Source of the DNA: Candidatus Heimdallarchaeum aukensis
GTDB taxonomy: Archaea; Asgardarchaeota; Heimdallarchaeia; Heimdallarchaeales; Heimdallarchaeaceae
Assembly (NCBI GenBank): GCA_021513695.1
Contig: CP084166.1
Coordinates: 2,048,001 to 2,112,000, forward strand
DNA: 64,000 bases
Reading direction: 5' to 3'
Part shown: one piece after another, positions 1 through 64,000 of the stretch
Layout: every line of letters begins with the position of its first letter
Numbering within the stretch: position 1 is the first letter of the stretch
Notes under the pieces: model-generated
Databases searched by the model: none
Seen by the model: the letters and a program-made list of their open reading frames with translations, nothing else
Told to the model about the DNA's origin: nothing
Translations under genes and position numbers: made by a program

Positions 1-1
1 T

Positions 2-3000
2 TTAGTAGGTGTAGGAGAGAGTACAGAGCAGTATATTGCTACAATCAGCAGAGAAGAAAAAACGATTACTTATTCCGCTATTCTAAGTTCAGCAGAGGAG
101 CAAGAACAGTGGAAATATTTCTATATTAGCCTTTATCAGCTTGCGAGACATATTCCTAAAGAATTACTTGTAGATAATTATTCAAATGGAAATAAAGAGG
201 TTGATCTATTAGATGAAAATTACCCTGTTTCTGGTATAATTTCTGATGCAAAAATGGTCGTTAATTATGAAGGTTCATATGTGGAAAAAATCATCCAATT
301 AGAAAAAGGAGCAAATCAAAATCTATACATTTCTGACTTGAAATCTACAATTACTAACATCCATAGCGCATATCCTTACGAAAATGCTTTATCTTCTTTG
401 CCTGAGGAAATAAAATGGAAAAAATATGATGTTCCATTTGATGGGTATATTCCTCTTGATAATGTCTATCTTGATGATTTTGACGGTAGTTCGTATTATA
501 TCTACGATGTAGTGGTTTATGTTGATGCTTCCACTTATTCTAAAGTACATTTAACAGTTGAAACTGAGGGATCTTTTGTTCTTTCTAACCGCTACTCTAT
601 AATATTACAAAAGATGGGTTTTTCAAACGAAGTTGTTTCTACAGTCTTTAGCGCACAACAAGGATATACTCCCTTGTATCTTCACGTTGTTTTTCCAAAA
701 ACAGCTTTTAATCAGAATATACGCATTCAATACATCTCCAATGGAGGAGTGGCTATAAGTGCTGAAAACAATAGAGAAGGAGATGCCATATCAGAGTGGT
801 TGATCTCTACTCCTTTCTATTCGGAAAAAAATGAGGACACCGTTGATTATCTTAATTTTATTTCACAAGTTACACCTATGGAAGGAGAGCGATTCGAAAA
901 AAGAGTAGTAGATTCAGAAGGATTTACCCACACAGAAACAATAGAATTTTCTGAATTCACTTTTCCTGGATTTTGTCCTATCTTAGACTTTGTTCCTCAT
1001 GCTGTTCCTTCAGGTTATTCTGTTATTCTCACTACTACGCTCGATTTCGCCAAAAGTTTGAACACTTCCTTAGTTCTACTTCTAAACAAAGAAAGTGGCA
1101 TAACAATACAATCCTTACTTTGGGATGAGACTCCACTTCTTTACATCAATGAAGGAGTATTTAACGAAATTGACTCCGATTTGGAAAATGGTATGATTAC
1201 TATACCTTTGAATAGTGAAGGGTTAACTGTCAACAGTCTCTTTTCTCCTAAAGAAAACAACCCTAATGAGTATGGTTTCATAGAAAACGACCCTGATTAT
1301 AACTTTCATTTTTCATCTTCTGACCCTTATAGTATAAAAACATCCTCTGTTAACCCTGATTCTGTTATTTTGAACAACAAAGGCATTCACAGAATAGTTA
1401 TCCAATTAACCTTTCCTTCTCCTTATAATACAGATTTTGGAATATATTTGGAAAATGTAGATGATAGCGTGCGAACTGTTTTATCTCCCTCAGATAAAGC
1501 AATAGACTTTCATGCAATCGCACAGAAGAACTTTATTCAATTTGAAAACGATCTTCATCAACCTCAAACTCTTGCTCAATTAGAGAAAAACGAGAATACT
1601 TTATTTAAATCACGATATTTCAAAGATGACTATGGTCAATACCATTCCTATAGAATTTATAGTCTTGGCTTTTCTGATGAATACACCTTAGATAAAGGAA
1701 AGAAATGGAAAATATATGATGGTGATACTGATGATTCTAACGATGTTATCTATGAAAGTACAGCTCACTACAATTGGAAACATGTAATAGGAAAGATGAA
1801 TTTTGCAATTGTTATAGATGAAGGAACTCCACAAGTTTTGCAATTGCCTTTTAATTTTCTAGTAGGTTACATGGTCTTTTGTGATTGGCTAGATACAAAT
1901 GGAGATGGATTAGAAGATACATGTGCTCCTTATATAGGTCTAGCAGACCCCTTAGATGCTAGTTCTACTTACGATGATGTAAAAAAAGGTGTAGTGTATA
2001 ATACAGAGGAAGAGAAGAAAATAAGTTATGATGTTACTGATGAACAACAAGCAGAACTCAAGAATCTTACTGTACGCCAATCGTTGATATCTTCTCTTTC
2101 AACTACAGTAATTACAAAAACAGAAGAAACCATCCCCTTATCCTACACTTCTGACGAAATAGCTGCTATTCAAAACAATGGATTAACTCTTGATCGTTAT
2201 CTTCATTCTTTAATAGAAAATGACTATTTGACCTACTCTGAAGATATTGCAAGAGTAGAAATAACTATTAGTTCTTCAAATAATAAAGAAATTGACCTTG
2301 CTTATGATTATGATAAAGAAATATTGTTCACCCACAGTGTTGATAATGCTACAGGAGAAGAAGAAAAAATAGTCTATGATTTTAGATATGACTGTTTTTC
2401 TGTCCTCACTCCTGATGCTCTTGCTAACGACAACTACAGAGTAGATTTTTATACTTTTAATAATAAACTAAGTCTCTATGATACCGATTTGTATAAACTT
2501 AAAGAAACGCCTAATTCTTACGGATTGTTAGATGATCCACAAACTCTTTCACCTATGGTAGTCTTAGAAAATTATAACTATGAAATAAAAGAAACAGTTA
2601 ATAGTCTTGATTCAAAAGATGAAGAAATTTTAAACAATAGTCCAACAACAATTGTAGACGCTTTTGTTCAAGGATTAAGTCTTTCTCAACTAAGCGTGGA
2701 AATGTATGATGCTGAAATAGAGATGGATTATTACAGTTTAGATCTCTTCTATTCTGTTTTCTTTAATGAATATTTGACTCTACAACAATTCTTCTATTCT
2801 CAAGAAACATTAAATAACAACCAGAATTATCAGTATTATCCTACTGGGACAATCCAATTTGCTAAATGGATTAGTTCAATACTTAACTCCTATATAATCC
2901 AACAATCAGACAAATTATTTGATGAATACCAAAACCGTACTTCTCGATATGATTCAGAGAAAAAAGCTATAGCTGCTATGTCCTTTTTGTTAGACCTTAT

Positions 3001-6000
3001 TATTCCTTATCGCGGATTCAAAACCTACGGTTCGGAACCTAAACCAGAAGAGACTCATCACCCACGTTTCTCTAGTTATGTGGACTTCAAATATAGTCTA
3101 GTTATGTTTTGGGGATTAATCTTAGGTAATAGTGCAGGCTGTGGAATACCTAAAAATTCTGTCTCTCTGTTTAGCGAGAGTGAGAGAACTGGAAAACTCT
3201 TGATGATTGACGAATTATGGGATAAAGCTATTAAACACTGGAACTTGGCAGATAAAAGTAGAATAGATGATCCTAGCGAATATTTGCCCTATACTGACCG
3301 AGCTGTAGTAGACAAAATACTGTTTGACGCCAGAGTAAGAGGAGATGAAGCTATGATCGACTGGATAACAAATGAAGATTATAGTGCTGAGGCTTATTAC
3401 ATGCAACCCTATGGAGTGGATTATTCGATCTATTACTGGTTGAAGGCTTTTACTATTCAACAAGGATATGACCCTTATGCTATCAAGGTTTACACCATTG
3501 AAGAGATGAATAGTCAAGAGAGAGAAGATTTTGACGAAAATTATTTTGTTATAGGCGTTCCTGTTTCCACAATCGAAGACCAATATTTAGAATATAACTG
3601 GTTTGTAAGTCTAGATAAAGAAACACGTGTGCCCACTTCTGCTACATCACAACTAATAGACTTTATCCCTCTTGTATTCGGTCAAAGTTCTAATCCACAT
3701 ATAAGAACAATGATGAAAATAATTAAAAGATTAGGAAATGCAGCAAAAGGAGAAAATTTCGGTTATAATACTTTTAGCATGAGTGAATTCAGCTTAATCG
3801 TTACTTTAGAATTTTTAGTTAATCTTGTAGATATAGGCGCTTTACTTATTGATATCAGAGATGCCTATATAGGAGCTACTCCTTTCATACGCAAAATGTC
3901 GCTCATGCAAATACCAATGGATATACTAGATTTGTTCACTCCAGGACCTTTTTCTCTCGTAGGAAATACAATGAATAAAATTTTCAAATCTATAGTCGGA
4001 GACGTTACCTTAGAAGTAAATAGGATAACAAAAACATTTAATTTACTAGATATTGTACAAAATTTCCCAAAAGGAGAGTGGAAAAGCATTGCTCGAGCAG
4101 CAGGAAAATCAGAACTAATGATCTGGATAGTTGGAGCAGCACAAGTGACTTACCGTTTCTCTAAACTAGCCAATCAATTCTATCAATGGTTCTTCTTCCT
4201 CCCGCAAAAGATTTTCATGAGTAGTTTACAAATAACTTTAGGGTCATTCATGATATTTGCCTCTAAAATGATTTATGCCATCAGAAGAATGGATATCGAA
4301 GAAGCAATGTTGTTAAACATTAAAGCGCAAAAATACTTCAACCAAGGACTAGATGATACCGCTAAAATGACAAGAGCTATATTAAGCCATCCAAAAATGC
4401 TAGCAAGATTTGGAACTGAAGAACTTATAGAACGAGCAAATATAGTAGCAAAATATTACATGAACATTATTATAAAGAAAGTAATGGAATTGGAAGCAAC
4501 ATCAAAAGCAATACTAGAATCGGTTGAAAAGTCACGCTTCTATGTTATGATGGCCTTAAGATATGCTACACATATGTACATGAACACCCCAGGAGGAGTA
4601 GGTATACACTTCTCTCCCAATTTAATTGATAATGAGAAAGAAACTGAAGGAATAAGACATTTCAACACCGTGGATAATATTTTGCCAAAATTAGAATATG
4701 AAATAGCAATGTATTACTGGAAGCATGAATATCTAGCGGATGATGAAAAAATAAAAGAGTATAATAGTGAAAAATTCAATTTCAGAGATGTAGAAAGCGC
4801 AAAAATACATATAACTATAGCTTTTTCATCTATTGCTGCAATACATTCGACACCAGAATCATTCCAAAGATATAAAGAACTACTAGAATACACAGATAAG
4901 AGGTTAATAGAAATAAAAAATGAAAAGGGTGAAAATCTAGAGTATACACCTATATGGTGGATTTTACATTTGCCTGTTGATCCCTCGCTACAAAAACTAG
5001 CCCTTAGCCACATATTTGATGAATCACCTGCAGTTTCACTGCTTCTAAAAGTTCTAATGGTAGAGAAAGGTCTTAACGAAGACTTATTAGAAAATAATAT
5101 CGACGATATAGATGAATACAATAAAGAAGTTCATTCCATTTTAGATCAAATTTTATCTTCTTCCCCCCTAAATATAAGTCATAAAGTCTTTATCCTTGAA
5201 AAAGATGAAAAAGGGAATCATATCTGGAAAGCAAGAATTTTAGATTTGTTAGGGCAATCTGAAGGATCATTAACTAAGTTAAGGACACGAGATGAATATA
5301 TTAAGTGGTCTGTAATCGGTAGAACAGGAATAGACTTGTTAGGCCTTTTCGGAAGTGAAGAATTAAAAAACTATTTTCCCAAAGGAGTAAGAAATGCTTT
5401 AACTGCTAGAAATGATCAAACTTCAATAATCTATGAGCTTATATGTATGGGATTATTAGATTTTAGATTTTATACAGATGATAAAAATGTAAAGGATCAA
5501 TTAAAAATTGATTTTCCAGAGCATGACTTTGAAAAAGAACCCAGTATTAGCATTGCTGAATTAGCTAAAAAATATAGTAAATATGATATTCTAGAATTAT
5601 TTGAAAAAAGTAATTTTATTAGACAGACTCTTATAAGTAATGGAGTAGACGGATTAATACACAGTACAAAAATAGGAAAGTCTCTTTATTCTGTTAAAGA
5701 TTCAACGGGAATATTCAATAAAGCTAATTCAAAAAATATTTTATACTCTGTAGCAGCTGAAAATGCATATATAGGTCATGGAAGTGTTATTTATTATTAT
5801 GATAAGCTACAAGGTGATATTATCACGGATATAGATAATAAATTGATATACAATGCTAGATATTATGATCCTACAGCTTCAAAATCACCTAAACCTTTTG
5901 TTCCAGGCGATGCAATATTACTCTATGATTCCAATGTAAATCGTTATCTGTTTTTAAGAACTAATTTTCCTGAGGACACTATGCTAAATCAAAATCAGAA

Positions 6001-8641
6001 ACTAGATGAATATAGTGGTTTTAAAAGAGAAATTAACGTGTTTTGGTTTCAAATAAACAAAGATACAAATGAGGGAGAGATAGTTTATGATACATTAGAA
6101 CACTATTGTTATGAAAATGAAAAACTGAAGGAAGGAATAAAAGTTGTTGGAACGGAGGATATTTTGCAAGAGGTAGATAAGTTTCATCCAAAGAGAAATA
6201 AAATAAGAAGTAGTCAACCTATAATATCAATAGAAGCAAAGCAAAATGGAGGGAACATAGATTACGTTGTCTCAATGGATGAACAACTTCCTTTATTTAG
6301 GTTTATAGGTGGAGATTATTCAACTGCAACAGAAAAAGACATCAATTTTGCTAGTTTTCTTTACCCAAGAAAACATTCCAACGATATTGTTTTCGGATTG
6401 CAAGATGATAACTTAGATTTTATCGATGAAAAGGGTTTATGGCCTATCCATATGGGTTTAAGCCCAGGAAGGTTTACATACAACGTGCAAAACATATATT
6501 TAGATGAGATTAATTCAGCAAAAGCGTTATTGGATAAATTAGATGAATTAGATAACTTGCCTGTAGTAGAAGTTAAAACAAAGGATAATGAATATATAAC
6601 TCGACCAGCAACAGTTCAGGAAGTAAATCAACAGAGAGTATATGAGTTAATTAGATGGTACTCTACAAGTCAAGTGTATACTTATTATGTGTCTAGTTTA
6701 AATAAAGAAAATAAAGCATTTTTGTGCAGAGCATATCTAGATGATTGGAATGCAGCTAAATCGTTAGGTGAAATCATAGAAATAGCAGAAGATACTAATG
6801 GAAATCTATACCAGAAATATGGTTATGAGAATAAACAAGAATATCTAACCTTTAGAATGAATGTTATTCAAACAATAATAAACGAACAAGAACAGTTCTA
6901 TAAATACAAGTTTAAAGATGAAAGTGATTTAACAAAAGAAGAAAAGTTGGTAATATTTCTAAAAGAACAAAAAGAATTTTTTGAAAGATTACATAATGAC
7001 GCTGCTAAAATAGAGGCATTTCAAGAACCATTTTTTTCAAACTTGAGACTAGACATTAAAGAAGTCGATACATATAATGTACTTAATTATCGCAGTTTAG
7101 AATCGTCAATTGAATTACTTTTATTAAATAGATTTGACTCGTATAATAAGATACACTTATTCGAAGGAGATGTACCTTTTTCAAGAAACCCGATGAAATT
7201 CGGTTTCGATAATGTAATTGTCCAAATAGGTACGAGAGCATTCATAAACAAGGTCAAAGAAGAGGGAATATTAGATTTTGATGAAGATAAAAATTCAGTA
7301 TTAGAACTAGCTAATAAAGTATTTAAAAGAAAAACAGTTATAAAACCATTAATCCGCGGACCAATAAAAGCAAAATCAATTGCTTTTCTCCAACATGAAG
7401 AAACAATGGCTAAACTGAACAATTATAAAACATTGCAAAAAATATCCAAAGAAGAAATAAGGCTCTGGAAACTTTACAACAAAAAATTAGATAATGAAAA
7501 AGGCCATTTGACTGTAGAGCAACTATACGAAATAGAAGAAGAGTTCAACAATATAAATGGAAAAAATATAGTAGGAAAACAAGGAGCAGGGATGACAGTA
7601 ATAGAAGATGGAAACACATATGTTGTAAAAATATACAGTCTCATCAGTGATTTAAGATATAATAACAAAATTCATGCAGGTAGTGAGGCAAATAAGTATG
7701 ATATTGCAGAAAGAGTGTTGGGACTAGCACAACACATAAAGTACGTAGCAAAGGAAGGAAGAATATACATTAATTATGCAATGGCAAACATTCTTTATCT
7801 GATAAAAACACTAACAAACGGTAAAATGGAAATAGATGACGTCCAGAATCTAAGGGACCTGGGAAATCCAAAGGAATTAGAAGCTATACTAGTAAATAAT
7901 TTAGGGGAAGAAAGAACAAAAGAAATACTAAATATTTTAGAAGAAGTAACCATAAGAACGAAAAGAAAAATAAAACAAGGAAAAGATTATTCCATAGAAA
8001 ATATAGAAAAAGGACAATCGTTGGCTTTTCAAATTGGATATGTGGATCTGAAAAATATAACCCCTGAGGTAAGAGGAAAATTAAGGCTACAAGGGATGTT
8101 ATTGAGAGAAATCTTGATGTTACTGGATATAATATATGGACTATATTATACAGGAAGAAATTATATGAAACGCCTAGATATTAATTTAGCGCAAACAACA
8201 GTAATTTTCGAAAAAACAACGGAAGAAGGCAAAACAATACTAAAATTAAAAGACGTAAAAACAAGCACAGAACAAGAAATGAATGGAGAGTTCATATCAT
8301 CACTGAACGATTTCGACCAAAAAACAGCATCAATAATAGAAAAACTGGCTGAAACTAAATATTCATCAGTATTTGGACCAGAATTTATGACTAGAGAACA
8401 ATTAAGAAAATTGGTAGATGAAATAATAGAAGAATATGAGAGTATACTAAAATTGAAAATAAGAAAATTCAATGAAATATTAACTCAAGACGATATGGAA
8501 GTAGAACTAGTAGCAAAGAAATTCAAAATAGAAGAATTGCTAAAAATGCTAACACCTAAAGGATTATGGTCAATGTACGAGCAAAAGAAAAGAAATAATG
8601 AAAAAAGAGGACAAACAAAAATAACAGACTTCCTAATTTAA
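2..8641 (+). CDS. Giant hypothetical protein, 5'-partial: frame is open from base 2 to the window edge, so over 2879 aa. Probable surface/membrane-associated protein.
   Basis: Single uninterrupted ORF. I translated bases 2-253 by hand and found no stop, so the gene starts upstream of the window. No catalytic motif recognised. There is a D-x-D-x-N-G-D-G-x-x-D calcium-binding-like motif (DWLDTNGDGLEDT) and a hydrophobic stretch mid-protein (around nt 3800-4300). Cys-poor, Asn/Asp/Tyr-rich. Confidence 0.7.
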   Translation, partial: LVGVGESTEQYIATISREEKTITYSAILSSAEEQEQWKYFYISLYQLARHIPKELLVDNYSNGNKEVDLLDENYPVSGIISDAKMVVNYEGSYVEKIIQLEKGANQNLYISDLKSTITNIHSAYPYENALSSLPEEIKWKKYDVPFDGYIPLDNVYLDDFDGSSYYIYDVVVYVDASTYSKVHLTVETEGSFVLSNRYSIILQKMGFSNEVVSTVFSAQQGYTPLYLHVVFPKTAFNQNIRIQYISNGGVAISAENNREGDAISEWLISTPFYSEKNEDTVDYLNFISQVTPMEGERFEKRVVDSEGFTHTETIEFSEFTFPGFCPILDFVPHAVPSGYSVILTTTLDFAKSLNTSLVLLLNKESGITIQSLLWDETPLLYINEGVFNEIDSDLENGMITIPLNSEGLTVNSLFSPKENNPNEYGFIENDPDYNFHFSSSDPYSIKTSSVNPDSVILNNKGIHRIVIQLTFPSPYNTDFGIYLENVDDSVRTVLSPSDKAIDFHAIAQKNFIQFENDLHQPQTLAQLEKNENTLFKSRYFKDDYGQYHSYRIYSLGFSDEYTLDKGKKWKIYDGDTDDSNDVIYESTAHYNWKHVIGKMNFAIVIDEGTPQVLQLPFNFLVGYMVFCDWLDTNGDGLEDTCAPYIGLADPLDASSTYDDVKKGVVYNTEEEKKISYDVTDEQQAELKNLTVRQSLISSLSTTVITKTEETIPLSYTSDEIAAIQNNGLTLDRYLHSLIENDYLTYSEDIARVEITISSSNNKEIDLAYDYDKEILFTHSVDNATGEEEKIVYDFRYDCFSVLTPDALANDNYRVDFYTFNNKLSLYDTDLYKLKETPNSYGLLDDPQTLSPMVVLENYNYEIKETVNSLDSKDEEILNNSPTTIVDAFVQGLSLSQLSVEMYDAEIEMDYYSLDLFYSVFFNEYLTLQQFFYSQETLNNNQNYQYYPTGTIQFAKWISSILNSYIIQQSDKLFDEYQNRTSRYDSEKKAIAAMSFLLDLIIPYRGFKTYGSEPKPEETHHPRFSSYVDFKYSLVMFWGLILGNSAGCGIPKNSVSLFSESERTGKLLMIDELWDKAIKHWNLADKSRIDDPSEYLPYTDRAVVDKILFDARVRGDEAMIDWITNEDYSAEAYYMQPYGVDYSIYYWLKAFTIQQGYDPYAIKVYTIEEMNSQEREDFDENYFVIGVPVSTIEDQYLEYNWFVSLDKETRVPTSATSQLIDFIPLVFGQSSNPHIRTMMKIIKRLGNAAKGENFGYNTFSMSEFSLIVTLEFLVNLVDIGALLIDIRDAYIGATPFIRKMSLMQIPMDILDLFTPGPFSLVGNTMNKIFKSIVGDVTLEVNRITKTFNLLDIVQNFPKGEWKSIARAAGKSELMIWIVGAAQVTYRFSKLANQFYQWFFFLPQKIFMSSLQITLGSFMIFASKMIYAIRRMDIEEAMLLNIKAQKYFNQGLDDTAKMTRAILSHPKMLARFGTEELIERANIVAKYYMNIIIKKVMELEATSKAILESVEKSRFYVMMALRYATHMYMNTPGGVGIHFSPNLIDNEKETEGIRHFNTVDNILPKLEYEIAMYYWKHEYLADDEKIKEYNSEKFNFRDVESAKIHITIAFSSIAAIHSTPESFQRYKELLEYTDKRLIEIKNEKGENLEYTPIWWILHLPVDPSLQKLALSHIFDESPAVSLLLKVLMVEKGLNEDLLENNIDDIDEYNKEVHSILDQILSSSPLNISHKVFILEKDEKGNHIWKARILDLLGQSEGSLTKLRTRDEYIKWSVIGRTGIDLLGLFGSEELKNYFPKGVRNALTARNDQTSIIYELICMGLLDFRFYTDDKNVKDQLKIDFPEHDFEKEPSISIAELAKKYSKYDILELFEKSNFIRQTLISNGVDGLIHSTKIGKSLYSVKDSTGIFNKANSKNILYSVAAENAYIGHGSVIYYYDKLQGDIITDIDNKLIYNARYYDPTASKSPKPFVPGDAILLYDSNVNRYLFLRTNFPEDTMLNQNQKLDEYSGFKREINVFWFQINKDTNEGEIVYDTLEHYCYENEKLKEGIKVVGTEDILQEVDKFHPKRNKIRSSQPIISIEAKQNGGNIDYVVSMDEQLPLFRFIGGDYSTATEKDINFASFLYPRKHSNDIVFGLQDDNLDFIDEKGLWPIHMGLSPGRFTYNVQNIYLDEINSAKALLDKLDELDNLPVVEVKTKDNEYITRPATVQEVNQQRVYELIRWYSTSQVYTYYVSSLNKENKAFLCRAYLDDWNAAKSLGEIIEIAEDTNGNLYQKYGYENKQEYLTFRMNVIQTIINEQEQFYKYKFKDESDLTKEEKLVIFLKEQKEFFERLHNDAAKIEAFQEPFFSNLRLDIKEVDTYNVLNYRSLESSIELLLLNRFDSYNKIHLFEGDVPFSRNPMKFGFDNVIVQIGTRAFINKVKEEGILDFDEDKNSVLELANKVFKRKTVIKPLIRGPIKAKSIAFLQHEETMAKLNNYKTLQKISKEEIRLWKLYNKKLDNEKGHLTVEQLYEIEEEFNNINGKNIVGKQGAGMTVIEDGNTYVVKIYSLISDLRYNNKIHAGSEANKYDIAERVLGLAQHIKYVAKEGRIYINYAMANILYLIKTLTNGKMEIDDVQNLRDLGNPKELEAILVNNLGEERTKEILNILEEVTIRTKRKIKQGKDYSIENIEKGQSLAFQIGYVDLKNITPEVRGKLRLQGMLLREILMLLDIIYGLYYTGRNYMKRLDINLAQTTVIFEKTTEEGKTILKLKDVKTSTEQEMNGEFISSLNDFDQKTASIIEKLAETKYSSVFGPEFMTREQLRKLVDEIIEEYESILKLKIRKFNEILTQDDMEVELVAKKFKIEELLKMLTPKGLWSMYEQKKRNNEKRGQTKITDFLI

Positions 8642-8664
8642 AAATAGTAAATAAAGAAAAAAAC

Positions 8665-8768
8665 TGGTGCGTCAACCGGGAATTGAACCCGGGCCGTCGA
8701 ATCTCTTCTTGAGGCTTCTAGACGCCATATAATGGAAGTCCGACGTACTACCACTATACTATTGACGC
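8665..8768 (-). tRNA. tRNA, probably Gly(TCC), with about 30-nt intron at canonical 37/38 position and encoded CCA
   Basis: Reverse complement folds as acceptor GCGTCAA/TTGACGC, T-arm CCGGG-TTCAATT-CCCGG, anticodon stem TCGGA/TTCGA (two G-U pairs) with loop CTTCCA|intron|A, then discriminator A and CCA. Anticodon assignment is tentative. Confidence 0.6.
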
Positions 8769-8970
8769 TTTCTTTGTTTTTTTCTTTCTATTCTTTTGAT
8801 TACCGATTTCTTTTTAACTTTTATGGATTTTGTCTTTTTCTTTTTTTTCTTCTTTCTCTTCTTTTTTTTATTTTTAATTTATGTTTCTCTTCTTTTTTTT
8901 ATTTGTTTAAAATCAATATATTTAAGTAACGTTGTTTTGTTTCTGACTTAAGATATACTAACATTATTTA

Positions 8971-8976
8971 GAGGAG
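8971..8976 (+). promoter_or_regulatory. Shine-Dalgarno-like GAGGAG 8 nt upstream of rpl11 ATG
   Basis: ttagaggagaatatatt ATG. Confidence 0.5.
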
Positions 8977-8984
8977 AATATATT

Positions 8985-9482
8985 ATGAGTTCAGATACAG
9001 TTACTGTTGATCTTTTAGTAGATGGTGGTAAAGCTACCCCTGGTGGTGCTATGGGCCCTGCTCTTGGTCCTACTGGTGTTAATATCAAGCAAGTTGTCGA
9101 TGAAATTAACAAGCAAACTCAAGCTTATAAAGGTATGAAGGTTCCTGTTACTGTTACCGTTTTCAAGAAAACACGTGAGTTTACCCTTTCCGTTGGTATT
9201 CCTCCTGCTTCTGCTCTTATTTTAAAAGAAGCTGGTATTTCCAAGGGTTCTGGTACTCCTAATACTGAGGTTGTTGGTAATATTACTTTTCAACAGTTGA
9301 TCAATGCTGCTAAAGCTAAATGGCCTGATCTTACTGCTGCTACCCTTGCTGCTGCTTGTAAAGAGTTGCTTGGGACCATGGTTTGTATGGGTATTACTTG
9401 TGATGGTAAAGCTCCTCGTGTAGTTCAGAAGGAGATAGATGAAGGAGTATATGATGATATTCTCTCTGAGAATGAGGATTAA
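8985..9482 (+). CDS. rpl11: 50S ribosomal protein L11
   Basis: 165 aa; conserved L11 N-terminal domain (PGGAMGPALGPTGVNI, KVPVTVTV) and C-terminal domain. Strong NNT codon preference. Confidence 0.93.
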   Translation: MSSDTVTVDLLVDGGKATPGGAMGPALGPTGVNIKQVVDEINKQTQAYKGMKVPVTVTVFKKTREFTLSVGIPPASALILKEAGISKGSGTPNTEVVGNITFQQLINAAKAKWPDLTAATLAAACKELLGTMVCMGITCDGKAPRVVQKEIDEGVYDDILSENED

Positions 9483-9558
9483 ATTTCGTTATAAACAAAG
9501 TTTATGAATGCTAGTAAAAAATTAAACATGAAGTATATTTAAAATAGAGGTATAGATA

Positions 9559-9753
9559 ATGAGCAAATTTATTAACAATACTCGTTCTTTCGTTATTCGT
9601 AGTAGACGTTTACTTCGTCATGCTAAAAAGCCTAGTCGTCGAGAGCTTTCCATGACTGCTAAAATTACTGCTTTAGGTATTATAGTCATTGGATTAATCG
9701 GTTGGGTTCTTCATCTTATGTTCAACGTTATACTTGACGCTATTAACAAATGA
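9559..9753 (+). CDS. secE: Protein translocase subunit SecE (Sec61 gamma)
   Basis: 64 aa. Basic N-terminus (RRLLRHAKKPSRRE) then a single TM helix (ALGIIVIGLIGWVLHLMF), matching archaeal SecE. Adjacent to spt5. Confidence 0.8.
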   Translation: MSKFINNTRSFVIRSRRLLRHAKKPSRRELSMTAKITALGIIVIGLIGWVLHLMFNVILDAINK

Positions 9754-9799
9754 TATTATTCTTTCTTACGTTTTACTTAAACCTCGTGGAGATGAAATT

Positions 9800-10294
9800 A
9801 TGCCAATATATGCATTGAGAACAGCAATAGGGCAGGAACAATCTGTTTCTGAGTATTTAGCTCGTCGAGCAGATAAACGACCAGAGCTTGATATTAAAGC
9901 TATTTTGGTTACTGGTTCTCTTAAAGGTTATATCTTTATAGAATCAAGTTCAATTGATCACATAGAGTTACTAGTTGAAGGAGTCAGACACGTAAGGAAA
10001 CGTCCTCGTTCTTCTAGAGCTGAAGAGATACCTATTAATGAGCTAGAACATTTTCTTATGCCTCGTCCTGTTATTGAAGGGGTAAACCCTGGTGATATAG
10101 TAGAAATCGTCTCTGGTCCCTTTAAGGGTTCTCGAGCACGTGTCACAGATATTCATTCTGCAAAAGAAGAAGTTACCTTGGAGCTTTTAAGTGTTGATCT
10201 TCAAATACCCGTTACTATTTCTGGAGAATCAATACGCGTTATCGAAAAGGCCGCAACTGAAAAGGAAGAGGAAGAAGGAGAGTATCTTTTATAG
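9800..10294 (+). CDS. spt5: Transcription elongation factor Spt5 (NusG homolog)
   Basis: Start moved to the internal ATG (MPIYALRTAIGQEQ...), which is preceded by GGAG 8 nt upstream and matches archaeal Spt5 N-termini. NGN domain plus KOW motif (IVEIVSGPFKGSRARV). Confidence 0.85.
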   Translation: MPIYALRTAIGQEQSVSEYLARRADKRPELDIKAILVTGSLKGYIFIESSSIDHIELLVEGVRHVRKRPRSSRAEEIPINELEHFLMPRPVIEGVNPGDIVEIVSGPFKGSRARVTDIHSAKEEVTLELLSVDLQIPVTISGESIRVIEKAATEKEEEEGEYLL

Positions 10295-10326
10295 ATAACT
10301 AATTATTTTTTGCCTATTTTTCTTTC

Positions 10327-12684
10327 TTGTTCAGAACTTTATTCTTTTTTTGTTCCTTAAGCGTAACCTTTTTTATTTTTCCTCAATACATACTCTGGAT
10401 AGCAAAATTGACCTCCTATATTCCTTTATCTCTTTCTGATGTTGTGCATAAAATAAGTATCTATGAGTCTGAATTGAATTTATTTAATAGTTCCAAGAAA
10501 AAAAACTTTGGTATCTACTATACCCCTGACTTTATAGTTGATTATATTGTTTCTAACGCTTTTCTTAGATATTTATCGAAGTTTGACAGCGATATTCCGC
10601 AATTAGTTAAGAAAATCTTGTCTCTTAACTCAAACCTCTCAAATCATGAAAAAAAGATTCTAATATATTTACACCAACATATTTTTCCAAATATAACTGT
10701 CTGTGATATATCGATGGGTTGGGGTGTCTTCCTCATCCATACATTTGATTACTTATTTTTACTGCGTAAAAACGTATTTATTCTTTTATATTCTCCTTCT
10801 TCTTCTGAATTAGAAGAGGAAAGCAAAAAAATCGCTATAGATATCATTCAGAATAGTCTTTTTGGTGCTGATCTTTCCGAAAAGGCTATAGAATTGGCTC
10901 AATTAAAGTTATTTAAACAAGTAATGGAAGCTCTAAATTGTTCTAATATTAAACTTCCTCGTGCTAATTTTAGACAAGGAAATAGTTTACTAGGTTTTAT
11001 TAATAAAGAATATATTAATGGAAAGGATTCTACAAACTACTGGGTTGAACTTTTTTTATCTAAATTTAAAAAGAAAACATTAATCACAGAAGTTTATAAC
11101 TTTTTAAGAAAACAAAAACTAGTTCATTGGAAATCATTTTTTCCTCAATTGAGAAATCGAGAAGGTTTTGATATTATCGTAGGAAATCCCCCCTACATCA
11201 ATGTTAAACGTTTACCACAAATTGAGAGATATATTTATGCAAGCATTTATGAAACTTATAATTCCAACGGTGATCTATCTAACGTTTTCTGGGAACGTGC
11301 ATTATCAATATTACGTCCCTCTGGAGTTGTTTCTTTTATAGTTCCTCGATACTGGTTAGAGGGTAAAGATAGCAATAAATTGAGATATTTTATCCAGAAG
11401 AATTCTAGAATCCTTGAAATCATGGACTTCCAAAGTAATAGGAGTTTGTTTTCTGAGAGCGAAAAAAAGTTGGGGGTCGATGTTTCTATTGTAACTTTAG
11501 AAAAAAGAAAAGAAAAAGGATTGTTTGACGTTTATATTTTACAAAATTCTGAGAGAATAACCTCTGTCAATAAACATAATTTTCTTGTTAAACAAATCGA
11601 TCAAGAATCCCTCTCCTCTTCAAGATGGAACTTTAATGTTCCTAAACTGGTTGAATATCTCGATGAACATAGTTGTTTAACACTTGGGGGAGATAAAGAA
11701 AATAATATTCCTGGTGTGTGTTATATCGGGAAAGGTTGTTCAACAGGTAATAATTCAATATTTACTTTAAAAAAAATTAAAGATAATATATTTGAAGGAT
11801 ATAAAAAAGTTAAACTTTCTCTCCCTGAAAATGAACAAAGAGTTTTAAGAAGATTAATTAAAAATAGTGATATTACCCGCTATTTTCTTAAAAAACAAGA
11901 GCGATATTGGATATTTCTCAAAGACAAGTCTATTTCAGATTACCCTATGATTGAGCAGTATCTACATAAGTATATCGAGAAACTCAAAGAAACACAAAAA
12001 AAATATGGTAGTAAGAACTTCTTTGACTATGCAGCCTATCGCTCTTTAAATTTAATTGATAGTGTTCCAAAAATCGTAACGCCATATCAGTCTTCAATTA
12101 ATAGATTTGCTTTAGTTAAAAGTAAAGCGCCCCTAACAATTAATGAAACAGATGTTATCACTCTTGTTATCAAACAAGAAATGCGTTCTAAGTTGGACTG
12201 GTTTTTTCTTCTTTCTCTTCTAAATTCTGAACTTTTACATTATTATATTAAACACAGAAACAAAAAAATTTACTATCTCTACGATTTTAGAACAAGTCAA
12301 ATTACCACTCTACCTATTCAAGTCTCTCACAACCAAAAAGTGGTAAGTTTCTTTTCTGAATGTATGTACAGAGCACAAGCACTTCAATTGGATGATAGAC
12401 TATATATGCAAGTCAGATCTAAACTCGAGTTTATAATAAATTCTTTGGTTTTTGAAATTTATCTTAGAGAGAAACTATCTTCAGAATTAGAAGAAGTGTT
12501 GCAAGAAATTGTCTTTACGCAGAAACCTGAAGTCATTAATTTTAAACGCGAAAATGAATTTCTTTCAAAAATATTGTCCTCTCCTACAATTATTAAACAA
12601 CTAAGACAGATTTACTCAAATAAGGAAGTAACCTCTGTAGTTAAAGATTTAAGTTTACCCTATTCAAAATTTATTATAAAGTGA
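10327..12684 (+). CDS. Gamma-class N6-adenine DNA methyltransferase (Eco57I/TaqI-like, with TaqI-type C-terminal specificity domain). No nuclease domain, apparently orphan.
   Basis: Motif X (FGIYYTPDFIVDYIV), motif I-like (DISMGWGVFL), motif IV (IVGNPPYI) in gamma-class order. About 450-aa C-terminal TRD-like region. Start codon uncertain (first ATG used). Confidence 0.75.
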   Translation: MFRTLFFFCSLSVTFFIFPQYILWIAKLTSYIPLSLSDVVHKISIYESELNLFNSSKKKNFGIYYTPDFIVDYIVSNAFLRYLSKFDSDIPQLVKKILSLNSNLSNHEKKILIYLHQHIFPNITVCDISMGWGVFLIHTFDYLFLLRKNVFILLYSPSSSELEEESKKIAIDIIQNSLFGADLSEKAIELAQLKLFKQVMEALNCSNIKLPRANFRQGNSLLGFINKEYINGKDSTNYWVELFLSKFKKKTLITEVYNFLRKQKLVHWKSFFPQLRNREGFDIIVGNPPYINVKRLPQIERYIYASIYETYNSNGDLSNVFWERALSILRPSGVVSFIVPRYWLEGKDSNKLRYFIQKNSRILEIMDFQSNRSLFSESEKKLGVDVSIVTLEKRKEKGLFDVYILQNSERITSVNKHNFLVKQIDQESLSSSRWNFNVPKLVEYLDEHSCLTLGGDKENNIPGVCYIGKGCSTGNNSIFTLKKIKDNIFEGYKKVKLSLPENEQRVLRRLIKNSDITRYFLKKQERYWIFLKDKSISDYPMIEQYLHKYIEKLKETQKKYGSKNFFDYAAYRSLNLIDSVPKIVTPYQSSINRFALVKSKAPLTINETDVITLVIKQEMRSKLDWFFLLSLLNSELLHYYIKHRNKKIYYLYDFRTSQITTLPIQVSHNQKVVSFFSECMYRAQALQLDDRLYMQVRSKLEFIINSLVFEIYLREKLSSELEEVLQEIVFTQKPEVINFKRENEFLSKILSSPTIIKQLRQIYSNKEVTSVVKDLSLPYSKFIIK

Positions 12685-12708
12685 TTTTACCGATACAATT
12701 TTCTATTT

Positions 12709-13146
12709 TTAAGTCAATAATTTGCCTAATTTAATAGCTGCTCTTTCTAAATCTAAAAATAGTAAACCAAGTTTTGTGTCTGGTGTAGTGGAAACGGTGA
12801 TAACTGCATTTTCTCCTGCTTGCATTGTAACAATATATCCATTATCTCCTTCAATAAGAATCTTCTTTACTTTTCCTTTTCTTAATTCTGAAACCACACG
12901 TTCCCCTAGAGACAAGCTTGCTGCAGTCATTGCTGAAATGCGAGTTTCATCAATGTTGTCCAACATTAATGAAGCTATGGGTAACCCTTCGACAGAAACA
13001 ACCGCGATATCTAAAATCCCTGGGGACTTGAATCTTAATTCACTTATACAATCAGTTATTTCTTCACTAATTTTGTTTGTTAGAATTCCAAAAGACAATA
13101 TTTTCACTCCTAATTTTTCCTTTGATTGTTCTCCTTTTTTATACAA
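12709..13146 (-). CDS. Roadblock/LC7 (MglB-like) domain protein
   Basis: 145 aa; pattern DIAVVSVEGLPIAS ... AASLSLGERV ... ILIEGDNGYIVTMQAGENAVITV typical of the Roadblock/LC7 fold. Confidence 0.7.
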   Translation of the reverse strand: MYKKGEQSKEKLGVKILSFGILTNKISEEITDCISELRFKSPGILDIAVVSVEGLPIASLMLDNIDETRISAMTAASLSLGERVVSELRKGKVKKILIEGDNGYIVTMQAGENAVITVSTTPDTKLGLLFLDLERAAIKLGKLLT

Positions 13147-13434
13147 AAATAGAACTTATAAAGACCACAAAATGTTAGTGATAATTCAAAAAGAAAATAG
13201 TTTTTAGCAGTAGGCACTAACCTTTCTTCTAAAGTTTTTGCAATATGTCTGTCTCAACCCTCTCCTTTCATTGTATGTTTAGGTTGAGTTACCAAGTGAT
13301 TAAACTTCCTTTAGTTTTCTCTCTTGAAAGACTGAGTGCGAAAAACTTACGTAAAAAAGTAAATTATATCAATCGACACACTTAAATCATTTAATAATCG
13401 GTTGAGGACAAAGGTTAGATTTTGGTGAATCAGT

Positions 13435-15549
13435 GTGACTAAGCTTGAAAAACTATTAAGGCCTGAAAGCGTAGTAATTATTGGCGCTTCTTCTGATGAA
13501 AAGAAAGTTGGTTATGCAGCATTAAAAAATATGATTGATTGTGGGTTCAAAGGAAGGTTATATGCTGTTAATCCCAAAGCTGAACGCTATAATTATGAAA
13601 TTTTGGGTGTCAAGTGTTATTCTCGTGTAAGCGATATCGAAGATACAATTGATCTAGCAGTAATTTGCATTCCTGCACGGTTTATTCCTGCAACTATTGA
13701 AGAATTAGGTGGAAAGAAAGTCCCATATGTTGCTGTAATAACTGCTGGTTTTAAAGAAGTTGGAGAAGAAGGAGCAAAACTTGAAAAGGAACTAGTTGAA
13801 CTTGTGAAAAAATACAACATGAGAATGGTAGGGCCGAATATTTTAGGTATAATAGATACTATTGCACCTATAAATGCAAGTTTTGCAGAACAAACTCCAA
13901 TAAGAGGAGATATTGCATTTATATCCCAAAGTGGAGCTCTTTTAACGGGTATTCTAGATTGGAGTAGAGCAGAGGGAATAGGCTTCTCATCTTTTATAAG
14001 TATAGGTAATAAAGCAGATCTGGACGCAACAGACTTTATTGAAGCTTTAGGTGAGGATAAGCATACAAAAGCAATATTGGCTTATTTGGAAAGTATAAAT
14101 CGAGGGGAAGAATTCATTAAGATTTGTTCTGAAGTAACGAGGACAAAACCTGTCCTTATTATTAAATCAGGAAGATCAAAAGCTGGAGCAAAGGCAGCAT
14201 CTTCACACACAGGAAGTATGGCTGGTGCAGATACAACTTATGATGTTGCTTTTGAAAAATGTGGTGTAATAAGAGCTGATGATGCTGAAGAATTGTTTGA
14301 TATGGCATTTTCATTCAGTTGTATGCCTATACCAAAAGGAAATAGAATAGTAATAATTACTAATGCTGGTGGACCTGGAATTCTGGCAACTGATGCTGCC
14401 GAAAGAGAAGGGTTAGAATTAGCAGAGATATCCCCCGAGTTTGAGGCAAAATTAAGAGAATTTCTACCTCCTGCATCAAGTTTCAAAAATCCGATAGATG
14501 CCTTAGGAACAGCACAAGGAGAGGATTATGGACGGATAATAGAACTAGCATGTAAAGAAGAAAATATAGATGGAATAGTCGTTATTTTAACGCCACAAGC
14601 TATGACCGAAGGACAAGAAACTGCAGAAAGAATTGTGGAGATGCATGAAAAATATCCTGAAAAACCTATCATTGCAGTTTTTATAGGGGGAGAATCATTA
14701 GGCCCCGCAATATATTATTTGAAGAAACACAAAATACCCACATTTACACTTCCAGAGAGAGGGGTTGGAGCTATGGCCGCTATGGCAAGATATGCTAAAA
14801 TAAAAAACAGGCCAGAAGATGAACCTATACCTGAAATAGAAGTAGATAAACAGAGAGTAGAAGAAATATTCAAGAAAGTAAGGGCTGAAGGTAGAAAAAC
14901 GTTATATGGCACAGAAGCAAAAGAAGTGGTAAAGGTATATGGAATAACTACTCCTGCGGCTAAATTAGCAAAAACAAGCGATGAAGCTAAACAAATCGCT
15001 AAAGAACTAGGTTTCCCTGTAGTTATGAAGATAACAGGGGAAGGAATTATGCATAAAAGTGACATCGGAGGAGTAAAAGTAGGTATAAAAAATGAAGAAG
15101 AAGTAGAAAAAGCTTTTACTGAAATAATGGAAAATGTAAAGAAACATTATCCAAACGCAGAAAGCCTAATAGAAGTGCAATATATGGCTCCTCTAGGAAG
15201 AGAATTAATAACAGGAATATTACAAGATCCTCAATTTGGTCCACTAGTAATGATAGGATTAGGAGGAATATATACCAACTTCCTTAAAGATGCAGCTTTC
15301 GGTTTAGCTCCACTAAGCTACAAAGAAGCTGAAATTGTGTTAAGAAAAACAAAATCTTACACATTGTTAAAAGGAGTAAGAGGAGAAAAACCTTCAGATA
15401 TAAAGGCAATAGTTGACACTATGGTGAAAATATCACTGCTTGCAAGAGATTTCAAAAACGATATTAAAGAGATGGACGTAAACCCATTCTTCGCTTATGA
15501 AGAAGGAAAAGGAATCTCAGCAGTAGATGTAAAAATAGTACTTAATTAA
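13435..15549 (+). CDS. ADP-forming acetyl-CoA synthetase (NDP-forming acyl-CoA synthetase, fused alpha+beta)
   Basis: 704 aa, GTG start. CoA-binding/succinyl-CoA-synthetase-like N-terminal half (VVIIGASSDEKKVGY, MVGPNILGII) and ATP-grasp C-terminal half (GFPVVMKITGEGIMHKSDIGGVKVGI). Confidence 0.85.
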   Translation: MTKLEKLLRPESVVIIGASSDEKKVGYAALKNMIDCGFKGRLYAVNPKAERYNYEILGVKCYSRVSDIEDTIDLAVICIPARFIPATIEELGGKKVPYVAVITAGFKEVGEEGAKLEKELVELVKKYNMRMVGPNILGIIDTIAPINASFAEQTPIRGDIAFISQSGALLTGILDWSRAEGIGFSSFISIGNKADLDATDFIEALGEDKHTKAILAYLESINRGEEFIKICSEVTRTKPVLIIKSGRSKAGAKAASSHTGSMAGADTTYDVAFEKCGVIRADDAEELFDMAFSFSCMPIPKGNRIVIITNAGGPGILATDAAEREGLELAEISPEFEAKLREFLPPASSFKNPIDALGTAQGEDYGRIIELACKEENIDGIVVILTPQAMTEGQETAERIVEMHEKYPEKPIIAVFIGGESLGPAIYYLKKHKIPTFTLPERGVGAMAAMARYAKIKNRPEDEPIPEIEVDKQRVEEIFKKVRAEGRKTLYGTEAKEVVKVYGITTPAAKLAKTSDEAKQIAKELGFPVVMKITGEGIMHKSDIGGVKVGIKNEEEVEKAFTEIMENVKKHYPNAESLIEVQYMAPLGRELITGILQDPQFGPLVMIGLGGIYTNFLKDAAFGLAPLSYKEAEIVLRKTKSYTLLKGVRGEKPSDIKAIVDTMVKISLLARDFKNDIKEMDVNPFFAYEEGKGISAVDVKIVLN

Positions 15550-15645
15550 TTAAAATAAAGAATTTTAAATAAATTCTCTTCTTTTTTTGTTTTTTATTTA
15601 TAAAAGCAAATAAATTTTAAATAATACCATAAAAGTAGGAAAAAC

Positions 15646-16335
15646 ATGGTGCTTTTAGAGATTCTTGTACTCCTTGTAGGATATATCTGTGGCTCGATTC
15701 CCGTAGGTTTCTTAATAGGAAAAATAGGTTATAATATTGATGTAAGAAAACATGGTAGTGGAAATATAGGAATGGCAAATGTAATGCGTCTATGCGGAAA
15801 AAAAGCAGGAATAATGACAATGATAGGTGATATGGTAAAAGGAACAATTGCCGTTCTAAGTGGGAGAATATTAATATGGACAAAAAATTTTGAAGGATTA
15901 GGAAAAATAGGACAAGTAGAATTAACAAATGAAGGGTTATTTCTGTCATTAATAGTCTTTACAACAATAATAGGGCATAGTTTTCCAATATGGTTAAAGT
16001 TTAAAGGAGGGAAATCAGCAAGTGTGGGAGGAGGAGCAATATTAGGAATAAACCCAATAGCATTTGTAATAATAATGAGTTTATGGATTGTTATACTTAA
16101 AAAAACTAAATATACTTCACTTTCAAATTTAGTAGCAGGTATGCTCTATCCTCCATTGTTATGGGTGTTCGCGGGAACTGATCCTTTCTTTAACAACAAT
16201 TGGCAAGCAGCAATAGTAGGAGCAATATGTTTGTTGTTTGTAATCTGGAGACATAGGGAAAATGTGTCAAGGTTAATAAAAGGAACAGAAAGAAAAATTG
16301 GACAAAAAGAAAAAATAGAAGAGAAAAAAGACTAG
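15646..16335 (+). CDS. plsY: Glycerol-3-phosphate acyltransferase PlsY family (acyl-phosphate:G3P acyltransferase), bacterial-type
   Basis: YICGSIPVGFLIGK ... HGSGNIGMANVMRLCGKKAG ... GDMVKG matches PlsY signature blocks. Multi-TM. Confidence 0.8.
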   Translation: MVLLEILVLLVGYICGSIPVGFLIGKIGYNIDVRKHGSGNIGMANVMRLCGKKAGIMTMIGDMVKGTIAVLSGRILIWTKNFEGLGKIGQVELTNEGLFLSLIVFTTIIGHSFPIWLKFKGGKSASVGGGAILGINPIAFVIIMSLWIVILKKTKYTSLSNLVAGMLYPPLLWVFAGTDPFFNNNWQAAIVGAICLLFVIWRHRENVSRLIKGTERKIGQKEKIEEKKD

Positions 16336-16431
16336 AATTAAAATAATGGATAGTTTAGTTCTTTTTAAGTTCTTTTTTGAAAAATTGATTTTTCTTATTT
16401 TTTACTGATTAAAAACGTTTTAATTATTGAA

Positions 16432-17178
16432 ATGAGAGAAAAGAATATAATGAAGAGAAAAATCTCAAAGTCAATCAGTGCACTAGAAATCATAGGTATA
16501 ATAATAGTTGCGTCAGCAGCAACAATATTGATAGTAACAAACATTCAACTAGTAAAAGTAGAAGAGATTTTTCTTGAAAAAGAGTACATAAAAGGAGAGA
16601 ATGTGACATTAAAAGTCCAAATAAATAAAAAAATAGAAGAGATCTCAGAAATAGATTATTGTCTGGTGGGGATAAAATCAGAAAATTACTCTTATGAGGG
16701 AGTGTTCAAAGCAAACATAGAAAAAATAGAAATAGATAATTTAAAAACAAAAAGAACAAACATCACAGTATCATTAAAACCATTAATTAAAAATGAAAAT
16801 GGATATTATGCATTAAACGTAGGAAATTATGAAATAGAAAGCCTAGAGTTAAAAATAGGAAGAAAAATAATCAAGCATAGATTAAATGCAAATTTCGTTA
16901 TAAAACATGGAGAAGAGGAAGAAAGAATAAAAAATGGAAATTTTGAACAAGAAGGAGATTATTGGATAATAGAATACAATAAAGAAAAATTTACACTAAA
17001 TTTTAAAGAAAATGAGTATACAGATGGAAAAGCACTAATCTTAAGAAAAAATGAGGAAAAGACAGAAACAAATCAAACATCTATATTGACTATGACACAG
17101 AAAATTAAACTAAAAGATATACACTACCTAGAAATGGATGTAAAAGTAATAAGTGAAAATGAGAGTAAAGTAAATTAA
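16432..17178 (+). CDS. Secreted or surface protein with pilin-like (class III-like) N-terminal signal/anchor
   Basis: N-terminus is basic (KRKISKSIS) followed by ALEIIGIIIVASAATILIV, Glu about +5 from a possible cleavage site. Remainder hydrophilic and K/E/N-rich. Confidence 0.5.
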   Translation: MREKNIMKRKISKSISALEIIGIIIVASAATILIVTNIQLVKVEEIFLEKEYIKGENVTLKVQINKKIEEISEIDYCLVGIKSENYSYEGVFKANIEKIEIDNLKTKRTNITVSLKPLIKNENGYYALNVGNYEIESLELKIGRKIIKHRLNANFVIKHGEEEERIKNGNFEQEGDYWIIEYNKEKFTLNFKENEYTDGKALILRKNEEKTETNQTSILTMTQKIKLKDIHYLEMDVKVISENESKVN

Positions 17179-17180
17179 GT

Positions 17181-18032
17181 GTGAAAATTAACAATAAAGA
17201 AAGAAAACATGTGCAAGAAATAGATGAAAAAAGCAAAATGCATCAAAAAATAATTTTTGGAGAAATAAAAGAAGAAAATGAAGAAGCAAACATATCAATA
17301 GAAATAACAACAACAGAAGAAATAAACAAAGATTTTGAAATAATAATTGACAACGTGTCAATAAAAGCTTATGAAAAAAAGATTTTCATAGCAATATTAG
17401 ATAATAACTGGAAAATAGCACAAGGAAAGGTAATAAGAAACGAGACAGAGATAGCAGTAGAAAGAGCATCAAAATATTTCGAGAAGAACCTGGGTATAAA
17501 ACTAATACCACTGGTAAGAGTAGAGTGGAAACTAGAAAGTGAAAACAAAATAATAAGCTTAGATGAGATGCATGAAAAAGCAATAAAAGATGCAGAAAAA
17601 TTGTTGGGATTAAAACAAGAGTGGATAGTAGAAAAAGGAAGATCAGAAAAAAATAATGGGTTCGATATGCTAAACGCTTTCACAAATAAAACAGGAGAAC
17701 ATTTCGGATTTATATTCGGAGGAGAAAATGCAGCCTTCCACTTCGCTCAATCAAATTACCTGCAAAAAGCACTAAATGAAGCAGGAATGGGATACATACA
17801 AGTAACAGTGATAGATGAATGGGCAGAAAGCCTGGTACAACATGAAGTAAGCCATATATTCGGAGCAAAAGATAGAGACAGTAGAGAGTATGAACCAAGT
17901 GTGATGACAAAACAATTGACAACAGAAGAAGTAATAAAAGCATTTATAGAAGGAAAAATGTGGTTACAATGCAATAATTGGTTAATAGAAGACATGAAAA
18001 TAATGATAGAAAATGTAGAACTATTCAAATAA
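17181..18032 (+). CDS. Putative zincin (Asp-zincin/metzincin-like) metallopeptidase domain protein
   Basis: GTG start 2 nt after the upstream stop. C-terminal HEVSHIFGAKD (HExxHxxGxxD) followed by EPSVMT (Met-turn-like). No signal peptide of its own. Confidence 0.5.
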   Translation: MKINNKERKHVQEIDEKSKMHQKIIFGEIKEENEEANISIEITTTEEINKDFEIIIDNVSIKAYEKKIFIAILDNNWKIAQGKVIRNETEIAVERASKYFEKNLGIKLIPLVRVEWKLESENKIISLDEMHEKAIKDAEKLLGLKQEWIVEKGRSEKNNGFDMLNAFTNKTGEHFGFIFGGENAAFHFAQSNYLQKALNEAGMGYIQVTVIDEWAESLVQHEVSHIFGAKDRDSREYEPSVMTKQLTTEEVIKAFIEGKMWLQCNNWLIEDMKIMIENVELFK

Positions 18033-18200
18033 AAATAAAGAAAAAAGACAAAAGAAGCAATGGGTGGGAAAAAGAAAAATTGTAACTATCAGAAAGCGAA
18101 AACTTTAATTAATAATTTGGAAGCAGTAATCCGTCAATAAAAAGAAAAAATTGACAAAAAAGAAAAAAGAAAAATGGCAAAAACGCCCACTAAAAGCGCT

Positions 18201-18277
18201 GGCGGGGTAGTCTAGCTTGGTATGGCCCCTGGTTTGGGACCAGGTGATCAGGAGTTCAAGTCTCCTCTCCGCCACCA
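18201..18277 (+). tRNA. tRNA-Pro(TGG), CCA encoded
   Basis: Acceptor GGCGGGG/CTCCGCC, anticodon arm CCTGG-TTTGGGA-CCAGG, T-arm AGGAG-TTCAAGT-CTCCT, discriminator A, CCA. Confidence 0.85.
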
Positions 18278-18425
18278 TTTTCCTTTGTTTTGAGGCTTTT
18301 TCAGTTCTTTCTTCTGGGAAGATATGCATATTTTACTATTTGAATAAATAATCTAATTATTATGACCAATAATTGTTAGCTCATATTCACTGTATTCTCG
18401 TAACTAACAACAAAAAAACGCTTTG

Positions 18426-19178
18426 TTATTCTGACGAACTGGAGAGTAAATCCTCTGCTCTTAACTTTTTACTAGTTCTCCTATTATAATTTTCTTGAAT
18501 TCTATTAAGGCCGCTATAAAAATCATTATACCTGTTAATTTGTTTTGTAGTTTTTCTTTTTTCTTCATTTTTTCTCTCACGATTAAAAAGATAAGAGAAA
18601 TATTCTCTAACTGACAAACCTGTCTCCTTTATATGATTAAATAATAAACCAATTACGTAGGCAATAGGAAAAACAATTATGGCTATAATAAAGAGATATT
18701 TAAGCCAATCTACACTTTTTCCTACTACTAGAAGAACAATAACAGTTGGTAAATATAATGCTGAAATAGTAGCTACGATTATTGCTATTATATAAAAAAA
18801 TTCAAAAAAAAGTCTACTTATGCTATATGCACCACTTGAAAGATACTTAAACAACAGCCCAACTCCAAAGTTCACAGTAAAAATACCCAAAATAGTGAAC
18901 ATAAATAGATAAACAAGGCTGTTTGTAGGATACTTTTTAAGAGCAATTACATAAAGAATCGAGGATCCTAAAACAGTACAAATAATCTGGACAAAAGGCT
19001 TCCATCTCGACCAGTTTTTACTCACATACTTAGAGGTTTTTCTTTTTGGTGGAGTCTTTATACTAGCCTCAGCTTCGCCATATTCAGCAAGTTTTACAGC
19101 TGTAGAATATAGGCTCATACGTCTCCTCTTTTGTGTTAATTGCTTATGAAAGTCCTTTTCCTTTTTTTTACTGTACAT
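18426..19178 (-). CDS. Hypothetical multi-pass membrane protein
   Basis: 250 aa, 4-5 hydrophobic helices, basic N- and C-terminal tails. Confidence 0.6.
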   Translation of the reverse strand: MYSKKKEKDFHKQLTQKRRRMSLYSTAVKLAEYGEAEASIKTPPKRKTSKYVSKNWSRWKPFVQIICTVLGSSILYVIALKKYPTNSLVYLFMFTILGIFTVNFGVGLLFKYLSSGAYSISRLFFEFFYIIAIIVATISALYLPTVIVLLVVGKSVDWLKYLFIIAIIVFPIAYVIGLLFNHIKETGLSVREYFSYLFNRERKNEEKRKTTKQINRYNDFYSGLNRIQENYNRRTSKKLRAEDLLSSSSE

Positions 19179-19658
19179 TAAAACGAAAATCTCAATAAAT
19201 ATTTATAAATTTTATCTATTAAGAAGTATTATGACTAATTAGAACTATCTTGATAATACTCTAAAAGACTAGTTACTAAAAGTAAACAATAAACATAAAA
19301 AACAACCACACCCTAGAAAACTTAGAAAGAGAGTAGTTAAAAAGTACAGAATGGAGAGGAAGTAACCTAAACCGCAGTATAGTAAATATTGAGTAGAAAA
19401 ACCATCTATAAGCGAATTAAAAAGATAAGGAAGATACTAATAAAGAATGGTGTGTAAACACTCGGATGTATCAAAGAAGGGAAAGCGGAAGATCCACCAT
19501 AATTATCACTGATTTAATATCCTGTACTCAGTAGGACACCTAAACCTCTCAAACGGGTATCGAAGATGACAAAAGATTCTTCCATGAGAAGGTAATCCAT
19601 TTTGTTAGTAATTGACCTCTTAATCTTAATTCTCTATAAACTAATTAAAATAGGAACT

Positions 19659-19797
19659 TGGTGCCCCGACCGGGAACCTCAAAAAAAATGCCTCAACATT
19701 TTTCTTTTTGAACCCGGGTCTGCGGATATTCCTGCCACATCCGCGAACTTTAGCATGTGAAAGTCCGCAATGATTGGCCGAGCTACACCATCGGGGC
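19659..19797 (-). tRNA. tRNA-Glu(TTC) with two introns (anticodon loop about 30 nt and T-loop about 31 nt), CCA encoded
   Basis: Exon sequence closely resembles archaeal tRNA-Glu (GCCCCGA-TGGTGTAGCTCGGCCAATCAT-GCGGA-CTTTCA...TCCGC-AGAC-CCGGG-TTCAA...TT-CCCGG-TCGGGGC-A-CCA). 139 nt = 77 + 2 insertions. Confidence 0.75.
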
Positions 19798-19998
19798 ATA
19801 GAGTTTTTGTCTTGTTGAAATGATAGAATTAAATTGATTTTTAATATTTTTGTTTGTCGTGTCCTCTTATTAATAATGATTTTCTTTATATTCTGTTATT
19901 ATCTTACAGAGATAAATTTAAAAAATAAATGTTAACTCGTTTCTTAATCCATATAGAAAAACTGCTCGTTTCCTACTTTGTTCATTTGCTTAAAATTT

Positions 19999-20084
19999 CG
20001 CGGGGATTGCCGAGCGGTCAAAGGCGCTGGACTTAGGATCCAGTCCTTAGTGGTTCGAGAGTTCGAATCTCTCTCCCCGCACCA
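19999..20084 (+). tRNA. tRNA-Leu(TAG), long variable arm, CCA encoded; integration target
   Basis: Acceptor GCGGGGA/TCCCCGC, anticodon arm CTGGA-CTTAGGA-TCCAG, T-arm GAGAG-TTCGAAT-CTCTC. 3' end duplicated 2.8 kb downstream. Confidence 0.85.
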
Positions 20085-20095
20085 TTTCTTCTTTT
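20057..20095. repeat. 39-bp direct repeat, copy 1 (attL-like): last 28 nt of tRNA-Leu plus 11 nt
   Basis: gagagttcgaatctctctccccgcaccatttcttctttt, identical to 22887-22925. Confidence 0.85.
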
Positions 20096-21080
20096 ATCTT
20101 TATATATTTCCTTTTCCTTTTTTCTTTATGGTTGCTTTTTCTCCTACTTTTTCTGTTATCGATTCTTTCTCTTTTCTTCACGACCCTCAATTTGTTTTTT
20201 TACTTCAGACTTTTATTGATTCTTCCCCTGACTTTTTTTCGTTTCTTTCTCTTCTTTCTTCCTCTTCTCCCTCTTCTCTTTCTTCTTTTGTAAGGGACAT
20301 TTTTTTACTTATTTCTTTTGATGATCCTTTTTCTCTTTCTTCTTCCTCTTTTCATTTTTTTGATTCTCATTTTAATTGGAAATCTTTTCTTTCCTTTTTC
20401 CTTGATTCTTTTTCTTCCCGTAAATTTTCTCTTTGCAATTTTTCTTTATTTTATGCTCATTTTTCTTTTTTGCATTTTTCTATTCCTAATTTTTTATCTG
20501 ATTTTGCATTCTTTTTTTTATCTGATTTAGATTTTAATTTTTTATCTTCTTCCTTTTTCAGTTCTTTTTTCTCTTTTGAATCTTTTTATGATTTTTTCTT
20601 TTCTTATTTTGATTCTTTTTTACCTTCCTATCGTCTCCTTATGCGTCATCGTTTTAATTCTTCTCCTAACCATTTTTTTCCTCCTTTTCTTCCATTCCTT
20701 CGTTCTGAAGAGGTTAGCTCTTATTTTAAGTCCTTTCTGTATATTTGTGGCTTTGATAAATCTGTTTTCGGTTTTGGTTCTTCTCGTGCTAAGGTTGATC
20801 CTCGTCAATTTGCTGAGTCTTTTCAAACTTCTTGGATTAAATTGCACTTTCATTTAGACAAAATGCGTTTTCCTTTTACTCTTTCTTCTACTCGTGTTCT
20901 TTCTCTTTATCATCCTGGTCGTTATGTTTCTTCTGTTAATCCAAGTAATGGTTTTGACGATCTAATTGTTTTTTCTTCCTCCTCTTCCATTCCATCCTCT
21001 CTTTCCTCTTCTCCTTCTTCTCTTTCTTCCTTTTCTTCTCCCGTTTCTCCCTGCTTTACTATTTGTGTTATTGAGCAAAA
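20096..21080 (+). other. About 1-kb polypyrimidine (C+T) tract on + strand
   Basis: Plus strand is overwhelmingly T/C with only scattered purines. Open in several frames on both strands because stop codons need purines (or T on the complement). Confidence 0.8.
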
Positions 21081-21081
21081 A

Positions 21082-22881
21082 ATGAACCATTTAGACGTTA
21101 AGCGTTTAGATAGTCCTTCTTCCTCTTCCGATTTTACGCGTTATCTCTCTTACCTTGCTAAAACCCACTTAAATCCCTTTATTCTTCTTTTACAAGCGTT
21201 TCATTATCCTGAAAAAGATAGACTTAAATTGTCCTCTCTATTGTATGATCGCTCTTTAACTTATTCTAACTCTGTTGGATTAGACTTTTTACGTAAAATC
21301 ACGAATGGTGATTTTCTATCTTCTCTTAAACTAATTGAACCTTCTTTAGATGATCAAACTATCAATAATATTCTTCGGGGTTCTATTATCCAGCACCAGC
21401 TTATTTCTTTGATTAAGTCTGGTTTTTGTTTTAAATTGGCTTTTGTTGATGGTTATTATACCGTTAAAAAGAGGTATCCTGGTGACCTGGTCTCTTCTGT
21501 TATATGTTATTATAATTGTTTAAATGGTTCTTGCGTTGAAATCCATTTTCCTTCGTCGCTATTTGAAATAAGAATAGATTCTAGGGGTCATTTTCTTGTA
21601 CCTCAGTACTCTGAATCTCAGATTTCTTCATATGCAAAGACAGAAAACGAGCTTATGGCTTATCAGGAACTCAACAATCTATTTAACACTTTACGGAGCG
21701 ATATGATTTTTAATGTAAATATTTTGTCTCTCCCTCCTTTTGAAATTGTAAAAAAAGTTAATTTATATCAAAAAAAGATTCTCTTTTTTTTACTTAATTC
21801 TAGACGAATTGCTGATTTAAGTATCTTTAACGATGGTTTTGTTAAATCTTATTTGGAAATTTTTACTTTACCAAAAACAGCTCATCGGATCAAGAGATAC
21901 TTATCCTATATACACGATTCACTTTCAATTTTTCCCTATTCGTTTTATCAGCAGTGGAATGCTCCTTTTGGCGATAGACTAAAAAACATGTTCTCTGGTT
22001 CTTTTAGTCGTGATACCCTTCTTTGTAAGCGTTTTAAAGAAAAGCTTCTTGAGTTTATTTTATCCTCTGATTATGATTTTTCCGAAATGCCTTTAGAATT
22101 TATTGAAACTAAGTTACGTCATTCACCTGATATTCAAATTTTTTTAGATTGCTATTTTAGTCAGTTTGCTCTTTATCCTGACGGTAATTTTTTACGGTTT
22201 AAACATAATAAAATTTCTTTGAAAGCTCTTGCTTTTTGGGATGAGACCAACAATCAATGGTTTTCGCTTAACAAGAAGCGTTTTTACATTTTATTGAACT
22301 TTGAAGATATTTTAGCTAATATAAGTAAGGAAGTGTCTTTTAAAGTAACAAAAAATCTTTTGCTTTTTCCTATTAAATTTAGTTTAAATAAACGCACAGG
22401 GCAGTTATCAGCTCTATTTAATACTGATTTTACTAACACTGAAGTAAACAGAATTTGGGTTGCATATCTTAAAAAATTGAAAGGAATGGATCTTTCCTTT
22501 GAGATTTTGTCCTCTTTTTCTTATGGTCAACGAAATAAGCGGAGTGGAATTGATTTATTCTATAACTGTAACCAAAAAAAGCTTTCAATATTGTTGGCAA
22601 TATTATCAGAAACTATTAAGTTGTGGAGTTTGGTTAAAGAACTTGTCCTTAACGTTGTTTATAAAAAATTAGATTCTGAAATGGATAAAATTATCTTATC
22701 TACCAAAGGAGATAAAATTGTTCTCAATGGCAAGCAATACAAAATGGTCTTACTCAATTACAATGAAAGTAATTCAAGGGTTAGGTGGTCGTTTAAACAC
22801 TACCTATTTCCTGTTGAAGGAACAATTATTGATGATTTTGTTAAAAAATGTTATTCTATTTATACTGATTTATTTTCTTAG
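21082..22881 (+). CDS. Hypothetical protein of the tRNA-Leu-inserted element (conservative start; in-frame extension to ATG 20128 would add an S/F/L-rich low-complexity N-terminus)
   Basis: Normal-complexity ORF (MNHLDVKRLDSP...) ending exactly at the right repeat. No integrase/recombinase motifs seen. Confidence 0.55.
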   Translation: MNHLDVKRLDSPSSSSDFTRYLSYLAKTHLNPFILLLQAFHYPEKDRLKLSSLLYDRSLTYSNSVGLDFLRKITNGDFLSSLKLIEPSLDDQTINNILRGSIIQHQLISLIKSGFCFKLAFVDGYYTVKKRYPGDLVSSVICYYNCLNGSCVEIHFPSSLFEIRIDSRGHFLVPQYSESQISSYAKTENELMAYQELNNLFNTLRSDMIFNVNILSLPPFEIVKKVNLYQKKILFFLLNSRRIADLSIFNDGFVKSYLEIFTLPKTAHRIKRYLSYIHDSLSIFPYSFYQQWNAPFGDRLKNMFSGSFSRDTLLCKRFKEKLLEFILSSDYDFSEMPLEFIETKLRHSPDIQIFLDCYFSQFALYPDGNFLRFKHNKISLKALAFWDETNNQWFSLNKKRFYILLNFEDILANISKEVSFKVTKNLLLFPIKFSLNKRTGQLSALFNTDFTNTEVNRIWVAYLKKLKGMDLSFEILSSFSYGQRNKRSGIDLFYNCNQKKLSILLAILSETIKLWSLVKELVLNVVYKKLDSEMDKIILSTKGDKIVLNGKQYKMVLLNYNESNSRVRWSFKHYLFPVEGTIIDDFVKKCYSIYTDLFS

Positions 22882-22886
22882 GCTTG

Positions 22887-22925
22887 GAGAGTTCGAATCT
22901 CTCTCCCCGCACCATTTCTTCTTTT
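22887..22925. repeat. 39-bp direct repeat, copy 2 (attR-like)
   Basis: Identical to tRNA-Leu 3' portion plus 11 nt. Confidence 0.85.
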
Positions 22926-22967
22926 CTTTTGTTTTCTTTTTCGTTTTGTTTCGTTTTGTTTATTTTT

Positions 22968-23009
22968 TGATAGTGATAGTGATAGTTACACCTTTTTTGA
23001 TAGTGATAG
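22968..23009. repeat. TGATAG hexamer array (3 + 2 tandem copies, each preceded by TTTTT)
   Basis: ttttttgatagtgatagtgatag ... ttttttgatagtgatag, immediately after the element right repeat. Confidence 0.8.
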
Positions 23010-23012
23010 ACT

Positions 23013-23708
23013 TTATTTTTCTCTTATTGTTCCGTAAATTCTCATATATCTTGGTTTTATTTTTTTTCTTTTGATGTATCTTTTTATTATCGTCACATCT
23101 ACTATTATTTTTACTCCTATCATTATCATCAATATTGTTTCTATTGTTCCATTGAATACCAGTAGATAAATTAGGAATTCTTCATCTCCTGCTGCATTAG
23201 CTATTGAAGCTATTACTGAAACAATTATTGAATAGAATCCGAATATTTGGTATAATATACTTCCCACTTTAATATCTGTTATTTTTTTTATTCTTGTTAG
23301 CATTAGATCTATTTTTCTGAATCCTATTGCTCTTGACGCTAGACTTATTAGAATCGCAAAGCTTCCGAAAACCACACTTCCTATAGTGAATGGTTTTAAT
23401 ATTTCTCCTATTGCATAAATCAACAAATATGTTCTTCCTTGCATTCCTTCCTTTCTGACGTGGTCTTTAAAGTATAGGTCTGCTATTCCTCCGAAGCTTA
23501 ATGCTATTGGTATTAAGCTTAGAGCTATTACTGCAGCAAAAATATAATCAAAAAACCAATTTACTGCTCTTAAGTATTGTATTGTCCTGTTCGACAGATT
23601 TATTGCTGCTGCTATTGTAAACAAAATGCTTCCCGTTATTGCTAAAAAAGAAAATTTGTTTATTTCTGTGTTAAATATTTTCTTCTGCTTTTCTTCGTTT
23701 GAGACCAT
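23013..23708 (-). CDS. Hypothetical membrane protein, paralog of 27285-27950
   Basis: 231 aa multi-TM. Shared blocks with the 27285 protein (..GFG..F...F......R.EG, basic KRK-rich C-terminal tail). Confidence 0.6.
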   Translation of the reverse strand: MVSNEEKQKKIFNTEINKFSFLAITGSILFTIAAAINLSNRTIQYLRAVNWFFDYIFAAVIALSLIPIALSFGGIADLYFKDHVRKEGMQGRTYLLIYAIGEILKPFTIGSVVFGSFAILISLASRAIGFRKIDLMLTRIKKITDIKVGSILYQIFGFYSIIVSVIASIANAAGDEEFLIYLLVFNGTIETILMIMIGVKIIVDVTIIKRYIKRKKIKPRYMRIYGTIREK

Positions 23709-23723
23709 GCTTAAACCCTTTTT

Positions 23724-24593
23724 TTATACTTCTGATGCTAAGAGAAAGTCTGCTTCCTTTGCGTTAAATGAGCTTCTCACAAACGGAGCTGAAGCTACGA
23801 ACTTAAATCCCAGCTCATAACCTATTTTTTCATATTCCTTAAAAGTATCTGGGTGAACGTATTCTTCTATTTCTAAGTTTGAGCTTGGTGGTTTCAGATA
23901 TTGTCCTATAGTTAATATGTCACAATCTACTTTTCTTAAATCCTTTAATACTTGTATTACTTCTTCTTTTGTTTCTCCTAGTCCAACCATTATTCCTGAT
24001 TTAGTTAATATTTCCTTACTATATTCTTTGACCATCTTCAGTACTTTTAATGATATTTCATAATTTGCTTGTGGTGTGACTTTTTTATATAATCTTGGTA
24101 CTACCTCTACATTGTGATTAATTATGTTTGGTTTTGCTTCTATTATTGTTTTAATGCTCTCCTCTTTTCCTTTCATGTCAGGTATAAGTAGTTCTATTAT
24201 CAAATCTTCTTTATATTCTCTTAATTTTCTTGTTATTTCGGCGAAATGTGCAGCTCCTCCATCTGGTAAATCATCTCTTGTTACTGATGTGACTACTACG
24301 TGCTCTAAATTTAGTTTTTTAGCTGCTTCAACAATATGTTTTGGTTCCATGGGATCTAGTGGTTGTGGTCTTCCTGTTGTAATATCGCAAAATTTACAAT
24401 TTCTTGTACAGACATTTCCCATCACTAGAAATGTTGCAGTTTTATTTACAAAGCATTTTCCTATATTTGGGCACATTGATTCTTCGCATACTGTATGTAG
24501 ATGCAGTTCTCTCATAAGTTTTTGAACTTGTTTTATCTCTTCCCTCTGCACCTTCCCAATTCTTAACCATTCTGGCTTTCTTACATTTGGCAT
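23724..24593 (-). CDS. lipA: Lipoyl synthase
   Basis: Radical-SAM CTRNCKFC plus N-terminal auxiliary cluster cysteines (CEESMCPNIGKC). Confidence 0.9.
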   Translation of the reverse strand: MPNVRKPEWLRIGKVQREEIKQVQKLMRELHLHTVCEESMCPNIGKCFVNKTATFLVMGNVCTRNCKFCDITTGRPQPLDPMEPKHIVEAAKKLNLEHVVVTSVTRDDLPDGGAAHFAEITRKLREYKEDLIIELLIPDMKGKEESIKTIIEAKPNIINHNVEVVPRLYKKVTPQANYEISLKVLKMVKEYSKEILTKSGIMVGLGETKEEVIQVLKDLRKVDCDILTIGQYLKPPSSNLEIEEYVHPDTFKEYEKIGYELGFKFVASAPFVRSSFNAKEADFLLASEV

Positions 24594-24617
24594 TATTACT
24601 CACTTTTCTTTATTGTT

Positions 24618-25349
24618 TTATTGTTTTTCTATTTCTCTTTCTCTTTCTTTTTTTTCTATTTTTGTCAATAAATCTCTTGGTGAAAGATCCTTAATTTCTA
24701 TGTTAAATACTTTAGTAAAATTGTTTTTAAATTTCTCATACACTTCACGCATATCAACGCTTCTATTTAGAACTTCCTCGAGTGATATGGGTATAAAATC
24801 TGTTATTCCGCATGGAATTATCATTTGAAAATGACTCATATTTGTATTTACATTCAGTGCTAATCCGTGTGATGTTATATGCTTTGATGCTCTCGCTCCG
24901 ACAGCAGCTATTTTGGATATTTGACCATTATGTTCTATCCACACTCCAGGATATTCTTCTCTTCTGAAACCTTTTATGTTGTATTCCATTATCGTTTGAA
25001 TTACTACTTCTTCCATTTTGTGAACGAACTCGGGTATAGTGATTTTCAATTGTATTAAATCTAATAAAAAGTAAGCTACTAATTGTCCTGGGCCGTGATA
25101 TGTTACTTTTCCACCTCTTCTAATTTCAACAACTTCAATTCCTTCTTTTTCCAACACCTCATCACTAACAAGAATTTCACTTCTCTTTCCTTGTTTCCCT
25201 AAAGTAAAAACTGGTGGATCATGTTGTAACAATAACAGAAAATTGTCGTATTGTCTATCTTCCTCTTTTATGTTTCTTATTTTATTCTGTATCTCTAATG
25301 CGCTTAAATAATCGATAGTATCGTATTTTATAACAAAACATTCACTCAT
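24618..25349 (-). CDS. lipB: Octanoyltransferase (lipoyl(octanoyl) transferase)
   Basis: RGGKVTYHGPGQLVAY signature of LipB. Confidence 0.85.
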   Translation of the reverse strand: MSECFVIKYDTIDYLSALEIQNKIRNIKEEDRQYDNFLLLLQHDPPVFTLGKQGKRSEILVSDEVLEKEGIEVVEIRRGGKVTYHGPGQLVAYFLLDLIQLKITIPEFVHKMEEVVIQTIMEYNIKGFRREEYPGVWIEHNGQISKIAAVGARASKHITSHGLALNVNTNMSHFQMIIPCGITDFIPISLEEVLNRSVDMREVYEKFKNNFTKVFNIEIKDLSPRDLLTKIEKKEREREIEKQ

Positions 25350-25519
25350 TAAGTTATTTTTTTCTTATTCTTTTTACAGATTTCGATTGGACGATACCCC
25401 TAATATTTGTGATTAAAACTCTCTTTCTTTTATTTTTGTCCTTTTTTAAAGAAACACTAAATTCAAAAACTTGAAAAAGGTACTAATCAACGCTCCTATG
25501 AGATAAAAAGGTGAACTCA

Positions 25520-25786
25520 ATGAGCGTAAAAGTTTACAAAATTACTGGACATTATAAGAAGGGCAAACAAAGGATAAAATTCAGCAAGTTTGTTCGTGCG
25601 TTAAATCCACAAGATGCTTTGGAAAATATTTATGCAATTATGGGTAGTAAACATCACGTAAAGAGAACTGAGATCGTTCTTACTGAAGATAGCATTCGTG
25701 AAATTACTGATCCCAATGAAATAACAGATCAGTATGTTCATACATTCACAACTGACGATAACCTAAAAATCCCAAAAAAGGCTTAG
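25520..25786 (+). CDS. rplX: 50S ribosomal protein LX (L18Ae/L20A family)
   Basis: Start moved to ATG 25520 (AGGTGA 7 nt upstream). KVYKITGHYKKGKQRIKFSKFVRALNPQDALENIYAIMGSKHHVKRTEIVL fits the archaeal LX pattern. Conserved LX-pfdA-ftsY neighbourhood. Confidence 0.75.
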   Translation: MSVKVYKITGHYKKGKQRIKFSKFVRALNPQDALENIYAIMGSKHHVKRTEIVLTEDSIREITDPNEITDQYVHTFTTDDNLKIPKKA

Positions 25787-25787
25787 T

Positions 25788-26225
25788 GTGATAAGATTGG
25801 CAAGTAATAAACCCCAAATTGGCCAGGAAGAATTAAGTAAGTTACTTTATTCTGCTCAACAACTAGAGCAACAAGCTGGTCAATATCAGAAACAGCTAGA
25901 GGTCTTTCAAAGTTATTTAGCTGATATGAATAATGCTGAAAAAGCAATGAAAGAGCTCAAGAATATCTCTGATGAAAAAAATATTCTCGTTCCAATAGGT
26001 GCAGGTAATTTCATTCATGCATCAGTAAAGAAAACAGAGAAAGTTATTTCCTCTTTAGGTGCAGGAGTACATGCAGAGATACCAATCGACCAGGCATTAG
26101 CTAACATAGAAAAAAGAAAAACTGATGTAAACAATCAAATCTCACAAGTACAGGCAAATTATAACCAAGTAATTGAGAGACTAAAAGAAATCGATTCTTT
26201 TGTTAGAATGATACAACAAGGATAA
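25788..26225 (+). CDS. pfdA: Prefoldin alpha subunit
   Basis: Coiled coil - beta hairpins (ILVPIGAGNFIHASV, VISSLGAGVHAEIP) - coiled coil; position between rplX and ftsY. Confidence 0.8.
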   Translation: MIRLASNKPQIGQEELSKLLYSAQQLEQQAGQYQKQLEVFQSYLADMNNAEKAMKELKNISDEKNILVPIGAGNFIHASVKKTEKVISSLGAGVHAEIPIDQALANIEKRKTDVNNQISQVQANYNQVIERLKEIDSFVRMIQQG

Positions 26226-26248
26226 TCTTTCTTTACGGGGGAATTTTT

Positions 26249-27163
26249 TTGTTCAAAAATATGAAAAAAAGCCTTTCTTCTCTTTTGAAGAAGATCACTA
26301 TTGCCGAACTTAACCAAAAGACTATAAAAAAGGTAATTCACCCCCTTAAGGACATACTAATACAAAATGAAGTAGCGGTGGTAACAGCTGATAAAATTTG
26401 TGAAAGTGTTTCAGATAAGTTACTAAATGTTGAGTATAAACGTATGTCTTCTCCAAAAAGCCTTATCCTAGAAGCTTTACGCTCTTCATTATTAGAAATT
26501 TTACAACCAGAAGAGACAATTGATTTATTGAGTTTAGTAGAAGAATATAAAAAGAAAAAACAGCCTTTAGTCATTGCCTTCTTTGGAATAAATGGCGTTG
26601 GTAAAACTCTTTCAATAGCTAAATTAGGCTATTACTTGAAAAAAAATGACATTTCTTCTGTTTTTGCTGCGTCAGATACCTTTAGAGCTGGAAGTATACA
26701 ACAATTGGAGCAACATGCAAAAAAAGTAGGGGTAAAAATTATTTCTCAAACATATGGTTCTGATGCTGCAGCAGTAGCTTTTGATGCAGTATCACATGCT
26801 TCAGCTAAAGGAATTGATGTAGTTCTAATTGATACGGCAGGAAGGATGGAAACAAATAAGAACTTAATGGCTGAATTACAGAAATTAGATAGAGTTGTTG
26901 AACCTGATTTGAAGATTTTTGTAGGTGATGCTTTAACAGGTAATTCTTTAGTATCTCAAGCAGAATTATTTAATAGTAAGATAGGTATTGATGCTTCAAT
27001 TATTAATAAGATGGATGCAGATGTTAAAGGAGGAGCAACAATCTCTGTTGTGCATGCTACAAGGAAACCAATTTTATTTATAGGCGTAGGACAAAAATAT
27101 AATGACTTAAAACCATTTATTCCTGAACAAATAATCAAGAATGTTCTTCCAGATAAAATTTGA
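26249..27163 (+). CDS. ftsY: Signal recognition particle receptor FtsY
   Basis: SRP GTPase NG domain: GINGVGKTLSIAKL, DTFRAGSIQQL, LIDTAGR, INKMDADVKGG. Confidence 0.9.
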   Translation: MFKNMKKSLSSLLKKITIAELNQKTIKKVIHPLKDILIQNEVAVVTADKICESVSDKLLNVEYKRMSSPKSLILEALRSSLLEILQPEETIDLLSLVEEYKKKKQPLVIAFFGINGVGKTLSIAKLGYYLKKNDISSVFAASDTFRAGSIQQLEQHAKKVGVKIISQTYGSDAAAVAFDAVSHASAKGIDVVLIDTAGRMETNKNLMAELQKLDRVVEPDLKIFVGDALTGNSLVSQAELFNSKIGIDASIINKMDADVKGGATISVVHATRKPILFIGVGQKYNDLKPFIPEQIIKNVLPDKI

Positions 27164-27284
27164 ATTGAACCTTTTCACCTTTTACACTTGGAGTTCTATA
27201 GATAACTTGATTATTCACTATCGTAATGTTTAAAGAACTGATTTTTTGTTTGAAAACTACTAACGATAAGGTTTGTGAATTAAA

Positions 27285-27950
27285 TTGGACGTTTCTCACG
27301 AAGCATTACTACCGTTAAAAATAGAATATCATTTTAAGGAAACATTCATTTGGAGCTTTTCAGGTGTAATTTTGTTATTGCTTTCTTCATTATTCAACAT
27401 CATAGACCTTTTAGTTACAAGATGGGCTTATGTCGGATGGTTCCGACAATACCTAATAAGATCAACGATGTCTATTAGCTTTCTTCCCCTTGCAATAGGT
27501 TTTGGGATGATTTTTTCTAACTTTTTTGTAGGTTTTATAAGGCGAGAAGGAGAATTAGCAAAAAATTGGCTGATTGTTTATAGTATAGCAGAAATGGTCT
27601 CGCTTTTTACATTAAGTACAATAGTATTAGGTGCGTTTACTCTGCTAGCAATTATTTTCGGTAAATTGATAGCATTTATTTACTTAGACAGAGTTTTTTT
27701 GAAACTTAAAAAAAATGATGAGGTAAAGATAAATTTTAGTTTAATTTATCCGCTTTTTGGCTCCTACAGGATAGTAGTAGCTATAGTTGTAGGAATAGCA
27801 GCAAATGTAAGAGATTATGAAACAGAGCTATATTTGATAGCTGTAAATGCAACACTAGAAGCAATTTTTACCTTTATTATAGGAATAAAGTTGTTAATAG
27901 ACCTACTTAAAATTCGTTCTTATATAAATAGTAAAAGAAAGAAAAAATGA
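27285..27950 (+). CDS. Hypothetical membrane protein, paralog of 23013-23708
   Basis: 221 aa multi-TM, same block order and basic C-tail as the 23013 protein. Confidence 0.6.
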   Translation: MDVSHEALLPLKIEYHFKETFIWSFSGVILLLLSSLFNIIDLLVTRWAYVGWFRQYLIRSTMSISFLPLAIGFGMIFSNFFVGFIRREGELAKNWLIVYSIAEMVSLFTLSTIVLGAFTLLAIIFGKLIAFIYLDRVFLKLKKNDEVKINFSLIYPLFGSYRIVVAIVVGIAANVRDYETELYLIAVNATLEAIFTFIIGIKLLIDLLKIRSYINSKRKKK

Positions 27951-27967
27951 AAAATAAAATCTTTGAA

Positions 27968-28936
27968 TCACTCAAATACCTTTTTCACAGGTTCAAAGAT
28001 TTTTGCTAATTCGGTAGCAATAACTTTCTTTAAATCTAGAGGATGAAGATTTCCCTCAACAAAGGTTTTTTCTAATTCTTCATAATTATTGAAAGAAATA
28101 TCTCCGCCAAATTTTTCGGGTCTTTCAACAGTTAATGATTTAATGTTCGGAAAAATAATCAATTTTGCAATCTGAAGAACAGGATTGTCTTCAACGATTT
28201 TAGCAGGACAATATGCCTTCTTAAGTTTGCGTTGAATATCCTCCTTGGAATCTATGACAGATATCATCGATTCTGGGATTGAAGAAGACATCTTTGATCC
28301 TGGGCCCATGAGGGAAGAAATAAGAGGAGTGTGAATACATACGGGAGGTTTTAACTTTAATTCACTAGGGAAAACTTCTCTAGCTAACATGTGAATCTTT
28401 CTTTGCTCCATTCCTCCTTGTGCAGCGTCAAGATCAAGATATTTAATATCTAATACTTGCATAAGTGGATAAATCATCTGAGATACGGTAGCATTTTCAA
28501 TATCTCGAGCAATTTCTTGCATAGATCGTAAACCACGGTTAATAGTTACACGCAAAGCTAGACGGTGTAAGTCTTGAATGTATTCCTTGTCATATTGAAA
28601 CTCGCTACCAAGAACGATTTCAGGATTTTTAAGGCCTAAGGCACGCATAGCTTTTTCCCAGAGAACGCAATTTTCACTTATTTCCTCTTCAGTACCTTTT
28701 TTGTTCAAAAGTGCATGAACGTCAGCTAGTAAAATCTTAATATGAAAACCGGCACTTTCAAGATCTTTTAACTTCATTACAGTAACTGCATGACCAAGAT
28801 GAACAGGACCACTAGGTTCGTAGCCAGTATAAATGTTAGGTGAATCTTTAGTCTCTAAAAGCTCTTTTAATTCCTGTTCAGTAACAATTTCAGTAGTATT
28901 ATACTTAATAAGATCAATTTTTTTTGCAGTGTCCAT
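27968..28936 (-). CDS. tyrS: Tyrosyl-tRNA synthetase, archaeal type
   Basis: HIGH (HLGH) and KMSKS (KMSSS) motifs. Long colinear similarity to M. jannaschii TyrRS (YTGYEPSGPVHLGH, GGMEQRKIHMLARE, RPEKFGGD). Confidence 0.88.
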   Translation of the reverse strand: MDTAKKIDLIKYNTTEIVTEQELKELLETKDSPNIYTGYEPSGPVHLGHAVTVMKLKDLESAGFHIKILLADVHALLNKKGTEEEISENCVLWEKAMRALGLKNPEIVLGSEFQYDKEYIQDLHRLALRVTINRGLRSMQEIARDIENATVSQMIYPLMQVLDIKYLDLDAAQGGMEQRKIHMLAREVFPSELKLKPPVCIHTPLISSLMGPGSKMSSSIPESMISVIDSKEDIQRKLKKAYCPAKIVEDNPVLQIAKLIIFPNIKSLTVERPEKFGGDISFNNYEELEKTFVEGNLHPLDLKKVIATELAKIFEPVKKVFE

Positions 28937-29279
28937 TTAAATCAACAGTTAAAGTGGGTTAAAAACCATTTTACTAAAAATAATAAATACTTGTTGTTTC
29001 TGAGGAGAAAAAGGAAGAGAATTAGAACGAATAGTTCAATAAACTATTTTGATTTACAAATTAGCATCCTGTTTATTCACTTGGACATTAATAACTTTTC
29101 ATTTAATTGATAGTAAACTGGGCGTAGTTAAATATTGATTAGCTTAATTTTTGTAAGACAACTTTGCTCTCAAGGATAGTTAGAAAAAAACCATCTAAAG
29201 AAGAAAAAAAGAATAAAAGCTATTTTTATCTGAAAAAGATTTTTAACAGAAAAAATCAGTATACTACATAGGTGATTAA

Positions 29280-29513
29280 ATGGCAACAGCTTTTATATTA
29301 ATAAATAGTGAAATAGGAGAAGAAAAATCTGTTCTCGAACAACTGCTAGGGATGCCAAATGTGAAAGAAGCTCATGTAGTTTATGGTGTATATGACCTAA
29401 TAGCTAAAATTGAATCGGAAACAATGGATTCTTTAAAAAAGATTGTAACTGATAACTTAAGAGTATTAGAAAATGTTCGCTCAACAATGACTATGATTTG
29501 TGTAGAAAAATAA
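29280..29513 (+). CDS. Stand-alone Lrp/AsnC ligand-binding (RAM) domain protein
   Basis: 77 aa, AFILINSEIGEE...VKEAHVVYGVYDLIAKIESETMDSL, typical RAM fold sequence. Confidence 0.65.
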   Translation: MATAFILINSEIGEEKSVLEQLLGMPNVKEAHVVYGVYDLIAKIESETMDSLKKIVTDNLRVLENVRSTMTMICVEK

Positions 29514-29617
29514 CTAAGATAACAATAATTAGTTAATAAATAACAAAAAAAAAAGAAATTTGTCTCTTTTTTTCCTTTTTTCTTTTTCCCCATCTACTAC
29601 TTTTTGAAATAATTTTT

Positions 29618-30325
29618 TTATAGGTTGACATTTTGTTCTTCTTCAAAGTTATAAAGTGAAGCTAAAACGTGAGAAATAACAGAAAAAAGCTCTAATCCAT
29701 GAGGATAAATTGATAATCGATAATCAACAAATTTAGAGTCAATATTAAGGTGTCCATGGGAAAATCCACCAAAAATGAGCAGAGGATTTGAACAACGAGA
29801 AGAAAGAAGATAAGCATATTCACGAGAAGGTAAGACATCTCCCTTTTGAGAAAATTCAACAATAAGGTCATGTTTTTCACGAGCAGAAATTAAGAATTGA
29901 GTTAAAGATTGAGGATGAAGAGTGAGTAAAGGCTCATCAGAAAGAGGAGGAACACGGCCTTCCTTGAAAAGTTGAATCATAAGCCCCTTAAAACGATCTA
30001 AATTTTTAGGAAGACGAATAGAAGGATGGAATTCTATGATTAGATCATTAATGGTATGAATAAAGACACGAAGACGGCGATCTTGAGAAAGAAGAGAACC
30101 AAAACAGGCAAGAAGAGCTAAATGTGGAATATCAGGACGACCACGCTTGGATAAATTAGGTAAATTAGACATAAAACGAGAATGATAATTGGAATCAAGA
30201 ATAATATCACTAGGTTTTTTCTTTATCTTGCGAAAAAAGTTACGGACGGGTAAATTGGATAAAAGCTCTGAAGGAAAAGTTTCCAGAGAAGAATCAGCAA
30301 CAAGGATGGTATAAACATGGGGCAT
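29618..30325 (-). CDS. nep1: Ribosome biogenesis SPOUT methyltransferase Nep1/Emg1
   Basis: ILDSNYH ... RGRPDIPHLALL ... IHT ... RLPKN..RF.G ... GGFSHG, colinear with archaeal Nep1. Confidence 0.82.
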   Translation of the reverse strand: MPHVYTILVADSSLETFPSELLSNLPVRNFFRKIKKKPSDIILDSNYHSRFMSNLPNLSKRGRPDIPHLALLACFGSLLSQDRRLRVFIHTINDLIIEFHPSIRLPKNLDRFKGLMIQLFKEGRVPPLSDEPLLTLHPQSLTQFLISAREKHDLIVEFSQKGDVLPSREYAYLLSSRCSNPLLIFGGFSHGHLNIDSKFVDYRLSIYPHGLELFSVISHVLASLYNFEEEQNVNL

Positions 30326-30469
30326 AATTTGGCATGCGCAACAAACGTAATTAATTTTTCTGATACGAGGATAAATTGGAAGGAAAAGAAGAAGGGAAAA
30401 AAGAAGAAAAAAATAAGCGAAAAAACAACTTTTTAATGGGAAAAAAAAACAGTAATTAGGAATATAAAC

Positions 30470-31516
30470 ATGCCAAGTATTGTAAAATATGAAAATGGAA
30501 TAAGAGTGATAGATACAGAAAGAAAAACTAGTCTAATAGCTGATCCAACAACAATAGCAACAGCAAAAAAGAATACAGCAGCAATAATAACACATGCACA
30601 TACAGATCACGCAATAGCCTTCCCAAATGAAGGAATAAAAGTATACGCAACAAAAATAGCAAGTGAATTGTTTTCAACATTAACAGGAAAAAAAAGCAAA
30701 AATACATTTTTCATGGAATATAATAAAGAAATAAAAATTAAAGAAATGAATATAGAAGCACTGCCAGCAGGACACTTGCTAGGAGCAGCACAAATTCTGT
30801 TTAAAACAGAAAAAAAGAACATACTGTATACAGGAGATATAAGCTTTGGAAAAATGAAAACAGTAAAAGAAGCAAAAGAACCAGAAGAAAAAATAGACAT
30901 ACTGATAACAGAAGCAACATACGGAAAACCAGACCTATACTTCGAACCAAGAGAAACAGTAAAAATGAAAATATTCAACTGGATAGTAGAAAAAATAAAA
31001 GAAAATAACTTGGCAGTAATAAATGTGGGAAATCTGGGGCCCGCACAAGAAATAATAGCTTATCTAAATGAAATGCTAGAAATAGATATCTATTGCAACA
31101 AAAAAACAAGTAGAATAAATGAAGTGTACAAAAAAAACGGAATAAAACTAAAATACAAAGAAATAGAAGAAATAGAAGAAAAAATAGACCCAAAAAATAG
31201 CCTGATACTGTTATCAAGAGGAGAAAAAAAAATACCAGAAAAAATAATAAAAGAAAAAATAAAAGTGAAAAGAGCAATAGTAACAGGACAGGCAGCAAGA
31301 TTTAATTATACAAGTTTCGAAAAAGCTTTTCCGTTCTCGATGCACGCAAATACAAAAGAAATAGAAGAATACGCTAAAAAAATAAAACCAAAGAAAATAT
31401 ATACATTATATGGATTTGAAAGTGAATTGGCAGCTTATCTAAGAAAAAAAATAAATGTGGATGCTAGGCCATTAAAAATAGCAAATGAAAAATTACCAAT
31501 AGAGGAGTTCTTTTAA
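30470..31516 (+). CDS. Metallo-beta-lactamase-fold hydrolase (possibly beta-CASP-like, RNA-metabolising)
   Basis: HxHxDH motif (ITHAHTDHA), AGHLLGAAQI, TYG motif. 348 aa. Confidence 0.55.
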   Translation: MPSIVKYENGIRVIDTERKTSLIADPTTIATAKKNTAAIITHAHTDHAIAFPNEGIKVYATKIASELFSTLTGKKSKNTFFMEYNKEIKIKEMNIEALPAGHLLGAAQILFKTEKKNILYTGDISFGKMKTVKEAKEPEEKIDILITEATYGKPDLYFEPRETVKMKIFNWIVEKIKENNLAVINVGNLGPAQEIIAYLNEMLEIDIYCNKKTSRINEVYKKNGIKLKYKEIEEIEEKIDPKNSLILLSRGEKKIPEKIIKEKIKVKRAIVTGQAARFNYTSFEKAFPFSMHANTKEIEEYAKKIKPKKIYTLYGFESELAAYLRKKINVDARPLKIANEKLPIEEFF

Positions 31517-31607
31517 AGAATATAAATCTAAGAAAGGAGAAAAAGAGACCCAAAAAGAAAAATTTAAGAAAGAAAGAGAAAGAGTAAAACGAAAAAAAGT
31601 CAAGACA

Positions 31608-31733
31608 GGGGCATTAGCTCAGCTTGGTTTAGAGCATCCGGCTCATAATTTGCGTCCTAGAAACAGTCTAATTCATTAAGAACGCAAAAGAGCGACCGGA
31701 TGGTCATCGGTTCAAATCCGATATGCCCCACCA
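31608..31733 (+). tRNA. tRNA with CAT anticodon (elongator Met or Ile2) carrying about 49-nt intron at 37/38, CCA encoded
   Basis: Acceptor GGGGCAT/ATGCCCC, D-arm GCTC-AGCTTGGTTTA-GAGC, anticodon stem TCCGG, loop CTCATA|intron|A, T-arm ATCGG-TTCAAAT-CCGAT. Lacks the initiator GGG/CCC anticodon-stem signature. Confidence 0.8.
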
Positions 31734-31896
31734 GCTCTTTTGATATAGTTTATCGTTTTTCTTCAGTGCAAGAAAAAGGCTATTGGAAAATTTTTTTATT
31801 ATATTCTTATTTTCCGTTTTTACACTTTTTCTCTTTCTTTGCTTTAACGATAAATCTATAAATTGTTTTCTTTAATTTATTTATTGTCTAATATAG

Positions 31897-32835
31897 GTGA
31901 TTGAACTGGATGATAAATTTCAGAAAATAGTTGATGATATCCGAGCTCTTCGTATTCAAGGAGCGACCAATATTGCTATTGAGGGCGTTAAGGCTTTCTC
32001 TTCTTTAGCTGAGCGAATAGATTTTTCTTCTCTCCCTGATTATTTTGAACATCTTAAGAAAGCTAGTATTATTTTATCTACTGCTAGAGATACTGAACCT
32101 GCTTTACGTAATGGTTTACACTTTATTCTTTACGAGTTAGAGCATCAAGCTAGTTCTGTTTCTGAGGCTAAGGAACTTGTTTCTTCTCTTTCCCAGAAAT
32201 ACGTTGAGATGTTGAAGGATTCTAAAAGGAAAGTTATCTCTTATGGAGCTCACCGGATTCGTGATAATAGTGTTATTATGACTCATTGTCATTCTTCCTT
32301 GTCTACTGGTATAATTATTGAGGCTCACCGTCAGGGTAAAAACATTGAGGTTTTTCTTACTGAGACTCGTCCTAAGTGGCAGGGTCGTATTACTGCTAAG
32401 GAGATGGTTGATGCTGAGATTCCTACTACTATGGTTGTTGATAGTGCTATGCGTTACGTAATCAACAGACATAATGTTGATATTGTTATTACCGGTGCTG
32501 ATGCAATTACTAGCCAAGGTACTGTTATTAATAAGATTGGTACTCGTCTTTTAGCTTTGGCTGCTAGGGAAATGGATGTTCCTTTTTATACCGCTATCAA
32601 CTTGTTGAAGTATGATGCTTCCACTACTATTGGCAAGTTATCTGCGATTGAATTTCGCCCTTCTTCTGAAGTTTGGGAAGATCCTCCTAAAGGTTTGAAA
32701 ATTCTTAATCCTGCATTTGAGACAGTTTCTCGTGATCTTATTGATGGTGTAATCACTGAAGCTGGTATTTTTGCTCCTTCCTTGGTTTACATGATTATTA
32801 AAGAGCGTTATCCCTTTATGCTCTTAAACGAATGA
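31897..32835 (+). CDS. Ribose-1,5-bisphosphate isomerase (eIF-2B alpha/beta/delta family, e2b2)
   Basis: eIF-2B-like family blocks (ITHCHSS, VFLTETRP, ITGADAITSQGTVINKIGT). Immediately upstream of form III RuBisCO, as in the archaeal AMP salvage pathway. Confidence 0.8.
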   Translation: MIELDDKFQKIVDDIRALRIQGATNIAIEGVKAFSSLAERIDFSSLPDYFEHLKKASIILSTARDTEPALRNGLHFILYELEHQASSVSEAKELVSSLSQKYVEMLKDSKRKVISYGAHRIRDNSVIMTHCHSSLSTGIIIEAHRQGKNIEVFLTETRPKWQGRITAKEMVDAEIPTTMVVDSAMRYVINRHNVDIVITGADAITSQGTVINKIGTRLLALAAREMDVPFYTAINLLKYDASTTIGKLSAIEFRPSSEVWEDPPKGLKILNPAFETVSRDLIDGVITEAGIFAPSLVYMIIKERYPFMLLNE

Positions 32836-33028
32836 ATTTTATGAGCCAACTTTCTTTTCTTTCTTTTTTCTTTCTTTTTCTTCTATTGATTTTTTGCTTG
32901 ATTTTTTCTCTAATACATTTATAATTTTTTTTAATAACTAGTAAAGAGTTTTTTTAATTTTCATTTTTTCTGATTAATAAATTTGAACAAAACAGACCAT
33001 TTAAAAGTTCATTTGCTATTTTTATTTT

Positions 33029-34276
33029 ATGAATAACGCATATAAAGATTTAGTAGTTGCTCGCTATTACGTTGAGCATAAAAGCGTGGAAAAAGCCGCA
33101 GAAGAAATCTGTGATGAAGAAAGTGTTGGCACTTGGACAGACTTACGTACTACAGAGGGTAAGCCTCACGTTGCTAAACTTAGAGCTGAAGTTTTGGACA
33201 CTAAAGTTTTTTCTGAGAAGGATGGTTATCAAACTGGTGAAGTATTAATTGGCTTTAAAACTGAGACTTTTGACTTAGAAGCTGGTATTACTAGTATCCT
33301 CTCTATGCTTGCCGGAAATCTCTTTGGTCTCGGTGCTTTAAGAAACATACGTTGGTTAGACGTTGAGTTTCCTAGAGTCATTGCTGAAACTTATCCTGGT
33401 CCTAAATTTGGTATCGAAGGTGTAAGAAAGATAATAGGGACTGATAAAGGCGAATTTCCTAATCGGCCACATATCGGAACAATAGTCAAACCCAAAATGG
33501 GCTTAACCGCTCAAGAGTGGGCTGATGTAGCCTATGAAGCAGCTATAGGTGGTGTTGATTTCATCAAAGATGATGAAAATTTGTCTGATCAGTCCTTCTG
33601 CAGGTTAGAAGATCGAGTTGTAAAAGTACTTGAAAAATTAGATCAGGTTAAAGAGGAAACCGGTCGCACTGTTTTACATGCTGTAAATGTTACTGCTAAG
33701 CATGATGTTATGTGGAAAAGAATAGAAATGGCTTTAGATAACGGGGCAAAGTGTTTAATGATTGATGTAATATTAACTGGTTTCCAAGAACTTGCTCAAA
33801 TGGCTGAAGATCCAGCAGTTAATGTTCCCATACATGTTCATAGAACAATGCATGCCGCTTTCACTCGAAACCCACTTCATGGAATTTCTATGCTACCTAT
33901 TGCAAAAATAGTTCGCATGTCTGGTGGAGACCAATTGCATATTGGCTCATATGGACAAGGTAAGATGGACACTGATAAAGAACTAGAATTACAAATAAAA
34001 GATACCCTCACTCATCCAATGTATGAATTTAAGCCCACATTTCCTGTAGCTTCCGGAGGATTACATCCCGGAAAAATACCCAACCTAGTAAAATATGGCG
34101 GAAATAATATCATTATTCAAGCAGGTGGAGGTATACACGGTCATCCTGATGGAACAAGGAAAGGGGCAACAGCAATGAAGCAAGCACTAGAAGCAACATT
34201 AAAAGGTATCCCATTAGACGAGTATGCAAAAGAGCATGAAGAATTAGCCAAAGCTTTAACGAAATGGGGTAAGTAG
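33029..34276 (+). CDS. rbcL: RuBisCO large subunit, form III
   Basis: IVKPKMGL (active-site Lys), GGVDFIKDDE (carbamylated Lys), VHRTMHAAF, GGGIHGHPDG. 415 aa, no small subunit. Confidence 0.9.
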   Translation: MNNAYKDLVVARYYVEHKSVEKAAEEICDEESVGTWTDLRTTEGKPHVAKLRAEVLDTKVFSEKDGYQTGEVLIGFKTETFDLEAGITSILSMLAGNLFGLGALRNIRWLDVEFPRVIAETYPGPKFGIEGVRKIIGTDKGEFPNRPHIGTIVKPKMGLTAQEWADVAYEAAIGGVDFIKDDENLSDQSFCRLEDRVVKVLEKLDQVKEETGRTVLHAVNVTAKHDVMWKRIEMALDNGAKCLMIDVILTGFQELAQMAEDPAVNVPIHVHRTMHAAFTRNPLHGISMLPIAKIVRMSGGDQLHIGSYGQGKMDTDKELELQIKDTLTHPMYEFKPTFPVASGGLHPGKIPNLVKYGGNNIIIQAGGGIHGHPDGTRKGATAMKQALEATLKGIPLDEYAKEHEELAKALTKWGK

Positions 34277-34529
34277 TCAATTAATGCAACTTGACTTTTA
34301 CTAATTTTTTCTTTTTTTTCGTTTTTTTCTTGTTTCTTCTTATTGGCTTGAACCTTTTTTTCTAATTAGTTGATTATTGGAATAAATAAAAAGAAAATTT
34401 AAAATTAGTGGCTAATACTTAAAACAGAGGAAAGGAAAATAAACAATCTACTTTACAATACTAATCGAAAAAAGAAATATTTATATTAACAGTATAAACT
34501 TGAGGAACGAGAGAATTGGAGTAATGACA

Positions 34530-34757
34530 ATGAGTAAGACACAAAAACCAATGGACCTGTTGAATAACGCTAGAGAAAAAACAGTGTTGATAAGGCTAAG
34601 AGGAAATAGACGAATGAGAGGAACACTAAAAGCTTACGACGTGCACCTCAACCTAATACTAGAAAATGCAGAAGAAATAGGAGAGGAAGGACTTATACCT
34701 CTAGGAGACATAATACTAAGAGGAGACAATGTGATAATGGTCTCTCCAGTGATATAA
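34530..34757 (+). CDS. Sm-like archaeal protein (SmAP/LSm)
   Basis: Sm1/Sm2 motifs (VLIRLRGNRRMRGTLKAYDVHLNLIL ... IILRGDNVIMVSP). Start moved to ATG 34530 with GGAG 9 nt upstream. Confidence 0.8.
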   Translation: MSKTQKPMDLLNNAREKTVLIRLRGNRRMRGTLKAYDVHLNLILENAEEIGEEGLIPLGDIILRGDNVIMVSPVI

Positions 34758-34781
34758 TAATAAAGTAGAAAAGGGATAAAA

Positions 34782-34946
34782 ATGACTAAAGGAACACCAT
34801 CATTCGGAAGACATAATAAAGCAGCAACACACATGATCTGCAGAAGATGTGGAAAAAGATCATATCATCGAACAAAAAAAGTTTGTGCATCATGTGGATA
34901 TGGAAGAACAGCAAAAATAAGAAGTTATGCATGGCATAAACACTAA
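34782..34946 (+). CDS. rpl37e: 50S ribosomal protein L37e (C4 zinc ribbon)
   Basis: 54 aa, below the ORF-track cutoff, translated by hand: [54 protein letters not shown]. Conserved Sm-L37e adjacency. Confidence 0.85.
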
Positions 34947-35024
34947 AAGGTTAGATTTTACTAACCTAAAAAAATTTATAAAAGAAGAAAATCACAATTG
35001 CCATAAATTGTGAAAAAACATTGT

Positions 35025-35135
35025 GGGCTGGTAGTTCAGAGGAAGAACGCTTCCTTGGCATGGAAGAGGCCGGGGGTTCAATTGATTTTTCGTGCGCTGT
35101 GTGCGCCGAATCTGAAAATCCCCCCCAGTCCACCA
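35025..35135 (+). tRNA. tRNA-Ala(GGC) with about 34-nt intron inside the T-loop, CCA encoded
   Basis: Acceptor GGGCTGG/CCAGTCC with G3:U70 (Ala identity). D-arm GTTC-AGAGGAA-GAAC, anticodon arm CTTCC-TTGGCAT-GGAAG, T-stem GGGGG...CCCCC with loop TTCAA|intron|AT. Confidence 0.75.
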
Positions 35136-35287
35136 TTACTTTTTTAGTAATCAGTTATTGGTTTTGATTTGTTTTCTTTTTTTTACTTTAATTTCCATTA
35201 TTGGATTTTCTTTTAACCACAAAGTTTTTTTTATATTAGTTCCTTTTTTATACTTATGGGATTAATATATAATAGAAGGTAGAAATT

Positions 35288-37027
35288 ATGTCTGGTGAAA
35301 GAACAAGTTATGATGGTGATCTCGCTCGTTTAATGTCTGAAGCTCGTGATCTTTTTAAATCTGCCAATTATTCACAGGCAGCTAATAAGTATCTTAAAGC
35401 TGCTGAAGTTCAGCATGAGACCTTAGGATTAGAACAAGCTCGTGATTTATATAATGAGGCTATTCAGAATTTTTTACGTGCTTCTGAGGATTACAAAGAA
35501 AAAAAGCAATACCGTACTAGTGCTCAAAACCTCTACCAAATTGCTCTTATTTATAAAAAATTAAATGATAAAGAAAATTGGTCTGCTGCTATGCGGGCTG
35601 TCATTGATGACCTTTTAGCTGCAGCTCAAGATTATTTACAATTATGGAACGAGTATGAGCGAGCTATTACTTTGGTTTCTGCTTCTTGTTTTCTGTTATT
35701 CTCTTTAGAAGATTTTAGTCTTGCTGAGCAATATTACAATCAATATATTGCTCAAATTCAGAATGATCCAGGTTTTACTGTGGCTCAGCAAGTTCTTTAT
35801 GCAGCTGGGTATGCTATTAAAGCAGTTAAGGATTTAGACGCAAAGGCTCTTCTTAGTGCTCAACAACTTGTTGGGAGTCATCTAAAACCCCATCTTTCTC
35901 AGATGATGGATTCTTCTTTTGTGGATGCTATCGATCGTTCTCTTGACGATGTTGTTCGCATCTTTCGTTCCAAAATCAAACTTCCTAAAATTATCCCCGA
36001 GCTTAATTTCTCTCGTGATCTTGTTTTAAATGAACCCAGTACTCTAAAAGTTGTCTTAGAGAATGAAGGTGAAGGAGACGCTTTTAATATTGATTTTCAA
36101 CTTTATATTCCTGATGAGGTTGAAATTTTAGATGGACAGAAACAATTTATCGTCCCTGAATTATCTTCTGGACAAAAACATGAGCATTCTCTTACTTTTC
36201 GTTGTATGTCAGCTACTGGGGAAGTTACTCATGAGGTTAGTGGTAAGGTAACCTTCTATGACCAACTTCAAACCAAGCAAACAATGATGATTGGACCTTA
36301 TGATCTTATCTTTCGTGAAGTTAGTTTGTCAAAAGAACTGGGAGGAAAATTAGCTGATTTTGAAGCAAGGTGTAATAATTATAAAGAATCGTTGAAGAAC
36401 TCTTTAATTCTTCCAGACGAAGTGGTTGAAAAAACTATTTCTTTGATTCGTGATATCATACGTGCCGCAGAAGAAGATATAAGTAAAGAGGAGTTTAAAA
36501 GTGTTGAATCTAGCATATTGAGTATCTCCAAAGCCTTTAATTTCTTTGATGATATAACCTCACCTGATTTTGTACAAAAGATAAAGGAAGAGCGTGATAG
36601 AGAAATCCAAGAGAAAATTGATGCTGCAGTAGAGAAAGTAAAACTTGAACTACAGGAAGAATTTGCAAAAGAGAAGCAAGAGTTGTCTACCCGCCATCAA
36701 GAAGAATTAACCAATCTCGAAAATGAGTTACGTCAGAAGTTTGAGGAAGAGAAGGCTACTATTATTGAACAAACTAAAGCTGAAGTTAGTGAAACACATA
36801 AACAAGAAATAGAAGAACTTATGAATGAATTAAACAGCCAGCATAAGAAGGAGATCGAAGAGCTCAAGTTGGAAGCTGAAGAAGAAAAAAACCGAGCTTT
36901 AGCAGAACTTCGTGCTCAGATGGAAGAAGAGAAAAAGAAAGCGCTTGAAGAACAAGAATCACTTCTTCAAGAAGAGTTTCAGAAACGTCTATCTCAACTT
37001 CAAAATAGTTCAAAAAAGAAAGATTAA
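35288..37027 (+). CDS. Hypothetical protein with N-terminal helical (MIT/TPR-like) region and long E/K-rich C-terminal coiled coil
   Basis: 579 aa. C-terminal about 150 aa is heptad-like E/K/L-rich (EELKLEAEEEKNRALAELRAQMEEEKKKALEEQE). Confidence 0.6.
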   Translation: MSGERTSYDGDLARLMSEARDLFKSANYSQAANKYLKAAEVQHETLGLEQARDLYNEAIQNFLRASEDYKEKKQYRTSAQNLYQIALIYKKLNDKENWSAAMRAVIDDLLAAAQDYLQLWNEYERAITLVSASCFLLFSLEDFSLAEQYYNQYIAQIQNDPGFTVAQQVLYAAGYAIKAVKDLDAKALLSAQQLVGSHLKPHLSQMMDSSFVDAIDRSLDDVVRIFRSKIKLPKIIPELNFSRDLVLNEPSTLKVVLENEGEGDAFNIDFQLYIPDEVEILDGQKQFIVPELSSGQKHEHSLTFRCMSATGEVTHEVSGKVTFYDQLQTKQTMMIGPYDLIFREVSLSKELGGKLADFEARCNNYKESLKNSLILPDEVVEKTISLIRDIIRAAEEDISKEEFKSVESSILSISKAFNFFDDITSPDFVQKIKEERDREIQEKIDAAVEKVKLELQEEFAKEKQELSTRHQEELTNLENELRQKFEEEKATIIEQTKAEVSETHKQEIEELMNELNSQHKKEIEELKLEAEEEKNRALAELRAQMEEEKKKALEEQESLLQEEFQKRLSQLQNSSKKKD

Positions 37028-37038
37028 ACCTTTTTATT

Positions 37039-37455
37039 TTAGCTATTACTTTTTTTGTCTATCGTTAATGTTCTTCTTTCAGGGTCAATTGATATTATAT
37101 CTCCCGTGGACACTATTTTTGTGATGTCTCTATTTTCTACTTCAAAGAAAGGGATTTCTGCTAAAATTGCTCCTGCAATAACAATTGTTTCAGCGTGATT
37201 TGTTACTAAAGCTAGAGGACTAACGTTATTTACCTTTAAACTGTATATTACATAAGATCCTACTGTGGAACCCACACTTTCAGGAAAGACAAATATCTTA
37301 TCTTTAATTGATTTTCCGTGTAGTTCGCTTTGTATGTCTGCAATTATACCTTTTTTTCCATCTACTCCTCCAAGAAAAGAAATAGGTTTTTTAGAAACAA
37401 TTGCTTCTCCTCTAACACTACCTGTTACAATTACCTTTACTTCTACTTCTTTCAT
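37039..37455 (-). CDS. Aconitase X swivel-domain subunit (DUF126), small subunit of putative phosphomevalonate dehydratase
   Basis: 138 aa; 4-bp overlap with the upstream AcnX catalytic subunit. Confidence 0.65.
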   Translation of the reverse strand: MKEVEVKVIVTGSVRGEAIVSKKPISFLGGVDGKKGIIADIQSELHGKSIKDKIFVFPESVGSTVGSYVIYSLKVNNVSPLALVTNHAETIVIAGAILAEIPFFEVENRDITKIVSTGDIISIDPERRTLTIDKKSNS

Positions 37456-38648
37456 CTTAGAGTTCTCCTTAAAATATTTTCAAGTGTATCAAGGAAAACA
37501 TTAGTTTCTTTGTTTTTACTTAAATAAAAAACTGCTTTAGAAGAGTTAGTTATAATATTTCTGTAATTTTGTCTAGTCACAGGAGAGACAACCATACATG
37601 TATCAGCATAAACCTTTATACCCTTTTTAGTCAATTCTTTTACTATTGAAACTGTCTCAATATCAGTTAGAACTTTCCTTGAAGTAAAAATCATTATATC
37701 TACATCAGATTTTTTTTGTTTGCTCTTAACAACGTTATAAATCATTTTTATTTCTTTTTTTGAAGCGTGGGGGCAACCTATTGCAATCAAATCAATATTA
37801 TCTTGTTCTTTAAATCTTTCATAGATTGCTTTTTTTTCTTCTTCAGTAAAGTGAATTGTTTCTGTTAAATCCTCTTTTTTAATTTTCTTATATTCTGGTG
37901 TGAAGTGTTCTACATGATACATTGCTACGCTTCCTGATGCAGCCATTGCTGCAGATAGACTCTTTGCTTTTTCTATAGACAGTTGTTTTATACCCCTAAA
38001 GAAAGGTATTTTTCCTCCTTGATTCTCTCCAAACCAAAACCCTAAAACTGAAAAATCTGCGAAGGACTCTAATGCTGCATCTACTTCTATTAATACCTCT
38101 GGTTTACGATTTTCTGGTAAATGTAATCCATATTCTGCAGTAAGCCCTGTTAACGCTGAAGCTAAAGATGAGGGCCCTCCTTCACGATTTGTTCTTGCTC
38201 CAAAATAACTATTAGCCATTGAAACAGCAGAACTCTCACTCCAAGCAACATGTTCTCCAAATTTTGGTTCGTGCCCTACTAAATAGGGCGTGCATGTTAA
38301 AGTATCTTTTATCCCTAGCTTTCTATACTCTTCAATAATCTGTATTTGCTTTTTAGAAAATAAACTATCAATGCCCATCTCTTTGTATCTGCCCATGTCC
38401 ATTCCTGCTGGATTTAACCACGAAGGGATCTTAACTTTCAAATTGTCTTTATTTATCATGTCAAAAAAAGAAAATATTGCATCACCTACAGTTAAATAAG
38501 AGACTCCTGCAATTTGAGCACTATTTACAGAAATAAGCTTCTCTGCACCATTTACTTCTCCAATCTTAACTATTAGCTGCAGCATTTTAGAAAGAGCTTC
38601 CCCTTTTTCTCCTTCTAAAATTCTTTCTTGTTCTTTGGTTAGATACAT
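37452..38648 (-). CDS. Aconitase X catalytic-domain subunit (DUF521), large subunit of putative mevalonate-5-phosphate dehydratase
   Basis: 398 aa; conserved AcnX blocks (SAQIAGVSY, WSESSAVSMANSYFGARTNREGG). Confidence 0.7.
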   Translation of the reverse strand: MYLTKEQERILEGEKGEALSKMLQLIVKIGEVNGAEKLISVNSAQIAGVSYLTVGDAIFSFFDMINKDNLKVKIPSWLNPAGMDMGRYKEMGIDSLFSKKQIQIIEEYRKLGIKDTLTCTPYLVGHEPKFGEHVAWSESSAVSMANSYFGARTNREGGPSSLASALTGLTAEYGLHLPENRKPEVLIEVDAALESFADFSVLGFWFGENQGGKIPFFRGIKQLSIEKAKSLSAAMAASGSVAMYHVEHFTPEYKKIKKEDLTETIHFTEEEKKAIYERFKEQDNIDLIAIGCPHASKKEIKMIYNVVKSKQKKSDVDIMIFTSRKVLTDIETVSIVKELTKKGIKVYADTCMVVSPVTRQNYRNIITNSSKAVFYLSKNKETNVFLDTLENILRRTLR

Positions 38649-38701
38649 TACTTCTAACTTTTCTTATTTTTATTTAAACGCTTTCAATTGTCTATTCTTG
38701 G

Positions 38702-39331
38702 TTAATAAACCACTAATTTTTCACATATGTCGTTGAGAGGACATTTATCACATTTAGGACTTTTTTTTGAACATGTCTCTTTTGCATGTTTAACTAATAG
38801 TGCATGAAGTTCCTTGTATAATTCTACATCTTCAGGTATATTTTGTGATACTAGTTTTTGTAATTCGTTATAATCAAATTTCTCTTTATTATAAATCCCC
38901 AATCTTTTAAAAATTCTGAAAGTATAAGCATCGACTACGAAAAAGGGTTTTTCAAATAAATAGTTTAAAATAGAATCTGCAGTCTCGAAACCAATTCCTT
39001 TAACACTTAAAAGCTCTTCCCGCGTAGGTTTAGTTTTTTCTGCAAGTAAATTAATCAAATTACGCAACCGAATGGCCTTCAATCTGTAATAACCTGATGG
39101 ACGAATCAATTCTTCGAGTTTACTTAATTCGATTGATTGTAAGCATTTAATTGACAAACAATTTGCTTTTCTGAGGTTATTTAACGCTATTTCAACATTA
39201 TTCCATGATGTTTGTTGAGTAAGTACTGCACCTATAGCTATCTCTATTCCTTCTCCTGGCCACCAGTTTTGCCTTCCATAAAATTCTAATAGTTTTTGAT
39301 AAGTAAACTGTAGTTTTTCGCTTAAATCCAT
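38702..39331 (-). CDS. Endonuclease III-like HhH-GPD DNA glycosylase with [4Fe-4S] cluster loop
   Basis: HhH motif (LLSVKGIGFETAD) and C-x6-C-x2-C-x5-C (CSKKSPKCDKCPLNDIC). Confidence 0.7.
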   Translation of the reverse strand: MDLSEKLQFTYQKLLEFYGRQNWWPGEGIEIAIGAVLTQQTSWNNVEIALNNLRKANCLSIKCLQSIELSKLEELIRPSGYYRLKAIRLRNLINLLAEKTKPTREELLSVKGIGFETADSILNYLFEKPFFVVDAYTFRIFKRLGIYNKEKFDYNELQKLVSQNIPEDVELYKELHALLVKHAKETCSKKSPKCDKCPLNDICEKLVVY

Positions 39332-39404
39332 TGATTGTACAAAATTGGACTAATAAATTAATTTTTGTTTACTTAACTATTTATTCCGAAGTTTTATATT
39401 AACA

Positions 39405-40028
39405 TTGGTAAATGTCGTCACGCAAATGACAATCGAAGACATTGATGCTTCAGAATTTGATATTACTTGTCCATCTTGTAAAAGTAACGATGTTGAGGTC
39501 TCTCAGAAGATTCTAGATATTCCCCATTTTTCAAAGGTTTGGTTGTATAACATTAAATGCAATAATTGTGGTTACAAACATAATGATATGTTAAACCTTG
39601 AATCTAAGGAAGCGACGAGATATATTTATAAAGTAGAAAACGCCAAAGATTATACTTCTAAAATAGTTCGCTCTGCCAATGGGACAGTGAGAATCCCTGA
39701 ATTAGGCGTTATAATAGAACCAGGACCAAGTTCAACTGGCTTTATCAATAATATAGAAGGTGTACTGCAAGATGTGAAAGAAAAAGTCCTATTTTTACTT
39801 AAGAATGCACAAAGCGAAGGTGAACGAGAAAAAATTATCCAATATATTAACCAGTTAAATAGTTATATAGAAAGAAGTTTACCTCTTACATTTATTATTG
39901 AAGATCCACTAGGAAATAGTTTAATTGTCCCATATGATGAAGAAAAACTAACTGTTGAAATATTAACCGAGGAAGAAGCATCAAATCTAAAAACCGGGTA
40001 TTTAATTTTCTCAACAAAAAAAAGTTAA
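39405..40028 (+). CDS. ZPR1-type zinc-finger protein
   Basis: CPSC ... CNNCG C4 ribbon followed by a ZPR1-like beta-rich domain; about 200 aa as in archaeal ZPR1 homologs. Confidence 0.55.
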   Translation: MVNVVTQMTIEDIDASEFDITCPSCKSNDVEVSQKILDIPHFSKVWLYNIKCNNCGYKHNDMLNLESKEATRYIYKVENAKDYTSKIVRSANGTVRIPELGVIIEPGPSSTGFINNIEGVLQDVKEKVLFLLKNAQSEGEREKIIQYINQLNSYIERSLPLTFIIEDPLGNSLIVPYDEEKLTVEILTEEEASNLKTGYLIFSTKKS

Positions 40029-40043
40029 AGATGAGTTGATTTT

Positions 40044-41294
40044 TTGAAGCAGATAGTTGACTTTCATATCCATAGTCCTTTCTCGCGTGGTGTATCAAAA
40101 AACATGCAGATTTCTATTTTAGCTGCAGAAGCAAGAAAAAAAGGACTTGATATAATCGGAACCGGAGATGTTTTCCACAAACAATGGAATAAATACCTCC
40201 AAGAAAATTTGTCTTATGAAGTTGATGGATTATACAGCCCTTCAAAGAAAGAATATAATACATTGTTTATTGCTACAGGAGAAGTTGAGGATAACGAACA
40301 TATTCATCATTTAGTTATAGTTCCTAGTTTAAAAACTGGTATCGAGATAGCAATAGAGTTTGAAAAAAGGAACAAAATAAAGCTATCTCGCTATGGTGGG
40401 AGACCTAGAGTGGACATGGATGCTTCTCAACTTGTAGATTTGGTAAAAGAGTATAACTGTTTAATTGGTCCTGCACATATATTTACTCCTTTTACTTCAA
40501 TTTTTAGAGAAAATAAATATTCATCACTAAAAGACTGTTTTAAAGAATCAACTGTTAAGGTTGACTTTGTAGAGCTCGGCCTTTCTGCAAATTCTGCGAT
40601 GGCCGATAAAATAAAAGAACTTTGGGGGTATACTTTTTTAAGCAATTCAGATAGCCATTCTCCTAAATCATCGAAAATAGGACGAGAAGCAAATGTGATA
40701 GAGGTTGATGATGTATCTTTCAGTTCAATCCAAAAGTCATTAGAAAAAGGAAAGGAGTCCAAGATTATTTTGAATGTTGGATTAGATCCTCGTTTGGGCA
40801 AATATCATTTGTCTTTTTGCTATAAATGTAGAAGAAGGATAGTATATATTCATAATCCTTCAAAAATTTATGATGAAAAGTTCATTTATTTTGAAAAAGA
40901 AAATGAGAAACAATTCATGATTTCAATATCAGCTAGAAAACTACGTTGTCCTGCATGTAATGGTTTACTTAAATTAGGCGTAAATGACAGGGTAGAGTTA
41001 TTAGCAACTACAAATAAAAAGAACACAAAACGTCCTCCTTATTTTGATAGTGTGCCTCTCGTGTCACTTATTTCTAAAGGACTTAAAATAAAGAACCCTG
41101 ATTCAAAAACGGTGATAAAAGAGTATAACCGTTTAATAGCTACATTTGAAAATGAATACAATATTTTACTTAATGCATCAATAGAAGAAATTAGAAAAGA
41201 GAATGATTATATTGGTAAAAAAATAGAGTTGATGAGAGAAAATAAATTGGAAATCATTCCTGGTGGAGGGGGAAACTATGGGGAATTGGTTTAA
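40044..41294 (+). CDS. PHP-domain phosphoesterase with C-terminal zinc ribbon (COG1379-like)
   Basis: DFHIHSPFSRG PHP motif I, further His/Asp motifs, CxxC ... CxxC near residues 260-305. Confidence 0.6.
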   Translation: MKQIVDFHIHSPFSRGVSKNMQISILAAEARKKGLDIIGTGDVFHKQWNKYLQENLSYEVDGLYSPSKKEYNTLFIATGEVEDNEHIHHLVIVPSLKTGIEIAIEFEKRNKIKLSRYGGRPRVDMDASQLVDLVKEYNCLIGPAHIFTPFTSIFRENKYSSLKDCFKESTVKVDFVELGLSANSAMADKIKELWGYTFLSNSDSHSPKSSKIGREANVIEVDDVSFSSIQKSLEKGKESKIILNVGLDPRLGKYHLSFCYKCRRRIVYIHNPSKIYDEKFIYFEKENEKQFMISISARKLRCPACNGLLKLGVNDRVELLATTNKKNTKRPPYFDSVPLVSLISKGLKIKNPDSKTVIKEYNRLIATFENEYNILLNASIEEIRKENDYIGKKIELMRENKLEIIPGGGGNYGELV

Positions 41295-42058
41295 TTTATA
41301 TCGCGAATAAACGCTATGATTTCTTTAAACGCTAATTCTCTATTTTCATCCACTGTAAGAATATGATCTCCTTGTGGTATTTTTACAAGTTTCTTTTTAC
41401 ATTGTAGTTTCTTGTATATTTTTTCAGCGTTTTTAGGGTTAACTGTCTGATCTGATTGACTTTGGGTTAAAAGAACAGGATTATTAATTCTCTTAATGCT
41501 TTTGTGTAATTTTCTATGGAATTTTAAAATTTGATAAGCTCCGTAAGTAGAATCATATGAATATGAAAAAAGATTGTGTTCAATATACCATTTAATACGT
41601 TGTTCACTCCTTGGAATATGTTTCTTGAATATAGCTAATAATGGAGTAATAATTTTGTGTAAAGGTTTGAATTCATAAAAGGCATTTATGGTAAAGATCC
41701 CGTCAACATGGAATAAGCTTCCAAAGTATAAAGAAAGAGCTCCGCCTAATGATACCCCCCCAATAATTACTTTGTCATATTTTTTTGAATATTTGTCATA
41801 AGCATCTTTGATATCATTGATCCAATCTGTCCATTTTATTTTATCTAAATCTTTGGAGGAAGATCCATGACCTGATAGTAAAATACCGTAGCAATCATAT
41901 CCTTCTCTAACTAAAAATTCAGCTAAAGGACGTGTTTCTGTACACGACGCACCAAAACCATGTACTAGTAAAATCAAAGTATTTGTTTCTTTTTTTTCGG
42001 CTTTTAAGAAAAATGGTTGCGCCAACTCTTTTAATTTATCCTGATTCATTTTATTCAT
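41291..42058 (-). CDS. Alpha/beta hydrolase (esterase/lysophospholipase-like)
   Basis: HGFGAS oxyanion region, GxSxG nucleophile elbow (GGVSLGG), C-terminal Asp/His region. Confidence 0.7.
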   Translation of the reverse strand: MNKMNQDKLKELAQPFFLKAEKKETNTLILLVHGFGASCTETRPLAEFLVREGYDCYGILLSGHGSSSKDLDKIKWTDWINDIKDAYDKYSKKYDKVIIGGVSLGGALSLYFGSLFHVDGIFTINAFYEFKPLHKIITPLLAIFKKHIPRSEQRIKWYIEHNLFSYSYDSTYGAYQILKFHRKLHKSIKRINNPVLLTQSQSDQTVNPKNAEKIYKKLQCKKKLVKIPQGDHILTVDENRELAFKEIIAFIRDIN

Positions 42059-42175
42059 AATTTTGACCCTGAAACATTATTTTTTTGATTTCAAATTCAG
42101 AAATCACAAAATTTCAACACATATAAATATTATTCTACTAATATATATAATAGAACTTTTTAGGGTAGAATCTAA

Positions 42176-44419
42176 ATGACAAAAGAAAAAGAAATTTTAG
42201 AACAGGATGAGAAAAAGAAAAAGTGGAGTTTTCTAGGTTGGGGGTTGCTGTTTCTTCTAATTTGGACAATAGCTCTTATGTTTATTCTCGAGGTAGCTCT
42301 GCATCCTGCAGATAGTATTATAGCGACAATTGTTGCTTATGCTCTAGGATTACTAGGCCTAGGTGTTTTCGCAGGGTTGACTCGAAGTAAATGGAAAGTT
42401 TTGGTAACCTTTCCCTTAGCAATACTAATTATCTTTGGTGCAGGTTACCTGCTACACTTAGTTAACGCTCCTATATATAATCCATTAGCTCCCGTTTCAG
42501 AAAGAGTTTTTGTGATTGTAGATGAACTAGATAGTATTGCTAATACTTCTATAGCTGACAATATTCCCGCAGATCTATTGAATAATATGGAATCTATCAA
42601 ACAATATGCTGATTTTGCATTTGTAGTTGATTTAATTATTAGTTTACCGATATTTATCCTTGGTACGTTATCTGTGACGTGGATAGTTCAGATATTTACT
42701 CAGAAACCTAAATGGTGGGTGATTTTCTCTGCGTTTTTTGCTTTAATATTTTTCATGATAGGAATGATTATGACTCCCTTTGTTCACTTAGTTATTGCGG
42801 GCGTTGTTGACCTAGGAACTAATATGAGCATCGGAGCTTTATATATGGTAAATGGACTTTCATACCTACAAGATTTACAGAATGCAGATCAAGCAGATAT
42901 TAATGAAGCAGTAGCTAATCTGAATTTAGCTTCAGAATGGTTTCAAAAAGGAGGAGAAGATATAAAGGTATTCCTAGGCGCGCTTTCTATGTCACCTTAT
43001 TTAGGAGATGCAGCCGATGACTTTAATCACCTGTTCCAAGCAGCATTCATACTCTTAGGTGGAGCAGGAACGTTTGTTAATGGGTCATATCAACTATTCA
43101 AAGGATTTGATCTGATTTCAAAAGCTCTGAATACAAGCTCTGGGTCATTAACTATGCAAGATGATCAAGTTAAACAAGCAATAGACGACGATTTGTTTAA
43201 TCAAGGTATTGACTTTATTAATGAAGGTCTTGAACTATTTGATAATAGTAGCTATGTTTTTGATGATGCTTTAACTGAAATAAAACAAGTTGATTGGCAA
43301 GAAATAAAAACTGAACTTCACGAATTGCCGATAGAAGGGACTGAAGAAATAGATTCAACTTTGGACCAGATGGAAGGTTATCTCAGCATCTTTGAAAATG
43401 CAACAGGATTGATTGATGTACTAATATCAAAACCAACATTTGCTAATGGTAGTCAAAGTAATTATGCAACATTAATTCATTTCTTCTTAGGGGCTTATAA
43501 TATAATGAAAGCTCAAGAAATTATAGGTGATGAAACTAACTTTGCAGGAACAGAAGTTTACTTTAACAGGGCTGGTGAACACTTTAATGTTACATATAAT
43601 GCATTACAAACAAGAACTGTTGCTCAGTTAATACATTCAGACACCCCAATATTAAATGGGACTGTTGCTTTCATTGTTGATATGACCGGATTGGCCGCTG
43701 ATTTAAGTTTCTTCGGTGGAGATATGGGGCCAACACTTGTTGGATTAAATAGCACACTTTCAGTTTTGTCTAATGGATATGAAAATGTAACTGATTATGA
43801 CTCAATTAGAGCAGATATTTCTGATAGTATAACAGAATTAGATAACCTAAAGGATACTGCTCATTCGATAGATAATAGGATTTTAGGAATTCAAGAAAAC
43901 GCAACAGCAAACATTTATGGAGAGTTCAGTGAAACAGCAAGTGATTTTGCATCTAATTTCCAGAAATTTAATATTACTTTGAACCTCGAAAATGCTTATT
44001 ATATTGCCCAATCATTCTATTATCTATTTGGTGCTATGAAAGATCTTAAGGACATTAAAGGATATATTGAAACTGGACAAACTGCTTTTGATAATTCAGA
44101 TTATTTGACCGCCTATAATAACTTCTTAGCCGCTAATACATCATTAGATTCATGCATCGATCAGATGTGGAATGCAAGTTACTACTTTAACCAAACTATA
44201 GGCAATGGAATGGGACAGTTAAGTAGTTCTGGTGATGCAATTGCACTAATTTACTTCTCTCTAGTATCTATACAAACTGACATAAACGTTATAACTGGAA
44301 TCGCAGGGGGTGGTAGCCCAACTGAAAGCGAAATTACTGAAGTAAATAATCGCTTAGACCACATTAACACAGTATTAGTGAATGTAAACAATGAACTAGC
44401 ACAAGTAAAAGGACAATAA
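42176..44419 (+). CDS. Large membrane-anchored extracytoplasmic protein rich in N-x-S/T sequons
   Basis: 747 aa. About 5 N-terminal TM helices, then a about 500-aa hydrophilic domain with over 14 N-x-S/T sequons (NGS, NSS, NAT, NVT, NGT, NST, NIT, NTS, NAS, NQT). Confidence 0.6.
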   Translation: MTKEKEILEQDEKKKKWSFLGWGLLFLLIWTIALMFILEVALHPADSIIATIVAYALGLLGLGVFAGLTRSKWKVLVTFPLAILIIFGAGYLLHLVNAPIYNPLAPVSERVFVIVDELDSIANTSIADNIPADLLNNMESIKQYADFAFVVDLIISLPIFILGTLSVTWIVQIFTQKPKWWVIFSAFFALIFFMIGMIMTPFVHLVIAGVVDLGTNMSIGALYMVNGLSYLQDLQNADQADINEAVANLNLASEWFQKGGEDIKVFLGALSMSPYLGDAADDFNHLFQAAFILLGGAGTFVNGSYQLFKGFDLISKALNTSSGSLTMQDDQVKQAIDDDLFNQGIDFINEGLELFDNSSYVFDDALTEIKQVDWQEIKTELHELPIEGTEEIDSTLDQMEGYLSIFENATGLIDVLISKPTFANGSQSNYATLIHFFLGAYNIMKAQEIIGDETNFAGTEVYFNRAGEHFNVTYNALQTRTVAQLIHSDTPILNGTVAFIVDMTGLAADLSFFGGDMGPTLVGLNSTLSVLSNGYENVTDYDSIRADISDSITELDNLKDTAHSIDNRILGIQENATANIYGEFSETASDFASNFQKFNITLNLENAYYIAQSFYYLFGAMKDLKDIKGYIETGQTAFDNSDYLTAYNNFLAANTSLDSCIDQMWNASYYFNQTIGNGMGQLSSSGDAIALIYFSLVSIQTDINVITGIAGGGSPTESEITEVNNRLDHINTVLVNVNNELAQVKGQ

Positions 44420-44557
44420 TTTTTCTTTTTTTTTACACTATAATCAAAAAATAATTCTCCTTTTTTTATTCTTCTAAACTTTTTGTATTGCCTAGTGGGG
44501 AAATTTTTTAATAACGAATAAATCAATCATAGTATAGTATATCTTTTAGGTGTTAGT

Positions 44558-45052
44558 ATGGAACATGTTTATCTCATTTATGACCACTCTGTAAGAGAAT
44601 TTAAAGAACCTGCAGATCAAAAAAAGTTCAAATCAATAACTCAAGGCTCTCCCGATGAAATAAGTACAAGTTTAGATAGTGTGGGCGTTGATGGTTTGTT
44701 AATATTTAACAGAGAAAGAAATGAATGGAACTTAATATTCGCAAAAAGCTTAGGATTGGTTGCTCAAAGAACGGCAAGAAGGCAAGCAGATACAATAAGC
44801 AGATCAGGATTTTTGTTATCTTCAGGAGAACGGGTGGGGATACGTAGTAGATTACAGCAATTAACAGAAGATAATATAGGGGATTTACATAAAACTGTGC
44901 AGCAAAAATATATTGTTTCTGATTTAGTTGGTCATGTGGGAGATTCAAGAAGTGAACGTTTTCCAGCTAAAGTCTATGCAACAAAAGAATTAGAAGAAAA
45001 AAGAAATGAGGTTGAGAAAGAGCCAAAACAAACTACAAAAGAAAATATATAA
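44558..45052 (+). CDS. Hypothetical protein
   Basis: 164 aa, no recognised motif. Confidence 0.5.
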   Translation: MEHVYLIYDHSVREFKEPADQKKFKSITQGSPDEISTSLDSVGVDGLLIFNRERNEWNLIFAKSLGLVAQRTARRQADTISRSGFLLSSGERVGIRSRLQQLTEDNIGDLHKTVQQKYIVSDLVGHVGDSRSERFPAKVYATKELEEKRNEVEKEPKQTTKENI

Positions 45053-45323
45053 GACGGATAATGTAGAGTAAACACATTGATTACAACCTTTATTTTTTTG
45101 CTTTAAGGCTCCTATCCTATAGCTAAATTCAGTAAAATTAAGAAACCACAGTAATTTCTTCATTGTAAGACTGTTTTAGCATTGAAACTTTTTATTGGTT
45201 TTTCTTTTAATAGATGCCTGTAATAGCATCTGTCCCTTAAGATTTATATATAGTTTAAAAAATAAGATAATCTGTTGAGACACATTTATTAACTAGAACG
45301 AACTTACATTTTTTGGTGTTTAA

Positions 45324-46220
45324 ATGTATCAAACACAAGTAAATCCTTTTGAATTATCAAAAAGAAAGATATCTGAAAGTTCAGGAAAAATAGCTAAATT
45401 GCTTATAGCTGTTGTTGCGCTATTGTTTGTACTAATAATCCTTGTGATGATAATGCTAGCTATAGCAGGAGGAAGTTCTGTTGTTATTGACCCAAGTAAT
45501 CCTTATGCGGCAGTTGGTGCAATGTTTAGTTCCTTTATTGTTCTAGGTATCTTTATTCTTTTAATTGCTTTAGCCTTTATTGTCATTCAAATAATGGTGC
45601 TAGTACAATATTACAAACTTGGACAAGGCTTTTCAGAAGTTGCTAATATGGACCCCTCCCTGCCAAATGCGAAAAATATTAGTTTTGGAATCTATGGCTA
45701 CATCATGGGTTATGTTTTAGGCCTTATTATTCCTGGAACCTTTGGAAAAATAATGGCACTTTTAGGTACTTTCTCATTAGCTGCAGGTTTCTACTTCATT
45801 TATGAAACGTTTGAAGATTTTAGAAAACAAGGTAGATTTGGTAAACCCGCATCTAAAAAATTGTTTATTGCTGTGGCTTTTACACTAATAGGCAATATAA
45901 TGAACTTTGTTAACAGCATTGCTATGATCGGTGTTGGCGGTTTCTTTGGTTTAATTGGTTTTATTCTTTTGATAATTGGATTAAAAGATCTAGAGCGAGA
46001 TATTCTGTTGGTTACACCAACGGAAACAGTTCCTACACAACCACCCACACAAACCCCCTATCAAGCTCCAACTTCTGTACCCACTTCTCCAGCTCCTGAA
46101 CAATCTAATCAATCACCACAGACGCAAGACGCAACCCAAGTAAAGTTTTGTCCCAACTGTGGAACAAAAAATGAATTACAAGATAAGTTTTGCATATCTT
46201 GTGGAACAAAACTAGATTAA
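45324..46220 (+). CDS. Membrane protein with P/T/Q-rich linker and C-terminal double zinc ribbon
   Basis: Several TM helices; linker PTETVPTQPPTQTPYQAPTSVPTSPAPEQ; C-terminal FCPNCGTKNELQDKFCISCGTKL. Confidence 0.6.
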   Translation: MYQTQVNPFELSKRKISESSGKIAKLLIAVVALLFVLIILVMIMLAIAGGSSVVIDPSNPYAAVGAMFSSFIVLGIFILLIALAFIVIQIMVLVQYYKLGQGFSEVANMDPSLPNAKNISFGIYGYIMGYVLGLIIPGTFGKIMALLGTFSLAAGFYFIYETFEDFRKQGRFGKPASKKLFIAVAFTLIGNIMNFVNSIAMIGVGGFFGLIGFILLIIGLKDLERDILLVTPTETVPTQPPTQTPYQAPTSVPTSPAPEQSNQSPQTQDATQVKFCPNCGTKNELQDKFCISCGTKLD

Positions 46221-46279
46221 GTTCCCATCTTTTATTTCTTTTTTTAAAAATAGTTGCTTTTTTAACTTCATTGATTGCT

Positions 46280-46318
46280 CGATAGTGATAGTGCTGATAG
46301 TGATAGTGATAGTGATAG
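46280..46318. repeat. TGATAG hexamer array (CGATAG TGATAG tgc TGATAG x4)
   Basis: gctcgatagtgatagtgctgatagtgatagtgatagtgatagcac, about 150 bp downstream (3') of the minus-strand HTH gene. Confidence 0.8.
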
Positions 46319-46467
46319 CACTTTTTAAACCAAAATCGAAATGTTTTGAGAAAAAAGTTATTTAAATTAATTTAAGGTTAGTCCTAAAAAAACATACTGA
46401 CAGCTTTTTCGATTATCAACCAAGGATAGAATTTTCTAAATGGGGTGTTTTCTTTTTTTATGGTTTT

Positions 46468-47064
46468 TTATTCTGTATTGCTTTCGCCCATGGCCGCACT
46501 TAAAATTTCTACTTCCTGAGCTACGGACTTGATTTTAGAAGCGATAACTCTCTTCTTTTCTATTTCTTCTTGATCTTTAAGCTCTGGGAGATACTTTCCT
46601 ATAGCCGCAGTTGTTCGTATTCTTACACTATAAGGAAAAATGGTTTTATTACGACTTTTAAGTTCAGCAAGGATGCCCACGGTCCAACGTTCATTCTCTT
46701 CATCTTTGTGAATGTGAAATTTTGTTACATCAACATCACACAGGTTAAGAATTGATGAAAGAAAAGTTTCTATATCCTCATTATTAAATTGACTAATATC
46801 TAAAATCTCTCCTTTTTCAAATTCTTCTTCATGAAAATTGTATATCTGTTTTTTATCATGTATCTGTGAAAAGCGTTTATCTCTCTCGGTTCTTTTTTTA
46901 GCTGGTTGCTTTTTTCCTGTTTCATACTTATTTCTGTTACGAGCGACCCAAACACTAACAGCTTTTCCTGAACCAAGACCTATAATGGGAGCGATTTCTG
47001 AGTATGTATATCCTTGTTTTTTTAGCTCTTCTATCTTATTCCATCGCTCTTGACCTTGTAACAT
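46468..47064 (-). CDS. Small HTH-domain protein (putative DNA-binding regulator; N-terminus resembles transposase/terminase-small-subunit-type HTH)
   Basis: N-terminal ELKKQGYTYSEIAPIIGLGSGKAVSVWVARN helix-turn-helix; charged C-terminal region. Flanked on both sides by TGATAG motifs. Confidence 0.55.
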   Translation of the reverse strand: MLQGQERWNKIEELKKQGYTYSEIAPIIGLGSGKAVSVWVARNRNKYETGKKQPAKKRTERDKRFSQIHDKKQIYNFHEEEFEKGEILDISQFNNEDIETFLSSILNLCDVDVTKFHIHKDEENERWTVGILAELKSRNKTIFPYSVRIRTTAAIGKYLPELKDQEEIEKKRVIASKIKSVAQEVEILSAAMGESNTE

Positions 47065-47111
47065 TATTTTTCATCTTTTTTGGTTTTTTTATTTAGACTA
47101 CCATTCAATTA

Positions 47112-47136
47112 CTATCATTTTTTGATAGTGCTATCA
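47112..47136. promoter_or_regulatory. Operator-like inverted TGATAG half-sites upstream of the HTH gene: CTATCA-TTTTT-TGATAG-TG-CTATCA
   Basis: About 50-70 bp upstream of the start codon at 47064 (minus strand); same hexamer as the arrays at 22968 and 46280. Confidence 0.5.
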
Positions 47137-47626
47137 CTTTCATATAACATTTTACTTGCAACTATAAAAATTTTTACTAGTTAATAAAATCCTTGCGCAT
47201 AGTATTAGGCTTTTTGTCGGAATATTTTATATATGTCTAGCTAAAGCTACCTAGGCTGCTTCTAAGTTTACATATACTATGACTGTTTGATATTATCCCT
47301 TAAATTCAAGATTTGAATGTTAGTTAAAATGAAATTCTAAATCTTAGTTAATAACGTTGTATTATAAATAGACAAAATAAGCAAAAATAGACCTTTATAA
47401 TCTATATTTTAACCAATTAATCTAAATTCGTTTTGTTATACGTTTAATTATATTATTCCAAGTTTTCTATAACGCCTATTTCTCGATGAAAGTTAAATAT
47501 TAAACGTAAAAGGACTTTTATTATTAGGCTTTTAATGTAGACTTTTTACTTTTTTGAAAGGAGAAATAATTAAAAAGATGTTACAAACCTATTCTCTATT
47601 AGGAGGTAATTTACATACAGGTAAGT

Positions 47627-48622
47627 TTGGCTATCTTATCTGGTGGTGATTCGAAGCGTTATAAGCAGAAAGGTAAACTTATAGATAAAGCATTAATGGA
47701 AGTAAATACCAAGCCTCTGCTTTTTAAAATAGTTGAAGATGGTCTTAATAATTACGACAATGTTATTGTATCCCTGAACAACAATAAAAGGAAAAAAAAG
47801 TATGAAAGTGTATTAAAACCCCTACTGAAAAGCGATAATGTTGAGTTTGTTGAAGATGATAAAGAAATTAATTTTATTGGAGTAGGAAAGGGAATTGCTT
47901 CTGTACTATTGAAATTATTGCCAAAAACTTCAATCCAATTCATTCCTTGTGATCGCCCTTACCTTGATGTGAAATTACTAAGACAGTTAGAGACAGTAAA
48001 AGAGGGAGTAACAATACTTATTTATCAAAGTGGATTGATTGAGCCACTGCTTGCTCTATATGCTGAAAACTATGCATTTCCTCCACTCTTTGTTTTTTCT
48101 TTTGATCTAAGCAGAGCTGACGTGTTTATCCGCTTAGCTCCTCGAATCAGGCTTTATAATGCAACAGAAATAATTGAGATGAATGATCTCAGATCTAGTT
48201 TTTTCTTAAATGTAAACACTCCAAGGTTAACAGCTTCAGACCTCTCTTTAGAAAAAGAGAAATATTTCTTACCAAAATCTAAAATTGTGGAAAGAAAAAA
48301 TCTTGAACCTCTTGATAGTATCGATTTAGATGGTGATCCTACAGAGAGAATTCACCATTTGATTGAAAGAGAACACTTTTTTTTAGCATTCTTAGTAACA
48401 AAATACCTATTTCGAAGTCAAGTTTTTGACTTTGACCTCTTTTCTTACTATGTCAACTTAACACTAAAGTCAGAGTACGAATATTGGATGGAGAAAAATA
48501 TACCTTTCTTAGGATTACATGCGCTGCAAGATTTATCACATACTTTTCAGAATAATGTGTCTAATGAAATTGACAATGAAATAAAGACTCTAAAAGAAAA
48601 AATAGGTATAAAAAAGAAATAA
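47627..48622 (+). CDS. MobA-like nucleotidyltransferase (probable molybdenum cofactor guanylyltransferase) with about 130-aa C-terminal extension
   Basis: TTG start; AILSGGDSKRYKQKGKLIDKAL resembles the MobA/CobU NTP-transferase N-terminal motif. Convergent with a molybdopterin formate dehydrogenase gene. Confidence 0.5.
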   Translation: MAILSGGDSKRYKQKGKLIDKALMEVNTKPLLFKIVEDGLNNYDNVIVSLNNNKRKKKYESVLKPLLKSDNVEFVEDDKEINFIGVGKGIASVLLKLLPKTSIQFIPCDRPYLDVKLLRQLETVKEGVTILIYQSGLIEPLLALYAENYAFPPLFVFSFDLSRADVFIRLAPRIRLYNATEIIEMNDLRSSFFLNVNTPRLTASDLSLEKEKYFLPKSKIVERKNLEPLDSIDLDGDPTERIHHLIEREHFFLAFLVTKYLFRSQVFDFDLFSYYVNLTLKSEYEYWMEKNIPFLGLHALQDLSHTFQNNVSNEIDNEIKTLKEKIGIKKK

Positions 48623-48662
48623 AGACTCTAAAAGAAAAAATAGGTATAAAAAAGAAATAAAG
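48578..48662. repeat. 38-bp tandem duplication (2.2 copies) spanning the stop codon of the MobA-like gene
   Basis: gaaataaagactctaaaagaaaaaataggtataaaaaa x2 plus partial third copy. Confidence 0.8.
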
Positions 48663-48663
48663 A

Positions 48664-51375
48664 TTATTCTTTTGTCACTTTTACCGCACAGACTTTAAGT
48701 TCTGGTATTTTTGCAAGAGGATCAAGTGCATCATTTGTTAAGAGGTTAGCAGCTGATTCTTTAAAGTGGAAAGTCATAAAAACAACTCCTTCTTTAATTT
48801 TGTCAGTGACTTTTACTTCTGTTAGTAGTTTACCTCTCCTTGATTCAATGATTACTTTGTCACCCGTTTTTATTCCTAATCTTTTTGCATCTTTGACGTT
48901 TATTTCACTTCTTTCAATTGGTTTACGTTGGTGTATTCCTTCTACCCTACGTGTCATTTCTCCCGTATGGAAATGGAATAAATTGCGACCCGTAGTTAGA
49001 ATTAGGGGATATTCATCATCAGGAAGCTCATCTGGATCCAAGTAATCAATGGCATGGAATTTTCCTTTCCCTCTAGAGAATTTATCCTTATGTAAAATTG
49101 GAGTACCAGGATGGTCATCAGATGGACATGGCCACTGTAAACCTCCATTTTCTACTCTCTTATAACTTATTCCTCCATAGATTGGGGTCACCTGAGCTAT
49201 TTCATCCATTATTTCACTGGGAGAGTTATAGTGTTTTTCAATTCCAAAACGATTAAGCATAATCTCTAAGATTTTCCAATCAGGTAATCTGCTTCCATCT
49301 GTTTCTATAGCTTTTCTAACTCTCTGTACCCTTCTTTCAGTATTGGTGTAAGTACCATCTTTTTCTGCAAATGATTGTCCAGGGAGAATAACATCTGCAT
49401 ATTTTGCAGTTTCAGTAATAAATAAATCTTGAACAACTAAGAACTCCACCTTCTCAAGAGCTTCTCTAACATGGTTAATATTTGGGTCGCTAATAACAGG
49501 ATTTTCACCCATGATGTAGATCCCTCTAATGTTTCCTTTATGGGCTTCGTTCATTATTTCAACAACAGTCAACCCCGCTTTGTCATCAAGTTTATCTACT
49601 CCCCAGAACTCTTTGAATTTCTTGATGTTTTTTTCATCAGTTACTTTTTGATAACCTGGGAAAACATCAGGTAAACCACCTAGATCACAAGCTCCTTGAA
49701 CATTGTTTTGACCACGTAGTGGATTAACTCCAGTACCTGGTTTTCCAACATTTCCAGTTAACATAGCCAAATTAGCTAAACTTAGAACATTATCTGTCCC
49801 AGTAGTATGTTGAGTAATACCCATGGCATAAACTATAGCAGCAGTTTTTGCAGTAGCGTAAAGTGAAGCAGCTTTTTTCACATCTTCCTCATCAACATTC
49901 GCAATCTTACACAGTGAAGAAAAGTCTATCTTACTTATCTTTTCTTTCAATTTCTCAAAGTCTTCTGTCCTATTCTCAATAAACTCTTTATCATATAATT
50001 CTTCGTCAATAATGTACTTAATCATAGCATTAATGAGGGCAACATCGCTACCTGGTCTCTGAGACATATAAATTTCAGCATAATCTGCTAATTCAATTCT
50101 ACGAGGATCTGCAACAATCAATTTTGTTTTGCCTTTTCTAACAGCTTGCTTAATTTTTATTCCTATTACGGGATGCGCCTCTGTTGTATTGCTCCCAATA
50201 ATAAATATAACTTCAGCATTATTAGTTAAATCTGAGACACTGTTTGTCATTGCTCCTGAACCAAAAGCTTTGACAAGTCCTGTGACTGTTGAGGCATGAC
50301 AAAGTCGAGCACAGTGGTCAACGTTATTCGTTCCAATAGCTGCACGGGAAAGTTTTTGCATCAGATAATTCTCTTCATTTGTACATTTAGCAGAAGTAAG
50401 GAAAGCAAGAGAATCAGGGCCCGTTTCACTGATAATTTCCTTAAATCGTTTTTCAATAAGATCGAAAGCTTCTTCCCAGCTTACCTCTACGAAATTTCCA
50501 TTTTTCTTGATTAGTGGAGTATTCACTCTATCATGATGATGGACATATTCCCACCCATATCTCCCTTTTACACAAAGTGACAATCCATTAATACTATCTC
50601 TATGTGATTGGACATCTACGATTCTATTTTGTTTTGGATCAACCAATAGTTCTAGTTGACAACCAACTCCACAGTAGGTACATGTTGTTACTGTTTTCTT
50701 TAATTCATAAGACCGACTTTTTGTAGTTTTGATAGATTTGCTAACTAATGCTCCAACTGGACAGACTTCTACACAGTTCCCACAAGCAACACAACCTGCT
50801 TCTTCAAAACTTCTACCAAAACCAGCACTAGGATAGATGTCAAAACCTCTGTCTTGCATGGAAAGAACATTACATACTTGTATCTCATCTGTAACACGAA
50901 CACAAAGCTGACAACGGATACAGGCGGAATAATTGAGTACAAAAAATTCATTCACTTCTACTAGGTCTGTAGTTGGTTTTTTACCCTCTAGTTTACTTAA
51001 GCGGCTCTTTGGAACATACTGATAGGCTAGTTTTTGTAGAGTGCAAACACCATTTTTATTACACACTATACAGTTTAATGGGTGAGAACGAAGAAGTAAT
51101 TCAATATTAGTTTGACGAGCACGATGAATTCGTTCATTATAGGTGGTAACCACCGCATTAGGACGAACAGGTGTAACACAAGCGGCAACTAAATTAGGAG
51201 CTCCTTCAACTTCAATAACACAAATACGACAAGCACCAGACGGTTTTAATTCTTCCATATGACACAAAGTAGGGATCTCTATTCCAGCACGAGTGATAGC
51301 TGAAAGATATGTGTCATCCTTTTTACATAAGATTTTTTGACCATCAACAATAATAGAAATTTTTTCTTCTGACAT
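48664..51375 (-). CDS. fdsA: Formate dehydrogenase catalytic (alpha) subunit, molybdopterin-dependent, Cys-type, with N-terminal [2Fe-2S] and 4Fe-4S domains (FdsA/FdhF-like)
   Basis: N-terminal NuoG-like 2Fe-2S (CHMEELKPSGACRIC), two CxxCxxCxxxCP ferredoxin motifs, MopB domain with Mo-ligand motif HCARLCHAS (Cys, not Sec), C-terminal molybdopterin-binding barrel. Confidence 0.85.
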   Translation of the reverse strand: MSEEKISIIVDGQKILCKKDDTYLSAITRAGIEIPTLCHMEELKPSGACRICVIEVEGAPNLVAACVTPVRPNAVVTTYNERIHRARQTNIELLLRSHPLNCIVCNKNGVCTLQKLAYQYVPKSRLSKLEGKKPTTDLVEVNEFFVLNYSACIRCQLCVRVTDEIQVCNVLSMQDRGFDIYPSAGFGRSFEEAGCVACGNCVEVCPVGALVSKSIKTTKSRSYELKKTVTTCTYCGVGCQLELLVDPKQNRIVDVQSHRDSINGLSLCVKGRYGWEYVHHHDRVNTPLIKKNGNFVEVSWEEAFDLIEKRFKEIISETGPDSLAFLTSAKCTNEENYLMQKLSRAAIGTNNVDHCARLCHASTVTGLVKAFGSGAMTNSVSDLTNNAEVIFIIGSNTTEAHPVIGIKIKQAVRKGKTKLIVADPRRIELADYAEIYMSQRPGSDVALINAMIKYIIDEELYDKEFIENRTEDFEKLKEKISKIDFSSLCKIANVDEEDVKKAASLYATAKTAAIVYAMGITQHTTGTDNVLSLANLAMLTGNVGKPGTGVNPLRGQNNVQGACDLGGLPDVFPGYQKVTDEKNIKKFKEFWGVDKLDDKAGLTVVEIMNEAHKGNIRGIYIMGENPVISDPNINHVREALEKVEFLVVQDLFITETAKYADVILPGQSFAEKDGTYTNTERRVQRVRKAIETDGSRLPDWKILEIMLNRFGIEKHYNSPSEIMDEIAQVTPIYGGISYKRVENGGLQWPCPSDDHPGTPILHKDKFSRGKGKFHAIDYLDPDELPDDEYPLILTTGRNLFHFHTGEMTRRVEGIHQRKPIERSEINVKDAKRLGIKTGDKVIIESRRGKLLTEVKVTDKIKEGVVFMTFHFKESAANLLTNDALDPLAKIPELKVCAVKVTKE

Positions 51376-51376
51376 T

Positions 51377-53317
51377 TTAATTCACCTTCTCAATTGCTTT
51401 CTTTGGACAACGCTCAAAACATGCATTGCAAGAGATACATAGACGATTCTCAATGAAAAAACCCGTCTCCTTAGAACCAAAAACAGCATCAACTGGGCAA
51501 ACATTTTGGCACACACCACATTTAATGCAAAGGTCATCATTAATAACATAATTGAATAATCCTGGACAAACCTTTGCTCGACATACTTTTTGTTCAATGT
51601 GCTCAATATATTCTTCTCTGAAGTATTTAAGAGTAGACAAAATAGGATTAGGAGCCGTTTGACCTAAGCCACAGAGAGCAGTATCTTTGATAACAAATGA
51701 TAATTGCTCTAAATCAGTAAGAATGTCTAGTGTAGCATCACCAGATGTGATTTTCTCAAGCATTTCTAATGCGCGAACTGTTCCTTCTCGACAAGGAGTG
51801 CATTTTCCACAAGATTCAGATGCGATAAATGTCATAAAATAACGAGCTAAATCAACCATACAAGTGGACTCACTACAGACAATCATGCCTCCGGACCCCA
51901 TAATAGAACCAAGTTTCTTAAGAGAAGCAAAGTCAACTGGTGTATCAATTAGCGAAAAAGGAATACAACCACCAGAAGGACCCCCTGTCTGAACTGCTTT
52001 AAACTGTTTATCCCCTTTGACACCGCCACCGATATCGAAAATGATTTCACGAAGAGTTGTACCCATAGGAACTTCAACTAAACCAGAATTTTTAACATCC
52101 CCAGTAAGAGCAAAAACAGCTGTACCTTTAGTGTCCTCTGTTCCAATGCTACTAAACCATTTAGCGCCATTAAGAAGAATAACAGGAACTGTGACAAGAG
52201 TCTTGACATTGTTGATAATTGTTGGTTTTTCCCATAATCCGGAAACAGCAGGATAAGGAGGACGGGGGCGAGGTTCACCACGTAATCCCATTATAGAATT
52301 TATTAAAGCTGTTTCTTCTCCACAAACAAAAGCACCAGCTCCTTTTCTGATTTCAATAGAAAAATGAAAATCAGTACCAAAGATGTTATCTCCAAGAAAA
52401 TGGTTTTCGTAAGCTTGTTTTAGTGCAATCTCTAAACGCTTAATAGCAAGTGGATATTCAGCTCGGATGTAAATAAATCCCTTATTTGCTCCAATGGCAT
52501 ACGCAGCAATAGTCAATCCTTCAATTACACTATGAGGGTCTCCTTCAATCAAAGATCTGTCCATGAAAGCTCCAGGGTCGCCTTCATCAGCATTGCAGAC
52601 AACATATTTTTCAGTTTTTTCAATACTATCCTCGGTCGTTTTTGAAAGTTCTGCATTATATGCAAATTCCCATTTCACGCCAGTGGGAAAACCAGCACCA
52701 CCACGACCACGAAGGCCAGAAGATTTGATTTCATCAATAACCTCTTTGGGAGAAAGAGTAGTTAGAGTTTTGTAAAGGGCTTGGTAGCCACCTCTAGCAA
52801 GGTAATCGTTGATGTTTTCAGGGTCAATTATCCCAACATTTCTTAACGTTATTCTCTTTTGTTTCTTTAACATTGGCAAGGATTTGAAAGTTGGTAGTCC
52901 AGAGTAAATCTGTGGAATATTATATTTCCATGACTCTTGGTATTGAATAATATTTTCTTGTTCATCAAACATGCAGAAAACTTTTTCTTTTTTGAGATCT
53001 CCTCCAAAGTGTTTATCTATTATTTCTTTTACTTCTTCAGGCTTAACATTTTTATAAGAAACTCTGGGTGAGTTAGCTAGTTCAATATCCATTAAAGGCT
53101 CATAAGAACAACAACCTATACATCCTGTTTTTTCTATAATGACATCGTCTATTTTTAACTCATGAAGCACTTGTTGCACTTCTTTCAGAACTTCTTCTGC
53201 ACCTGCAGCAATACCACAAGTCCCATAGCCTATAATAATCCTATTTTTATTATGCTTCTCCTTGCTATGTAAAATCGCTTCTTCAGTTATATAATGAAAA
53301 TGATTGGATTTATTCAT
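51377..53317 (-). CDS. fdsB: NAD(P)H-binding flavoprotein subunit (NuoF/FdsB/HydB-like) with N-terminal thioredoxin-like 2Fe-2S domain and C-terminal 2x[4Fe-4S]
   Basis: GLRGRGGAGFPTGVKW (FMN/NADH site), 4Fe-4S CxxCxxCxxxC; C-terminal CIKCGVCQNVCP and CISCNACFERCP. Confidence 0.85.
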   Translation of the reverse strand: MNKSNHFHYITEEAILHSKEKHNKNRIIIGYGTCGIAAGAEEVLKEVQQVLHELKIDDVIIEKTGCIGCCSYEPLMDIELANSPRVSYKNVKPEEVKEIIDKHFGGDLKKEKVFCMFDEQENIIQYQESWKYNIPQIYSGLPTFKSLPMLKKQKRITLRNVGIIDPENINDYLARGGYQALYKTLTTLSPKEVIDEIKSSGLRGRGGAGFPTGVKWEFAYNAELSKTTEDSIEKTEKYVVCNADEGDPGAFMDRSLIEGDPHSVIEGLTIAAYAIGANKGFIYIRAEYPLAIKRLEIALKQAYENHFLGDNIFGTDFHFSIEIRKGAGAFVCGEETALINSIMGLRGEPRPRPPYPAVSGLWEKPTIINNVKTLVTVPVILLNGAKWFSSIGTEDTKGTAVFALTGDVKNSGLVEVPMGTTLREIIFDIGGGVKGDKQFKAVQTGGPSGGCIPFSLIDTPVDFASLKKLGSIMGSGGMIVCSESTCMVDLARYFMTFIASESCGKCTPCREGTVRALEMLEKITSGDATLDILTDLEQLSFVIKDTALCGLGQTAPNPILSTLKYFREEYIEHIEQKVCRAKVCPGLFNYVINDDLCIKCGVCQNVCPVDAVFGSKETGFFIENRLCISCNACFERCPKKAIEKVN

Positions 53318-53783
53318 TTTTTTCGCCCTCCTCTAATCCCGAAAGTAGCTTATCTATTGTTTTTACTGTATTTCTGCCGTAAACTTTTCCGTTGATAACA
53401 ATAGTTGGAGCTAAAGCACATGAACCAATACAAGCTACAGTCTCAAGAGAATATTTTCCATCAGGAGAATGCTCTCCTGCTTTTAGATTTAACTTTGATT
53501 CAATGTAATCAAGATTGCGTTTTGCTCCTGAAACATGACATGCTGTGCCTTGACAAACTGTTATGTTATATTTGGCAGGAGGTTTAAGTTTAAATAAGGC
53601 ATAAAAAGATATTACACCCCACATTTTACTTAAAGGGACTTCAATTTTTTGTGAAATGTCCTCTAAGACTTCACGTGGCAGATAACCATATTTATCTTGA
53701 GCATCGGACAAAATCTGAATTAGAGCGCTAGAATCAAAATTATAACGCGCTAGGATGGAATCAATATTAAAATCTGCATTCAT
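53310..53783 (-). CDS. fdsG: NuoE/FdsG-like thioredoxin-fold [2Fe-2S] subunit
   Basis: CQGTACHVSG ... CIGSCALAP motif spacing typical of NuoE family; 8-nt overlap with fdsB. Confidence 0.8.
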   Translation of the reverse strand: MNADFNIDSILARYNFDSSALIQILSDAQDKYGYLPREVLEDISQKIEVPLSKMWGVISFYALFKLKPPAKYNITVCQGTACHVSGAKRNLDYIESKLNLKAGEHSPDGKYSLETVACIGSCALAPTIVINGKVYGRNTVKTIDKLLSGLEEGEKNE

Positions 53784-53918
53784 AAAGAAAAAAAAATGAT
53801 TGTACCTATTAAATTTTATGTGACTGTGTGCAAAAAAATACTAAGTGAAAAACACTATGAATTAAAAAATAAGAAAAAACAAAGAAGTGTGAAGTAATAT
53901 GTTGCTCAAAAACAACTA

Positions 53919-54767
53919 TTATACTTCTAAATACTCCTTACCCAATCTATCCATGAATTCTCTAATCTTCTTCCTGTGTTCAGATCTTGTTCCCTTCTTG
54001 TCTACCATGGCAGCAAAAGGGTTCTCAATAGTCTTTTTAAAAGCTTGCTTGACTATCTCGTAATTGATATGATCTAAAACATATTTGGGAGCTATGTGAC
54101 CAATCAGAATGCTTTCTTCACTATACAACTTTTTTTCAAAACGGTAAGCATAATGATTTCCACCAAAACCAACATAAACGGATTCTCCATTTTCTCGGTT
54201 TTTTGCCTTTAAATATTCCTCTGCAGTCTTGATTATAGCTTTTGCAACTCCCTCAGCTCCTCGCTTATCTGTCCAATATTTTTCACTACTTCCTAATTCC
54301 ATGAAACATAAGGGAGTACTCATATTAGTAGGACCATGGTGAGTGACTTCTATCCCAACTCTGTATTCTTCAAGTTTTAAATCGTCTTTGAAAAATCTCA
54401 AGTTCTTTAAACCGATCTTGATGGCTAAAGCAGAAGAATAAGCAAGCTCGTTACTATTACCCCCCAATCTAGCTTCGCCCCAATTACCAGGAGTGTGAAT
54501 AAGTAAAGCAGGAAAACCAGATTCAGCACTATGTCTACTAGCAAAAATAAACAAATCGGTATCAATTATATCTTCTAAATTAGAAATATTCACACCGTCG
54601 TTATCAACATGAATAGCTTTAACATCATTAGGAAACTTAGTATAAGCATAAATCTCTTGGTCATAATCTAATTTCTTGAAAAGAGAAGATTCTTCAATTA
54701 TATCCCACATTGCTGATGCAGCTTGATCTCTTTTAGGAAAAACAATAACTACTTTGGACTTAATCAA
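53919..54767 (-). CDS. dtdA: D-aminoacyl-tRNA deacylase, archaeal type (DtdA)
   Basis: Colinear with Pyrococcus DtdA: FIFASRHSAESGFPALLIHTPGNWG, EVTHHGPT, ELGSSEKYW, GHIAPKY. Confidence 0.82.
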   Translation of the reverse strand: MIKSKVVIVFPKRDQAASAMWDIIEESSLFKKLDYDQEIYAYTKFPNDVKAIHVDNDGVNISNLEDIIDTDLFIFASRHSAESGFPALLIHTPGNWGEARLGGNSNELAYSSALAIKIGLKNLRFFKDDLKLEEYRVGIEVTHHGPTNMSTPLCFMELGSSEKYWTDKRGAEGVAKAIIKTAEEYLKAKNRENGESVYVGFGGNHYAYRFEKKLYSEESILIGHIAPKYVLDHINYEIVKQAFKKTIENPFAAMVDKKGTRSEHRKKIREFMDRLGKEYLEV

Positions 54768-54887
54768 AGTTACTCATCCTTTTTTAGACTTTTCAAAAAT
54801 TTATTTTTTATTAAGTTAGTTATTAAGACAAATCTGTCGTACTTCGTAAACAATAACAAGAAGGAACGGAACTTAAAAAAATAAGGC

Positions 54888-54965
54888 TGGTGGGGTAGAC
54901 AGGATTTGAACCTGTGACATCCTCCACGTCAAGGAGGTATCATAGCCGGGCTAGATCACTACCCC
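54888..54965 (-). tRNA. tRNA-Val(GAC), no intron, CCA encoded
   Basis: Acceptor GGGGTAG/CTACCCC, anticodon arm CCTCC-TTGACGT-GGAGG, T-arm ACAGG-TTCAAAT-CCTGT. Confidence 0.8.
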
Positions 54966-55564
54966 AATATTATTAAGGTCTACTGCTTTTTTTTTTCCTC
55001 TGTTTAAATATTTTTTGTTGAGTTATTTTTCTTCAACTGTATCTCATTTAAGTAAGTTTGATTATTAAAATTATTAATGAGTTCTTAGGCTGTTTTTAGA
55101 AAAAATAATTACTAAAGTTTTTTCTTATAGACTCTGACTTCTAGGGAAAAAATACTATCCTGTCATTTGTTATTCTTATAACCTTGCTTTTACATCAAAA
55201 AAGTTCAAACTTCAAAAATGGAATAAAAAAGTGAATAGTTTGGATTTTATACTACACATTTTCTTTGTGTAAGGTATATTGAAGTTTGAGTTAATTCTTC
55301 ACGTCTTGTTCTTTTTTGTACTGGTCTTGATTTCCAGTATTTTTCTGTTCTTCCTGTTTTTCTTTCTGCCATTTTTATCACTGTATACATAATGTCCCCT
55401 TATTTATTAAGCACTTTTAAAATCAACAGTTGTAACGCTTCTAATTGTTGGTTTTATCCTCTTTTCTTTTAATTAAGCTTCAAAAGAGAATCATTTATCT
55501 GATAAACCAAAAGGTTAAAGAGGAAATATAGAAGTGAACCACTTTTTATTACTTTTAGTGGCCA

Positions 55565-56437
55565 TTAATTAACTGTTTTACTAACGTTTGTTTGACTTTT
55601 CATCTCTTTTACTTCTCTTTTTTCAGTCGATCTACTTTCTTCTAGTTTACGTGAAAAAAAATTACTTAGTTCTACTTTTAGTTGTGGGCTGAGCCTTGTT
55701 AATTTTTCTACTATTCCGTAAACCTTTGGGTAATATAATTCTTTTTTCTTATTTAACATTAATTTTACTATTTTTTTTGCTAGATCTTCTTTTCTGTATG
55801 TTTTGAACGTTTTTGTGTTTATATTTGCTTTTTCACAGAATGGTGTATCATGTAGTGCTGGATAAACTGTGCTTATTTTTATTCCGCTTTTTTTTAACTC
55901 GTTTCTTATACTTTCGCTTAATATTTTAACTGCACCCTTTGTTATACAGTAAGTTGTGAACCTGTAGGTTGGTACTGCTGCTATTGCTGAAGACATGTTT
56001 ATAATCTGCCCTTCTCCTTGTTTTTTCATTATGTTTGCCACTTTTTTTGTTAATTTTATTAGTCCTATTACGTTTGTTTCTATCATTTCTTCTATATCTT
56101 CATCACTCTGCTCTAGGAAGTCTATATTTTTTCCATATCCTGCATTGTTTAGCAGTACATCTATCTTTCCGTATTTTTTTAACGTTTCATCTACAAGTTT
56201 TCTAATGTCTTCGTTGTTCTTTATATCTCCTACTATCTTTAATGTGCTGATGTTGTTTCTTTTTAGTTCTTCTTCTACTTTACTTAGCTTTTCTTCTCTC
56301 CTTGCAAAAATTACTACTTTTGCGTTGTACTTTATTAGTTCTTTTGCTACTTGTTTTCCTATCCCTGAAGATGCTCCTGTTATTATTACTACTTTTTCTC
56401 TCAATTTTTCTGAATTTTTCTTCTTCAATTTTTTCAT
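55565..56437 (-). CDS. Short-chain dehydrogenase/reductase (SDR)
   Basis: TGASSGIGKQVA cofactor motif, NNAG, catalytic YxxxK (YCITKGAVK). Confidence 0.85.
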   Translation of the reverse strand: MKKLKKKNSEKLREKVVIITGASSGIGKQVAKELIKYNAKVVIFARREEKLSKVEEELKRNNISTLKIVGDIKNNEDIRKLVDETLKKYGKIDVLLNNAGYGKNIDFLEQSDEDIEEMIETNVIGLIKLTKKVANIMKKQGEGQIINMSSAIAAVPTYRFTTYCITKGAVKILSESIRNELKKSGIKISTVYPALHDTPFCEKANINTKTFKTYRKEDLAKKIVKLMLNKKKELYYPKVYGIVEKLTRLSPQLKVELSNFFSRKLEESRSTEKREVKEMKSQTNVSKTVN

Positions 56438-56671
56438 CGAGTTGTTTACCCTATTATCTTATTTAAACAGCAAAAAAGTTCTTTCTTGATTTTCTTACTC
56501 TCTGCTTCTTTTTCTTCTTTTTGTACTTTTTTTAATTATCATTTTCTTTTGTTTAGTTTTTTGTCTGAACTTATCATCTAATTTCTTTAGAAAAAACTTA
56601 TAAAAATATCAACAATTGGTGAGTTAAAGAAAAGAATATTATTCTTTAAGATAAAATTAAATTAGTCAGAG

Positions 56672-58393
56672 TTGATCGACTTGAAAGCAATTGCAATCGG
56701 ATTGAAAGTATTAGGTTTTATCTTAATATTTACCACGGCCTTTGTGCCTATCTACAAGATTTATTATGATGCTACTCCACTGAGTGAGCATGACAAGTAT
56801 ACACAAGATTCACTTTTAATTAGTATATTTGGTTCGAGAGTTGAATATAATACTATAGGATATGATTACAATAACAATATCACGAAGGTGTATACGGAGT
56901 TACAAATTCCTAGTAATATAGTCCTACTGTCTGCAGCGCTATGGTTTTTGTTATTCTTTAGTGTTCTCGCTGCTGCTTTAGGTCAAGTATTTCAGTCAGG
57001 AGGAGTGAAAAAGAGAGGTAATATGGCAGACATAATGGCTGCATTATTCCTGTTAGTCTCTTTGATTGTTCTCATAATTGCTATTAATCGGACTTTGAAC
57101 TTCACTGCGAGTGAATACAAAGCGGTATTGTCTGGACAGACTGCTACTCCTTCATCTGCAGTAACTTTCAATCCCAATGATAGTAATCCTTCTTATTTCT
57201 TAATTAGCTTACGTGGAAAAATGACCTTCATGTTTTATATTTATATTATTGGTGTTCTTCTCACTCTAACAGGTTTATTCTTACCTGTTGATTGGACAAA
57301 ACCAAGTGAGGGAACATTCAGTAAAAAATTCGCTAGTTCTAAACCCATTTCCTTTATTAAACAAATAGCTACAATGAGGTTGACCATCTATATTCTTCGC
57401 CGACTTCTTACACTCATCCCCTTGTTCATTGCCATTATGGTTATGACCTTTGTAATGGTTTCTGGGTTGGGAGACCCTGTCGCATTGTTACTCTTGGGTA
57501 AGATTAACGTTACCGAGGAAGACAAAATTAACCTTACTAGATCTCTTGGATTGGATCAACCTGTTTATGCTCGATTTGTTATTTGGTTCTATAACTTCCT
57601 TCATGGTAATATGGGTGAAAGTTATCGTGGTGGTCGTTCTATTAACACCATGATTGGTGAACTTGTTTGGGAAACACTAAAACTTCAGCTTGCTTCTTTT
57701 GTTTTAGCTTTACTCATAGCTATTCCTCTAGGTGTGGTCGCAGCTAAGAATCAGAATACTTGGATTGATTCAACTGCAAGCACTATCGCTCTTCTTGGTT
57801 TGTCCATGCCTATTTTCGTTTTTGGTTTAATGCTTATTTATATCTTCAGTGGATATGGTTTAGGCTGGCTACCAGCAGCTAAAGCACATTCCATTCCAAC
57901 TCCTGTTGTTGATTGGTCCGCACTCCGGGCAGGAGACTGGGGTACGTGGTGGTCCTCGCTGATGGCGCGTACGGGAGATTCAATAATTCACATGATCCTT
58001 CCAACTACTGCTTTGACCTTCGCTTCTCTTGCTACCTATACTCGTTTAGTCAGAACAACAATGTTAGAAGTTCTTCGCCAAGATTATATTTTAGCAGCTC
58101 GAGCTAATGGTCTTTCTGAACGAGTTATTACTTGGAAACATGCTTGGAGAAACGTTCTTATTCCTGTAGTTACTTATGTTGGTCTATTTTTAGCTTCGGC
58201 TTTAGCTGGTGCTCCTATTACAGAAACGCTTTTCACTTGGCCTGGTTTAGGTTATAGGTATGTTGTTGCTGTGGGTCTTTTGGATTTTCCGATGATTTTG
58301 GGTACAACTGCTATTCTTACTATTTTGATCCTTTTAGGAAATTTAGTTACTGATATTGTTTACGTCGCTGTTGACCCGAGAATTGAATTGTAG
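56672..58393 (+). CDS. ABC transporter permease, OppB/DppB family, with about 230-aa N-terminal membrane extension (alternative internal start at 57374)
   Basis: C-terminal 340 aa is a canonical OppB (RLTIYILRRLLTLIP ... EAA-loop region YILAARANGLSERVI). N-terminal part has 5 extra hydrophobic segments. Confidence 0.8.
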   Translation: MIDLKAIAIGLKVLGFILIFTTAFVPIYKIYYDATPLSEHDKYTQDSLLISIFGSRVEYNTIGYDYNNNITKVYTELQIPSNIVLLSAALWFLLFFSVLAAALGQVFQSGGVKKRGNMADIMAALFLLVSLIVLIIAINRTLNFTASEYKAVLSGQTATPSSAVTFNPNDSNPSYFLISLRGKMTFMFYIYIIGVLLTLTGLFLPVDWTKPSEGTFSKKFASSKPISFIKQIATMRLTIYILRRLLTLIPLFIAIMVMTFVMVSGLGDPVALLLLGKINVTEEDKINLTRSLGLDQPVYARFVIWFYNFLHGNMGESYRGGRSINTMIGELVWETLKLQLASFVLALLIAIPLGVVAAKNQNTWIDSTASTIALLGLSMPIFVFGLMLIYIFSGYGLGWLPAAKAHSIPTPVVDWSALRAGDWGTWWSSLMARTGDSIIHMILPTTALTFASLATYTRLVRTTMLEVLRQDYILAARANGLSERVITWKHAWRNVLIPVVTYVGLFLASALAGAPITETLFTWPGLGYRYVVAVGLLDFPMILGTTAILTILILLGNLVTDIVYVAVDPRIEL

Positions 58394-58403
58394 GTGAAAA
58401 AAA

Positions 58404-59636
58404 ATGTTACGAGTGGCTCGTGAAAAAAGAAAAACAGTGTTTGAAAATAACGTTAAAGCTTATATGGAAGAGCATCGCCTTCCTCCATCAATGTCTTGGG
58501 TAGCAAAATTAGCTATTGCTTGGAGACATTATAGTGTTGATATAGCTGTACAGAGTTTGGCTATCTTTACTTTTCTCCTTATCTTTTTATCAATAACCTG
58601 GGATACTAGTTTTGCCCGGATTCTCATATGGTCTCTAATTGTTGCAGGAGTCTGGGGTGTAGTTAGATTTTCTATTCGTCTCTATAAACAAACTGCTATG
58701 CAAAAAGAACTTATTATTGCCAAAGATGGAACGTTAAGAGAACGTAGTCCTTCTAATTGGAGTCTTATCTGGAGACGATATAAGAAAAACAAGGTTTCTC
58801 TTTTGTCTGGAAGTGTGGTCGCAATCGTTACCTTAATTGCTATAATTTATCCTATTCTTTTACCCTTTAACCCTGTACAACAAGTTCCTCTATTTGATGC
58901 TTGGAATGGCGGTGGTTCAATCGCCCGACCTAATTTGAAGTATCCTGCTGGTACAGATATTCTCGGTAGAGATGAATTCTCAAGAGTACTTGCTGGTTCT
59001 GAGGTTTCTTTAACTGTTGGAGTATTTTCAACTGTCTTATCAGTTTTTATTGGTGTGTCCTTAGGAGCTATCGCTGGATATTATCGAGGTTGGTCAGAAG
59101 AAATTATTATGAGAATCACAGATATGTTCCTATCCCTACCTTTCTTAGTTATTGCTATTCTTGCTGTAGCCTTTATTAGGAGAGGAAGGATAGCTTTCTT
59201 GAAACAAATTCCTCAGTCTATGGTTATTATTCTTGTACTGGGAATATTTGGTTGGGGTGGACTGTGCAGGTTAGTAACTGCAAATACAAAGCAGATCTAT
59301 AGGTTAGATTATGTTAATGCTGCACGAGTATTAGGGGCCAGTAATCGTCGAATAATTCTATTGCATATTTTACCTAATATTTTAGCTCCTATAATTGTTA
59401 TAGCAACATTGTCTGTTGCAGGAGGAATATTGTCAGAAGCAGGATTGACTTTCCTAGGTTTGGGTAGTCCAACAACTATTTCGTGGGGACAAATGGTAAA
59501 TGAAGCCCAAACAGTTTTCAGATCCAATCCTGAACTCGCATTCATACCTGGTTTTGCAATATTTTTTGTTGTATTAGCTTTTAACTTACTAGGTGATGCC
59601 CTGAGGGACGCAATGGATCCAAGACTAAAGGAGTAA
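58404..59636 (+). CDS. ABC transporter permease, OppC/DppC family, with N-terminal extension
   Basis: PAGTDILGRDEFSRV N-terminal OppC motif, conserved permease core; about 110 extra N-terminal residues with 2 TM segments. Confidence 0.85.
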   Translation: MLRVAREKRKTVFENNVKAYMEEHRLPPSMSWVAKLAIAWRHYSVDIAVQSLAIFTFLLIFLSITWDTSFARILIWSLIVAGVWGVVRFSIRLYKQTAMQKELIIAKDGTLRERSPSNWSLIWRRYKKNKVSLLSGSVVAIVTLIAIIYPILLPFNPVQQVPLFDAWNGGGSIARPNLKYPAGTDILGRDEFSRVLAGSEVSLTVGVFSTVLSVFIGVSLGAIAGYYRGWSEEIIMRITDMFLSLPFLVIAILAVAFIRRGRIAFLKQIPQSMVIILVLGIFGWGGLCRLVTANTKQIYRLDYVNAARVLGASNRRIILLHILPNILAPIIVIATLSVAGGILSEAGLTFLGLGSPTTISWGQMVNEAQTVFRSNPELAFIPGFAIFFVVLAFNLLGDALRDAMDPRLKE

Positions 59637-60694
59637 TGAGAATAATGAAGAAAATAGAACCTATACTAGATGTGAAAAATCTTTACACCCGCTTTTATAC
59701 AGAAAGTGGTGTAGTAGAAGCACTTGATGGTGTTAACTTTGATGTAGGTTACGGAGAACCTGTTGGAATTGTAGGTGAAAGCGGGTGCGGAAAAACTGTA
59801 ACAAGTCATAGTGTGCTAAGAATTTTACCTAAAAATGGACGAATACTACAACCTCCAAGTGAAATATACTATAAAGGAGTTAATCTCTTAGACTTAACAG
59901 ATGAACAGATGCGACATGTTAGAGGAAAAGAAGCTGCAATGATATTTCAAGATCCGATGACTAGTCTTAATCCCATTTTCAAAATAAGTGACCAGATGAT
60001 TGAAGTTATCCAGTTACACAGAAAGGTAAACAAAAATGAAGCAAGGGATATAGCTATTGAGATGATGGAAGCAGTAGGTATCCCTGATTCCGCGGAAAGA
60101 ATTGACAATTATCCTCATCAATTCAGTGGAGGAATGAGACAAAGAATTCTAATTGCTAGAGCATTGGCATTACAACCAAGTTTGTTAATTGCTGATGAGC
60201 CTACTACAGCATTAGATGTAACCATTCAAGCTCAAGTTCTTGAAATAATCAAAGAAATGCAAAAGCAATTTGGTTTAGCTCTGATGCTAATCACTCATAA
60301 TCTAGGTGTGGTAGCTGAAATAACAAAAAGAGTACATATATTCTACGGTGGAAGAGTAGTGGAATCAGGTCCAACAGAGGAAATATTCGTTAATCCTTTC
60401 CACCCATATACAAAAGCACTTTTTGATAGTATCCCCTCACTAGAACAAGATAAAACAAGATTAGCAACAATACCTGGAACAGTACCTCAACTTATTAACC
60501 CACCGCAAGGTTGTAGATTTCATCCAAGATGTAAATATGCAACAGAAATATGTCGAAGGGCTCGTCCTCCAGATATGTGGGTAACAGAAACAAGACGTGT
60601 ACAGTGTCACCACTGGGAAGAATTAGATCTTACAATCGATAAAGAAAAAGTGAAAGAAGTGAGAAAAACAGCTGTTTCCGTGGAAGGTGTGTAA
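59636..60694 (+). CDS. ABC transporter ATP-binding protein, OppD/DppD-like
   Basis: Walker A GESGCGKT, signature FSGGMRQR, Walker B LLIADEPTTALD, C-terminal oligopeptide-transporter extension with Cys residues. Confidence 0.9.
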   Translation: MRIMKKIEPILDVKNLYTRFYTESGVVEALDGVNFDVGYGEPVGIVGESGCGKTVTSHSVLRILPKNGRILQPPSEIYYKGVNLLDLTDEQMRHVRGKEAAMIFQDPMTSLNPIFKISDQMIEVIQLHRKVNKNEARDIAIEMMEAVGIPDSAERIDNYPHQFSGGMRQRILIARALALQPSLLIADEPTTALDVTIQAQVLEIIKEMQKQFGLALMLITHNLGVVAEITKRVHIFYGGRVVESGPTEEIFVNPFHPYTKALFDSIPSLEQDKTRLATIPGTVPQLINPPQGCRFHPRCKYATEICRRARPPDMWVTETRRVQCHHWEELDLTIDKEKVKEVRKTAVSVEGV

Positions 60695-60696
60695 AA

Positions 60697-61749
60697 GTGG
60701 CAAGCATGAGATCATTTGAAGAATACGAAGTAATAGACACAGACTTGTTTTCAGCATGGGACCCAAATAAATTCCCTATTCTTGAAACAAAAAATTTGAA
60801 GAAATGGTTTCCAGTAGCTGAACAATCATTACTCTATTCAAAAACAGTAAACTTCATAAAAGCAGTAGATGGAGTAAATCTCTTTTTGAATAAAGGTGAA
60901 ACACTTGGACTAGTAGGAGAAAGTGGGTGTGGAAAGAGTACAACATCAAAAACAATAATTAAATTGGAAGAACCAACAGAAGGGTCTGTTTACTTTAAAG
61001 GAATAGATATGTTTCAACCAATGACAAGAGTTGAAGAGTTAGCAATAAAAAGACAGATACAAATGGTTTTCCAGGACCCATATGCAAGCCTAAACCCGAG
61101 AAGAATGGTTTTAGATATTATAAAAGAACCATTCGATATACATTTCGCTGATATGCCTTATGAAGAAAAAGAAGCAAGAGTACTGGAAATTCTAAGTAAA
61201 GTTGGTCTTGAAGATTATCATGCATTAAGATATCCACATGAATTCTCAGGAGGCCAAAGACAAAGAATAGGAATAGCAAGAGCTTTAGCTATGAATCCAG
61301 AAGTCATTCTGTTAGACGAACCAGTATCTGCATTAGATGTATCAGTTCAAGCTCAAATACTAAATCTATTACATGACTTGCAAATAGATTTCAAATTAAC
61401 ATATATGTTTATAGCACACGATCTAAGTGTAATTAAGCATGTATCAGATAGAGTAGCAGTGATGTATCTAGGAAAAATAATGGAAATGGCACCAACAGGA
61501 GAATTGTTCAGAAACACAGCTCATCCATATACAATAGCTTTATTGTCTGCTATACCGAGACCAGATCCAAGAATAAAAATGGATAGAATAATATTAGAAG
61601 GAGACCCACCAAGTCCAATTAATACTCCAAGCGGTTGTCCTTTTCATCCTCGTTGTTGGAAAGCTAAAGAAGTTTGTTCTCAAAAACAGCCTCCTTTGGA
61701 AGAAGTTAAACCTAATCATTATGTCAGTTGTTGGTTCCCTGAAATATAA
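60697..61749 (+). CDS. ABC transporter ATP-binding protein, OppF/DppF-like
   Basis: Walker A GESGCGKST, signature FSGGQRQR, Walker B ILLDEPVSALD. Confidence 0.9.
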   Translation: MASMRSFEEYEVIDTDLFSAWDPNKFPILETKNLKKWFPVAEQSLLYSKTVNFIKAVDGVNLFLNKGETLGLVGESGCGKSTTSKTIIKLEEPTEGSVYFKGIDMFQPMTRVEELAIKRQIQMVFQDPYASLNPRRMVLDIIKEPFDIHFADMPYEEKEARVLEILSKVGLEDYHALRYPHEFSGGQRQRIGIARALAMNPEVILLDEPVSALDVSVQAQILNLLHDLQIDFKLTYMFIAHDLSVIKHVSDRVAVMYLGKIMEMAPTGELFRNTAHPYTIALLSAIPRPDPRIKMDRIILEGDPPSPINTPSGCPFHPRCWKAKEVCSQKQPPLEEVKPNHYVSCWFPEI

Positions 61750-61867
61750 AACTGCAGAGAAATTAATCATTTTTTCTTTTTTTAATTTTAAAATTCATTC
61801 TTTTTTTTAAAAAATGATCTGATATTATTTTATACTACCGCTAAAAATAAAAATGATAAGTATCAAC

Positions 61868-61880
61868 TTATCATTGATAG
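61868..61880. promoter_or_regulatory. Palindrome TTATCA-T-TGATAG (core TATCATTGATA) 4-16 bp upstream of the GTPase start codon
   Basis: Same GATAG half-site as the arrays at 22968, 46280 and 47112. Confidence 0.4.
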
Positions 61881-61883
61881 ATT

Positions 61884-62822
61884 GTGAATGACAAAGTACT
61901 AAAGGTAGGAAAAGAATCAGTACCCGTAACTATACTTGGGTTAGAAAATGCTGGAAAAACCACTCTAATTGAGAGGTTAAAAACAGGTTCTTTTGTAGAA
62001 GATACAACTCCTACATTAGGTGTAAGCTTTGAATCTTTTAAAGTAGGTGATACTTTATTCAAGATTTTTGATGTTGGGGGACAATTTGTTTATCGAAAAC
62101 AGTTTTGGGTAAATTACGCATCAAATAGCTATGGTATTATCTTTGTATTTGATGCCTCCGATAAAGAAAGAACAACAGAAGGAAAAGAGTGGTTCTGGTA
62201 TCTAATAGACAATATTGAAATTGAAGACCGAATAGTTGTAGCTTTTTTTGCTAATAAAGCCGATTTAGAATGCATGTCAATAGAAGAAATTATTGAAGCG
62301 CTTGAACTCCCAAGGATGAGTGAGCACTCAAAGATTAGTTTCCAAATATTTAAGACAAGTAATAAAACAGGCGAAGGAATAGACGCTGCATTAGATTGGT
62401 TTACAAACAAACTAAAACAAATAGGAAAAGAAAAAATAGTCCATCCAAAAGGTTTGATTATAAGTACAACACTAGGCAGAGTGCAGTTATTCTTAGATCT
62501 TGAAGGATTATCACAACAAATATCGCAAATCAGAGAATTATTAGCTCAAATATTTAAATATGAATCAGCTACGCTCAAAGAAGAAAAATTATCTACTATT
62601 TCAAACGAGAATATAAAACTCGTATGTCACGAAAGAAGTGACGTGATAATAACAATGATCATAAATCCAGAAGAATCTCATGTAGAAGCTCAAAGATATA
62701 TTGAGCAAGTGTATGAATACTTAGAAAAGAAAACAGCAAAAACGAAAGATGAGCTTATAAAAGGAATATTAAACTTACTAAATATTAAAGATGAAAGTAA
62801 AGTTAAGATAATTACAATGTAA
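61884..62822 (+). CDS. Arf-family-like small GTPase fused to a C-terminal Roadblock/longin-like domain
   Basis: GTG start. G1 GLENAGKTTL, switch I TPTLG, G3 DVGGQ (Arf/Sar-type WDVGGQ-like), G4 NKAD, G5 TSNKTGEG. About 130-aa C-terminal extension with beta-beta-alpha-beta-beta-alpha periodicity (LIISTTLGRVQLFLDLEG ... IKLVCHERSDVIITMII). Confidence 0.75.
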   Translation: MNDKVLKVGKESVPVTILGLENAGKTTLIERLKTGSFVEDTTPTLGVSFESFKVGDTLFKIFDVGGQFVYRKQFWVNYASNSYGIIFVFDASDKERTTEGKEWFWYLIDNIEIEDRIVVAFFANKADLECMSIEEIIEALELPRMSEHSKISFQIFKTSNKTGEGIDAALDWFTNKLKQIGKEKIVHPKGLIISTTLGRVQLFLDLEGLSQQISQIRELLAQIFKYESATLKEEKLSTISNENIKLVCHERSDVIITMIINPEESHVEAQRYIEQVYEYLEKKTAKTKDELIKGILNLLNIKDESKVKIITM

Positions 62823-62910
62823 GAAACTTTTTTTCATTTTCAATTTTTTCTTTTTTATTAGACATCAAAATTATTCTATCTACCCTCACAGTAAATCTCT
62901 AAAAAATAAT

Positions 62911-62987
62911 TGGAGCCCCGGGGGGGACTTGAACCCCCGACCATTTGATTACAAGTCAAACGCTCTACCGAGCTAAGCCACCGAGGC
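62911..62987 (-). tRNA. tRNA-Thr(TGT), CCA encoded
   Basis: Acceptor GCCTCGG/CCGGGGC (one G-U), anticodon arm TTTGA-CTTGTAA-TCAAA, T-arm GGGGG-TTCAAGT-CCCCC, discriminator T. Confidence 0.8.
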
Positions 62988-63407
62988 CTTTTTATACATA
63001 TTGCTTTTTCTTTTGTTTTTTTGTTTTTCTTTTTCTTTGTGCTAAAAAATTTTTTTATTAGTTACAATTTTCTTTTCTCTTTTCTTCCTTTTTTACTAAT
63101 ATTTTTCTAATAATTATCTGGGTATTACATTTTCTTTTTAATCACTTTTTGCATTGTTTCCGACATAAAACTTCTTAGTTCATTTTTTAAATAAGTATTT
63201 GCGTTTAAGCCCCCTCCCCTTTGTTTCCAATGGAGTGTGCCGTTTTTTGTTATTTTGGCCGCTCTATCGCCTTTTTCTGAAAAATATTTAACCTTATTCT
63301 TTTTTTAATATATTTCCACTGAAACAATGAAAAGGTTTAATATTATATTAGGTTACTTTTTAAATAATAACATCTCAGTTAATATAGTGAAAGCAAAAAC
63401 AGGTGGT

Positions 63408-63722
63408 ATGATGACTACAATCGCACAAGCCCAAGAAAAATTACTTGAACTCATTCATAGTAGAAATAGTATAAAGCAGACTGACACCGTTCGTATCCCC
63501 AAGCTTCCCAGTAGGATAATTGGTGAAAGAATGCTAGATGCTTTTGCCAATCAAATCCAAAATGATGTTGAAGGTTTAGAATCAGATCCATATATTGAAG
63601 ATGAATTAGTTGAAAGTTTATTAAGCACTTTAGCTTTAGCAGGGCTTGTTGGTATTGATCTTGAATCAAAATTGGAAGAGATTCTATCTTTAATGGAAAT
63701 TGTAACAGCTGATAGTTCTTAA
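63408..63722 (+). CDS. MazG-like nucleotide pyrophosphohydrolase domain protein (start uncertain; ORF opens at 63327)
   Basis: Helical EKLLELIHS ... ERMLDAFANQIQNDVEGL ... EDELVESLLSTLALAGLVGIDLE pattern resembles the MazG/NTP-PPase all-alpha fold. Confidence 0.4.
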   Translation: MMTTIAQAQEKLLELIHSRNSIKQTDTVRIPKLPSRIIGERMLDAFANQIQNDVEGLESDPYIEDELVESLLSTLALAGLVGIDLESKLEEILSLMEIVTADSS

Positions 63723-64000
63723 ATAACAGTTGCTTGTTTTACTCTTTATATGCCTCTTTTATCTAATTTGTGCTTTTTATTAATACTAGGTACTTTTTTA
63801 TATACCTTCATTTGTGATTCTTTTGAAATGGGGTATTTTGTAACCTTTTCTTACTGATATCTAATTATATTCAATAATTAAAAATATAAACAACCTAAAA
63901 AAATTAAAACTAGAGTATCTAAGAGTGATTTATTCGATGTCTAAATTCAGGAAAAAATGTAATCGCTATTATAAATTTGGCGCTCCTACTATGGCTAAGA

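Follow-up and report, generated by a model that had tools for sequence, protein, structure and literature searches.

tRNA genes of the window

The stretch analysed here (the window) comprises 64,000 nt of the genome of Candidatus Heimdallarchaeum aukensis. An AcnX protein shows 100% identity to an NCBI entry for this species, and the 579-aa protein beside it is UJG40026.1 of that genome. It holds eight tRNA genes, one more than the seven counted in a preliminary description: Gly, Pro, Glu, Leu, Met, Ala, Val and Thr. The gene coordinates and strands listed there were correct, and CCA is indeed encoded in all eight genes. T4-T7 runs follow them. Four genes have no intron in the window: tRNA-Pro(UGG) (18201..18277, plus strand), tRNA-Leu(UAG) (20000..20084, plus), tRNA-Val(GAC) (54888..54965, minus) and tRNA-Thr(UGU) (62911..62987, minus).

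Two further genes carry an intron at the canonical position 37/38, as had been proposed, according to ARAGORN -i and a scan for bulge-helix-bulge (BHB) motifs. In tRNA-Gly(UCC) (8665..8768, minus) the intron has 30 nt (8703-8732) and a BHB with 4/4 pairs in the central helix H, an outer helix h of 7 and an inner helix h' of 1. In tRNA-Met(CAU) (31608..31733, plus) it has 47 nt (31648-31694) and only a relaxed form of the motif: H 3/4, h 7, h' 7. The Met intron is also found in H. endolithica and L024, and is missing from L002, L019 and L020. A giant ORF adjoins tRNA-Gly. At its gathering score, the Rfam tRNA model recovers six tRNAs from the unspliced window; the unspliced tRNA-Glu and tRNA-Ala genes are missed by the intron mode of ARAGORN as well.

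T-loop introns in tRNA-Glu and tRNA-Ala

The tRNA-Glu(UUC) gene (19659..19797, minus strand) is interrupted twice. Its exon 1 (19757..19797) covers nt 1-38 if the first intron lies at 38/39, and ends one base sooner, at 19758, if it lies at 37/38. Exon 2 (19707..19726) provides nt 39-59 and exon 3 (19659..19675) nt 60-76, including the encoded CCA; between them sits a T-loop intron of 31 nt (19676..19706). The Rfam tRNA model has no match to the unspliced gene. Once both introns are removed in silico, ARAGORN returns a clean tRNA-Glu(ttc) of 78 nt, while the removal of one leads to no call or a wrong call, bearing out the proposal that both have to be taken out for the tRNA to fold. Of the earlier description of the T-loop insertion, the length of about 31 nt holds, and the junction TTCAA|..|TT was one nucleotide off. 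It reads TTCAAA|intron|T, between T-loop nt 59 and 60, a placement given alike by the contiguous ortholog sequence TTCAAATCCCGG and by the BHB register.

The tRNA-Ala(GGC) gene (35025..35135, plus strand), also with an encoded CCA, has a single intron, placed in the T-loop at 59/60 as well (35083..35118; TTCAAT|..|T). The T-loop had been named correctly as its site; its length is 36 nt rather than about 34 nt. Unspliced, the gene scores 22.8 bits with Rfam, below the 29-bit cut-off; only after splicing in silico is it matched by ARAGORN, as a tRNA-Ala(ggc) of 75 nt with the G3:U70 pair. ARAGORN, among the scans suggested earlier as a check, misses both genes unspliced, as the Rfam model does, and calls them as tRNAs after splicing, with the T-loop junction corrected to 59/60.

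Both T-loop introns form a strict hBHBh' motif. In pre-tRNA-Glu and pre-tRNA-Ala the outer helix is the T-stem itself (49-53/61-65), and T-loop nt 54-57 (UUCA) pair with the four intron bases directly preceding the intron's final two. The 5' three-base bulge consists of nt 58-59 and the first intron base, the 3' bulge of the last two intron bases and nt 60; the inner helix is the intron's own hairpin. This is the canonical 37/38 geometry shifted to the T-arm, which likewise offers a 5-bp stem and a 7-nt loop. In each gene, the top-ranked BHB is exactly the junction that restores a 7-nt T-loop.

The motif has H 4/4, h 5 (T stem) and h' 10 in tRNA-Glu, and H 4/4, h 5 and h' 5 in tRNA-Ala. Shuffled introns at the same junction reach an equal central and inner helix in 3/200,000 (Glu) and 50/200,000 (Ala) cases, a test that overstates significance if inserted DNA usually forms a hairpin. 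The BHB conformer lies 3.3 kcal/mol above the T-arm minimum free energy (MFE) for Glu and 1.0 kcal/mol above the MFE for Ala. With a single species as its source, the Glu T-loop intron has no covariation support. A BHB search alone is unspecific in the AT-rich DNA of the window (each strand gives about 125 hits if h and h' must reach 4), so the case rests on the tRNA context.

Judging from the sequences, we are highly confident that the Glu and Ala insertions are genuine archaeal BHB tRNA introns, an explanation that includes their splicing and their young age. The expectation of BHB-type introns at a non-canonical site is borne out by the motifs at the junctions and by the tRNAs that splicing restores. 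A BHB was found at every junction: strict for both T-loop introns and tRNA-Gly, relaxed for tRNA-Met and for the anticodon-loop intron of tRNA-Glu.

Anticodon-loop intron of tRNA-Glu

The other tRNA-Glu intron has 30 nt and a relaxed BHB, of the HBh' type if placed at 38/39 (19727..19756, minus strand); in the alternative frame it occupies 19728-19757, at 37/38. It is homologous to the H. endolithica intron (97% over 30 nt) and to introns of the family (alignment A2). For the whole pre-tRNA-Glu, the RNAfold MFE structure folds the anticodon region into two hairpins rather than the BHB.

Position 38/39 fits the BHB rule better than 37/38 and is the most likely site. There H is fully paired (4/4) and h' is 5, and shuffles do as well in 132/200,000 cases versus 70,166/200,000 (35%) in the 37/38 register. 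A canonical 37/38 site with a mature loop CUUUCAA and a relaxed hBH motif is conceivable, and we keep it as a tentative second placement. In that frame a clean 3-nt 3' bulge adjoins the intact 5-bp anticodon stem (h = 7 in the scan), A38 is a common tRNA nucleotide, and 37/38 is by far the commonest archaeal intron position. However, the frame leaves a central-helix C-A mismatch in 14/14 Heimdallarchaeaceae-type sequences and has no inner helix, whereas 38/39 gives 4/4 central pairs in ten of the same 14, with h' of 2-5. Across the alignment 90% of cells are paired at 38/39, a share that falls to 49-56% if the register is shifted by one position. The 38/39 frame also yields C38 in every sequence, the same mature base as in the outgroup genes L004, L007 and L031, which have strict 37/38 BHBs.

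Distribution among relatives

The window and 30 further loci (31 places in all) gave 18 distinct tRNA-Glu sequences. The anticodon-loop intron is present in 18/18, the T-loop intron in the window only: the other 17 distinct orthologs, including that of H. endolithica, have a contiguous TTCAAAT loop, and in alignment A2 each of the nine relatives shows a clean gap of 31 columns in place of the T-loop intron. Since these 17 loops are contiguous, the Glu T-loop intron is, on the orthologs compared, specific to H. aukensis and absent from its sister species H. endolithica. The spliced tRNA-Glu of the window is identical to the exons of its L002 ortholog (0 substitutions). The gene is probably single-copy and needed, as a search of the complete H. 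endolithica genome for the Glu 5' exon pattern gives a single match, which lies at the syntenic locus.

The Ala intron is common to the genus Heimdallarchaeum and is not found in a family-level relative. It is present with 1 substitution in L018, L024 and L025, missing from L002, and present in H. endolithica (L021) with 8/36 substitutions but with H, the bulges and h' pairs 1 to 3 preserved. As far as alignments can tell, it is under continued selection, being retained in H. endolithica despite these substitutions. The exon shows a compensatory 27:43 change from C-G to T-A, which suggests that tRNA-Ala remained under selection after the intron was gained.

A tRNA-Pro intron at 59/60 occurs in four other Heimdall lineages (L010, L029, L014 and L039), two of which also have an anticodon-loop intron in the gene. 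Pro genes with identical or near-identical exons and no intron are found in L009 and L016, and the contiguous Pro orthologs TTCAAATCACGG likewise mark the 59/60 junction. In the roughly 430 kb sampled, introns lie at 37/38, at 59/60 and possibly at 38/39, and at no other positions; no clear intron-to-intron sequence similarity was detected, apart from a weak resemblance between Ala and Pro.

Alternative explanations

A freshly disrupted tRNA-Glu gene, poorly expressed or dead, would look similar in some respects: an AT-rich hairpin would have been inserted in its T-loop, and tRNA-Glu(UUC) would be supplied by another genomic copy. The insertion is confined to H. aukensis, and the dependence of the shuffle test on how often inserted DNA forms a hairpin counts on the same side. 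The intron also contains a U8 run, no shorter than the T4-T7 runs after the eight tRNA genes, which it resembles. Archaeal RNA polymerase terminates at oligo-T, so the 3' exon could be cut off by termination. However, the window has 42 T runs of at least eight, and long ORFs contain some of these on their sense strand. Nor do unchanged exons relative to L002, or a 4-bp central helix and two 3-nt bulges exactly in register with the T-stem, suit a decaying gene, and the lone 5'-exon match in H. endolithica, at this very locus, speaks against a second copy. We consider such a disruption unlikely.

More improbable still is an origin of the insertions in misassembly or in the integration of mobile elements (att duplications, MITE-like elements). 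The Logan assembly of run SRR15988954, which is independent, matches the Glu gene and both its introns base for base, except for the gene's first four bases, beyond the contig end; the sequence of the Ala intron is confirmed by an ENA contig and by JGI contigs. tRNA genes of the H. aukensis genome are often integration sites (Wu et al. 2022, PMC8813620), and a giant ORF does adjoin one in this window. Against scars stand the lack of duplicated tRNA fragments in the window, the lack of further copies of the intron sequences in about 430 kb (window and 40 loci), the length of 31-36 nt, far below that of a group I/II intron or an IS element, and the absence of an Rfam match at the insertions.

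Three defined classes were rejected. An integrase att scar would duplicate a 3' tRNA segment, and the 3' segments of Glu, Ala, Gly and Met occur only once each in the window, with up to 3 mismatches allowed. Group I or group II self-splicing introns have a ribozyme core of hundreds of nucleotides, and the insertions measure 30-47 nt; even at E values of up to 10, no Rfam intron family matches in the region of tRNA-Glu or tRNA-Ala. Split or permuted genes are inconsistent with exons that are collinear within 139 nt (Glu) and 111 nt (Ala).

Proposed splicing and intron gain

Taking the insertions as BHB introns, we propose that EndA cleaves both bulges of the T-loop motif and that an RtcB-type ligase joins the exons, which would give the T-loops UUCAAAU (Glu) and UUCAAUU (Ala). 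The relaxed-motif intron beside the anticodon would also be removed from tRNA-Glu, most likely at 38/39. Archaeal EndA recognises a BHB at any location. A relaxed endonuclease had been predicted from the T-loop introns; their motifs are strict and so do not by themselves require one. Relaxed motifs occur instead in two anticodon-loop introns: that of Met has 3/4 central pairs, and that of Glu either lacks an outer helix in register or has a mismatch in the central helix. Among the 30 window ORFs scanned, none has a tRNA_int_endo domain, and no EndA or ligase gene was found.

Presence and absence in relatives suggest that the T-loop introns are young. The genus Heimdallarchaeum would have gained the Ala intron, H. 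aukensis the Glu intron once it had split from H. endolithica, and other Heimdall lineages the Pro intron in a separate event. We lean, by a modest degree, towards the view that Heimdallarchaeia are gaining 59/60 T-loop BHB introns now and repeatedly; the Glu intron may then be among the youngest archaeal tRNA introns recorded, since it is missing from the same locus in the sister species. The distribution points to intron gain of very recent date within an Asgard lineage, each time at the T-arm counterpart of the canonical site. Matched alleles with and without the intron provide material for studying the mechanism of gain; if gain is indeed repeated and present-day, they form a natural before-and-after pair for the insertion of protein-spliced introns. 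Such repeated gain would also place position-independent BHB splicing close to the eukaryotic stem, Heimdallarchaeia being among the closest archaeal relatives of eukaryotes, at a T-loop site also used by the red alga C. merolae.

The tRNAs of the genome were annotated within the RASTtk pipeline (PMC8813620). As Rfam and ARAGORN miss them, tRNA-Glu(UUC) and tRNA-Ala(GGC), both essential, may be absent from Heimdallarchaeum gene lists and completeness estimates.

Comparison with known systems

Non-canonical and multiple BHB introns are known from crenarchaeal (Thermoproteales) and thaumarchaeal tRNA genes (Marck & Grosjean 2003; Sugahara et al. 2008; reviewed in PMC4033280, PMC4090602, PMC6379350). 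As in those groups, the introns described here are short, have hBHBh' or relaxed motifs, are gained rapidly in a lineage-specific manner and escape standard tRNA finders. They differ in their host, a Heimdallarchaeial Asgard archaeon with 33% G+C, and, whereas similarity between introns marks transposition in Thermoproteales, no clear similarity of that kind was found here.

For Asgard archaea there is the map by Kaneta et al. 2018 (PMC5829648), which sets out the types of disrupted tRNA gene, non-canonical and multiple introns included, in four members, one of them Heimdallarchaeota AB_125. The paper also describes an (αβ)2 EndA with an L1 loop and links disrupted genes to EndA loop inserts conferring broad specificity. 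Reading such introns as a clue to lineage, as proposed earlier, thus agrees with the Asgard host and with that map. The present cases belong to the same superphylum and to the same types, single non-canonical and multiple. The survey predates the Heimdallarchaeum genomes and, in the text available, gives no species-level presence and absence of the kind established here. As non-canonical and multiple introns and a broad-specificity (αβ)2 endonuclease are, by this source, already published for Asgard archaea, the T-loop introns constitute a well-documented new example and no new mechanism; knowledge of how such introns are spliced is unchanged.

A 59/60 BHB junction is found in circularly permuted tRNAs of Thermofilum pendens and Cyanidioschyzon merolae (Chan et al. 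2011, PMC3218864), at the identical T-loop position and likewise built on the T-stem. There the 3' half lies upstream of the 5' half; in Heimdallarchaeum, by contrast, the exons are collinear and the insertion is an ordinary cis intron.

With the canonical 37/38 introns of archaea and eukaryotes, the T-loop introns share the 5-bp stem, a central helix that takes in four bases of the loop, and the cut after the sixth loop nucleotide. What differs is the use of the T-arm instead of the anticodon arm, the Gly and Met introns of the window being of the canonical kind. A eukaryote-type enzyme measures from the mature tRNA body, and a cut in the T-arm is not expected of it.

Two disrupted tRNA genes escape standard detection

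Read with their flanks, the tRNA genes of the window (G+C 32.7%) number eight rather than the seven of the preliminary description, whose statement that every tRNA encodes its CCA end holds for all of them (8/8). ARAGORN calls four tRNAs without intron mode and six with it; the Rfam tRNA model also finds six at its gathering score. Unspliced tRNA-Glu (19659-19797, minus strand) is missed by ARAGORN in both modes and by Rfam, at the gathering score and at E up to 10. Unspliced tRNA-Ala (35025-35135) is missed by ARAGORN with and without intron mode and by Rfam at the cut-off, scoring 22.8 bits versus the required 29.

A bare scan of the whole window for bulge-helix-bulge (BHB) motifs was non-specific, with about 125 matches per strand, and was replaced by a pipeline passing BHB candidates to ARAGORN. 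Across the window, this pipeline recovers these genes only and no additional hidden tRNA.

Strict BHB motifs at position 59/60

We modelled the BHB rule on the canonical archaeal 37/38 intron geometry and scanned all junction pairs of each gene. The central helix joins four exon bases to four intron bases, each quartet being followed by the final two bases of its exon or intron; a 3-base bulge lies on either side, and the outer (h) and inner (h') helices flank the whole. In tRNA-Glu the top motif, by a wide margin, removes gene positions 92-122 (window 19676-19706, 31 nt); in tRNA-Ala it removes positions 59-94 (window 35083-35118, 36 nt). BHB structure at the inferred junctions, which the preliminary description had left to be checked, is present in both: all four central pairs form, with five T-stem pairs as h and ten pairs in h' for Glu, and five pairs in each of h and h' for Ala. 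Both junctions fall at 59/60, leaving the T-loops UUCAAAU (Glu) and UUCAAUU (Ala).

Spliced in silico, the two genes give clean cloverleaves in ARAGORN: a 78-nt tRNA-Glu(ttc) and a 75-nt tRNA-Ala(ggc) that has the G3:U70 pair. With one intron alone removed, tRNA-Glu yields no call or a nonsense call, bearing out the earlier claim that it folds only after excision of two insertions. The central and inner helices observed were matched by 3 of 200,000 shuffled introns for the Glu T-loop and by 50 of 200,000 for Ala. In isolated T-arms the BHB conformers are predicted to lie 3.3 (Glu) and 1.0 (Ala) kcal/mol above the minimum free energy, values that we consider accessible for a protein-bound motif.

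The Glu T-loop junction had been placed between TTCAA and TT. It lies instead between TTCAAA and T, because the exons of the tRNA-Glu ortholog at L002, which has a contiguous T-arm, are identical to the window gene after removal of both introns. For Ala, MAFFT placed the L002 intron gap at the alignment end, an artefact; the junction was therefore fixed from the BHB register and by reading the L002 gene directly.

Distribution of the introns among relatives

The L002 contig, from a MAG of the Heimdallarchaeaceae (AcnX 61% identical), is syntenic with the window: the Pro, Glu and Leu tRNA genes are clustered as here, and tRNA-Ala and tRNA-Met are present too. Its tRNA-Glu carries a homologous 30-nt anticodon-loop intron, but its T-arm, CCGGGTTCAAATCCCGG, is contiguous. 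A search with the 5'-exon pattern returned 14 genome and 14 metagenome loci; adding L002, L003 and the window gives 31 places and 18 distinct sequences. The anticodon-loop intron is found in 18/18, the T-loop intron in the window sequence only, and the alignment of the window gene with nine orthologs shows a clean 31-column gap where the latter stands. In the sister species Ca. H. endolithica (complete genome CP084167.1), tRNA-Glu is found at the corresponding locus, the sequence downstream of it is nearly identical, and no second match to the 5'-exon pattern occurs in that genome. The H. aukensis gene, both introns included, is also recovered in an independent assembly from Logan (run SRR15988954). 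On these alignments, H. aukensis alone has the T-loop intron in tRNA-Glu, and the species-level evidence is new.

In close relatives, three contigs from ENA and JGI (L018, L024, L025) carry the 36-nt Ala intron with one substitution. H. endolithica keeps it with 8/36 substitutions, its bulges, central helix and first three h' pairs untouched, and the exon shows a compensatory C-G to T-A change at 27:43. At the syntenic site of L002, tRNA-Ala is intronless and 75 nt long. Across these relatives, the 47-nt Met intron is distributed like the Ala intron. As judged by this comparison, both predate the Glu T-loop intron.

Insertions at 59/60 also occur in tRNA-Pro(UGG) of other Heimdallarchaeota MAGs: as a 31-nt intron at L010 (3137-3244, minus strand) and L029 (6555-6662, minus strand), and alongside an anticodon-loop intron at L014 (2059-2189, minus strand) and L039 (5312-5450, plus strand). 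Intronless tRNA-Pro genes exist as well, with exons identical to those of L010 at L009 and one base different at L016. Introns at 59/60 and two-intron genes are thus recurring and patchy in the Heimdall group. BLAST of six introns against the window and 40 loci (about 430 kb) returned orthologous copies only, with nothing to suggest a mobile repeat. Two motifs, TGCGCT in the core and CTGAAAA at the end, occur in both the Ala (window 35083-35118) and the Pro (L010 3154-3184) T-loop introns. For some pairs 1-2% of shuffles outscore the real alignment, for another 14%, which hints weakly at a shared ancestry. Intron-to-intron comparison with shuffles found the Glu T-loop intron unrelated to the Ala and Pro introns.

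The anticodon-loop intron of tRNA-Glu

Two junctions compete for this intron. Cutting at 37/38 leaves a C-A mismatch in the central helix of every Heimdallarchaeaceae-type sequence and no inner helix, a result equalled by 35% of shuffled introns. Cutting at 38/39 gives a 4/4 central helix in 10 of 14 sequences and 2-5 pairs in h', matched by 132 of 200,000 shuffles; sliding the register by one column lowers pairing from 90% to 49-56%. The 38/39 frame also puts C38 in all sequences, and C38 is the mature base in three outgroup genes with strict 37/38 motifs (L004, L007, L031). Its 3' cut falls in an internal loop with no clean bulge, so that the motif is relaxed (HBh' type). Weighing these observations, we consider 38/39 the probable junction.

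A covariation test on this intron showed conservation and almost no covariation. Its best-conserved stretch is a core (19741-19750, minus strand), AAAGTTCGCG in the window and AAGTCCGCG in relatives, complementary to exon nucleotides 27 to 34 or 35. RNAfold ranks this core-exon pairing, a two-hairpin fold, above the BHB in the anticodon region. In H. endolithica the exon stem is altered and the core is unaltered.

Proposed processing

T-arm and anticodon arm alike consist of a 5-bp stem and a 7-nt loop, and position 59/60 in the former corresponds exactly to 37/38 in the latter. By this geometry, read directly from sequence, the pre-tRNA presents to the endonuclease the same helix-bulge-helix-bulge-helix, moved to the T-arm. 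Archaeal EndA is known to recognise a strict BHB at any site; the strict T-loop motifs therefore demand no relaxed enzyme by themselves. The relaxed splicing endonuclease predicted in the preliminary description is thus not required by the T-loop introns, but the Glu anticodon-loop and Met introns do demand one. EndA would cut at the T-loop BHB and a ligase would join the exons, by analogy with published systems (Kaneta et al. 2018; Chan et al. 2011). As stated by Kaneta et al. (2018, PMC5829648), Asgard archaea have an (alpha-beta)2 EndA with an L1 loop, and disrupted tRNA gene types have been mapped across the group. Among 30 window ORFs scanned, none encodes an endonuclease (EndA) or a ligase.

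A U8 run (19681-19688, minus strand) lies within the Glu T-loop intron and is no shorter than the T4-T7 runs found 3' of the eight tRNA genes. Archaeal polymerases terminate at oligo-T, and the U8 run may be a premature terminator. Similar T runs are common in the H. aukensis genome, including on the sense strand of ORFs.

Other genes of the window

The window encodes an Arf-family small GTPase (61884-62822, plus strand) and a Roadblock/LC7 protein (12709-13146, minus strand), both typical eukaryote-signature proteins of Asgard archaea. Metabolic genes include a RuBisCO large subunit (33029-34276, plus strand), AcnX (37452-38648, minus strand), an acetyl-CoA-synthetase-like CoA ligase with CoA-binding, CoA-ligase and ATP-grasp domains (13435-15549, plus strand), and a molybdopterin oxidoreductase adjoining a NuoF-like (Complex1_51K) flavoprotein and one more small ORF (48664-53783, minus strand). 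An Eco57I-type methylase lies at 10327-12684 (plus strand), and the 579-aa protein adjoining tRNA-Ala is UJG40026.1 of H. aukensis. The AcnX protein matches one of H. aukensis at NCBI with 100% identity. An ORF of 2795 aa (254-8641, plus strand) that matches no Pfam family stops 24 nt short of the 3' end of tRNA-Gly(UCC) (8665-8768, minus strand). It fits the 'aloposons' described for the H. aukensis genome, elements made of giant tandem genes that have integrated at tRNA sites (Wu et al. 2022, PMC8813620).

Relation to known tRNA introns

These results are of use for annotation and offer a possible model for intron gain. The T-loop introns of the window belong to a known class, the archaeal non-canonical and multiple BHB tRNA introns. 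BHB junctions at 59/60 are on record in Thermofilum pendens and Cyanidioschyzon merolae (Chan et al. 2011, PMC3218864), and the account of Kaneta et al. (2018) already ties non-canonical and multiple-intron tRNA genes to Asgard archaea. What is new here is the particular genes, their exact junctions, a Glu T-loop intron found only in H. aukensis and the repeated use of 59/60 in Heimdallarchaeia.

Follow-up and report, generated by a model that had tools for sequence, protein, structure and literature searches.

A one-gene insertion at the 3' end of a tRNA-Leu gene in Candidatus Heimdallarchaeum aukensis, a possible minimal site-specific mobile element

The window analysed here is a stretch of 64,000 nucleotides from Candidatus Heimdallarchaeum aukensis. 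An intact tRNA-Leu(UAG) gene lies on its plus strand at 20000-20084 (ARAGORN; Rfam, 59 bits), and its sequence agrees to 100% among the four lineages compared. The end of this gene forms part of a 39-bp direct repeat, GAGAGTTCGAATCTCTCTCCCCGCACCATTTCTTCTTTT, which occurs exactly twice, at 20057-20095 and at 22887-22925; no such repeat arose in 100 shuffles. The left, attL-like copy starts at the 5' base of the T-stem and ends 11 nt beyond the CCA. It comprises the last 28 nt of tRNA-Leu (T-arm, 3' acceptor strand and CCA) and 11 trailer nt. The right, attR-like copy is a displaced 3' fragment of tRNA-Leu, and the spacing between the copies, 2,830 bp, defines a 2,830-bp unit. The original prediction had described an insertion in tRNA-Leu bounded by direct repeats and had seen in it the signature of site-specific integration into a tRNA gene. 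The observation is real, and the geometry of the repeats is that of an integrated element.

It had been suggested that the right repeat might instead be a second, degenerate tRNA-Leu pseudogene. Since neither ARAGORN nor Rfam calls a tRNA there, we reject this and regard it as a 3' fragment. A weaker tRNA-like match of about 13 nt precedes it (about 10 of 13 nt agree, with the variable-arm pattern 'cttag..g.tt.'). This diverged extension, at 22874-22886, contains the variable-arm-like 'cttaggcttg' and overlaps the stop codon of the ORF described below; BLAST lengthens the match at the right repeat to 22877-22947 at 87% identity. A diverged extension on the element side is as expected for the products of attP x attB recombination. 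The ends of the unit do not resemble those of transposons, insertion sequences or casposons, as they have no terminal inverted repeats and the duplication is 39 bp long and coincides with the 3' end of the tRNA. Inclusion of the tRNA-Leu 3' end in both repeats is what attL and attR of an integrase-mediated tRNA-integrated element would show.

The interior of the unit holds a single gene of 917 codons and a TAG stop (20128-22881, plus strand, from the ORF list). The product is a hypothetical protein of Ca. H. aukensis, and the NCBI annotation (K9W45_09175, 746 aa) covers only 20641-22881. The frame is open from 19978, and its most upstream in-frame ATG, at 20128, lies 33 nt past the left repeat. 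One ORF ending exactly at the right repeat had been reported; a single ORF it is, but its stop codon (22879-22881) falls 5 nt short of the repeat. Nor does it begin at 21082, as had been supposed, the start lying about 950 nt further upstream. Preceding the ORF, the original prediction placed a polypyrimidine tract of about 1 kb. Far from being a separate, non-coding feature, the tract turns out to be coding: the three frames of 20096-20640 contain 2, 15 and 0 stops, and the main-ORF frame stays open across this segment in just 0.3% of dinucleotide shuffles. Because the tract shares the open frame of the ORF, the element amounts to one gene that fills the interior. At the core of the tract is an N-terminal extension (20128-20640, plus strand) in which Phe, Ser, Leu and Pro together account for 70% of residues and the purine fraction is 0.19, compared with 0.56 +/- 0.07 in host genes. 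Within the aligned region, distant homologues have no counterpart of it. For the ORF as a whole the coding-strand purine fraction is 0.37, against 0.56 +/- 0.07 in 35 host genes, at the same G+C content. The composition of the element is foreign compared with that of host genes.

The gene is real, coding and under purifying selection. Relative to the copy in L001, dN/dS is about 0.26 with dS equal to that of the host, and the segment 20096-20640 shows one substitution in 545 nt; ORF indels between lineages measure 9, 18 and 87 nt, all in frame. The length of the protein is probably 917 aa and not the annotated 746 aa. An archaeal TATA-box-like motif, TTTATATA, can be read at 20099-20106 on the plus strand, centred about 26 nt upstream of the ATG at 20128. 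Going by known archaeal promoter geometry, it is a putative promoter that would give a leaderless mRNA.

The neighbouring genes look like ordinary host genes in Pfam scans or in precomputed Pfam hits for L001, L009 and L018, the remainder having been judged by eye from the ORF list. The TGATAG array pointed out directly outside the right repeat is there (22968-23009). Since a second array lies at 46280-46318, in another convergent intergenic region of the window, it is a host motif, and we have rejected it as a part of the element.

How old is the insertion? The site is filled in three lineages that are about 5% apart, and all relatives found have either the segment or a deleted derivative of it at the same site, with divergence at the level of the host. 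For this reason the window copy is an old, vertically inherited insertion that predates the split between Ca. H. aukensis, Ca. H. endolithica and a third lineage. The mobility of this copy is historical at best, and recent mobility is unsupported. Presence of the segment in all relatives, with diverged repeats, had been proposed as a sign of an ancient duplication. All relatives found do carry it, but the repeats are undiverged in the two genomes with complete data; in the third lineage there is one mismatch, in the right copy. Empty tRNA-Leu alleles, which the original prediction recommended looking for, did not turn up. Among GTDB species genomes only Ca. H. endolithica matched, with a filled site; in JGI metagenomes the matches were two unrelated tRNAs; IMG/VR returned no match to an empty site or a circular form and no extrachromosomal copy; and exact look-ups of flanking host proteins led only to Logan contigs, none with an empty site. 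One of these contigs, L018, which adjoins the right repeat, stops about 31 nt into the 39 bp, probably at a k-mer assembly break. Purifying selection after fixation might just as well reflect a present function of the gene for the host.

In Ca. H. endolithica (L002) and in L009 the middle of the ORF is replaced by a CRISPR-like mini-array. It consists of two exact 30-nt repeats, two degenerate (distal) copies and two spacers of 36 nt, and is not accompanied by cas genes. These dimensions agree with those of CRISPR arrays (repeats of 24-40 nt, unique spacers of similar length), and the 3' end of the repeat, ATTTTAAC, is typical of archaeal type I/III repeats. Spacer 1 matches the element itself at 21384-21419 on the plus strand (BLAST, 37 nt, 89-92% identity), with 3 mismatches in 36 positions to the window and 2 in 36 to L001. 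This target encodes (I)QxQLISLIK, the most conserved motif of the protein family. It is preceded by TTC (21381-21383), a triplet whose frequency in the ORF is 4.7%, so that the spacer matches a mobile element beside a candidate 5' PAM. For spacer 2, neither the window nor IMG/VR contains a match. The repeat does not occur in the window, in IMG/VR or anywhere in the text and supplements of PMC8813620, and Rfam CRISPR-DR models do not match the array. If it is a working CRISPR array, it would mark the gene as one that is treated as foreign. In Heimdallarchaeum hosts Wu et al. (2022, PMC8813620) describe C4, an orphan array that is 'integrated immediately next to' a tRNA gene and may be the mini-array of L002.

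As had been predicted, no integrase is apparent in the 2.8-kb interior: its sole ORF has no match in Pfam, PHROGs, PADLOC or PDB sequences. The remote-homology search advised for integrase, transposase and viral relatives gave nothing either, whether with PDB profiles or with PHROGs, and homologues of the ORF and partner genes were likewise without sequence or profile matches in Pfam, PHROGs, PADLOC and PDB. By sequence profile the protein resembles no recombinase, nuclease or replication protein, and in searches of the ORF and its homologues no gene for a tyrosine or serine recombinase came to light within the element beside an att site. An HUH rolling-circle Rep was considered and rejected, as the family does not conserve the 'LHFHL' of the window copy. 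At E<=0.001 this family comprises 7 proteins in a set of 1.84 billion cluster representatives. Of the three word-indexed protein searches, two found close copies only, probably because low-complexity words filled the candidate list. A single member comes from a named source, Heimdallarchaeota, and the remaining contigs carry Asgard-type genes. The family appears to be previously undescribed and, having been seen only on Asgard-type contigs, restricted to Asgard archaea. Its distant members have an ordinary composition.

What, then, might the protein do? An alignment of five sequences (A6) has the invariant columns E44, D91, D92, E130 and K132, which map to a conserved N-terminal domain at 20815-21081 on the plus strand (E, 20815-20817; DD, 20956-20961; E-x-K, 21073-21081); the same motif is visible in the N-terminal ORF of L012. 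A Ser-rich low-complexity insert, at about 20968-21050, separates DD from ExK. Secondary structure is predicted around the motif as helix, strands, strand (DD), strand (ExK) and helix. At the level of motifs, E…DD…ExK resembles the signature of PD-(D/E)xK nucleases, with E in helix 1, D at the beginning of a beta-strand and (D/E)xK in the next strand. In this domain pLDDT is below 50, and fold searches gave no match.

Distant members of the family are found beside duplicated gene ends. In L010 and L011 the insert between the genes for fumarase beta and fumarase alpha holds a single gene, that of the member P0007. Fumarase beta has its last 45 codons duplicated there, and the right copy ends 3 nt before the ATG of alpha. 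The two copies in L010 differ at 91% of synonymous sites (pS 0.91) and at 16.5% of non-synonymous sites (pN 0.165). In L013 two intact copies of the final 100 codons of a Rab-like GTPase gene (pS 0.70, pN 0.13) enclose an N-terminally truncated member and a partner gene of 425 aa. In both cases the copies have diverged under purifying selection, and hence one of them was imported, in L010 from a different lineage. Family members are repeatedly found where the 3' end of an adjacent gene is duplicated and one copy is foreign, and the order in L010 and L013, with a foreign replacement end and the native copy displaced, is that of a homing cassette. In L010 it is the native 3'-end copy that abuts the alpha ATG, whereas in the window the two tRNA copies are identical. 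Homologous recombination is an unlikely route of insertion in L010, because the copies are only about 70% identical with saturated synonymous sites; besides the family gene the insert offers no other gene in cis. The best-sampled distant member, P0003, showed neither a tRNA nor a flanking duplication in the 21 contigs read (the six shown share one context), and it has no match in IMG/VR.

The reading that we prefer, tentatively and with slightly less than even confidence, is that the 2,830-bp unit represents a very small mobile element with site-specific insertion, integrated and fixed in this lineage, which encodes its own likely recombinase or nuclease. Such an element would be simply built, from a single att-type segment (in which the 3' part of tRNA-Leu is repeated, so that the tRNA remains intact), a TATA-type promoter and one protein of 917 aa. 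Its circular form, of 2.83 kb, would carry about 52 nt of tRNA-Leu-like sequence as attP, with the expected junction …TTCTTAGGCTTG + 39-mer + ATCTTTATATATTT…. The circle could recombine with the chromosomal tRNA gene within the 39 bp of identity, in a Campbell-type insertion presumably catalysed by the element's own protein, to yield an intact tRNA at the left and a displaced 3' fragment at the right. In Ca. H. endolithica and the third lineage the middle of the element was later replaced by the CRISPR-like mini-array. What we infer in this scheme is the circular intermediate, the promoter and the role of the protein as recombinase or nuclease. Three possibilities had been offered originally. 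A new type of tRNA-targeting insertion fits best, because one gene fills the element and its relatives lie beside duplicated 3' ends; a decayed element and a non-autonomous one rank lower.

The non-autonomous possibility is unlikely, though less so than the other rivals. The unit might be a mini-replicon or satellite, a plasmid-like circle of 2.8 kb whose protein serves replication or something else, inserted by an integrase acting in trans or by host homologous recombination through the tRNA-like segment of about 50 nt. Archaeal plasmids of 2-3.5 kb that encode only a Rep are known (pTN1, pGT5, pTP2), and the strong strand asymmetry of the element recalls rolling-circle replicons. The ORF has no recognisable recombinase, the perfect identity over 39 bp could support homologous recombination, and the two Heimdallarchaeum genomes contain numerous integrases and transposases as well as several tRNA-integrated elements (PMC8813620). 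However, the protein has no HUH, primase or helicase signature or profile match, the candidate H-x-H of the window copy is not conserved among family members, IMG/VR yielded no extrachromosomal form, and the case of L010, with target copies only about 70% identical and the family gene alone inserted, is hard to explain in this way. If the unit were what decay has left of a larger integrated virus, plasmid or island whose integrase is gone, the ORF would be surviving cargo, possibly used by the host. The insertion is ancient and fixed, two lineages have a version that is further decayed, and purifying selection suits beneficial cargo. We still think this improbable, as the gene has its own TATA-like box, begins 33 nt past the left repeat and ends 5 nt short of the right one, with no residue of other genes; given the independent one-gene insertion in L010, a precise deletion sparing only this gene would be needed twice.

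A cassette of the homing type is a rather improbable alternative. Here a site-specific endonuclease would cut empty alleles, and double-strand-break repair would copy in the replacement 3' end together with the gene. The E…DD…ExK motif suggests a nuclease over a covalent recombinase, and the replacement ends in L010 and L013 are long (135-300 nt), diverged and intact, like that of Allomyces atp6. Within this genus, a co-opted homing endonuclease has also been proposed for HeimM2 (Wu et al., PMC8813620). Simple homing immunity nevertheless does not seem to fit the window copy, since the exact 39-bp duplication keeps any site shorter than about 40 bp intact at one junction, attL or attR, so that the carrier allele would be cut too. 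Neither GTDB genomes nor JGI metagenomes show presence/absence polymorphism, and the protein matches no homing-endonuclease family. Finally, there might be no mobile element at all, and the tRNA end might simply have been duplicated locally on either side of an ordinary host gene specific to this lineage. Such a gene could be expected to occupy one site in every relative, to diverge as the host does and to be under purifying selection, as is observed. We find it highly improbable: the composition is far from that of host genes, the gene is matched by a CRISPR-like spacer and dispensable in two lineages, the duplicated part is exactly what keeps the tRNA intact, and elsewhere the family lies beside unrelated genes whose 3' ends were imported.

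If the single protein is the integration enzyme of a mobile element, as we favour, it would represent a new enzyme family for site-specific DNA insertion, and the element would be among the smallest self-sufficient integrative elements known. The host lineage belongs to the archaea closest to eukaryotes, in which mobile elements are barely charted. A wider generalisation is possible, although we hold it as doubtful: a minimal element class of the Heimdall-group Asgard archaea, so far unrecognised, may consist of a promoter, a protein of 750-930 aa and an att segment, insert site-specifically at the 3' ends of conserved genes (tRNA, fumarase beta, Rab-like GTPase) while supplying their replacement, use a new site-specific recombinase or nuclease unrelated to the tyrosine, serine, DDE, HUH and Cas1 enzymes, and be in conflict with CRISPR, given that in sister lineages the gene has given way to a mini-array with a spacer against the element. 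The imported gene ends show that such cassettes have passed from one host to another, diverged one and altered how conserved genes end, which is a tangible path for gene flow, and the mini-array derivative would add a non-viral case of CRISPR use by one element against another. Even a conservative reading corrects the public annotation, from 746 aa to probably 917 aa, and defines junction sequences that can be tested by read mapping and PCR.

Several known systems share features with this element. Free-standing homing-endonuclease cassettes, for example at atp6 of fungal mitochondria in Allomyces, bring a substitute 3' gene end with them. L010 and L013 have the same order of gene, foreign 3' end, selfish ORF and displaced native 3' end, and in the window and L010 the ORF directly follows its target in the same orientation. 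Unlike such cassettes, the family has no LAGLIDADG, GIY-YIG, HNH or profile-detectable PD-(D/E)xK domain, and self-immunity is difficult to explain with the exact 39-bp duplication of the window copy. Virus-borne mini-CRISPR arrays (Medvedeva et al. 2019, PMC6858448) resemble the array of L002 and L009, which is cas-less, has two spacers, sits in a mobile-element backbone and matches a close relative of its carrier with one spacer, but which replaces the sole gene of an integrated, non-viral element. HeimM2 and the aloposons (Wu et al. 2022, PMC8813620) are found in the same hosts and integrate beside tRNA genes without a classical phage-type module. They differ from the window element in their size, at least 8 kb, and in their genes, which encode giant Otus/Ephialtes proteins and a homing-endonuclease homologue; the text and supplements of that paper do not mention the window element or its family.

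A parallel in geometry is offered by tRNA-integrating elements with tyrosine integrases (Williams 2002, as cited in PMC8813620), both archaeal (SSV-type, pNOB8-type) and bacterial (P4-like). In these, too, the direct repeat runs from the T-arm through the 3' part of the tRNA into the trailer, and the element supplies a replacement 3' end that leaves the tRNA intact, with the displaced fragment at the far end. The window element differs in that it has one gene of an unrelated family and no tyrosine or serine recombinase domain, and in that its relatives target the 3' ends of protein-coding genes with replacement segments of 135-300 nt. SSV-type elements also partition their integrase gene, which contains attP and is split on integration. 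The att frame of the window element could continue in a similar manner: an ORF at 22718-23074 reads through the right repeat in the same frame in which the main ORF reads through the left one, and a circular form would consequently give an ORF continuous across attP. In contrast to the SSV case, the joined piece would overlap the C-terminus of the gene in another frame and shows no similarity to anything, integrases included. The simpler assumption is that the gene starts at the ATG at 20128 and has a TATA-like box of its own.

The tRNA-Leu(UAG) gene at 20000-20084 is called by both ARAGORN and Rfam. Two exact copies of the 39-mer GAGAGTTCGAATCTCTCTCCCCGCACCATTTCTTCTTTT, and no more, are present, one at 20057-20095 and one at 22887-22925; shuffles lead one to expect no such pair. 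The predicted arrangement, a stretch in tRNA-Leu bounded by 39-bp direct repeats, is real. Each repeat runs from the first T-stem base to 11 nt beyond CCA. The whole unit measures 2,830 bp. The duplicated part is precisely what restores a whole tRNA; on the element side there is a longer tRNA-like segment, partly diverged. Upstream of the right repeat a weaker tRNA-like match continues for about 13 nt (variable-arm 'cttag..g.tt.') and shares bases with the stop codon of the ORF. Neither ARAGORN nor Rfam calls a tRNA at the right repeat copy, and inverted repeats are absent from both ends of the element. Arrays of (TGATAG)n lie at 22968-23009 and 46280-46318, each in a separate convergent intergenic region (9 TGATAG matches against 0.4 expected). 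The first array has 3 or 4 units depending on the lineage, and the motif is one of the host.

Starting at 19978, the frame of the ORF has no stop before the TAG at 22879-22881. The polypyrimidine tract had been described as a feature preceding the ORF, but it falls within this open frame. In its purest part (20096-20640) the three frames contain 2, 15 and 0 stops, and the ORF frame through the tract stays open in just 0.3% of dinucleotide shuffles. Since the frame is so rarely open in shuffles, the tract appears to be coding, or to have been so until recently. The earliest in-frame ATG is at 20128. A TATA-like box, TTTATATA, can be read from the sequence at 20099-20106, its centre about 26 nt upstream of that ATG. 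In archaea a TATA box lies at this distance before a leaderless transcript, and we infer that TTTATATA is the promoter of the element's gene. Given this box, the open frame and the ATG, the element would therefore be made up of an att segment, a putative promoter and one gene of 917 codons. The single ORF of the original prediction is retained, but it begins at 20128 and stops 5 nt before the right repeat, not exactly at it. The NCBI annotation (K9W45_09175, Ca. Heimdallarchaeum aukensis) covers only the last 746 codons.

One MAG, L001, whose flanks are 97.7% identical to those of the window, also has this element, and at this very position. Comparison of the two ORF copies gives a dS of 0.054-0.070 and an omega of 0.26; dS of the host gene next to the element is 0.077. 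Indels between lineages measure 9, 18 and 87 nt, and every one is in frame; the longest is a 29-codon deletion in the L001 copy (at 10460, opposite window 21093-21179), just 3' of the ExK motif. Relative to L001, the 545-nt tract at 20096-20640 has a single substitution; elsewhere the ORF differs by about 3%. Purines make up 0.37 of the coding strand of the ORF and 0.19 of its first 171 codons, whose predicted product is rich in Phe and Ser, against 0.56 +/- 0.07 in host genes (n=35); the G+C content of the gene is that of the host.

A scan for the tRNA 3' end in 185,579 species genomes found only Ca. H. endolithica (L002), which has a 1,353-bp version at the same site. The version in a third lineage, L009, is likewise short. 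Any two of the three lineages share about 95% identity, in host flanks and retained element parts alike. Because the site is the same and the element parts are as diverged as the host flanks, the insertion must predate the split of the aukensis, endolithica and L009 lineages. The 39-bp repeats are identical in aukensis and endolithica, and the right copy in L009 has one mismatch. Divergence within the element is a mosaic. At 20641-20820 the window differs by 1.1% from L009 and by 9% from L002. In the tract upstream, L002 and L009 are closest (1.65%) and the window stands apart (3.85%). This suggests recombination among element variants after the lineages had split. Neither an empty site nor a circular junction was found in the 185,579 species genomes, JGI metagenomes, IMG/VR or exact look-ups of the flanking host proteins; the sites recovered from relatives are all filled. 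The geometry speaks for a mobile insertion as predicted, but the copy is old and fixed, with no sign of current mobility.

Among the neighbours are genes for an Eco57I-type methylase, ribosomal protein L11, Spt5, lipoyl synthase, an LplA/LipB-type ligase, prefoldin, an SRP54-family GTPase and a class Ib tRNA synthetase. Calls come from a Pfam scan or from precomputed Pfam matches in L001, L009 and L018 (a contig carrying a flanking host protein), the others from translations judged by eye. The Pfam-assessed neighbours look like ordinary host genes. On the minus strand at 19657-19797, ARAGORN overlooks a gene resembling tRNA-Glu(TTC), in which an intron of roughly 30 nt follows the anticodon loop. 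In the window it has an extra 31-nt T-loop insertion (19676-19706), absent in L001 and L002, so that either a further intron is present or the gene may be disrupted; Rfam calls the L002 copy (49.6 bits) and not that of the window. L001 has about 1.8 kb extra with a NosD/beta-helix gene (L001 7229-9054 versus window 19411-19609 / 19939-19992), between the gene for a 250-aa membrane protein and the two tRNA genes. It lacks the 54 nt directly upstream of tRNA-Leu that are common to the window, L002 and L009. The surroundings of the two tRNA genes are a rearrangement hot spot. Elsewhere in the window, a plus-strand ORF of 2,795 aa (254-8641) has no Pfam match; giant genes are numerous in Asgard archaea (Wu et al., PMC8813620).

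That the element has no integrase is upheld: Pfam, PHROGs, PADLOC and PDB sequences offer no match to its only ORF. When 1.84 billion cluster representatives were scanned exhaustively with phmmer, 7 proteins reached E<=0.001: 3 close copies or fragments from Heimdallarchaeum relatives and 4 distant members. Two of the distant ones are P0003, of 725 aa (E 2e-31; its annotation reads 'Candidatus Heimdallarchaeota archaeon'), and P0007, of 906 aa; the other two, P0004 and P0006, are partial. P0008, also partial, is an additional distant match. No full-length family gene of Ca. H. endolithica appeared in the protein searches. The window protein and the distant members have in common FxxxWxKxH, GFDD, ExK, QNQLISLIK, YHQxW, PDGNFW, LLQNPIxF and GxGxDLF. 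The purine fraction of the distant members is 0.55, an ordinary composition.

In three of five contexts, the window included, an intact target gene is followed by the family gene and then by a displaced 3' end of the target. On contigs L010/L011, P0007 is the sole gene between those for fumarase beta and alpha. The last 45 beta codons are present twice, at the end of the intact gene and downstream of P0007, where the copy is in frame and stops 3 nt short of the alpha start codon. The copies differ at 91% of synonymous and 16.5% of non-synonymous sites, so they diverged as working genes in separate lineages; the beta 3' end that now completes the gene arrived with the insert. On L013 the final 100 codons of a Rab-like GTPase gene are present twice, both times intact (pS 0.70, pN 0.13), on either side of a truncated member and a 425-aa partner gene. 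Beyond this module the same pair of genes recurs in an older and degraded form. This looks like two modules nested at one GTPase 3' end, both degraded. L012 has an intact module, in which the family gene (split by one stop) and a convergent 335-aa partner accompany the GTPase. The partners at this Rab-like GTPase locus (L012 2856-3863, minus; L013 2608-3609, minus, and 5221-6498, plus) form an ORFan family of 333-425 aa with 25-52% mutual identity, without Pfam or PADLOC matches and absent from the window and L010.

For P0003, 21 contigs were read, and the six places shown have one common context, with neither a tRNA nor a flanking duplication. Directly adjoining P0003 and P0010 upstream (L003 9430-9990; L016 555-1072) is a conserved stretch of about 400-500 nt. 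Its G+C is 39% versus 30%; its identity is 96%, and that of the coding region 93.6%. Its predicted structure is strong (MFE z = -5.8), and Rfam gives no match. In that lineage it may be a non-coding RNA tied to the gene; the window and L010 copies have no such stretch in front of them. Just past the two-gene block of P0003, an ABC-transporter ATPase ORF (L003 13450-13941) is cut to its C-terminal part, without the Walker A region. It may be another displaced gene fragment, and no matching intact gene lies nearby.

How might such an arrangement arise? A circular form would recombine, attP x attB, within the 39-bp identity, giving the observed layout of repeats. The attP junction expected is …TATACTGATTTATTTTCTTAGGCTTG + GAGAGTTCGAATCTCTCTCCCCGCACCATTTCTTCTTTT + ATCTTTATATATTTCC…, and the empty attB junction …CTTAGTGGTTC + 39-mer + CTTTTGTTTTCTTTTTCG…. 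The insertion may be driven by a recombinase or nuclease, site-specific and not yet classified, that the element itself encodes; to this reading we give somewhat less than an even chance. It is favoured because homing fits the window copy poorly and host recombination does not fit L010, whose insert holds the family gene only. A Rep-type mini-plasmid integrated in trans is a rather unlikely source. Host homologous recombination could account for the window copy, but hardly for L010, where the target copies were already about 30% diverged and the family gene is the sole gene of the insert.

That the element is a homing-type cassette we consider improbable. Simple nuclease homing fits the window copy badly, since every site of less than about 40 bp that the enzyme could recognise would stay intact at one junction. 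A stripped remnant of a larger element is about as doubtful, and that there is no mobile element at all is very hard to believe. On balance, the element fits best as an insertion of long standing, now fixed, from a family of one-gene site-specific insertions in Heimdall-group archaea that has not been described before.

In the short versions of L002 and L009, the segment equivalent to window 20833-22762 is swapped for 434 nt, which open with a CRISPR-like mini-array in place of the middle of the gene (L002 5770-5458, minus strand, CP084167.1; L009 1126-1440). Its 30-nt repeat, ATTTCAATCCTATCTTAGTCCAATTTTAAC, is present in two exact copies and, further on, two degenerate ones, with spacers of 36 nt. 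The target of spacer 1 is window 21384-21419, from which it differs at 3 positions; against L001 there are 2 mismatches. This target codes for the most conserved motif of the family and is directly preceded by TTC, a trinucleotide that makes up 4.7% of those in the ORF. The array is unaltered between the L002 and L009 lineages, which are about 1.4% apart in the region. Wu et al. (2022) placed an 'orphan array C4' beside a tRNA gene (PMC8813620), and the L002 array may be this one. Mini-CRISPR arrays are known from archaeal viruses, and the array of L002 and L009 resembles them (PMC6858448).

What the first reader, a model, noticed from the sequence alone, without database searches (positions are those of the whole stretch)
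20096..21080. About 1-kb near-pure polypyrimidine tract inside the inserted element
For roughly 1 kb the + strand is almost entirely C/T (e.g. ttcttcctcttctccctcttctctttcttcttttg...). Such tracts are open in multiple frames on both strands, so the long S/F/L-rich N-terminus of the 967-codon ORF may be an artefact, or a genuinely low-complexity domain. Long homopurine/homopyrimidine mirror-repeat-rich tracts can form triplex (H-DNA), block replication, or serve as binding platforms. Nothing else of this length and purity appears in the window.
Basis: seen in the sequence. Interest (0 to 1): 0.55.

Follow-up and report, generated by a model that had tools for sequence, protein, structure and literature searches.

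The report
Pyrimidine-rich coding start of tRNA-inserted gene
The C/T-rich kilobase is most likely the translated, low-complexity front end of the only gene in a 2.8-kb insert at a tRNA-Leu gene of an Asgard archaeon, and its bias also affects silent codon positions and fades along the gene, so it is unusual but not a non-coding structural DNA element.

Summary
The tract is real and is the most skewed kilobase in the window. It is 78% pyrimidine, not near-pure, and only one of six frames is open.

It is the 5' third of a 917-codon ORF (20128-22881). This is the only gene in a 2,830-bp insert flanked by a 39-42-nt repeat of the tRNA-Leu(UAG) 3' end, in Ca. Heimdallarchaeum aukensis.

Evidence that it is coding:
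- Codon phase is locked across the whole tract.
- All indels among five variants are in frame.
- omega is about 0.25.
- C<->T changes concentrate at third codon positions.
- A TATA-like box lies 29 nt before the ATG.

Homology to a Heimdallarchaeaceae-only orphan protein family starts at residue ~189. Residues 1-188 (Phe/Ser/Leu-rich) and a Ser-rich loop are specific to this copy.

The bias also acts at the nucleotide level. T at four-fold sites falls 0.85 to 0.51 along the gene, codon choice is pyrimidine-rich, and D/N/H replace E/K/Q. All other family members, including a paralogue in the same genome, have normal composition.

The cause of the bias is inferred, not shown. Mirror symmetry does not exceed the composition expectation, so H-DNA gets no specific support.

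In sister lineages the gene core is replaced by a mini-CRISPR array whose spacer matches this gene.

The parts
20000..20084 (+). tRNA-Leu (anticodon UAG), the integration target
   Evidence: ARAGORN; Rfam tRNA, 59.1 bits
20054..20095 (.). Left copy of the direct repeat (attL-like). 39 nt are exact (20057-20095), or 42 nt with 1 mismatch. It covers the tRNA 3' end plus 11 nt.
   Evidence: the repeat finder family D3, spacing 2830; sequence read
20099..20106 (+). TTTATATA, an archaeal TATA-box-like motif 29 nt upstream of ATG 20128. This geometry fits a leaderless mRNA.
   Evidence: Motif scan. Host ORF 15646 has the same geometry (TATA-like motif at 15616). Conserved in L001 and L002. Promoter function is inferred, not shown.
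20128..22881 (+). The only ORF of the insert: 917 codons plus TAG. GenBank annotates only the last 746 codons (start at M172, nt 20641), as K9W45_09175.
   Evidence: Core under purifying selection against L001 (pS 0.072, pN 0.015). Homologues found.
20128..20691 (+). First and main block of the tract. It encodes residues 1-188: F 26.6%, S 24.5%, L 12.2%, D 7.4%, P 5.3%. This low-complexity N-terminal extension is specific to this copy.
   Evidence: Composition. No aligned counterpart in P0003. T3 is 0.73-0.79 in every 99-nt block. omega 0.24-0.36 and in-frame indels. AF2 pLDDT below 50.
20242..20289 (+). 48-nt uninterrupted pyrimidine run, with an imperfect mirror repeat at 20243-20284 (arms 17 nt, spacer 8)
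20692..21081 (+). Second block of the tract. It encodes the start of the family-conserved core (residues 189-318), including NGFDD (20947-20961) and E-x-K (21073-21081).
   Evidence: Alignment with P0003, P0007 and P0009. T3 0.72. Reading the motifs as a PD-(D/E)xK nuclease signature is a guess and is not supported by fold search.
20974..21051 (+). Ser-rich loop insertion (SSSSSIPSSLSSSPSSLSSFSSPVSP) between the NGFDD and E-x-K motifs. Distant homologues lack it. It contains the second 48-nt pyrimidine run (20995-21042).
   Evidence: L001 differs here by an in-frame 9-nt indel.
21383..21419 (+). Protospacer-like site. It matches 33 of 37 nt of spacer 1 of the mini-CRISPR array that replaces the gene core in sister lineages. 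All four differences are synonymous, and both encode IIQHQLISLIKS, the most conserved motif of the family.
22884..22925 (.). Right copy of the direct repeat (attR-like). It starts 2 nt after the ORF stop codon.

Best explanation
The tract is protein-coding sequence. It is the first ~318 codons of a 917-codon gene, the only gene of a 2,830-bp insert in the 3' end of tRNA-Leu(UAG) in Ca. Heimdallarchaeum aukensis. About 70% of its pyrimidine excess comes from amino-acid composition: a Phe/Ser/Leu/Pro-rich N-terminal extension (residues 1-188) and a Ser-rich loop (residues 283-308). About 30% comes from near-exclusive use of pyrimidine-rich synonymous codons. The primary cause acts on the nucleic acid, not on the protein. 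On the sense strand, purines have been replaced mainly by T, most strongly at the 5' end and fading over the whole 2.75 kb. This pressure reshaped the weakly constrained N-terminus (E to D, K to N, Q to H, and many F/S/L) and left the conserved core biased mostly at silent sites. My preferred mechanism is inferred, not shown: a strand-asymmetric, distance-dependent loss of purines on the non-template strand, anchored at the insert's 5' promoter or at an ancestral replication origin. As a by-product, the mRNA would carry about 22 oligo-U tracts, which are archaeal termination signals, before the conserved core. Full-length expression is therefore probably low.
For: Shown:
- One frame is open and the other five are closed.
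- T at third positions is 0.73-0.79 in every 99-nt block from 20128 to about 21018, in phase with the homology-supported core.
- Among five variants all indels are in frame, and omega is 0.24-0.36 (Fisher p 4e-5 to 4e-3).
- C<->T changes are distributed 3/1/13 over codon positions 1/2/3 (p 0.003).
- A TATA-like box lies 29 nt before the ATG.
- A JGI gene call in L002 starts at the same ATG (P0010).

Nucleotide-level pressure:
- Ser codons: TCT 60, TCC 14, AGY 3, TCA 0. Host: TCT 29%, AGT 26%, TCA 25%.
- Arg: CGT in 10 of 11 codons (host AGA 56%). Ile: ATA 0 of 11 (host 45%).
- Observed Y is 0.812, against 0.697 expected for the same protein with host codons, and a host mean of 0.442.
- At four-fold sites T falls 0.85, 0.79, 0.67, 0.63, 0.51 along the gene. 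A rises 0.02 to 0.29, G rises 0.01 to 0.06-0.08, and C stays at 0.11-0.14.
- D+N+H against E+K+Q is 27:5 in residues 1-188, against 26:36 in the last fifth and 100:211 to 155:189 in homologues.

Specific to this copy: the other family members, including paralogue K9W45_08685 in the same genome, have sense-strand Y 0.38-0.45 and T3 0.29-0.40.

T>=5 runs: 39 per kb in 20128-20691, against 2.0 per kb in host ORFs.
Against: - There is no transcript or peptide evidence.
- NCBI annotates the start at M172 in both full-length copies. That start would leave 20128-20640 untranslated.
- Zero stops in the first 171 codons is only weakly significant given the composition (P 0.036-0.057).
- Variable sites by codon position within the first 188 codons (10/6/13) are not significant on their own.
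- The N-terminus has no confident predicted fold and no homologue support.
- A purely mutational cause does not explain the C-rich Ser/Pro codons.
- A bona fide host gene (EMG1, 29618-30325, minus strand) also has sense-strand Y 0.63 and T3 0.61. Only the first ~1 kb of the ORF lies outside the host range.
- A 5'-to-3' decline of T-over-A skew in host genes of the window (p 0.033) was not reproduced in 27 genes from other Heimdallarchaeaceae loci (p 0.90).
- The 22 oligo-T runs are hardly more than composition predicts (17.5 +/- 2.7).
Confidence: 0.6

Rival explanations
1. The bias is maintained by selection on the RNA or DNA, not by mutation. A U-rich, structure-free 5' region packed with oligo-U terminators insulates the insert from read-through from the tRNA gene. 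It also keeps expression of a selfish, possibly nuclease-encoding gene low.
For: The insert displaced the tRNA's own T-rich trailer by 2.8 kb (sequence 22926-22970). T>=5 runs are 20-fold enriched over host ORFs. The tract is kept as an open frame even in lineages that lost the gene core. Overall G+C of the tract (0.31) equals the window average.
Against: T runs are not clearly more frequent than composition alone predicts (z about 1.7). The Ser-rich second block has few T runs (2.6 per kb). A smooth gradient over 2.75 kb looks more like a distance-dependent process than a functional block. omega rises to 0.38-0.57 among the truncated variants, which suggests relaxation rather than retention.
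Confidence: 0.2
2. Protein-level selection is primary. The Phe/Ser/Leu-rich N-terminus and the Ser loop are functional low-complexity (disordered or membrane-associating) domains, and the DNA bias is only their shadow.
For: omega is about 0.25, and the peptide is well conserved among five variants. About 70% of the pyrimidine excess follows from the amino-acid sequence.
Against: This cannot explain the synonymous codon choice (TCY over AGY or TCA, CGT over AGA, ATT over ATA). It also cannot explain the four-fold-site gradient that continues through the conserved core, or the E-to-D, K-to-N and Q-to-H shift. Homologues work without such a domain.
Confidence: 0.1
3. 20128-20640 is not translated. 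The gene starts at M172 (20641), as annotated, and the upstream 0.5 kb is a non-coding leader or remnant whose open frame is a by-product of purine poverty.
For: The NCBI annotation of both full-length copies starts at M172. Family homology begins only 17 residues later. The chance of zero stops is not negligible (0.036-0.057).
Against: Codon phase is locked over all blocks. All indels are multiples of 3. C<->T changes are concentrated at third positions. The TATA-like box is placed for a leaderless ATG at 20128. There is no comparable motif before 20641 (sequence read).
Confidence: 0.12
4. The tract is a structural DNA element, a homopurine-homopyrimidine tract that forms H-DNA/triplex. It acts as a replication or transcription barrier or as a protein-binding platform for the element.
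For: Two 48-nt pure pyrimidine runs, the longest in the window. Imperfect mirror repeats with arms of 16-17 nt inside them.
Against: There is no exact mirror repeat (arm >=10, spacer <=8) in 20000-21200, while several exist elsewhere in the window. Imperfect mirrors do not exceed composition-matched shuffles in number or length (31 against 15.2 +/- 8.4; longest 17 against a shuffle maximum of 18). Both runs lie in coding sequence with codon phase.
Confidence: 0.05
5. The tract is a degenerate expanded trinucleotide microsatellite, (TTC)n read as Phe/Ser/Leu, produced by replication slippage.
For: F, S and L are the three readings of TTC/TCT/CTT. Variants differ by short in-frame duplications. 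There are local arrays with periods 9, 12, 21, 24 and 30.
Against: TRF finds only short, weak arrays (66-82% matches). The TTC-cycle trinucleotide share (0.269) is close to the mononucleotide expectation (0.229). Autocorrelation is modest (z <= 3.4 at lags 12 and 24). Slippage would not explain the bias at silent sites in the conserved core.
Confidence: 0.05

Closest known systems
Low-complexity ('cryptically simple') coding regions shaped by nucleotide bias (general knowledge)
   Same: The open frame is kept, length variation is in frame, purifying selection is weak, and there is no predicted fold.
   Different: The bias runs towards pyrimidines on the sense strand of a genome whose genes are purine-loaded (host mean Y 0.44). 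It extends to silent sites and decays along the gene.
Szybalski's rule / purine loading of mRNA-synonymous strands (from my own knowledge)
   Same: It is a purine/pyrimidine strand asymmetry tied to the direction of transcription.
   Different: The sign is inverted and the magnitude is far beyond host genes. Only the first ~1 kb is outside the host range, because the host gene EMG1 reaches Y 0.63.
Transcription-associated strand-asymmetric mutation concentrated near the 5' ends of genes, and single-strand-exposure gradients in rolling-circle or mitochondrial replication (from my own knowledge)
   Same: There is a monotonic decay of a strand-specific bias at silent sites with distance from one end.
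   Different: Known spectra are dominated by deamination (C to T, A to G). Here A and G are replaced by T and C is unchanged at four-fold sites, which looks more like purine loss. No direct evidence of the process was obtained. A host-wide gradient was not reproducible.
H-DNA-forming homopurine-homopyrimidine mirror repeats such as GAA/TTC tracts (from my own knowledge)
   Same: There are two 48-nt homopyrimidine runs.
   Different: There is no exact mirror symmetry, and the imperfect symmetry is as expected from composition. The runs are coding.
tRNA-integrating archaeal elements with att repeats (SSV-type or other tyrosine-integrase elements; from my own knowledge)
   Same: The insert sits at the 3' end of a tRNA gene. 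It is bounded by a 39-42-nt direct repeat that restores the tRNA.
   Different: No integrase or any recognisable recombinase domain is present. There is one gene only. The element is fixed at the same site in two species, and no empty site or circular form was found.
Element-borne mini-CRISPR arrays used in conflicts between related elements, and the 'territorial dispute' and tRNA-adjacent orphan array C4 described for Heimdallarchaeum (PMC8813620)
   Same: In Ca. H. endolithica and two metagenomic relatives, the same insert carries two exact 30-nt repeats. The intervening spacer matches the core gene of the full-length insert.
   Different: This feature is not in the window. I did not verify that this array is the paper's C4 or that its repeat belongs to a cas-associated array.

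Membership tests
Protein-coding sequence (for 20128-21081) | Single open frame, others closed | tested here: met
   0 stops in the ORF frame against 4-30 in the other five. For the first 171 codons alone, P(0 stops) is 0.036-0.057 by shuffling.
Protein-coding sequence (for 20128-21081) | Codon-phase periodicity continuous with a homology-supported region | tested here: met
   T3 is 0.73-0.79 in all blocks from 20128 to about 21018. Homology to P0003, P0007 and P0009 starts at residue ~189.
Protein-coding sequence (for 20128-21081) | Purifying selection on the translated product, with in-frame indels only | tested here: met
   omega 0.24-0.36 with Fisher p down to 4e-5, and all indels are multiples of 3. 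C<->T changes are distributed 3/1/13 by codon position, p 0.003. The counts are small, and variable sites within residues 1-188 alone are not significant.
Protein-coding sequence (for 20128-21081) | Homologues of residues 1-188 | tested here: not met
   No aligned counterpart in P0003. P0007 and P0009 have N-terminal extensions of normal composition, and their alignment to the tract is not reliable.
Protein-coding sequence (for 20128-21081) | Transcript or peptide evidence | not testable with these tools
   No expression data were available.
H-DNA / triplex-forming tract | Long homopurine-homopyrimidine run | tested here: met
   Two 48-nt runs.
H-DNA / triplex-forming tract | Mirror-repeat symmetry beyond what composition gives | tested here: not met
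   No exact mirrors (arm >=10) in the tract. Imperfect mirrors match shuffles.
H-DNA / triplex-forming tract | Structural transition under supercoiling | not testable with these tools
   This needs S1 or chemical probing.
Tandem repeat / microsatellite | Head-to-tail copies of a unit over most of the tract | tested here: not met
   Only short local arrays with 66-82% matches. Trinucleotide content is near the mononucleotide expectation.
tRNA-integrated mobile element | Direct repeat of the tRNA 3' end bounding the insert | tested here: met
   20054-20095 and 22884-22925, 41 of 42 identical, spacing 2830.
tRNA-integrated mobile element | Element-encoded integrase or recombinase | tested here: not met
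tRNA-integrated mobile element | Presence/absence polymorphism or an excised form | tested here: inconclusive
   All related loci found are occupied: two full-length (window, L001) and the rest truncated (L002, L003, L009). L012 is also occupied but ends inside the insert, so its state is unresolved. No empty site was found. Sampling is small.
tRNA-integrated mobile element | Recognised as foreign by CRISPR | tested here: met
   A spacer in the sister-lineage mini-array matches 21383-21419 with synonymous differences only.
PD-(D/E)xK nuclease (for the encoded protein) | D...(D/E)xK motif on a restriction-endonuclease-like fold | tested here: inconclusive
   NGFDD and E-x-K are conserved in 3 of 4 aligned homologues. 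The region is modelled at pLDDT below 50. No fold or profile match was found.

The most novel reading that the evidence does not exclude
The tract records a process not yet described in Asgard archaea: a 5'-anchored replacement of purines by T on the sense strand. It is strong enough to rewrite the dispensable N-terminus of a protein. It acts on an integrase-less, single-gene selfish insert at a tRNA gene. The insert belongs to an orphan gene family that also occurs as solitary insertions elsewhere, and in sister species its core was replaced by a mini-CRISPR array aimed at that very gene.
Probability: 0.15. Interest if true: 0.7.

Novelty: new variant of a known kind. Interest (0 to 1): 0.45.

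Why it matters
If the reading is right, the annotated gene K9W45_09175 is 171 codons too short. The tract would then be a clean natural example of nucleotide-level pressure overriding protein composition inside one gene, with a built-in control: paralogues of normal composition in the same genome.

The locus also defines a very small, integrase-less insert at a tRNA gene in the archaeal lineage closest to eukaryotes. It shows a conflict at a single chromosomal site between the intact insert and a derivative that carries a CRISPR spacer against it. Both points bear on how mobile elements and defence systems turn over in Asgard genomes.

The H-DNA idea that motivated the finding is not supported, so the tract should not be catalogued as a structural DNA element.

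Tried and rejected
**Searches that found no annotation or fold**
- Pfam, PHROGs, PADLOC, NCBIfam and PDB sequence profiles gave no hit for the protein or four homologues.
- tblastn against phage and plasmid collections found nothing.
- Viral contigs held no relatives of P0003 or P0007.
- GTDB genomes held no relative of the core. The alignment query was too divergent for the search for related loci.
- The word-indexed protein search was swamped by low-complexity words and returned only close copies. The exhaustive HMMER search was needed.

**Ideas tested and dropped**
- *The tract is more conserved than the core between window and L001, implying silent-site constraint.* Rejected. The near-identical patch (19750-20650) also covers host intergenic DNA and the tRNA, so it is a low-divergence or recombination patch.
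- *The 5'-to-3' T-over-A gradient is a host-wide property.* It was marginal in the window (p 0.033) and absent in 27 genes from other loci (p 0.90).
- *Adjacency to a tRNA gene is sufficient.* The evidence is mixed. The gene co-oriented downstream of tRNA-Val has normal overall composition, although its first third is T-skewed (0.57).
- *Microsatellite origin.* Rejected as the main cause.
- *Selected mirror symmetry.* Rejected.
- *SSV-type split integrase.* The frame through both att copies is the same (EFESLSPHHFFF). However, nothing in the ORF resembles an integrase, and other family members are not next to tRNA genes or flanked by repeats. I did not pursue this further.
Full report
**1. The observation**

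On the + strand, 20096-21080 is 77.6% pyrimidine (T 55.6%, C 21.9%, A 13.5%, G 8.9%).
- 100-nt windows are 0.79-0.83 between 20100 and 20699, and 0.62-0.76 between 20700 and 21099.
- It is the most skewed kilobase of the window: 0.786, against a mean of 0.493 and sd of 0.078 for 1000-nt windows. The next most extreme stretches are 0.293, 0.303 and 0.695.
- It is not 'near-pure'. The longest uninterrupted runs are two of 48 nt (20242-20289 and 20995-21042).
- It is not open in several frames. The ORF frame has 0 stops, the other + frames have 4 and 30, and the three - frames have 19, 23 and 10.
- G+C (0.31) equals the window average.

**2. Context**

tRNA-Leu(UAG) lies at 20000-20084. Its last 31 nt plus the next 11 nt are repeated at 22884-22925. 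The repeat is 41 of 42 identical, with 39 nt exact, and the spacing is 2,830 bp.

Between the repeats there is one ORF. The mechanical call starts at a TTG inside the tRNA (19978). The first ATG is at 20128 and the stop at 22879-22881, giving 917 codons.

The flanking genes are ordinary host genes: a CoA ligase, PlsY, a metallopeptidase, lipoyl synthase and LplA.

The protein matches GenBank K9W45_09175 of Candidatus Heimdallarchaeum aukensis, which is annotated from M172 as 746 aa. This genome was published by Wu et al. 2022 (PMC8813620). I found no description of this insert or tract in that paper.

**3. The gene family**

Profile libraries and PDB sequences give nothing.

An exhaustive HMMER search with residues 189-917 found eight proteins. 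The named ones are all from Heimdallarchaeaceae or Heimdallarchaeota MAGs:
- a 95%-identical copy (P0002);
- distant members P0003 (E 2.7e-31), P0004, P0006, P0007 and P0009;
- P0019, a paralogue in the same H. aukensis genome (K9W45_08685), which sits in the same sequence cluster as P0009.

Homology starts at about residue 189 (nt 20692). The motifs NGFDD (20947-20961) and E-x-K (21073-21081) are conserved. In the window protein they are separated by a 26-residue Ser-rich loop (20974-21051) that the distant homologues lack.

The core is under purifying selection between the window and L001 (pS 0.072, pN 0.015).

The other members are solitary genes in varied places, with no tRNA or flanking repeats. 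One sits alone between the two fumarate hydratase subunit genes.

**4. Is the tract coding?**

Evidence for:
- T at third codon positions is 0.73-0.79 in every 99-nt block from 20128 to about 21018. It is always highest at the same phase, and that phase is continuous with the conserved core.
- Five independent versions of the locus are available: the window, L001, L002, L003 and Ca. H. endolithica L009. They differ in the tract only by in-frame indels. omega is 0.24-0.36 between the full-length and truncated clades (Fisher p 4e-5 to 4e-3).
- C<->T changes fall 3/1/13 on codon positions 1/2/3 (p 0.003).
- TTTATATA at 20099-20106 lies 29 nt before ATG 20128. Host ORF 15646 has the same geometry, which fits a leaderless archaeal mRNA. 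This is an inference.
- A JGI gene call in L002 starts at this ATG.

Evidence against:
- NCBI starts both full-length copies at M172.
- Zero stops in the first 171 codons is only weakly significant (0.036-0.057).
- Variable sites within residues 1-188 alone (10/6/13) are not significant.
- There is no homologue or confident fold for residues 1-188.

I rate translation from 20128 at about 0.8.

**5. Where the pyrimidines come from**

Residues 1-188 are F 26.6%, S 24.5%, L 12.2%, D 7.4% and P 5.3%.

For 20128-20691 the observed Y is 0.812. The same protein written with host codon usage would give 0.697, and the host mean is 0.442. So about 70% of the excess is amino-acid composition and about 30% is codon choice.

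Codon choice in the first 318 codons is extreme:
- Ser: TCT 60, TCC 14, AGY 3, TCA 0. Host: TCT 29%, AGT 26%, TCA 25%.
- Arg: CGT in 10 of 11 codons (host AGA 56%).
- Ile: ATT 10, ATA 0 (host ATA 45%).
- Val: GTT in 12 of 13. Thr: ACT in 6 of 6.

At four-fold sites the bias forms a gradient along the gene:

| Base | Fifths of the ORF, 5' to 3' |
|---|---|
| T | 0.85, 0.79, 0.67, 0.63, 0.51 |
| A | 0.02 rising to 0.29 |
| G | 0.01 rising to 0.06-0.08 |
| C | flat at 0.11-0.14 |

Amino acids with Y-ending two-fold codons displace their R-ending partners. D+N+H against E+K+Q is 27:5 in residues 1-188 and 26:36 in the last fifth. Homologues show 100:211 to 155:189.

These are signatures of pressure on the nucleic acid. 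The protein composition follows where constraint is weak.

**6. Specificity**

Four other family genes, including the paralogue in the same genome, have sense-strand Y 0.38-0.45 and T3 0.29-0.40, with no gradient. The bias therefore belongs to this copy.

It is not wholly outside the host range. The host EMG1 gene (29618-30325, minus strand) has Y 0.63 and T3 0.61. Only the first ~1 kb of the ORF is exceptional.

A weak host-wide 5'-to-3' decline in the window (p 0.033) did not replicate elsewhere (p 0.90).

**7. Mechanism (inferred)**

Three features point to a strand-asymmetric, distance-dependent substitution process:
- the gradient is smooth over 2.75 kb;
- the change at silent sites is purine to T, with C unchanged;
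- oligo-T runs show no excess over the composition expectation (22 against 17.5 +/- 2.7).

Such a process would be anchored at the 5' end of the insert. Purine loss on the exposed non-template strand, or on a displaced strand, is the best fit. I hold this at about 0.35-0.4.

A functional consequence follows in either case. There are 39 T>=5 runs per kb in 20128-20691, against 2.0 per kb in host ORFs. Oligo-T tracts are archaeal termination signals (my own knowledge), so full-length expression is probably throttled.

Selection for exactly that effect is the main rival.

**8. H-DNA and repeats**

There are no exact mirror repeats (arm >=10, spacer <=8) in 20000-21200, although several occur elsewhere in the window. 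Imperfect mirrors (arms 14-17 nt) occur inside the two 48-nt runs, but they are not more numerous or longer than in composition-matched shuffles.

TRF finds only short, weak arrays, mostly with periods that are multiples of 3. Trinucleotide content is near the mononucleotide expectation. The tract is not a microsatellite.

**9. Related loci**

L001 (a Heimdallarchaeaceae MAG) holds a full-length copy with an in-frame 90-nt deletion and a 9-nt loop indel.

Ca. H. endolithica (L009) and the metagenomic contigs L002 and L003 carry a 1.35-kb version at the same tRNA.
- The tract ORF is kept for 235-246 codons. In L002 and L003 it ends at a CAA-to-TAA change at the position of window 20824.
- The core (window 20832-22763) is replaced by about 436 nt.
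- That replacement begins with two exact copies of ATTTCAATCCTATCTTAGTCCAATTTTAAC, separated by 36 nt.
- The 36 nt match window 21383-21419. Read against the window sequence, the four differences are all synonymous, and both encode IIQHQLISLIKS.

This is probably the tRNA-adjacent orphan array C4 of PMC8813620, but I did not verify that.

No empty site or circular junction was found.

**10. Verdict**

The tract is real and statistically exceptional. It is best explained as unusual low-complexity coding sequence shaped by a copy-specific, 5'-weighted pressure towards pyrimidines on the sense strand. It is not a non-coding structural element. The cause of that pressure remains open.

Noticed in passing
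L002 1126-1300; L003 647-742; L009 (Ca. H. endolithica CP084167) 5675-5770, minus strand: In sister lineages the core of the insert's gene is replaced by a mini-CRISPR-like array. It has two exact 30-nt repeats and a possible degenerate third. Its first spacer matches window 21383-21419 with only synonymous differences, so a derivative of the insert carries a spacer against the intact insert at the same chromosomal site. It is possibly the published orphan array C4.
   Followed up: partly
L015 2875-5595 and L016 3291-6011: A 906-aa family member of normal composition sits alone between the Fumerase_C and Fumerase subunit genes. This looks like a solitary single-gene insertion. No flanking repeats were found.
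   Followed up: partly
L014 8001-10403 (same genome as the window, K9W45_08685): A paralogue of the insert's gene in Ca. H. aukensis has a purine-rich sense strand (Y 0.38, T3 0.29), the opposite of the window copy.
   Followed up: yes
window 19663-19800, minus strand: A tRNA-like sequence (GCCCCGATGGTGTAGC...GGGTTCAAA...GGTCGGGGCACCA) appears to be interrupted by at least two insertions, one of them in the T-loop. It is not called by ARAGORN (with or without intron mode) or by Rfam. It may be a multi-intron archaeal tRNA.
   Followed up: partly
window 29618-30325, minus strand: The housekeeping EMG1/Nep1-like gene has a pyrimidine-rich sense strand (Y 0.63, T3 0.61, S+F+L+P 41%). Neighbouring genes reach T3 0.15-0.2. 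Sense-strand purine loading is very uneven among host genes in this window.
   Followed up: partly
window 19978-20127 and 22718-23074: The main ORF's frame stays open upstream through the left att copy. A 118-codon ORF reads through the right att copy in the same att frame (EFESLSPHHFFF). In a circularised insert the two would join into one frame longer than the circle. This resembles split SSV-type integrase genes, but there is no integrase similarity.
   Followed up: no
window 254-8638: A 2,795-codon ORF whose third-position T-over-A skew falls from +0.17 to -0.28 along its length. It was not annotated here. The source paper describes giant genes in this genus.
   Followed up: no
L001 7310-8713, against window 19410-19610: The related MAG carries an extra NosD/beta-helix gene upstream of the tRNA-Leu that the window lacks. 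A NosD/beta-helix gene also lies near the P0003 family member in L004.
   Followed up: no
window 22963-23009: Just outside the right att copy there are two exact copies of TTTTTTGATAGTGATAG, 30 nt apart, with TGATAG hexamer repeats. They overlap the 3' end of the convergent host gene 23013-23708.
   Followed up: no

Follow-up and report, generated by a model that had tools for sequence, protein, structure and literature searches.

A 64,000-nt stretch of the Candidatus Heimdallarchaeum aukensis genome (contig CP084166.1; hereafter the window) carries three sets of the hexamer TGATAG, two of which lie on either side of a gene for a small helix-turn-helix (HTH) protein. This raises the question of whether the repeats and the gene form a single regulatory system and, if so, of what kind. 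The features concerned are:

46468–47064, minus strand: HTH protein gene (198 a.a; NCBI UJG40036.1, K9W45_09315; 100% match to the H. aukensis protein)
46281–46318, plus strand: 3′ array, 150 nt beyond the HTH stop codon, reading CTATCA when taken in HTH-gene orientation
22968–23009, plus strand: orphan array, three TGATAG units (22968–22985) and a further two (22998–23009), with T6 ahead of each block

A preliminary description of this DNA had placed TGATAG arrays at three loci, and our check of the sequence bore out all of the coordinates. The 198-a.a ORF is indeed bracketed by two of them, the array at 46281–46318 and an inverted set at 47112–47136 (CTATCA-TTTTT-TGATAG-TG-CTATCA in the window sequence). 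The former lies where it had been reported (46280–46318), with five perfect units and one partial unit (in the order cGATAG, TGATAG, TGC, TGATAG ×4) rather than the six to seven copies counted earlier. We also agree that the arrays are not random simple sequence, given that their layout is kept in orthologues and that three clusters of at least three TGATAG/CTATCA units were observed in the window, where 300 third-order Markov simulations gave 0.023 on average. Single matches to TGATAG number 53, compared to 36.2 ± 5.3 in dinucleotide shuffles. With the looser word TGATAR/YTATCA, four clusters were observed in the window versus 0.055 expected, while weak pairs with one mismatch elsewhere in the window were at chance level (10 loci vs. 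10.2 ± 3.2). An Rfam scan of the window returned tRNAs only.

The inverted set had been proposed to occupy the promoter/operator position of the HTH gene, and the region upstream of the start codon supports this placement, with the following features recognized:

47163–47178, minus strand: promoter core, BRE/TATA-like, AGTAAAAATTTTTATA in gene orientation
47123–47136, minus strand: candidate core operator, TGATAG-CA-CTATCA in gene orientation, a 14-bp inverted repeat of 6-2-6 form
47098–47117, minus strand: direct-repeat units following the palindrome, TGATAG (47117–47112) and degenerate TGGTAG (47103–47098)

We interpret AGTAAAAATTTTTATA as a probable TATA/BRE element from the archaeal promoter consensus; the block is identical at 16/16 positions across three orthologous spacers. 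The 14-bp inverted repeat begins ~26 nt downstream of this TATA-like box and, going by the box only, would fall at or just past the expected transcription start. The repeat TGATAG-CA-CTATCA is identical in H. aukensis, H. endolithica, and the 70% (L003) and 63% (L005) orthologues, where the flanking spacer has diverged, and TGATAGCACTATCA and the direct units are invariant in four lineages with the spacer diverging around them. Every orthologous spacer (four loci, 63–91% protein identity) retains three islands, namely the TATA/BRE-like block of 16 nt, the 14-bp inverted repeat, and the TGATAG unit that follows it, such that the conserved motif lies between the promoter core and the gene's own start codon. 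Between the palindrome and the ATG, orthologues carry one to three direct TGATAG units, and H. endolithica has a perfect TGATAG in place of the degenerate TGGTAG unit. One more block, upstream of the TATA box, is common to three of the four lineages.

Alignments and structure prediction divide the HTH protein into an N-terminal three-helix HTH (~1–48), a variable basic linker (49–90), and a conserved C-terminal domain (91–195) of α-β-β-β-α form. A first AlphaFold2 model from three sequences reached a pLDDT of 40, and a model from seven sequences was used instead. In the latter, helices at residues 4–16, 21–28, and 33–48 have pLDDT values of 74–88 (~80), making the HTH part credible, with only 60–70 for the C-terminal domain. 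The N-terminus is thus modelled as an all-helical, three-helix HTH that would bind DNA. No curated family in Pfam, NCBIfam, PHROG, or PADLOC was matched past its cutoff, with weak HTH-level matches to Terminase_5 and to RhlR/LuxR-type HTH domains. A role as a terminase small subunit was considered and set aside, given that the Terminase_5 match (E = 0.027) scores 14.8 bits where the cutoff is 20.3 bits and extends over just the HTH part; no terminase domain was recorded in any gene context examined (H. aukensis, H. endolithica, and the contigs of remote homologues). Foldseek against the PDB gave nothing at E ≤ 0.001, which is weak evidence given the low-confidence C-terminal model. No relative of the protein was found in IMG/VR, where the one TGATAAC-pattern match (L140) is unrelated. 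A metagenome scan with the family alignment found two loci only, both of already known types. One further candidate, P0006, was excluded as a generic multi-HTH protein (1557 a.a, 11 HTH stretches, 46% GC, lacking the motif). The protein is best explained as representing a new, very small, and previously undescribed HTH family that lacks a curated-family match.

Taken with this promoter layout, we consider it probable that the protein is an autoregulated, sequence-specific repressor with its own operator and a set of auxiliary arrays. The preliminary description had likewise suggested a regulator with an operator or iteron system, possibly autoregulatory, and the conserved operator-like islands, the 3′ array, and remote homologues with the same architecture speak for that suggestion. 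The recognition unit would be the hexamer TGATAG, with a dimer most likely seated on the 6-2-6 inverted repeat around the transcription start and more copies probably on the adjacent direct units of the leader. An occupied operator may then block RNA polymerase recruitment or early elongation, giving negative autoregulation. Occupancy of every tandem unit is uncertain because a 6-bp tandem period is unusually short for HTH proteins.

The array downstream of the gene, also noted earlier, is present and conserved in three of the four lineages, being kept in H. endolithica and L003 despite diverged surroundings. Even where the neighboring Zn-ribbon gene is inverted, the array remains 3′ of the HTH gene. 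Its copy number differs among strains (three or four units, plus one, plus one degenerate unit). It is dispensable because the 63% orthologue (L005) has no 3′ array. We discounted its origin as the remnant of a decayed paralogous gene, as the stretch separating it from the stop codon contains no HTH-like reading frame. In Heimdallarchaeum, the direct units upstream of the gene run opposite to the 3′ array and would therefore be complementary to it if both were present in one transcript, such that leader UGAUAG could pair with CUAUCA units in that mRNA's 3′ UTR and circularize or silence the transcript. We consider an RNA element of this kind exceedingly improbable, since the units at locus L134 share one orientation upstream and downstream, the arrays at L130 are mixed, L005 is without the 3′ array altogether, and the gene encodes an HTH protein.

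Under the repressor reading, the 3′ array and the orphan array would be further binding platforms for the HTH protein, most likely auxiliary, acting through cooperative looping to the operator or as a protein roadblock at gene ends. The orphan arrays do not lie at promoters, which counts against this reading. The 3′ array and the orphan array both lie between convergent genes, after T-rich stretches resembling terminators. Taken in the sense of the gene ending just before it, each reads CTATCA, an orientation found in each of the three independent direct arrays, L091 of H. endolithica among them. These are the observations expected if the arrays at 22968 and 46281 served, once bound by the HTH protein, as polar roadblocks or termination aids in 3′-end formation rather than in promoter control. 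However, only three cases are available, and in L003 the array lies upstream of a co-directional gene. We regard this role as unlikely, though it is compatible with, and not exclusive of, an autoregulated repressor.

The preliminary description had asked whether homologues of the HTH protein co-occur with the same hexamer, and in part they do. The 63–91% orthologues keep TGATAG, and in ~60 kb of DNA from the 63–70% relatives (L003, L138, and L005) no TGATAR clusters occur other than those on either side of the HTH gene. The remote homologues (P0004, P0005, P0009, P0010, and P0013; 23–38% identity) share the layout but use TGATAA(C), with a TATA box, a TGATAAC-GTTATCA palindrome abutting it, and direct units up to the ATG, as well as a second array downstream or within a coding linker. 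Poisson probabilities in the 120 nt upstream of these genes reach down to 5e-8. These loci sit in entirely different, mobile-element-like contexts, on contigs rich in small ORFs or carrying giant genes, and have no component in common other than the HTH gene. L134 scores poorly under the TGATAR count because its unit is CGATAAC. We rejected the notion that the choice of G or A in the hexamer follows a Ser/Arg difference in the recognition helix, given that P0013 has Ser yet TGATAA arrays. One remote homologue has two giant genes in tandem beside it, as seen in aloposons; the giant ORF of the window (254–8641) does not resemble the giant genes neighboring P0004.

The word TGATAG alone is not diagnostic, because (TGATAG)n with n ≥ 3 also turns up sporadically in >100 unrelated bacterial genomes, where no member of the family lies close by. 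This wide occurrence, together with the change from three to four units between close strains, is what slippage-prone microsatellites would produce, as would sites of another factor lying near the HTH gene by accident and unbound by its product. Such an origin, however, leaves unexplained the invariant, non-tandem 14-bp repeat and its fixed distance from the TATA-like box across the 63–91% orthologues, and equally the TGATAAC architecture around remote homologues in unrelated contexts, and we consider it very unlikely.

The orphan array had been described as abutting a tRNA-Leu insertion. It does begin 43 nt to the right of the right-hand copy of the 42-bp att-like direct repeat (20054–20095/22884–22925), but thereby lies outside the insertion, and 4 nt past the stop codon of a minus-strand membrane-protein gene (23013–23708). 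The att-bounded element itself contains a single TGATAG match, and the syntenic site in H. endolithica also carries an orphan array, of four plus two units (L041 5083–5130). The HTH gene is 23.5 kb away, beside Fdh/Nuo-like genes in chromosomal synteny conserved in at least four genomes. The link to the insertion suggested earlier, as a partition-like or excision-control system, is not supported, given the array's position outside the att repeats and the distant, conserved location of the gene. We likewise rejected excision/integration control of the Xis/RDF type, as gene and sites are neither inside nor at the ends of the att-bounded element; no integrase or ParA-type ATPase was recorded within ±10 kb of the HTH gene.

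One rival explanation is a maintenance module that originated in a mobile element. Here, the HTH protein would be a centromere- or iteron-binding protein, the arrays would be centromere- or origin-like, and the inverted repeat would serve autoregulation only, as in iteron plasmids or type Ib partition loci. Rep/iteron and omega/ParG systems classically pair direct arrays with an inverted repeat at the promoter of the protein itself, and the remote homologues sit in mobile-element-like contexts. A (TGATAG)3 scan of genome contigs gave two H. endolithica sites, and none from H. aukensis, among the matches listed, and, as far as the matches listed go, the three known arrays of H. endolithica fall within ~95 kb. 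Set against these points are the conserved chromosomal synteny, the absence of a recorded ParA/Walker ATPase within ±10 kb in H. aukensis and H. endolithica or in L130, the absence of Rep-like or winged-helix initiator similarity in Pfam, NCBIfam, and PDB sequence searches, and the contiguous 6-bp units, compared to iterons of 17–22 bp. We therefore give a maintenance module little credence.

Two known types of maintenance system merit closer comparison. Iteron-type initiators such as RepA of pPS10, RepE of F, and π of R6K act on direct repeats and on an inverted repeat of the same word over their own promoter, which their dimers autorepress; their iterons, 17–22 bp long and helically phased, are part of an origin that also has an AT-rich unwinding element, and the Rep proteins comprise two winged-helix domains. 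The HTH locus shares the combination of direct and inverted repeats of one word at its own promoter, but differs in its 6-bp units, small protein, lack of Rep similarity, and chromosomal synteny. An iteron-type initiator with its origin was rejected given the absence of a Rep-family match, the short contiguous units, and the chromosomal location in at least four genomes. The omega protein (ParB_pSM) of pSM19035 binds arrays of WATCACW heptads, direct and inverted, several per replicon and over its own promoter (PMC9499535). The likeness extends to short, contiguous, non-palindromic repeats (7 bp in omega, 6 bp here), several arrays per replicon, overlap with the protein's own promoter, and implied cooperative binding, and both units contain the core ATCAC (CTATCAC here), which we take as coincidence. 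Omega, however, is a ribbon-helix-helix (RHH) dimer working with a ParA ATPase, whereas the 198-a.a protein is modelled as a three-helix HTH with no such ATPase recorded near its gene, and its locus lies on an archaeal chromosome with a TATA/BRE promoter. As in a type Ib partition locus, short contiguous repeats in both orientations do lie over the gene's own promoter; even so, this assignment was rejected given the lack of a recorded adjacent ParA/Walker ATPase and an N-terminus that is all-helical rather than RHH.

Also comparable are archaeal autoregulated repressors that bind at or just downstream of the TATA box, such as MDR1, Phr, and the Lrs14- and TrmB-type regulators, which belong to the wHTH, Lrp, and TrmB families. 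These share with the HTH locus an operator between the TATA box and the regulator's own start codon and an expected block of TBP/TFB or RNA polymerase recruitment. Unlike them, the HTH protein lacks a curated family, and it is accompanied by multi-unit hexamer arrays, some of them away from promoters. Small viral regulators such as F55 of SSV1 and SvtR of SIRV1 act on tandem repeats in early promoters and are RHH proteins. The remote homologues resemble these in their mobile-element-like contigs and in sites abutting the TATA box, while the RHH fold and the motifs of F55 and SvtR set them apart from the HTH protein.

To our knowledge, almost nothing is known experimentally about the cis-regulatory DNA of Asgard archaea, for which the HTH locus offers a concrete, cheaply testable pair: a 198-a.a protein and a 14-bp candidate operator with hexamer units. 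The TGATAG of the orthologues and the TGATAAC of the remote homologues form a natural specificity variant usable for swaps, within a putative new HTH family common to Heimdallarchaeal chromosomes and mobile-element-like contigs from marine sediments. Should autoregulation alone hold, the circuit would be of an ordinary type in an interesting organism. A bolder reading, which we think rather doubtful, is that Asgard mobile elements were the source of a since domesticated module made up of the HTH protein and its TGATA(G/A) arrays, with a role beyond autoregulation. Its arrays at several gene ends over ~100 kb would be centromere- or iteron-like or act as polar roadblocks or insulators; if true, part of the chromosome would be organized by a protein-DNA array system in those archaea that are the closest to eukaryotes.

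The remaining TGATAR cluster of the window lies directly ahead of the start of an Arf-like GTPase gene (61884–62822):

61854–61880, plus strand: fourth TGATAR cluster, TGATAA-G-TATCA-AC-TTATCA-T-TGATAG

This diverged copy of the palindrome, noted in the preliminary description, is real, being the fourth of the clusters counted above. The site is absent upstream of the 70% and 78% orthologues (L138 and L139), on which ground the GTPase gene was rejected as a conserved regulon member. In H. aukensis, we tentatively retain the site as a candidate extra target of the HTH protein.

The hexamer TGATAG is over-represented in the window, with 53 occurrences against an expected 36.2 ± 5.3. Its clustering is the stronger signal, with three clusters of at least three units where a third-order Markov model predicts 0.023; the looser word TGATAR gives four clusters against 0.055 expected, and weaker pairs with one mismatch elsewhere in the window occur at chance level. 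The three TGATAG sites of the preliminary description match the sequence exactly in position and make-up, and are listed here with the HTH gene and the fourth TGATAR cluster.

22968–23009: tandem TGATAG array, 3 + 2 units, with T6 ahead of each block
46281–46318: TGATAG array, five perfect units and one partial unit, with a TGC interruption
46468–47064, minus strand: HTH gene, a 198-aa ORF with 100% identity to K9W45_09315 (UJG40036.1), a hypothetical protein of Candidatus Heimdallarchaeum aukensis (H. aukensis)
47112–47136: CTATCA-TTTTT-TGATAG-TG-CTATCA
61854–61880: fourth TGATAR cluster (a 'diverged palindrome'), directly ahead of the Arf-like GTPase gene at 61884–62822

Chromosomal gene order around the HTH gene is conserved in four lineages. 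Two of them are H. aukensis, an Asgard archaeon whose 3.08-Mb chromosome is closed, and H. endolithica; the other two are MAG lineages of the Heimdallarchaeaceae (loci L003 and L005, HTH proteins 70% and 63% identical). Its syntenic neighbours are a MobA-like NTP transferase, FdhA-like/NuoF-like genes, ZPR1, and AcnX. Ahead of the ATG, in gene orientation, all four lineages carry AGTAAAAATTTTTATA, ~26 nt, TGATAG-CA-CTATCA, and one to three direct TGATAG units; when the three most diverged spacers are aligned, the only blocks kept in all are this 16-mer, the inverted repeat of 14 bp, and the unit after it. Going by the archaeal promoter consensus, the 16-mer can be read as a BRE/TATA element, which would place the inverted repeat at about +1 to +15, with the direct units filling the leader (those of L005 stop 3 nt short of the ATG). 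Archaeal repressors typically block polymerase recruitment from such a position.

In H. aukensis, H. endolithica, and L003, the second array is situated 90–210 nt 3′ of the HTH stop codon; no array was found 3′ of the gene in L005. The surrounding spacer is poorly conserved, also between both Heimdallarchaeum species, and the copy number of the array varies among close strains, which indicates slippage with maintenance. In L003, the neighbouring Zn-ribbon membrane-protein gene (a 42% identical orthologue) is inverted, yet the array is still 3′ of the HTH gene. Were the arrays purely microsatellite, neither the invariant, non-tandem palindrome ahead of the gene nor the remote homologues described below could be accounted for, and this explanation fails.

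Several other elements were noted around the gene. A conserved block, CTTTAGCTAGA...TTCCGACAAAAA.CCT.AT, lies ~35 nt upstream of the TATA-like box (window 47205–47245, minus strand; L126 9825–9870; L003 9835–9880); it is common to H. aukensis, H. endolithica, and L003, is absent from L005 (three of four lineages), and could be the site of a second regulator or part of a divergent transcript. The spacer between the HTH and MobA-like genes is unusually long (560 bp) and holds a 24-nt tandem repeat (TTAAAATCAAATTCTAAATCTTAG, 2.2 copies, 47300–47351). A 38-nt tandem repeat (GAAATAAAGACTCTAAAAGAAAAAATAGGTATAAAAAA, 2.3 copies, 100% identity, 48578–48663) covers the 3′ end of the MobA-like gene (47627–48622) and reaches the stop codon of the FdhA-like gene (48664–51375, minus strand).

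Searches of Pfam, PHROGs, NCBIfam, and PADLOC gave the HTH protein no match above threshold. Among 5.8 billion proteins, a word-indexed search returned three 90%-identity clusters, with the H. endolithica orthologue (UJG42575.1) a member of the protein's own cluster; of 1.84 billion representatives searched exhaustively with a profile, 14 matched at E<=1e-3, about ten of them true relatives. In the alignment, conservation is high over the N-terminal 47 residues and over a C-terminal domain of ~100 residues, with a variable, basic linker between them. In AF2 models (seven sequences), residues 4–48 form three helices (pLDDT 74–88), a predicted classical HTH, and the C-terminal part has an alpha-beta-beta-beta-alpha order (pLDDT 60–70) with no meaningful match in a PDB profile search or Foldseek. 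The protein represents a new family, probably with a known kind of job.

Five remote homologues (23–38% identity) were inspected in their own DNA: P0004 (227 aa), P0005 (243 aa), P0009, P0010, and P0013. These keep the layout, with TGATAA(C) in place of TGATAG as the word. P0004 and P0005 are preceded by a TATA box, a TGATAAC-GTTATCA palindrome, more inverted pairs, and two to three direct TGATAAC units running to the ATG; five direct CGATAAC units lie upstream of P0009 and four more within its linker (MDNKSDNNDNKSDN), three units precede P0010, and TGATAA is the commonest hexamer on the P0013 contig (19 copies in 1660 nt). Over the upstream 120 nt, Poisson probabilities reach down to 5e-8. 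Around 200 bp past the P0004 stop codon, eight GATAAC units lie within the coding linker of a paralogous HTH gene (translated as ...NIDNVITQNDNANDNVIT...). Such coding-linker arrays occur in mobile-element-borne homologues (L130 10884–10961, L134 6150–6195, L137 1715–1747), where they are translated as Asp-Asn-rich repeats (DNANDNVITQ, DNKSDNNDNKSDN), and they look like DNA-level binding sites tolerated in a disordered coding segment. RNA pairing, as another explanation of the repeats, is contradicted by their orientation in L134 and by L005, and fails.

The contexts of the remote homologues differ completely: P0009 is preceded by a run of very small ORFs, and P0004 and two tandem giant genes are divergently oriented, which resembles the arrangement in aloposons (Wu et al. 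2022, PMC8813620). As the HTH gene is the only shared component, its product is the most economical candidate for the binder. In ~60 kb of the 63–70% relatives (L003, L138, L005), the only TGATAR clusters are those flanking the HTH gene. Tracts of (TGATAG)n with at least three copies occur as a sporadic microsatellite in >100 unrelated, mostly bacterial genomes, and among the matches listed no family member is encoded at any of these loci; the word by itself is therefore meaningless, and what counts is its pairing with the HTH gene.

The proposal of a regulator with operator and iteron-like sites is supported by phylogenetic footprinting and family-wide co-occurrence. In the best-supported model, which we regard as reasonably probable from these sequence patterns, an HTH dimer would bind the 6-2-6 inverted repeat and exert negative autoregulation, adjacent direct units would be occupied cooperatively, and arrays elsewhere would be auxiliary. 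Iteron plasmids, which have direct repeats and an inverted repeat at the rep promoter, resemble the locus in layout. So does the system of the omega repressor (pSM19035), in which WATCACW units of 7 bp are contiguous, occur in both orientations, overlap the repressor's own promoter as well as others, and also serve as centromeres (PMC9499535). Membership in either type fails on the features tested, with no RHH fold in the AF2 model, no Rep similarity, and no ParA recorded near the gene; moreover, the units here are 6-bp and contiguous, compared to 17–22 bp in iterons, and the locus, unlike those systems, is chromosomal and syntenic.

A further H. endolithica array lies in a 570-bp spacer between a wHTH-like gene (148 aa) and a MoxR-type ATPase gene, with GTGATAGCAGC in the opposite orientation ~75 nt ahead of it; the corresponding site in H. 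aukensis falls beyond the window.

L091 4303–4416 (CP084167.1 ~2,156,300–2,156,420): array of CTATCA x4 plus 1

Provisionally, among the matches listed, three H. endolithica arrays fall within ~95 kb. Each of the three independent tandem arrays reads CTATCA when viewed in the sense of the gene that ends immediately upstream of it, and two of the three lie between convergent genes, after T-tracts, which suggests that such arrays may act at gene ends, e.g., as a roadblock or looping anchor. The cluster ahead of the Arf-like GTPase gene, reported earlier as a diverged copy of the palindrome, is present in the window and is not random there. The 70% and 78% orthologues, however, have no such cluster although their genomes retain the HTH operator, and the gene is not counted as a regulon member.

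The 22968–23009 array follows a long T-rich tract downstream of tRNA-Leu, 4 nt beyond the stop of a membrane-protein gene (23013–23708), and is kept at the syntenic H. endolithica site as 4 + 2 units. A link between the HTH system and the tRNA-Leu insertion had been suggested, for which we found no evidence: the array starts 43 nt outside the 42-bp direct (att) repeat flanking the insertion (20054–20095 and 22884–22925), and the interior holds one TGATAG match. The 2.83-kb insertion itself lies in the 3′ end of tRNA-Leu(TAG) (window 19978–22925; tRNA-Leu 20000–20084) and has one frame without stops over 967 codons, remarkable given 31% GC, of which the first ~340 codons are T/C-rich low complexity and the last ~600 are without a family match. 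H. endolithica has a shortened, 1.4-kb version (L041 5200–6540), its distal part replaced by two CRISPR-like repeats (ATTTCAATCCTATCTTAGTCCAATTTTAAC, 36-nt spacer), which may be the orphan array 'C4' that Wu et al. mention beside a tRNA gene.

Rfam detected two tRNA genes missed by ARAGORN (8668–8768, minus strand; 31608–31730, plus strand), which, given lengths of 101 and 123 nt, presumably contain introns. The first follows, within 30 nt, a giant ORF (2795 aa; 254–8641, plus strand), a pairing reminiscent of aloposons with their 'giant genes next to a tRNA' (PMC8813620); the ORF is not similar to the giant genes that neighbour P0004, and the left part of its region falls outside the window. 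Finally, an Eco57I-like type IIG restriction-modification fusion gene (10327–12684, plus strand) is flanked by a NusG/Spt5 gene and an ADP-forming acetyl-CoA synthetase-like gene.
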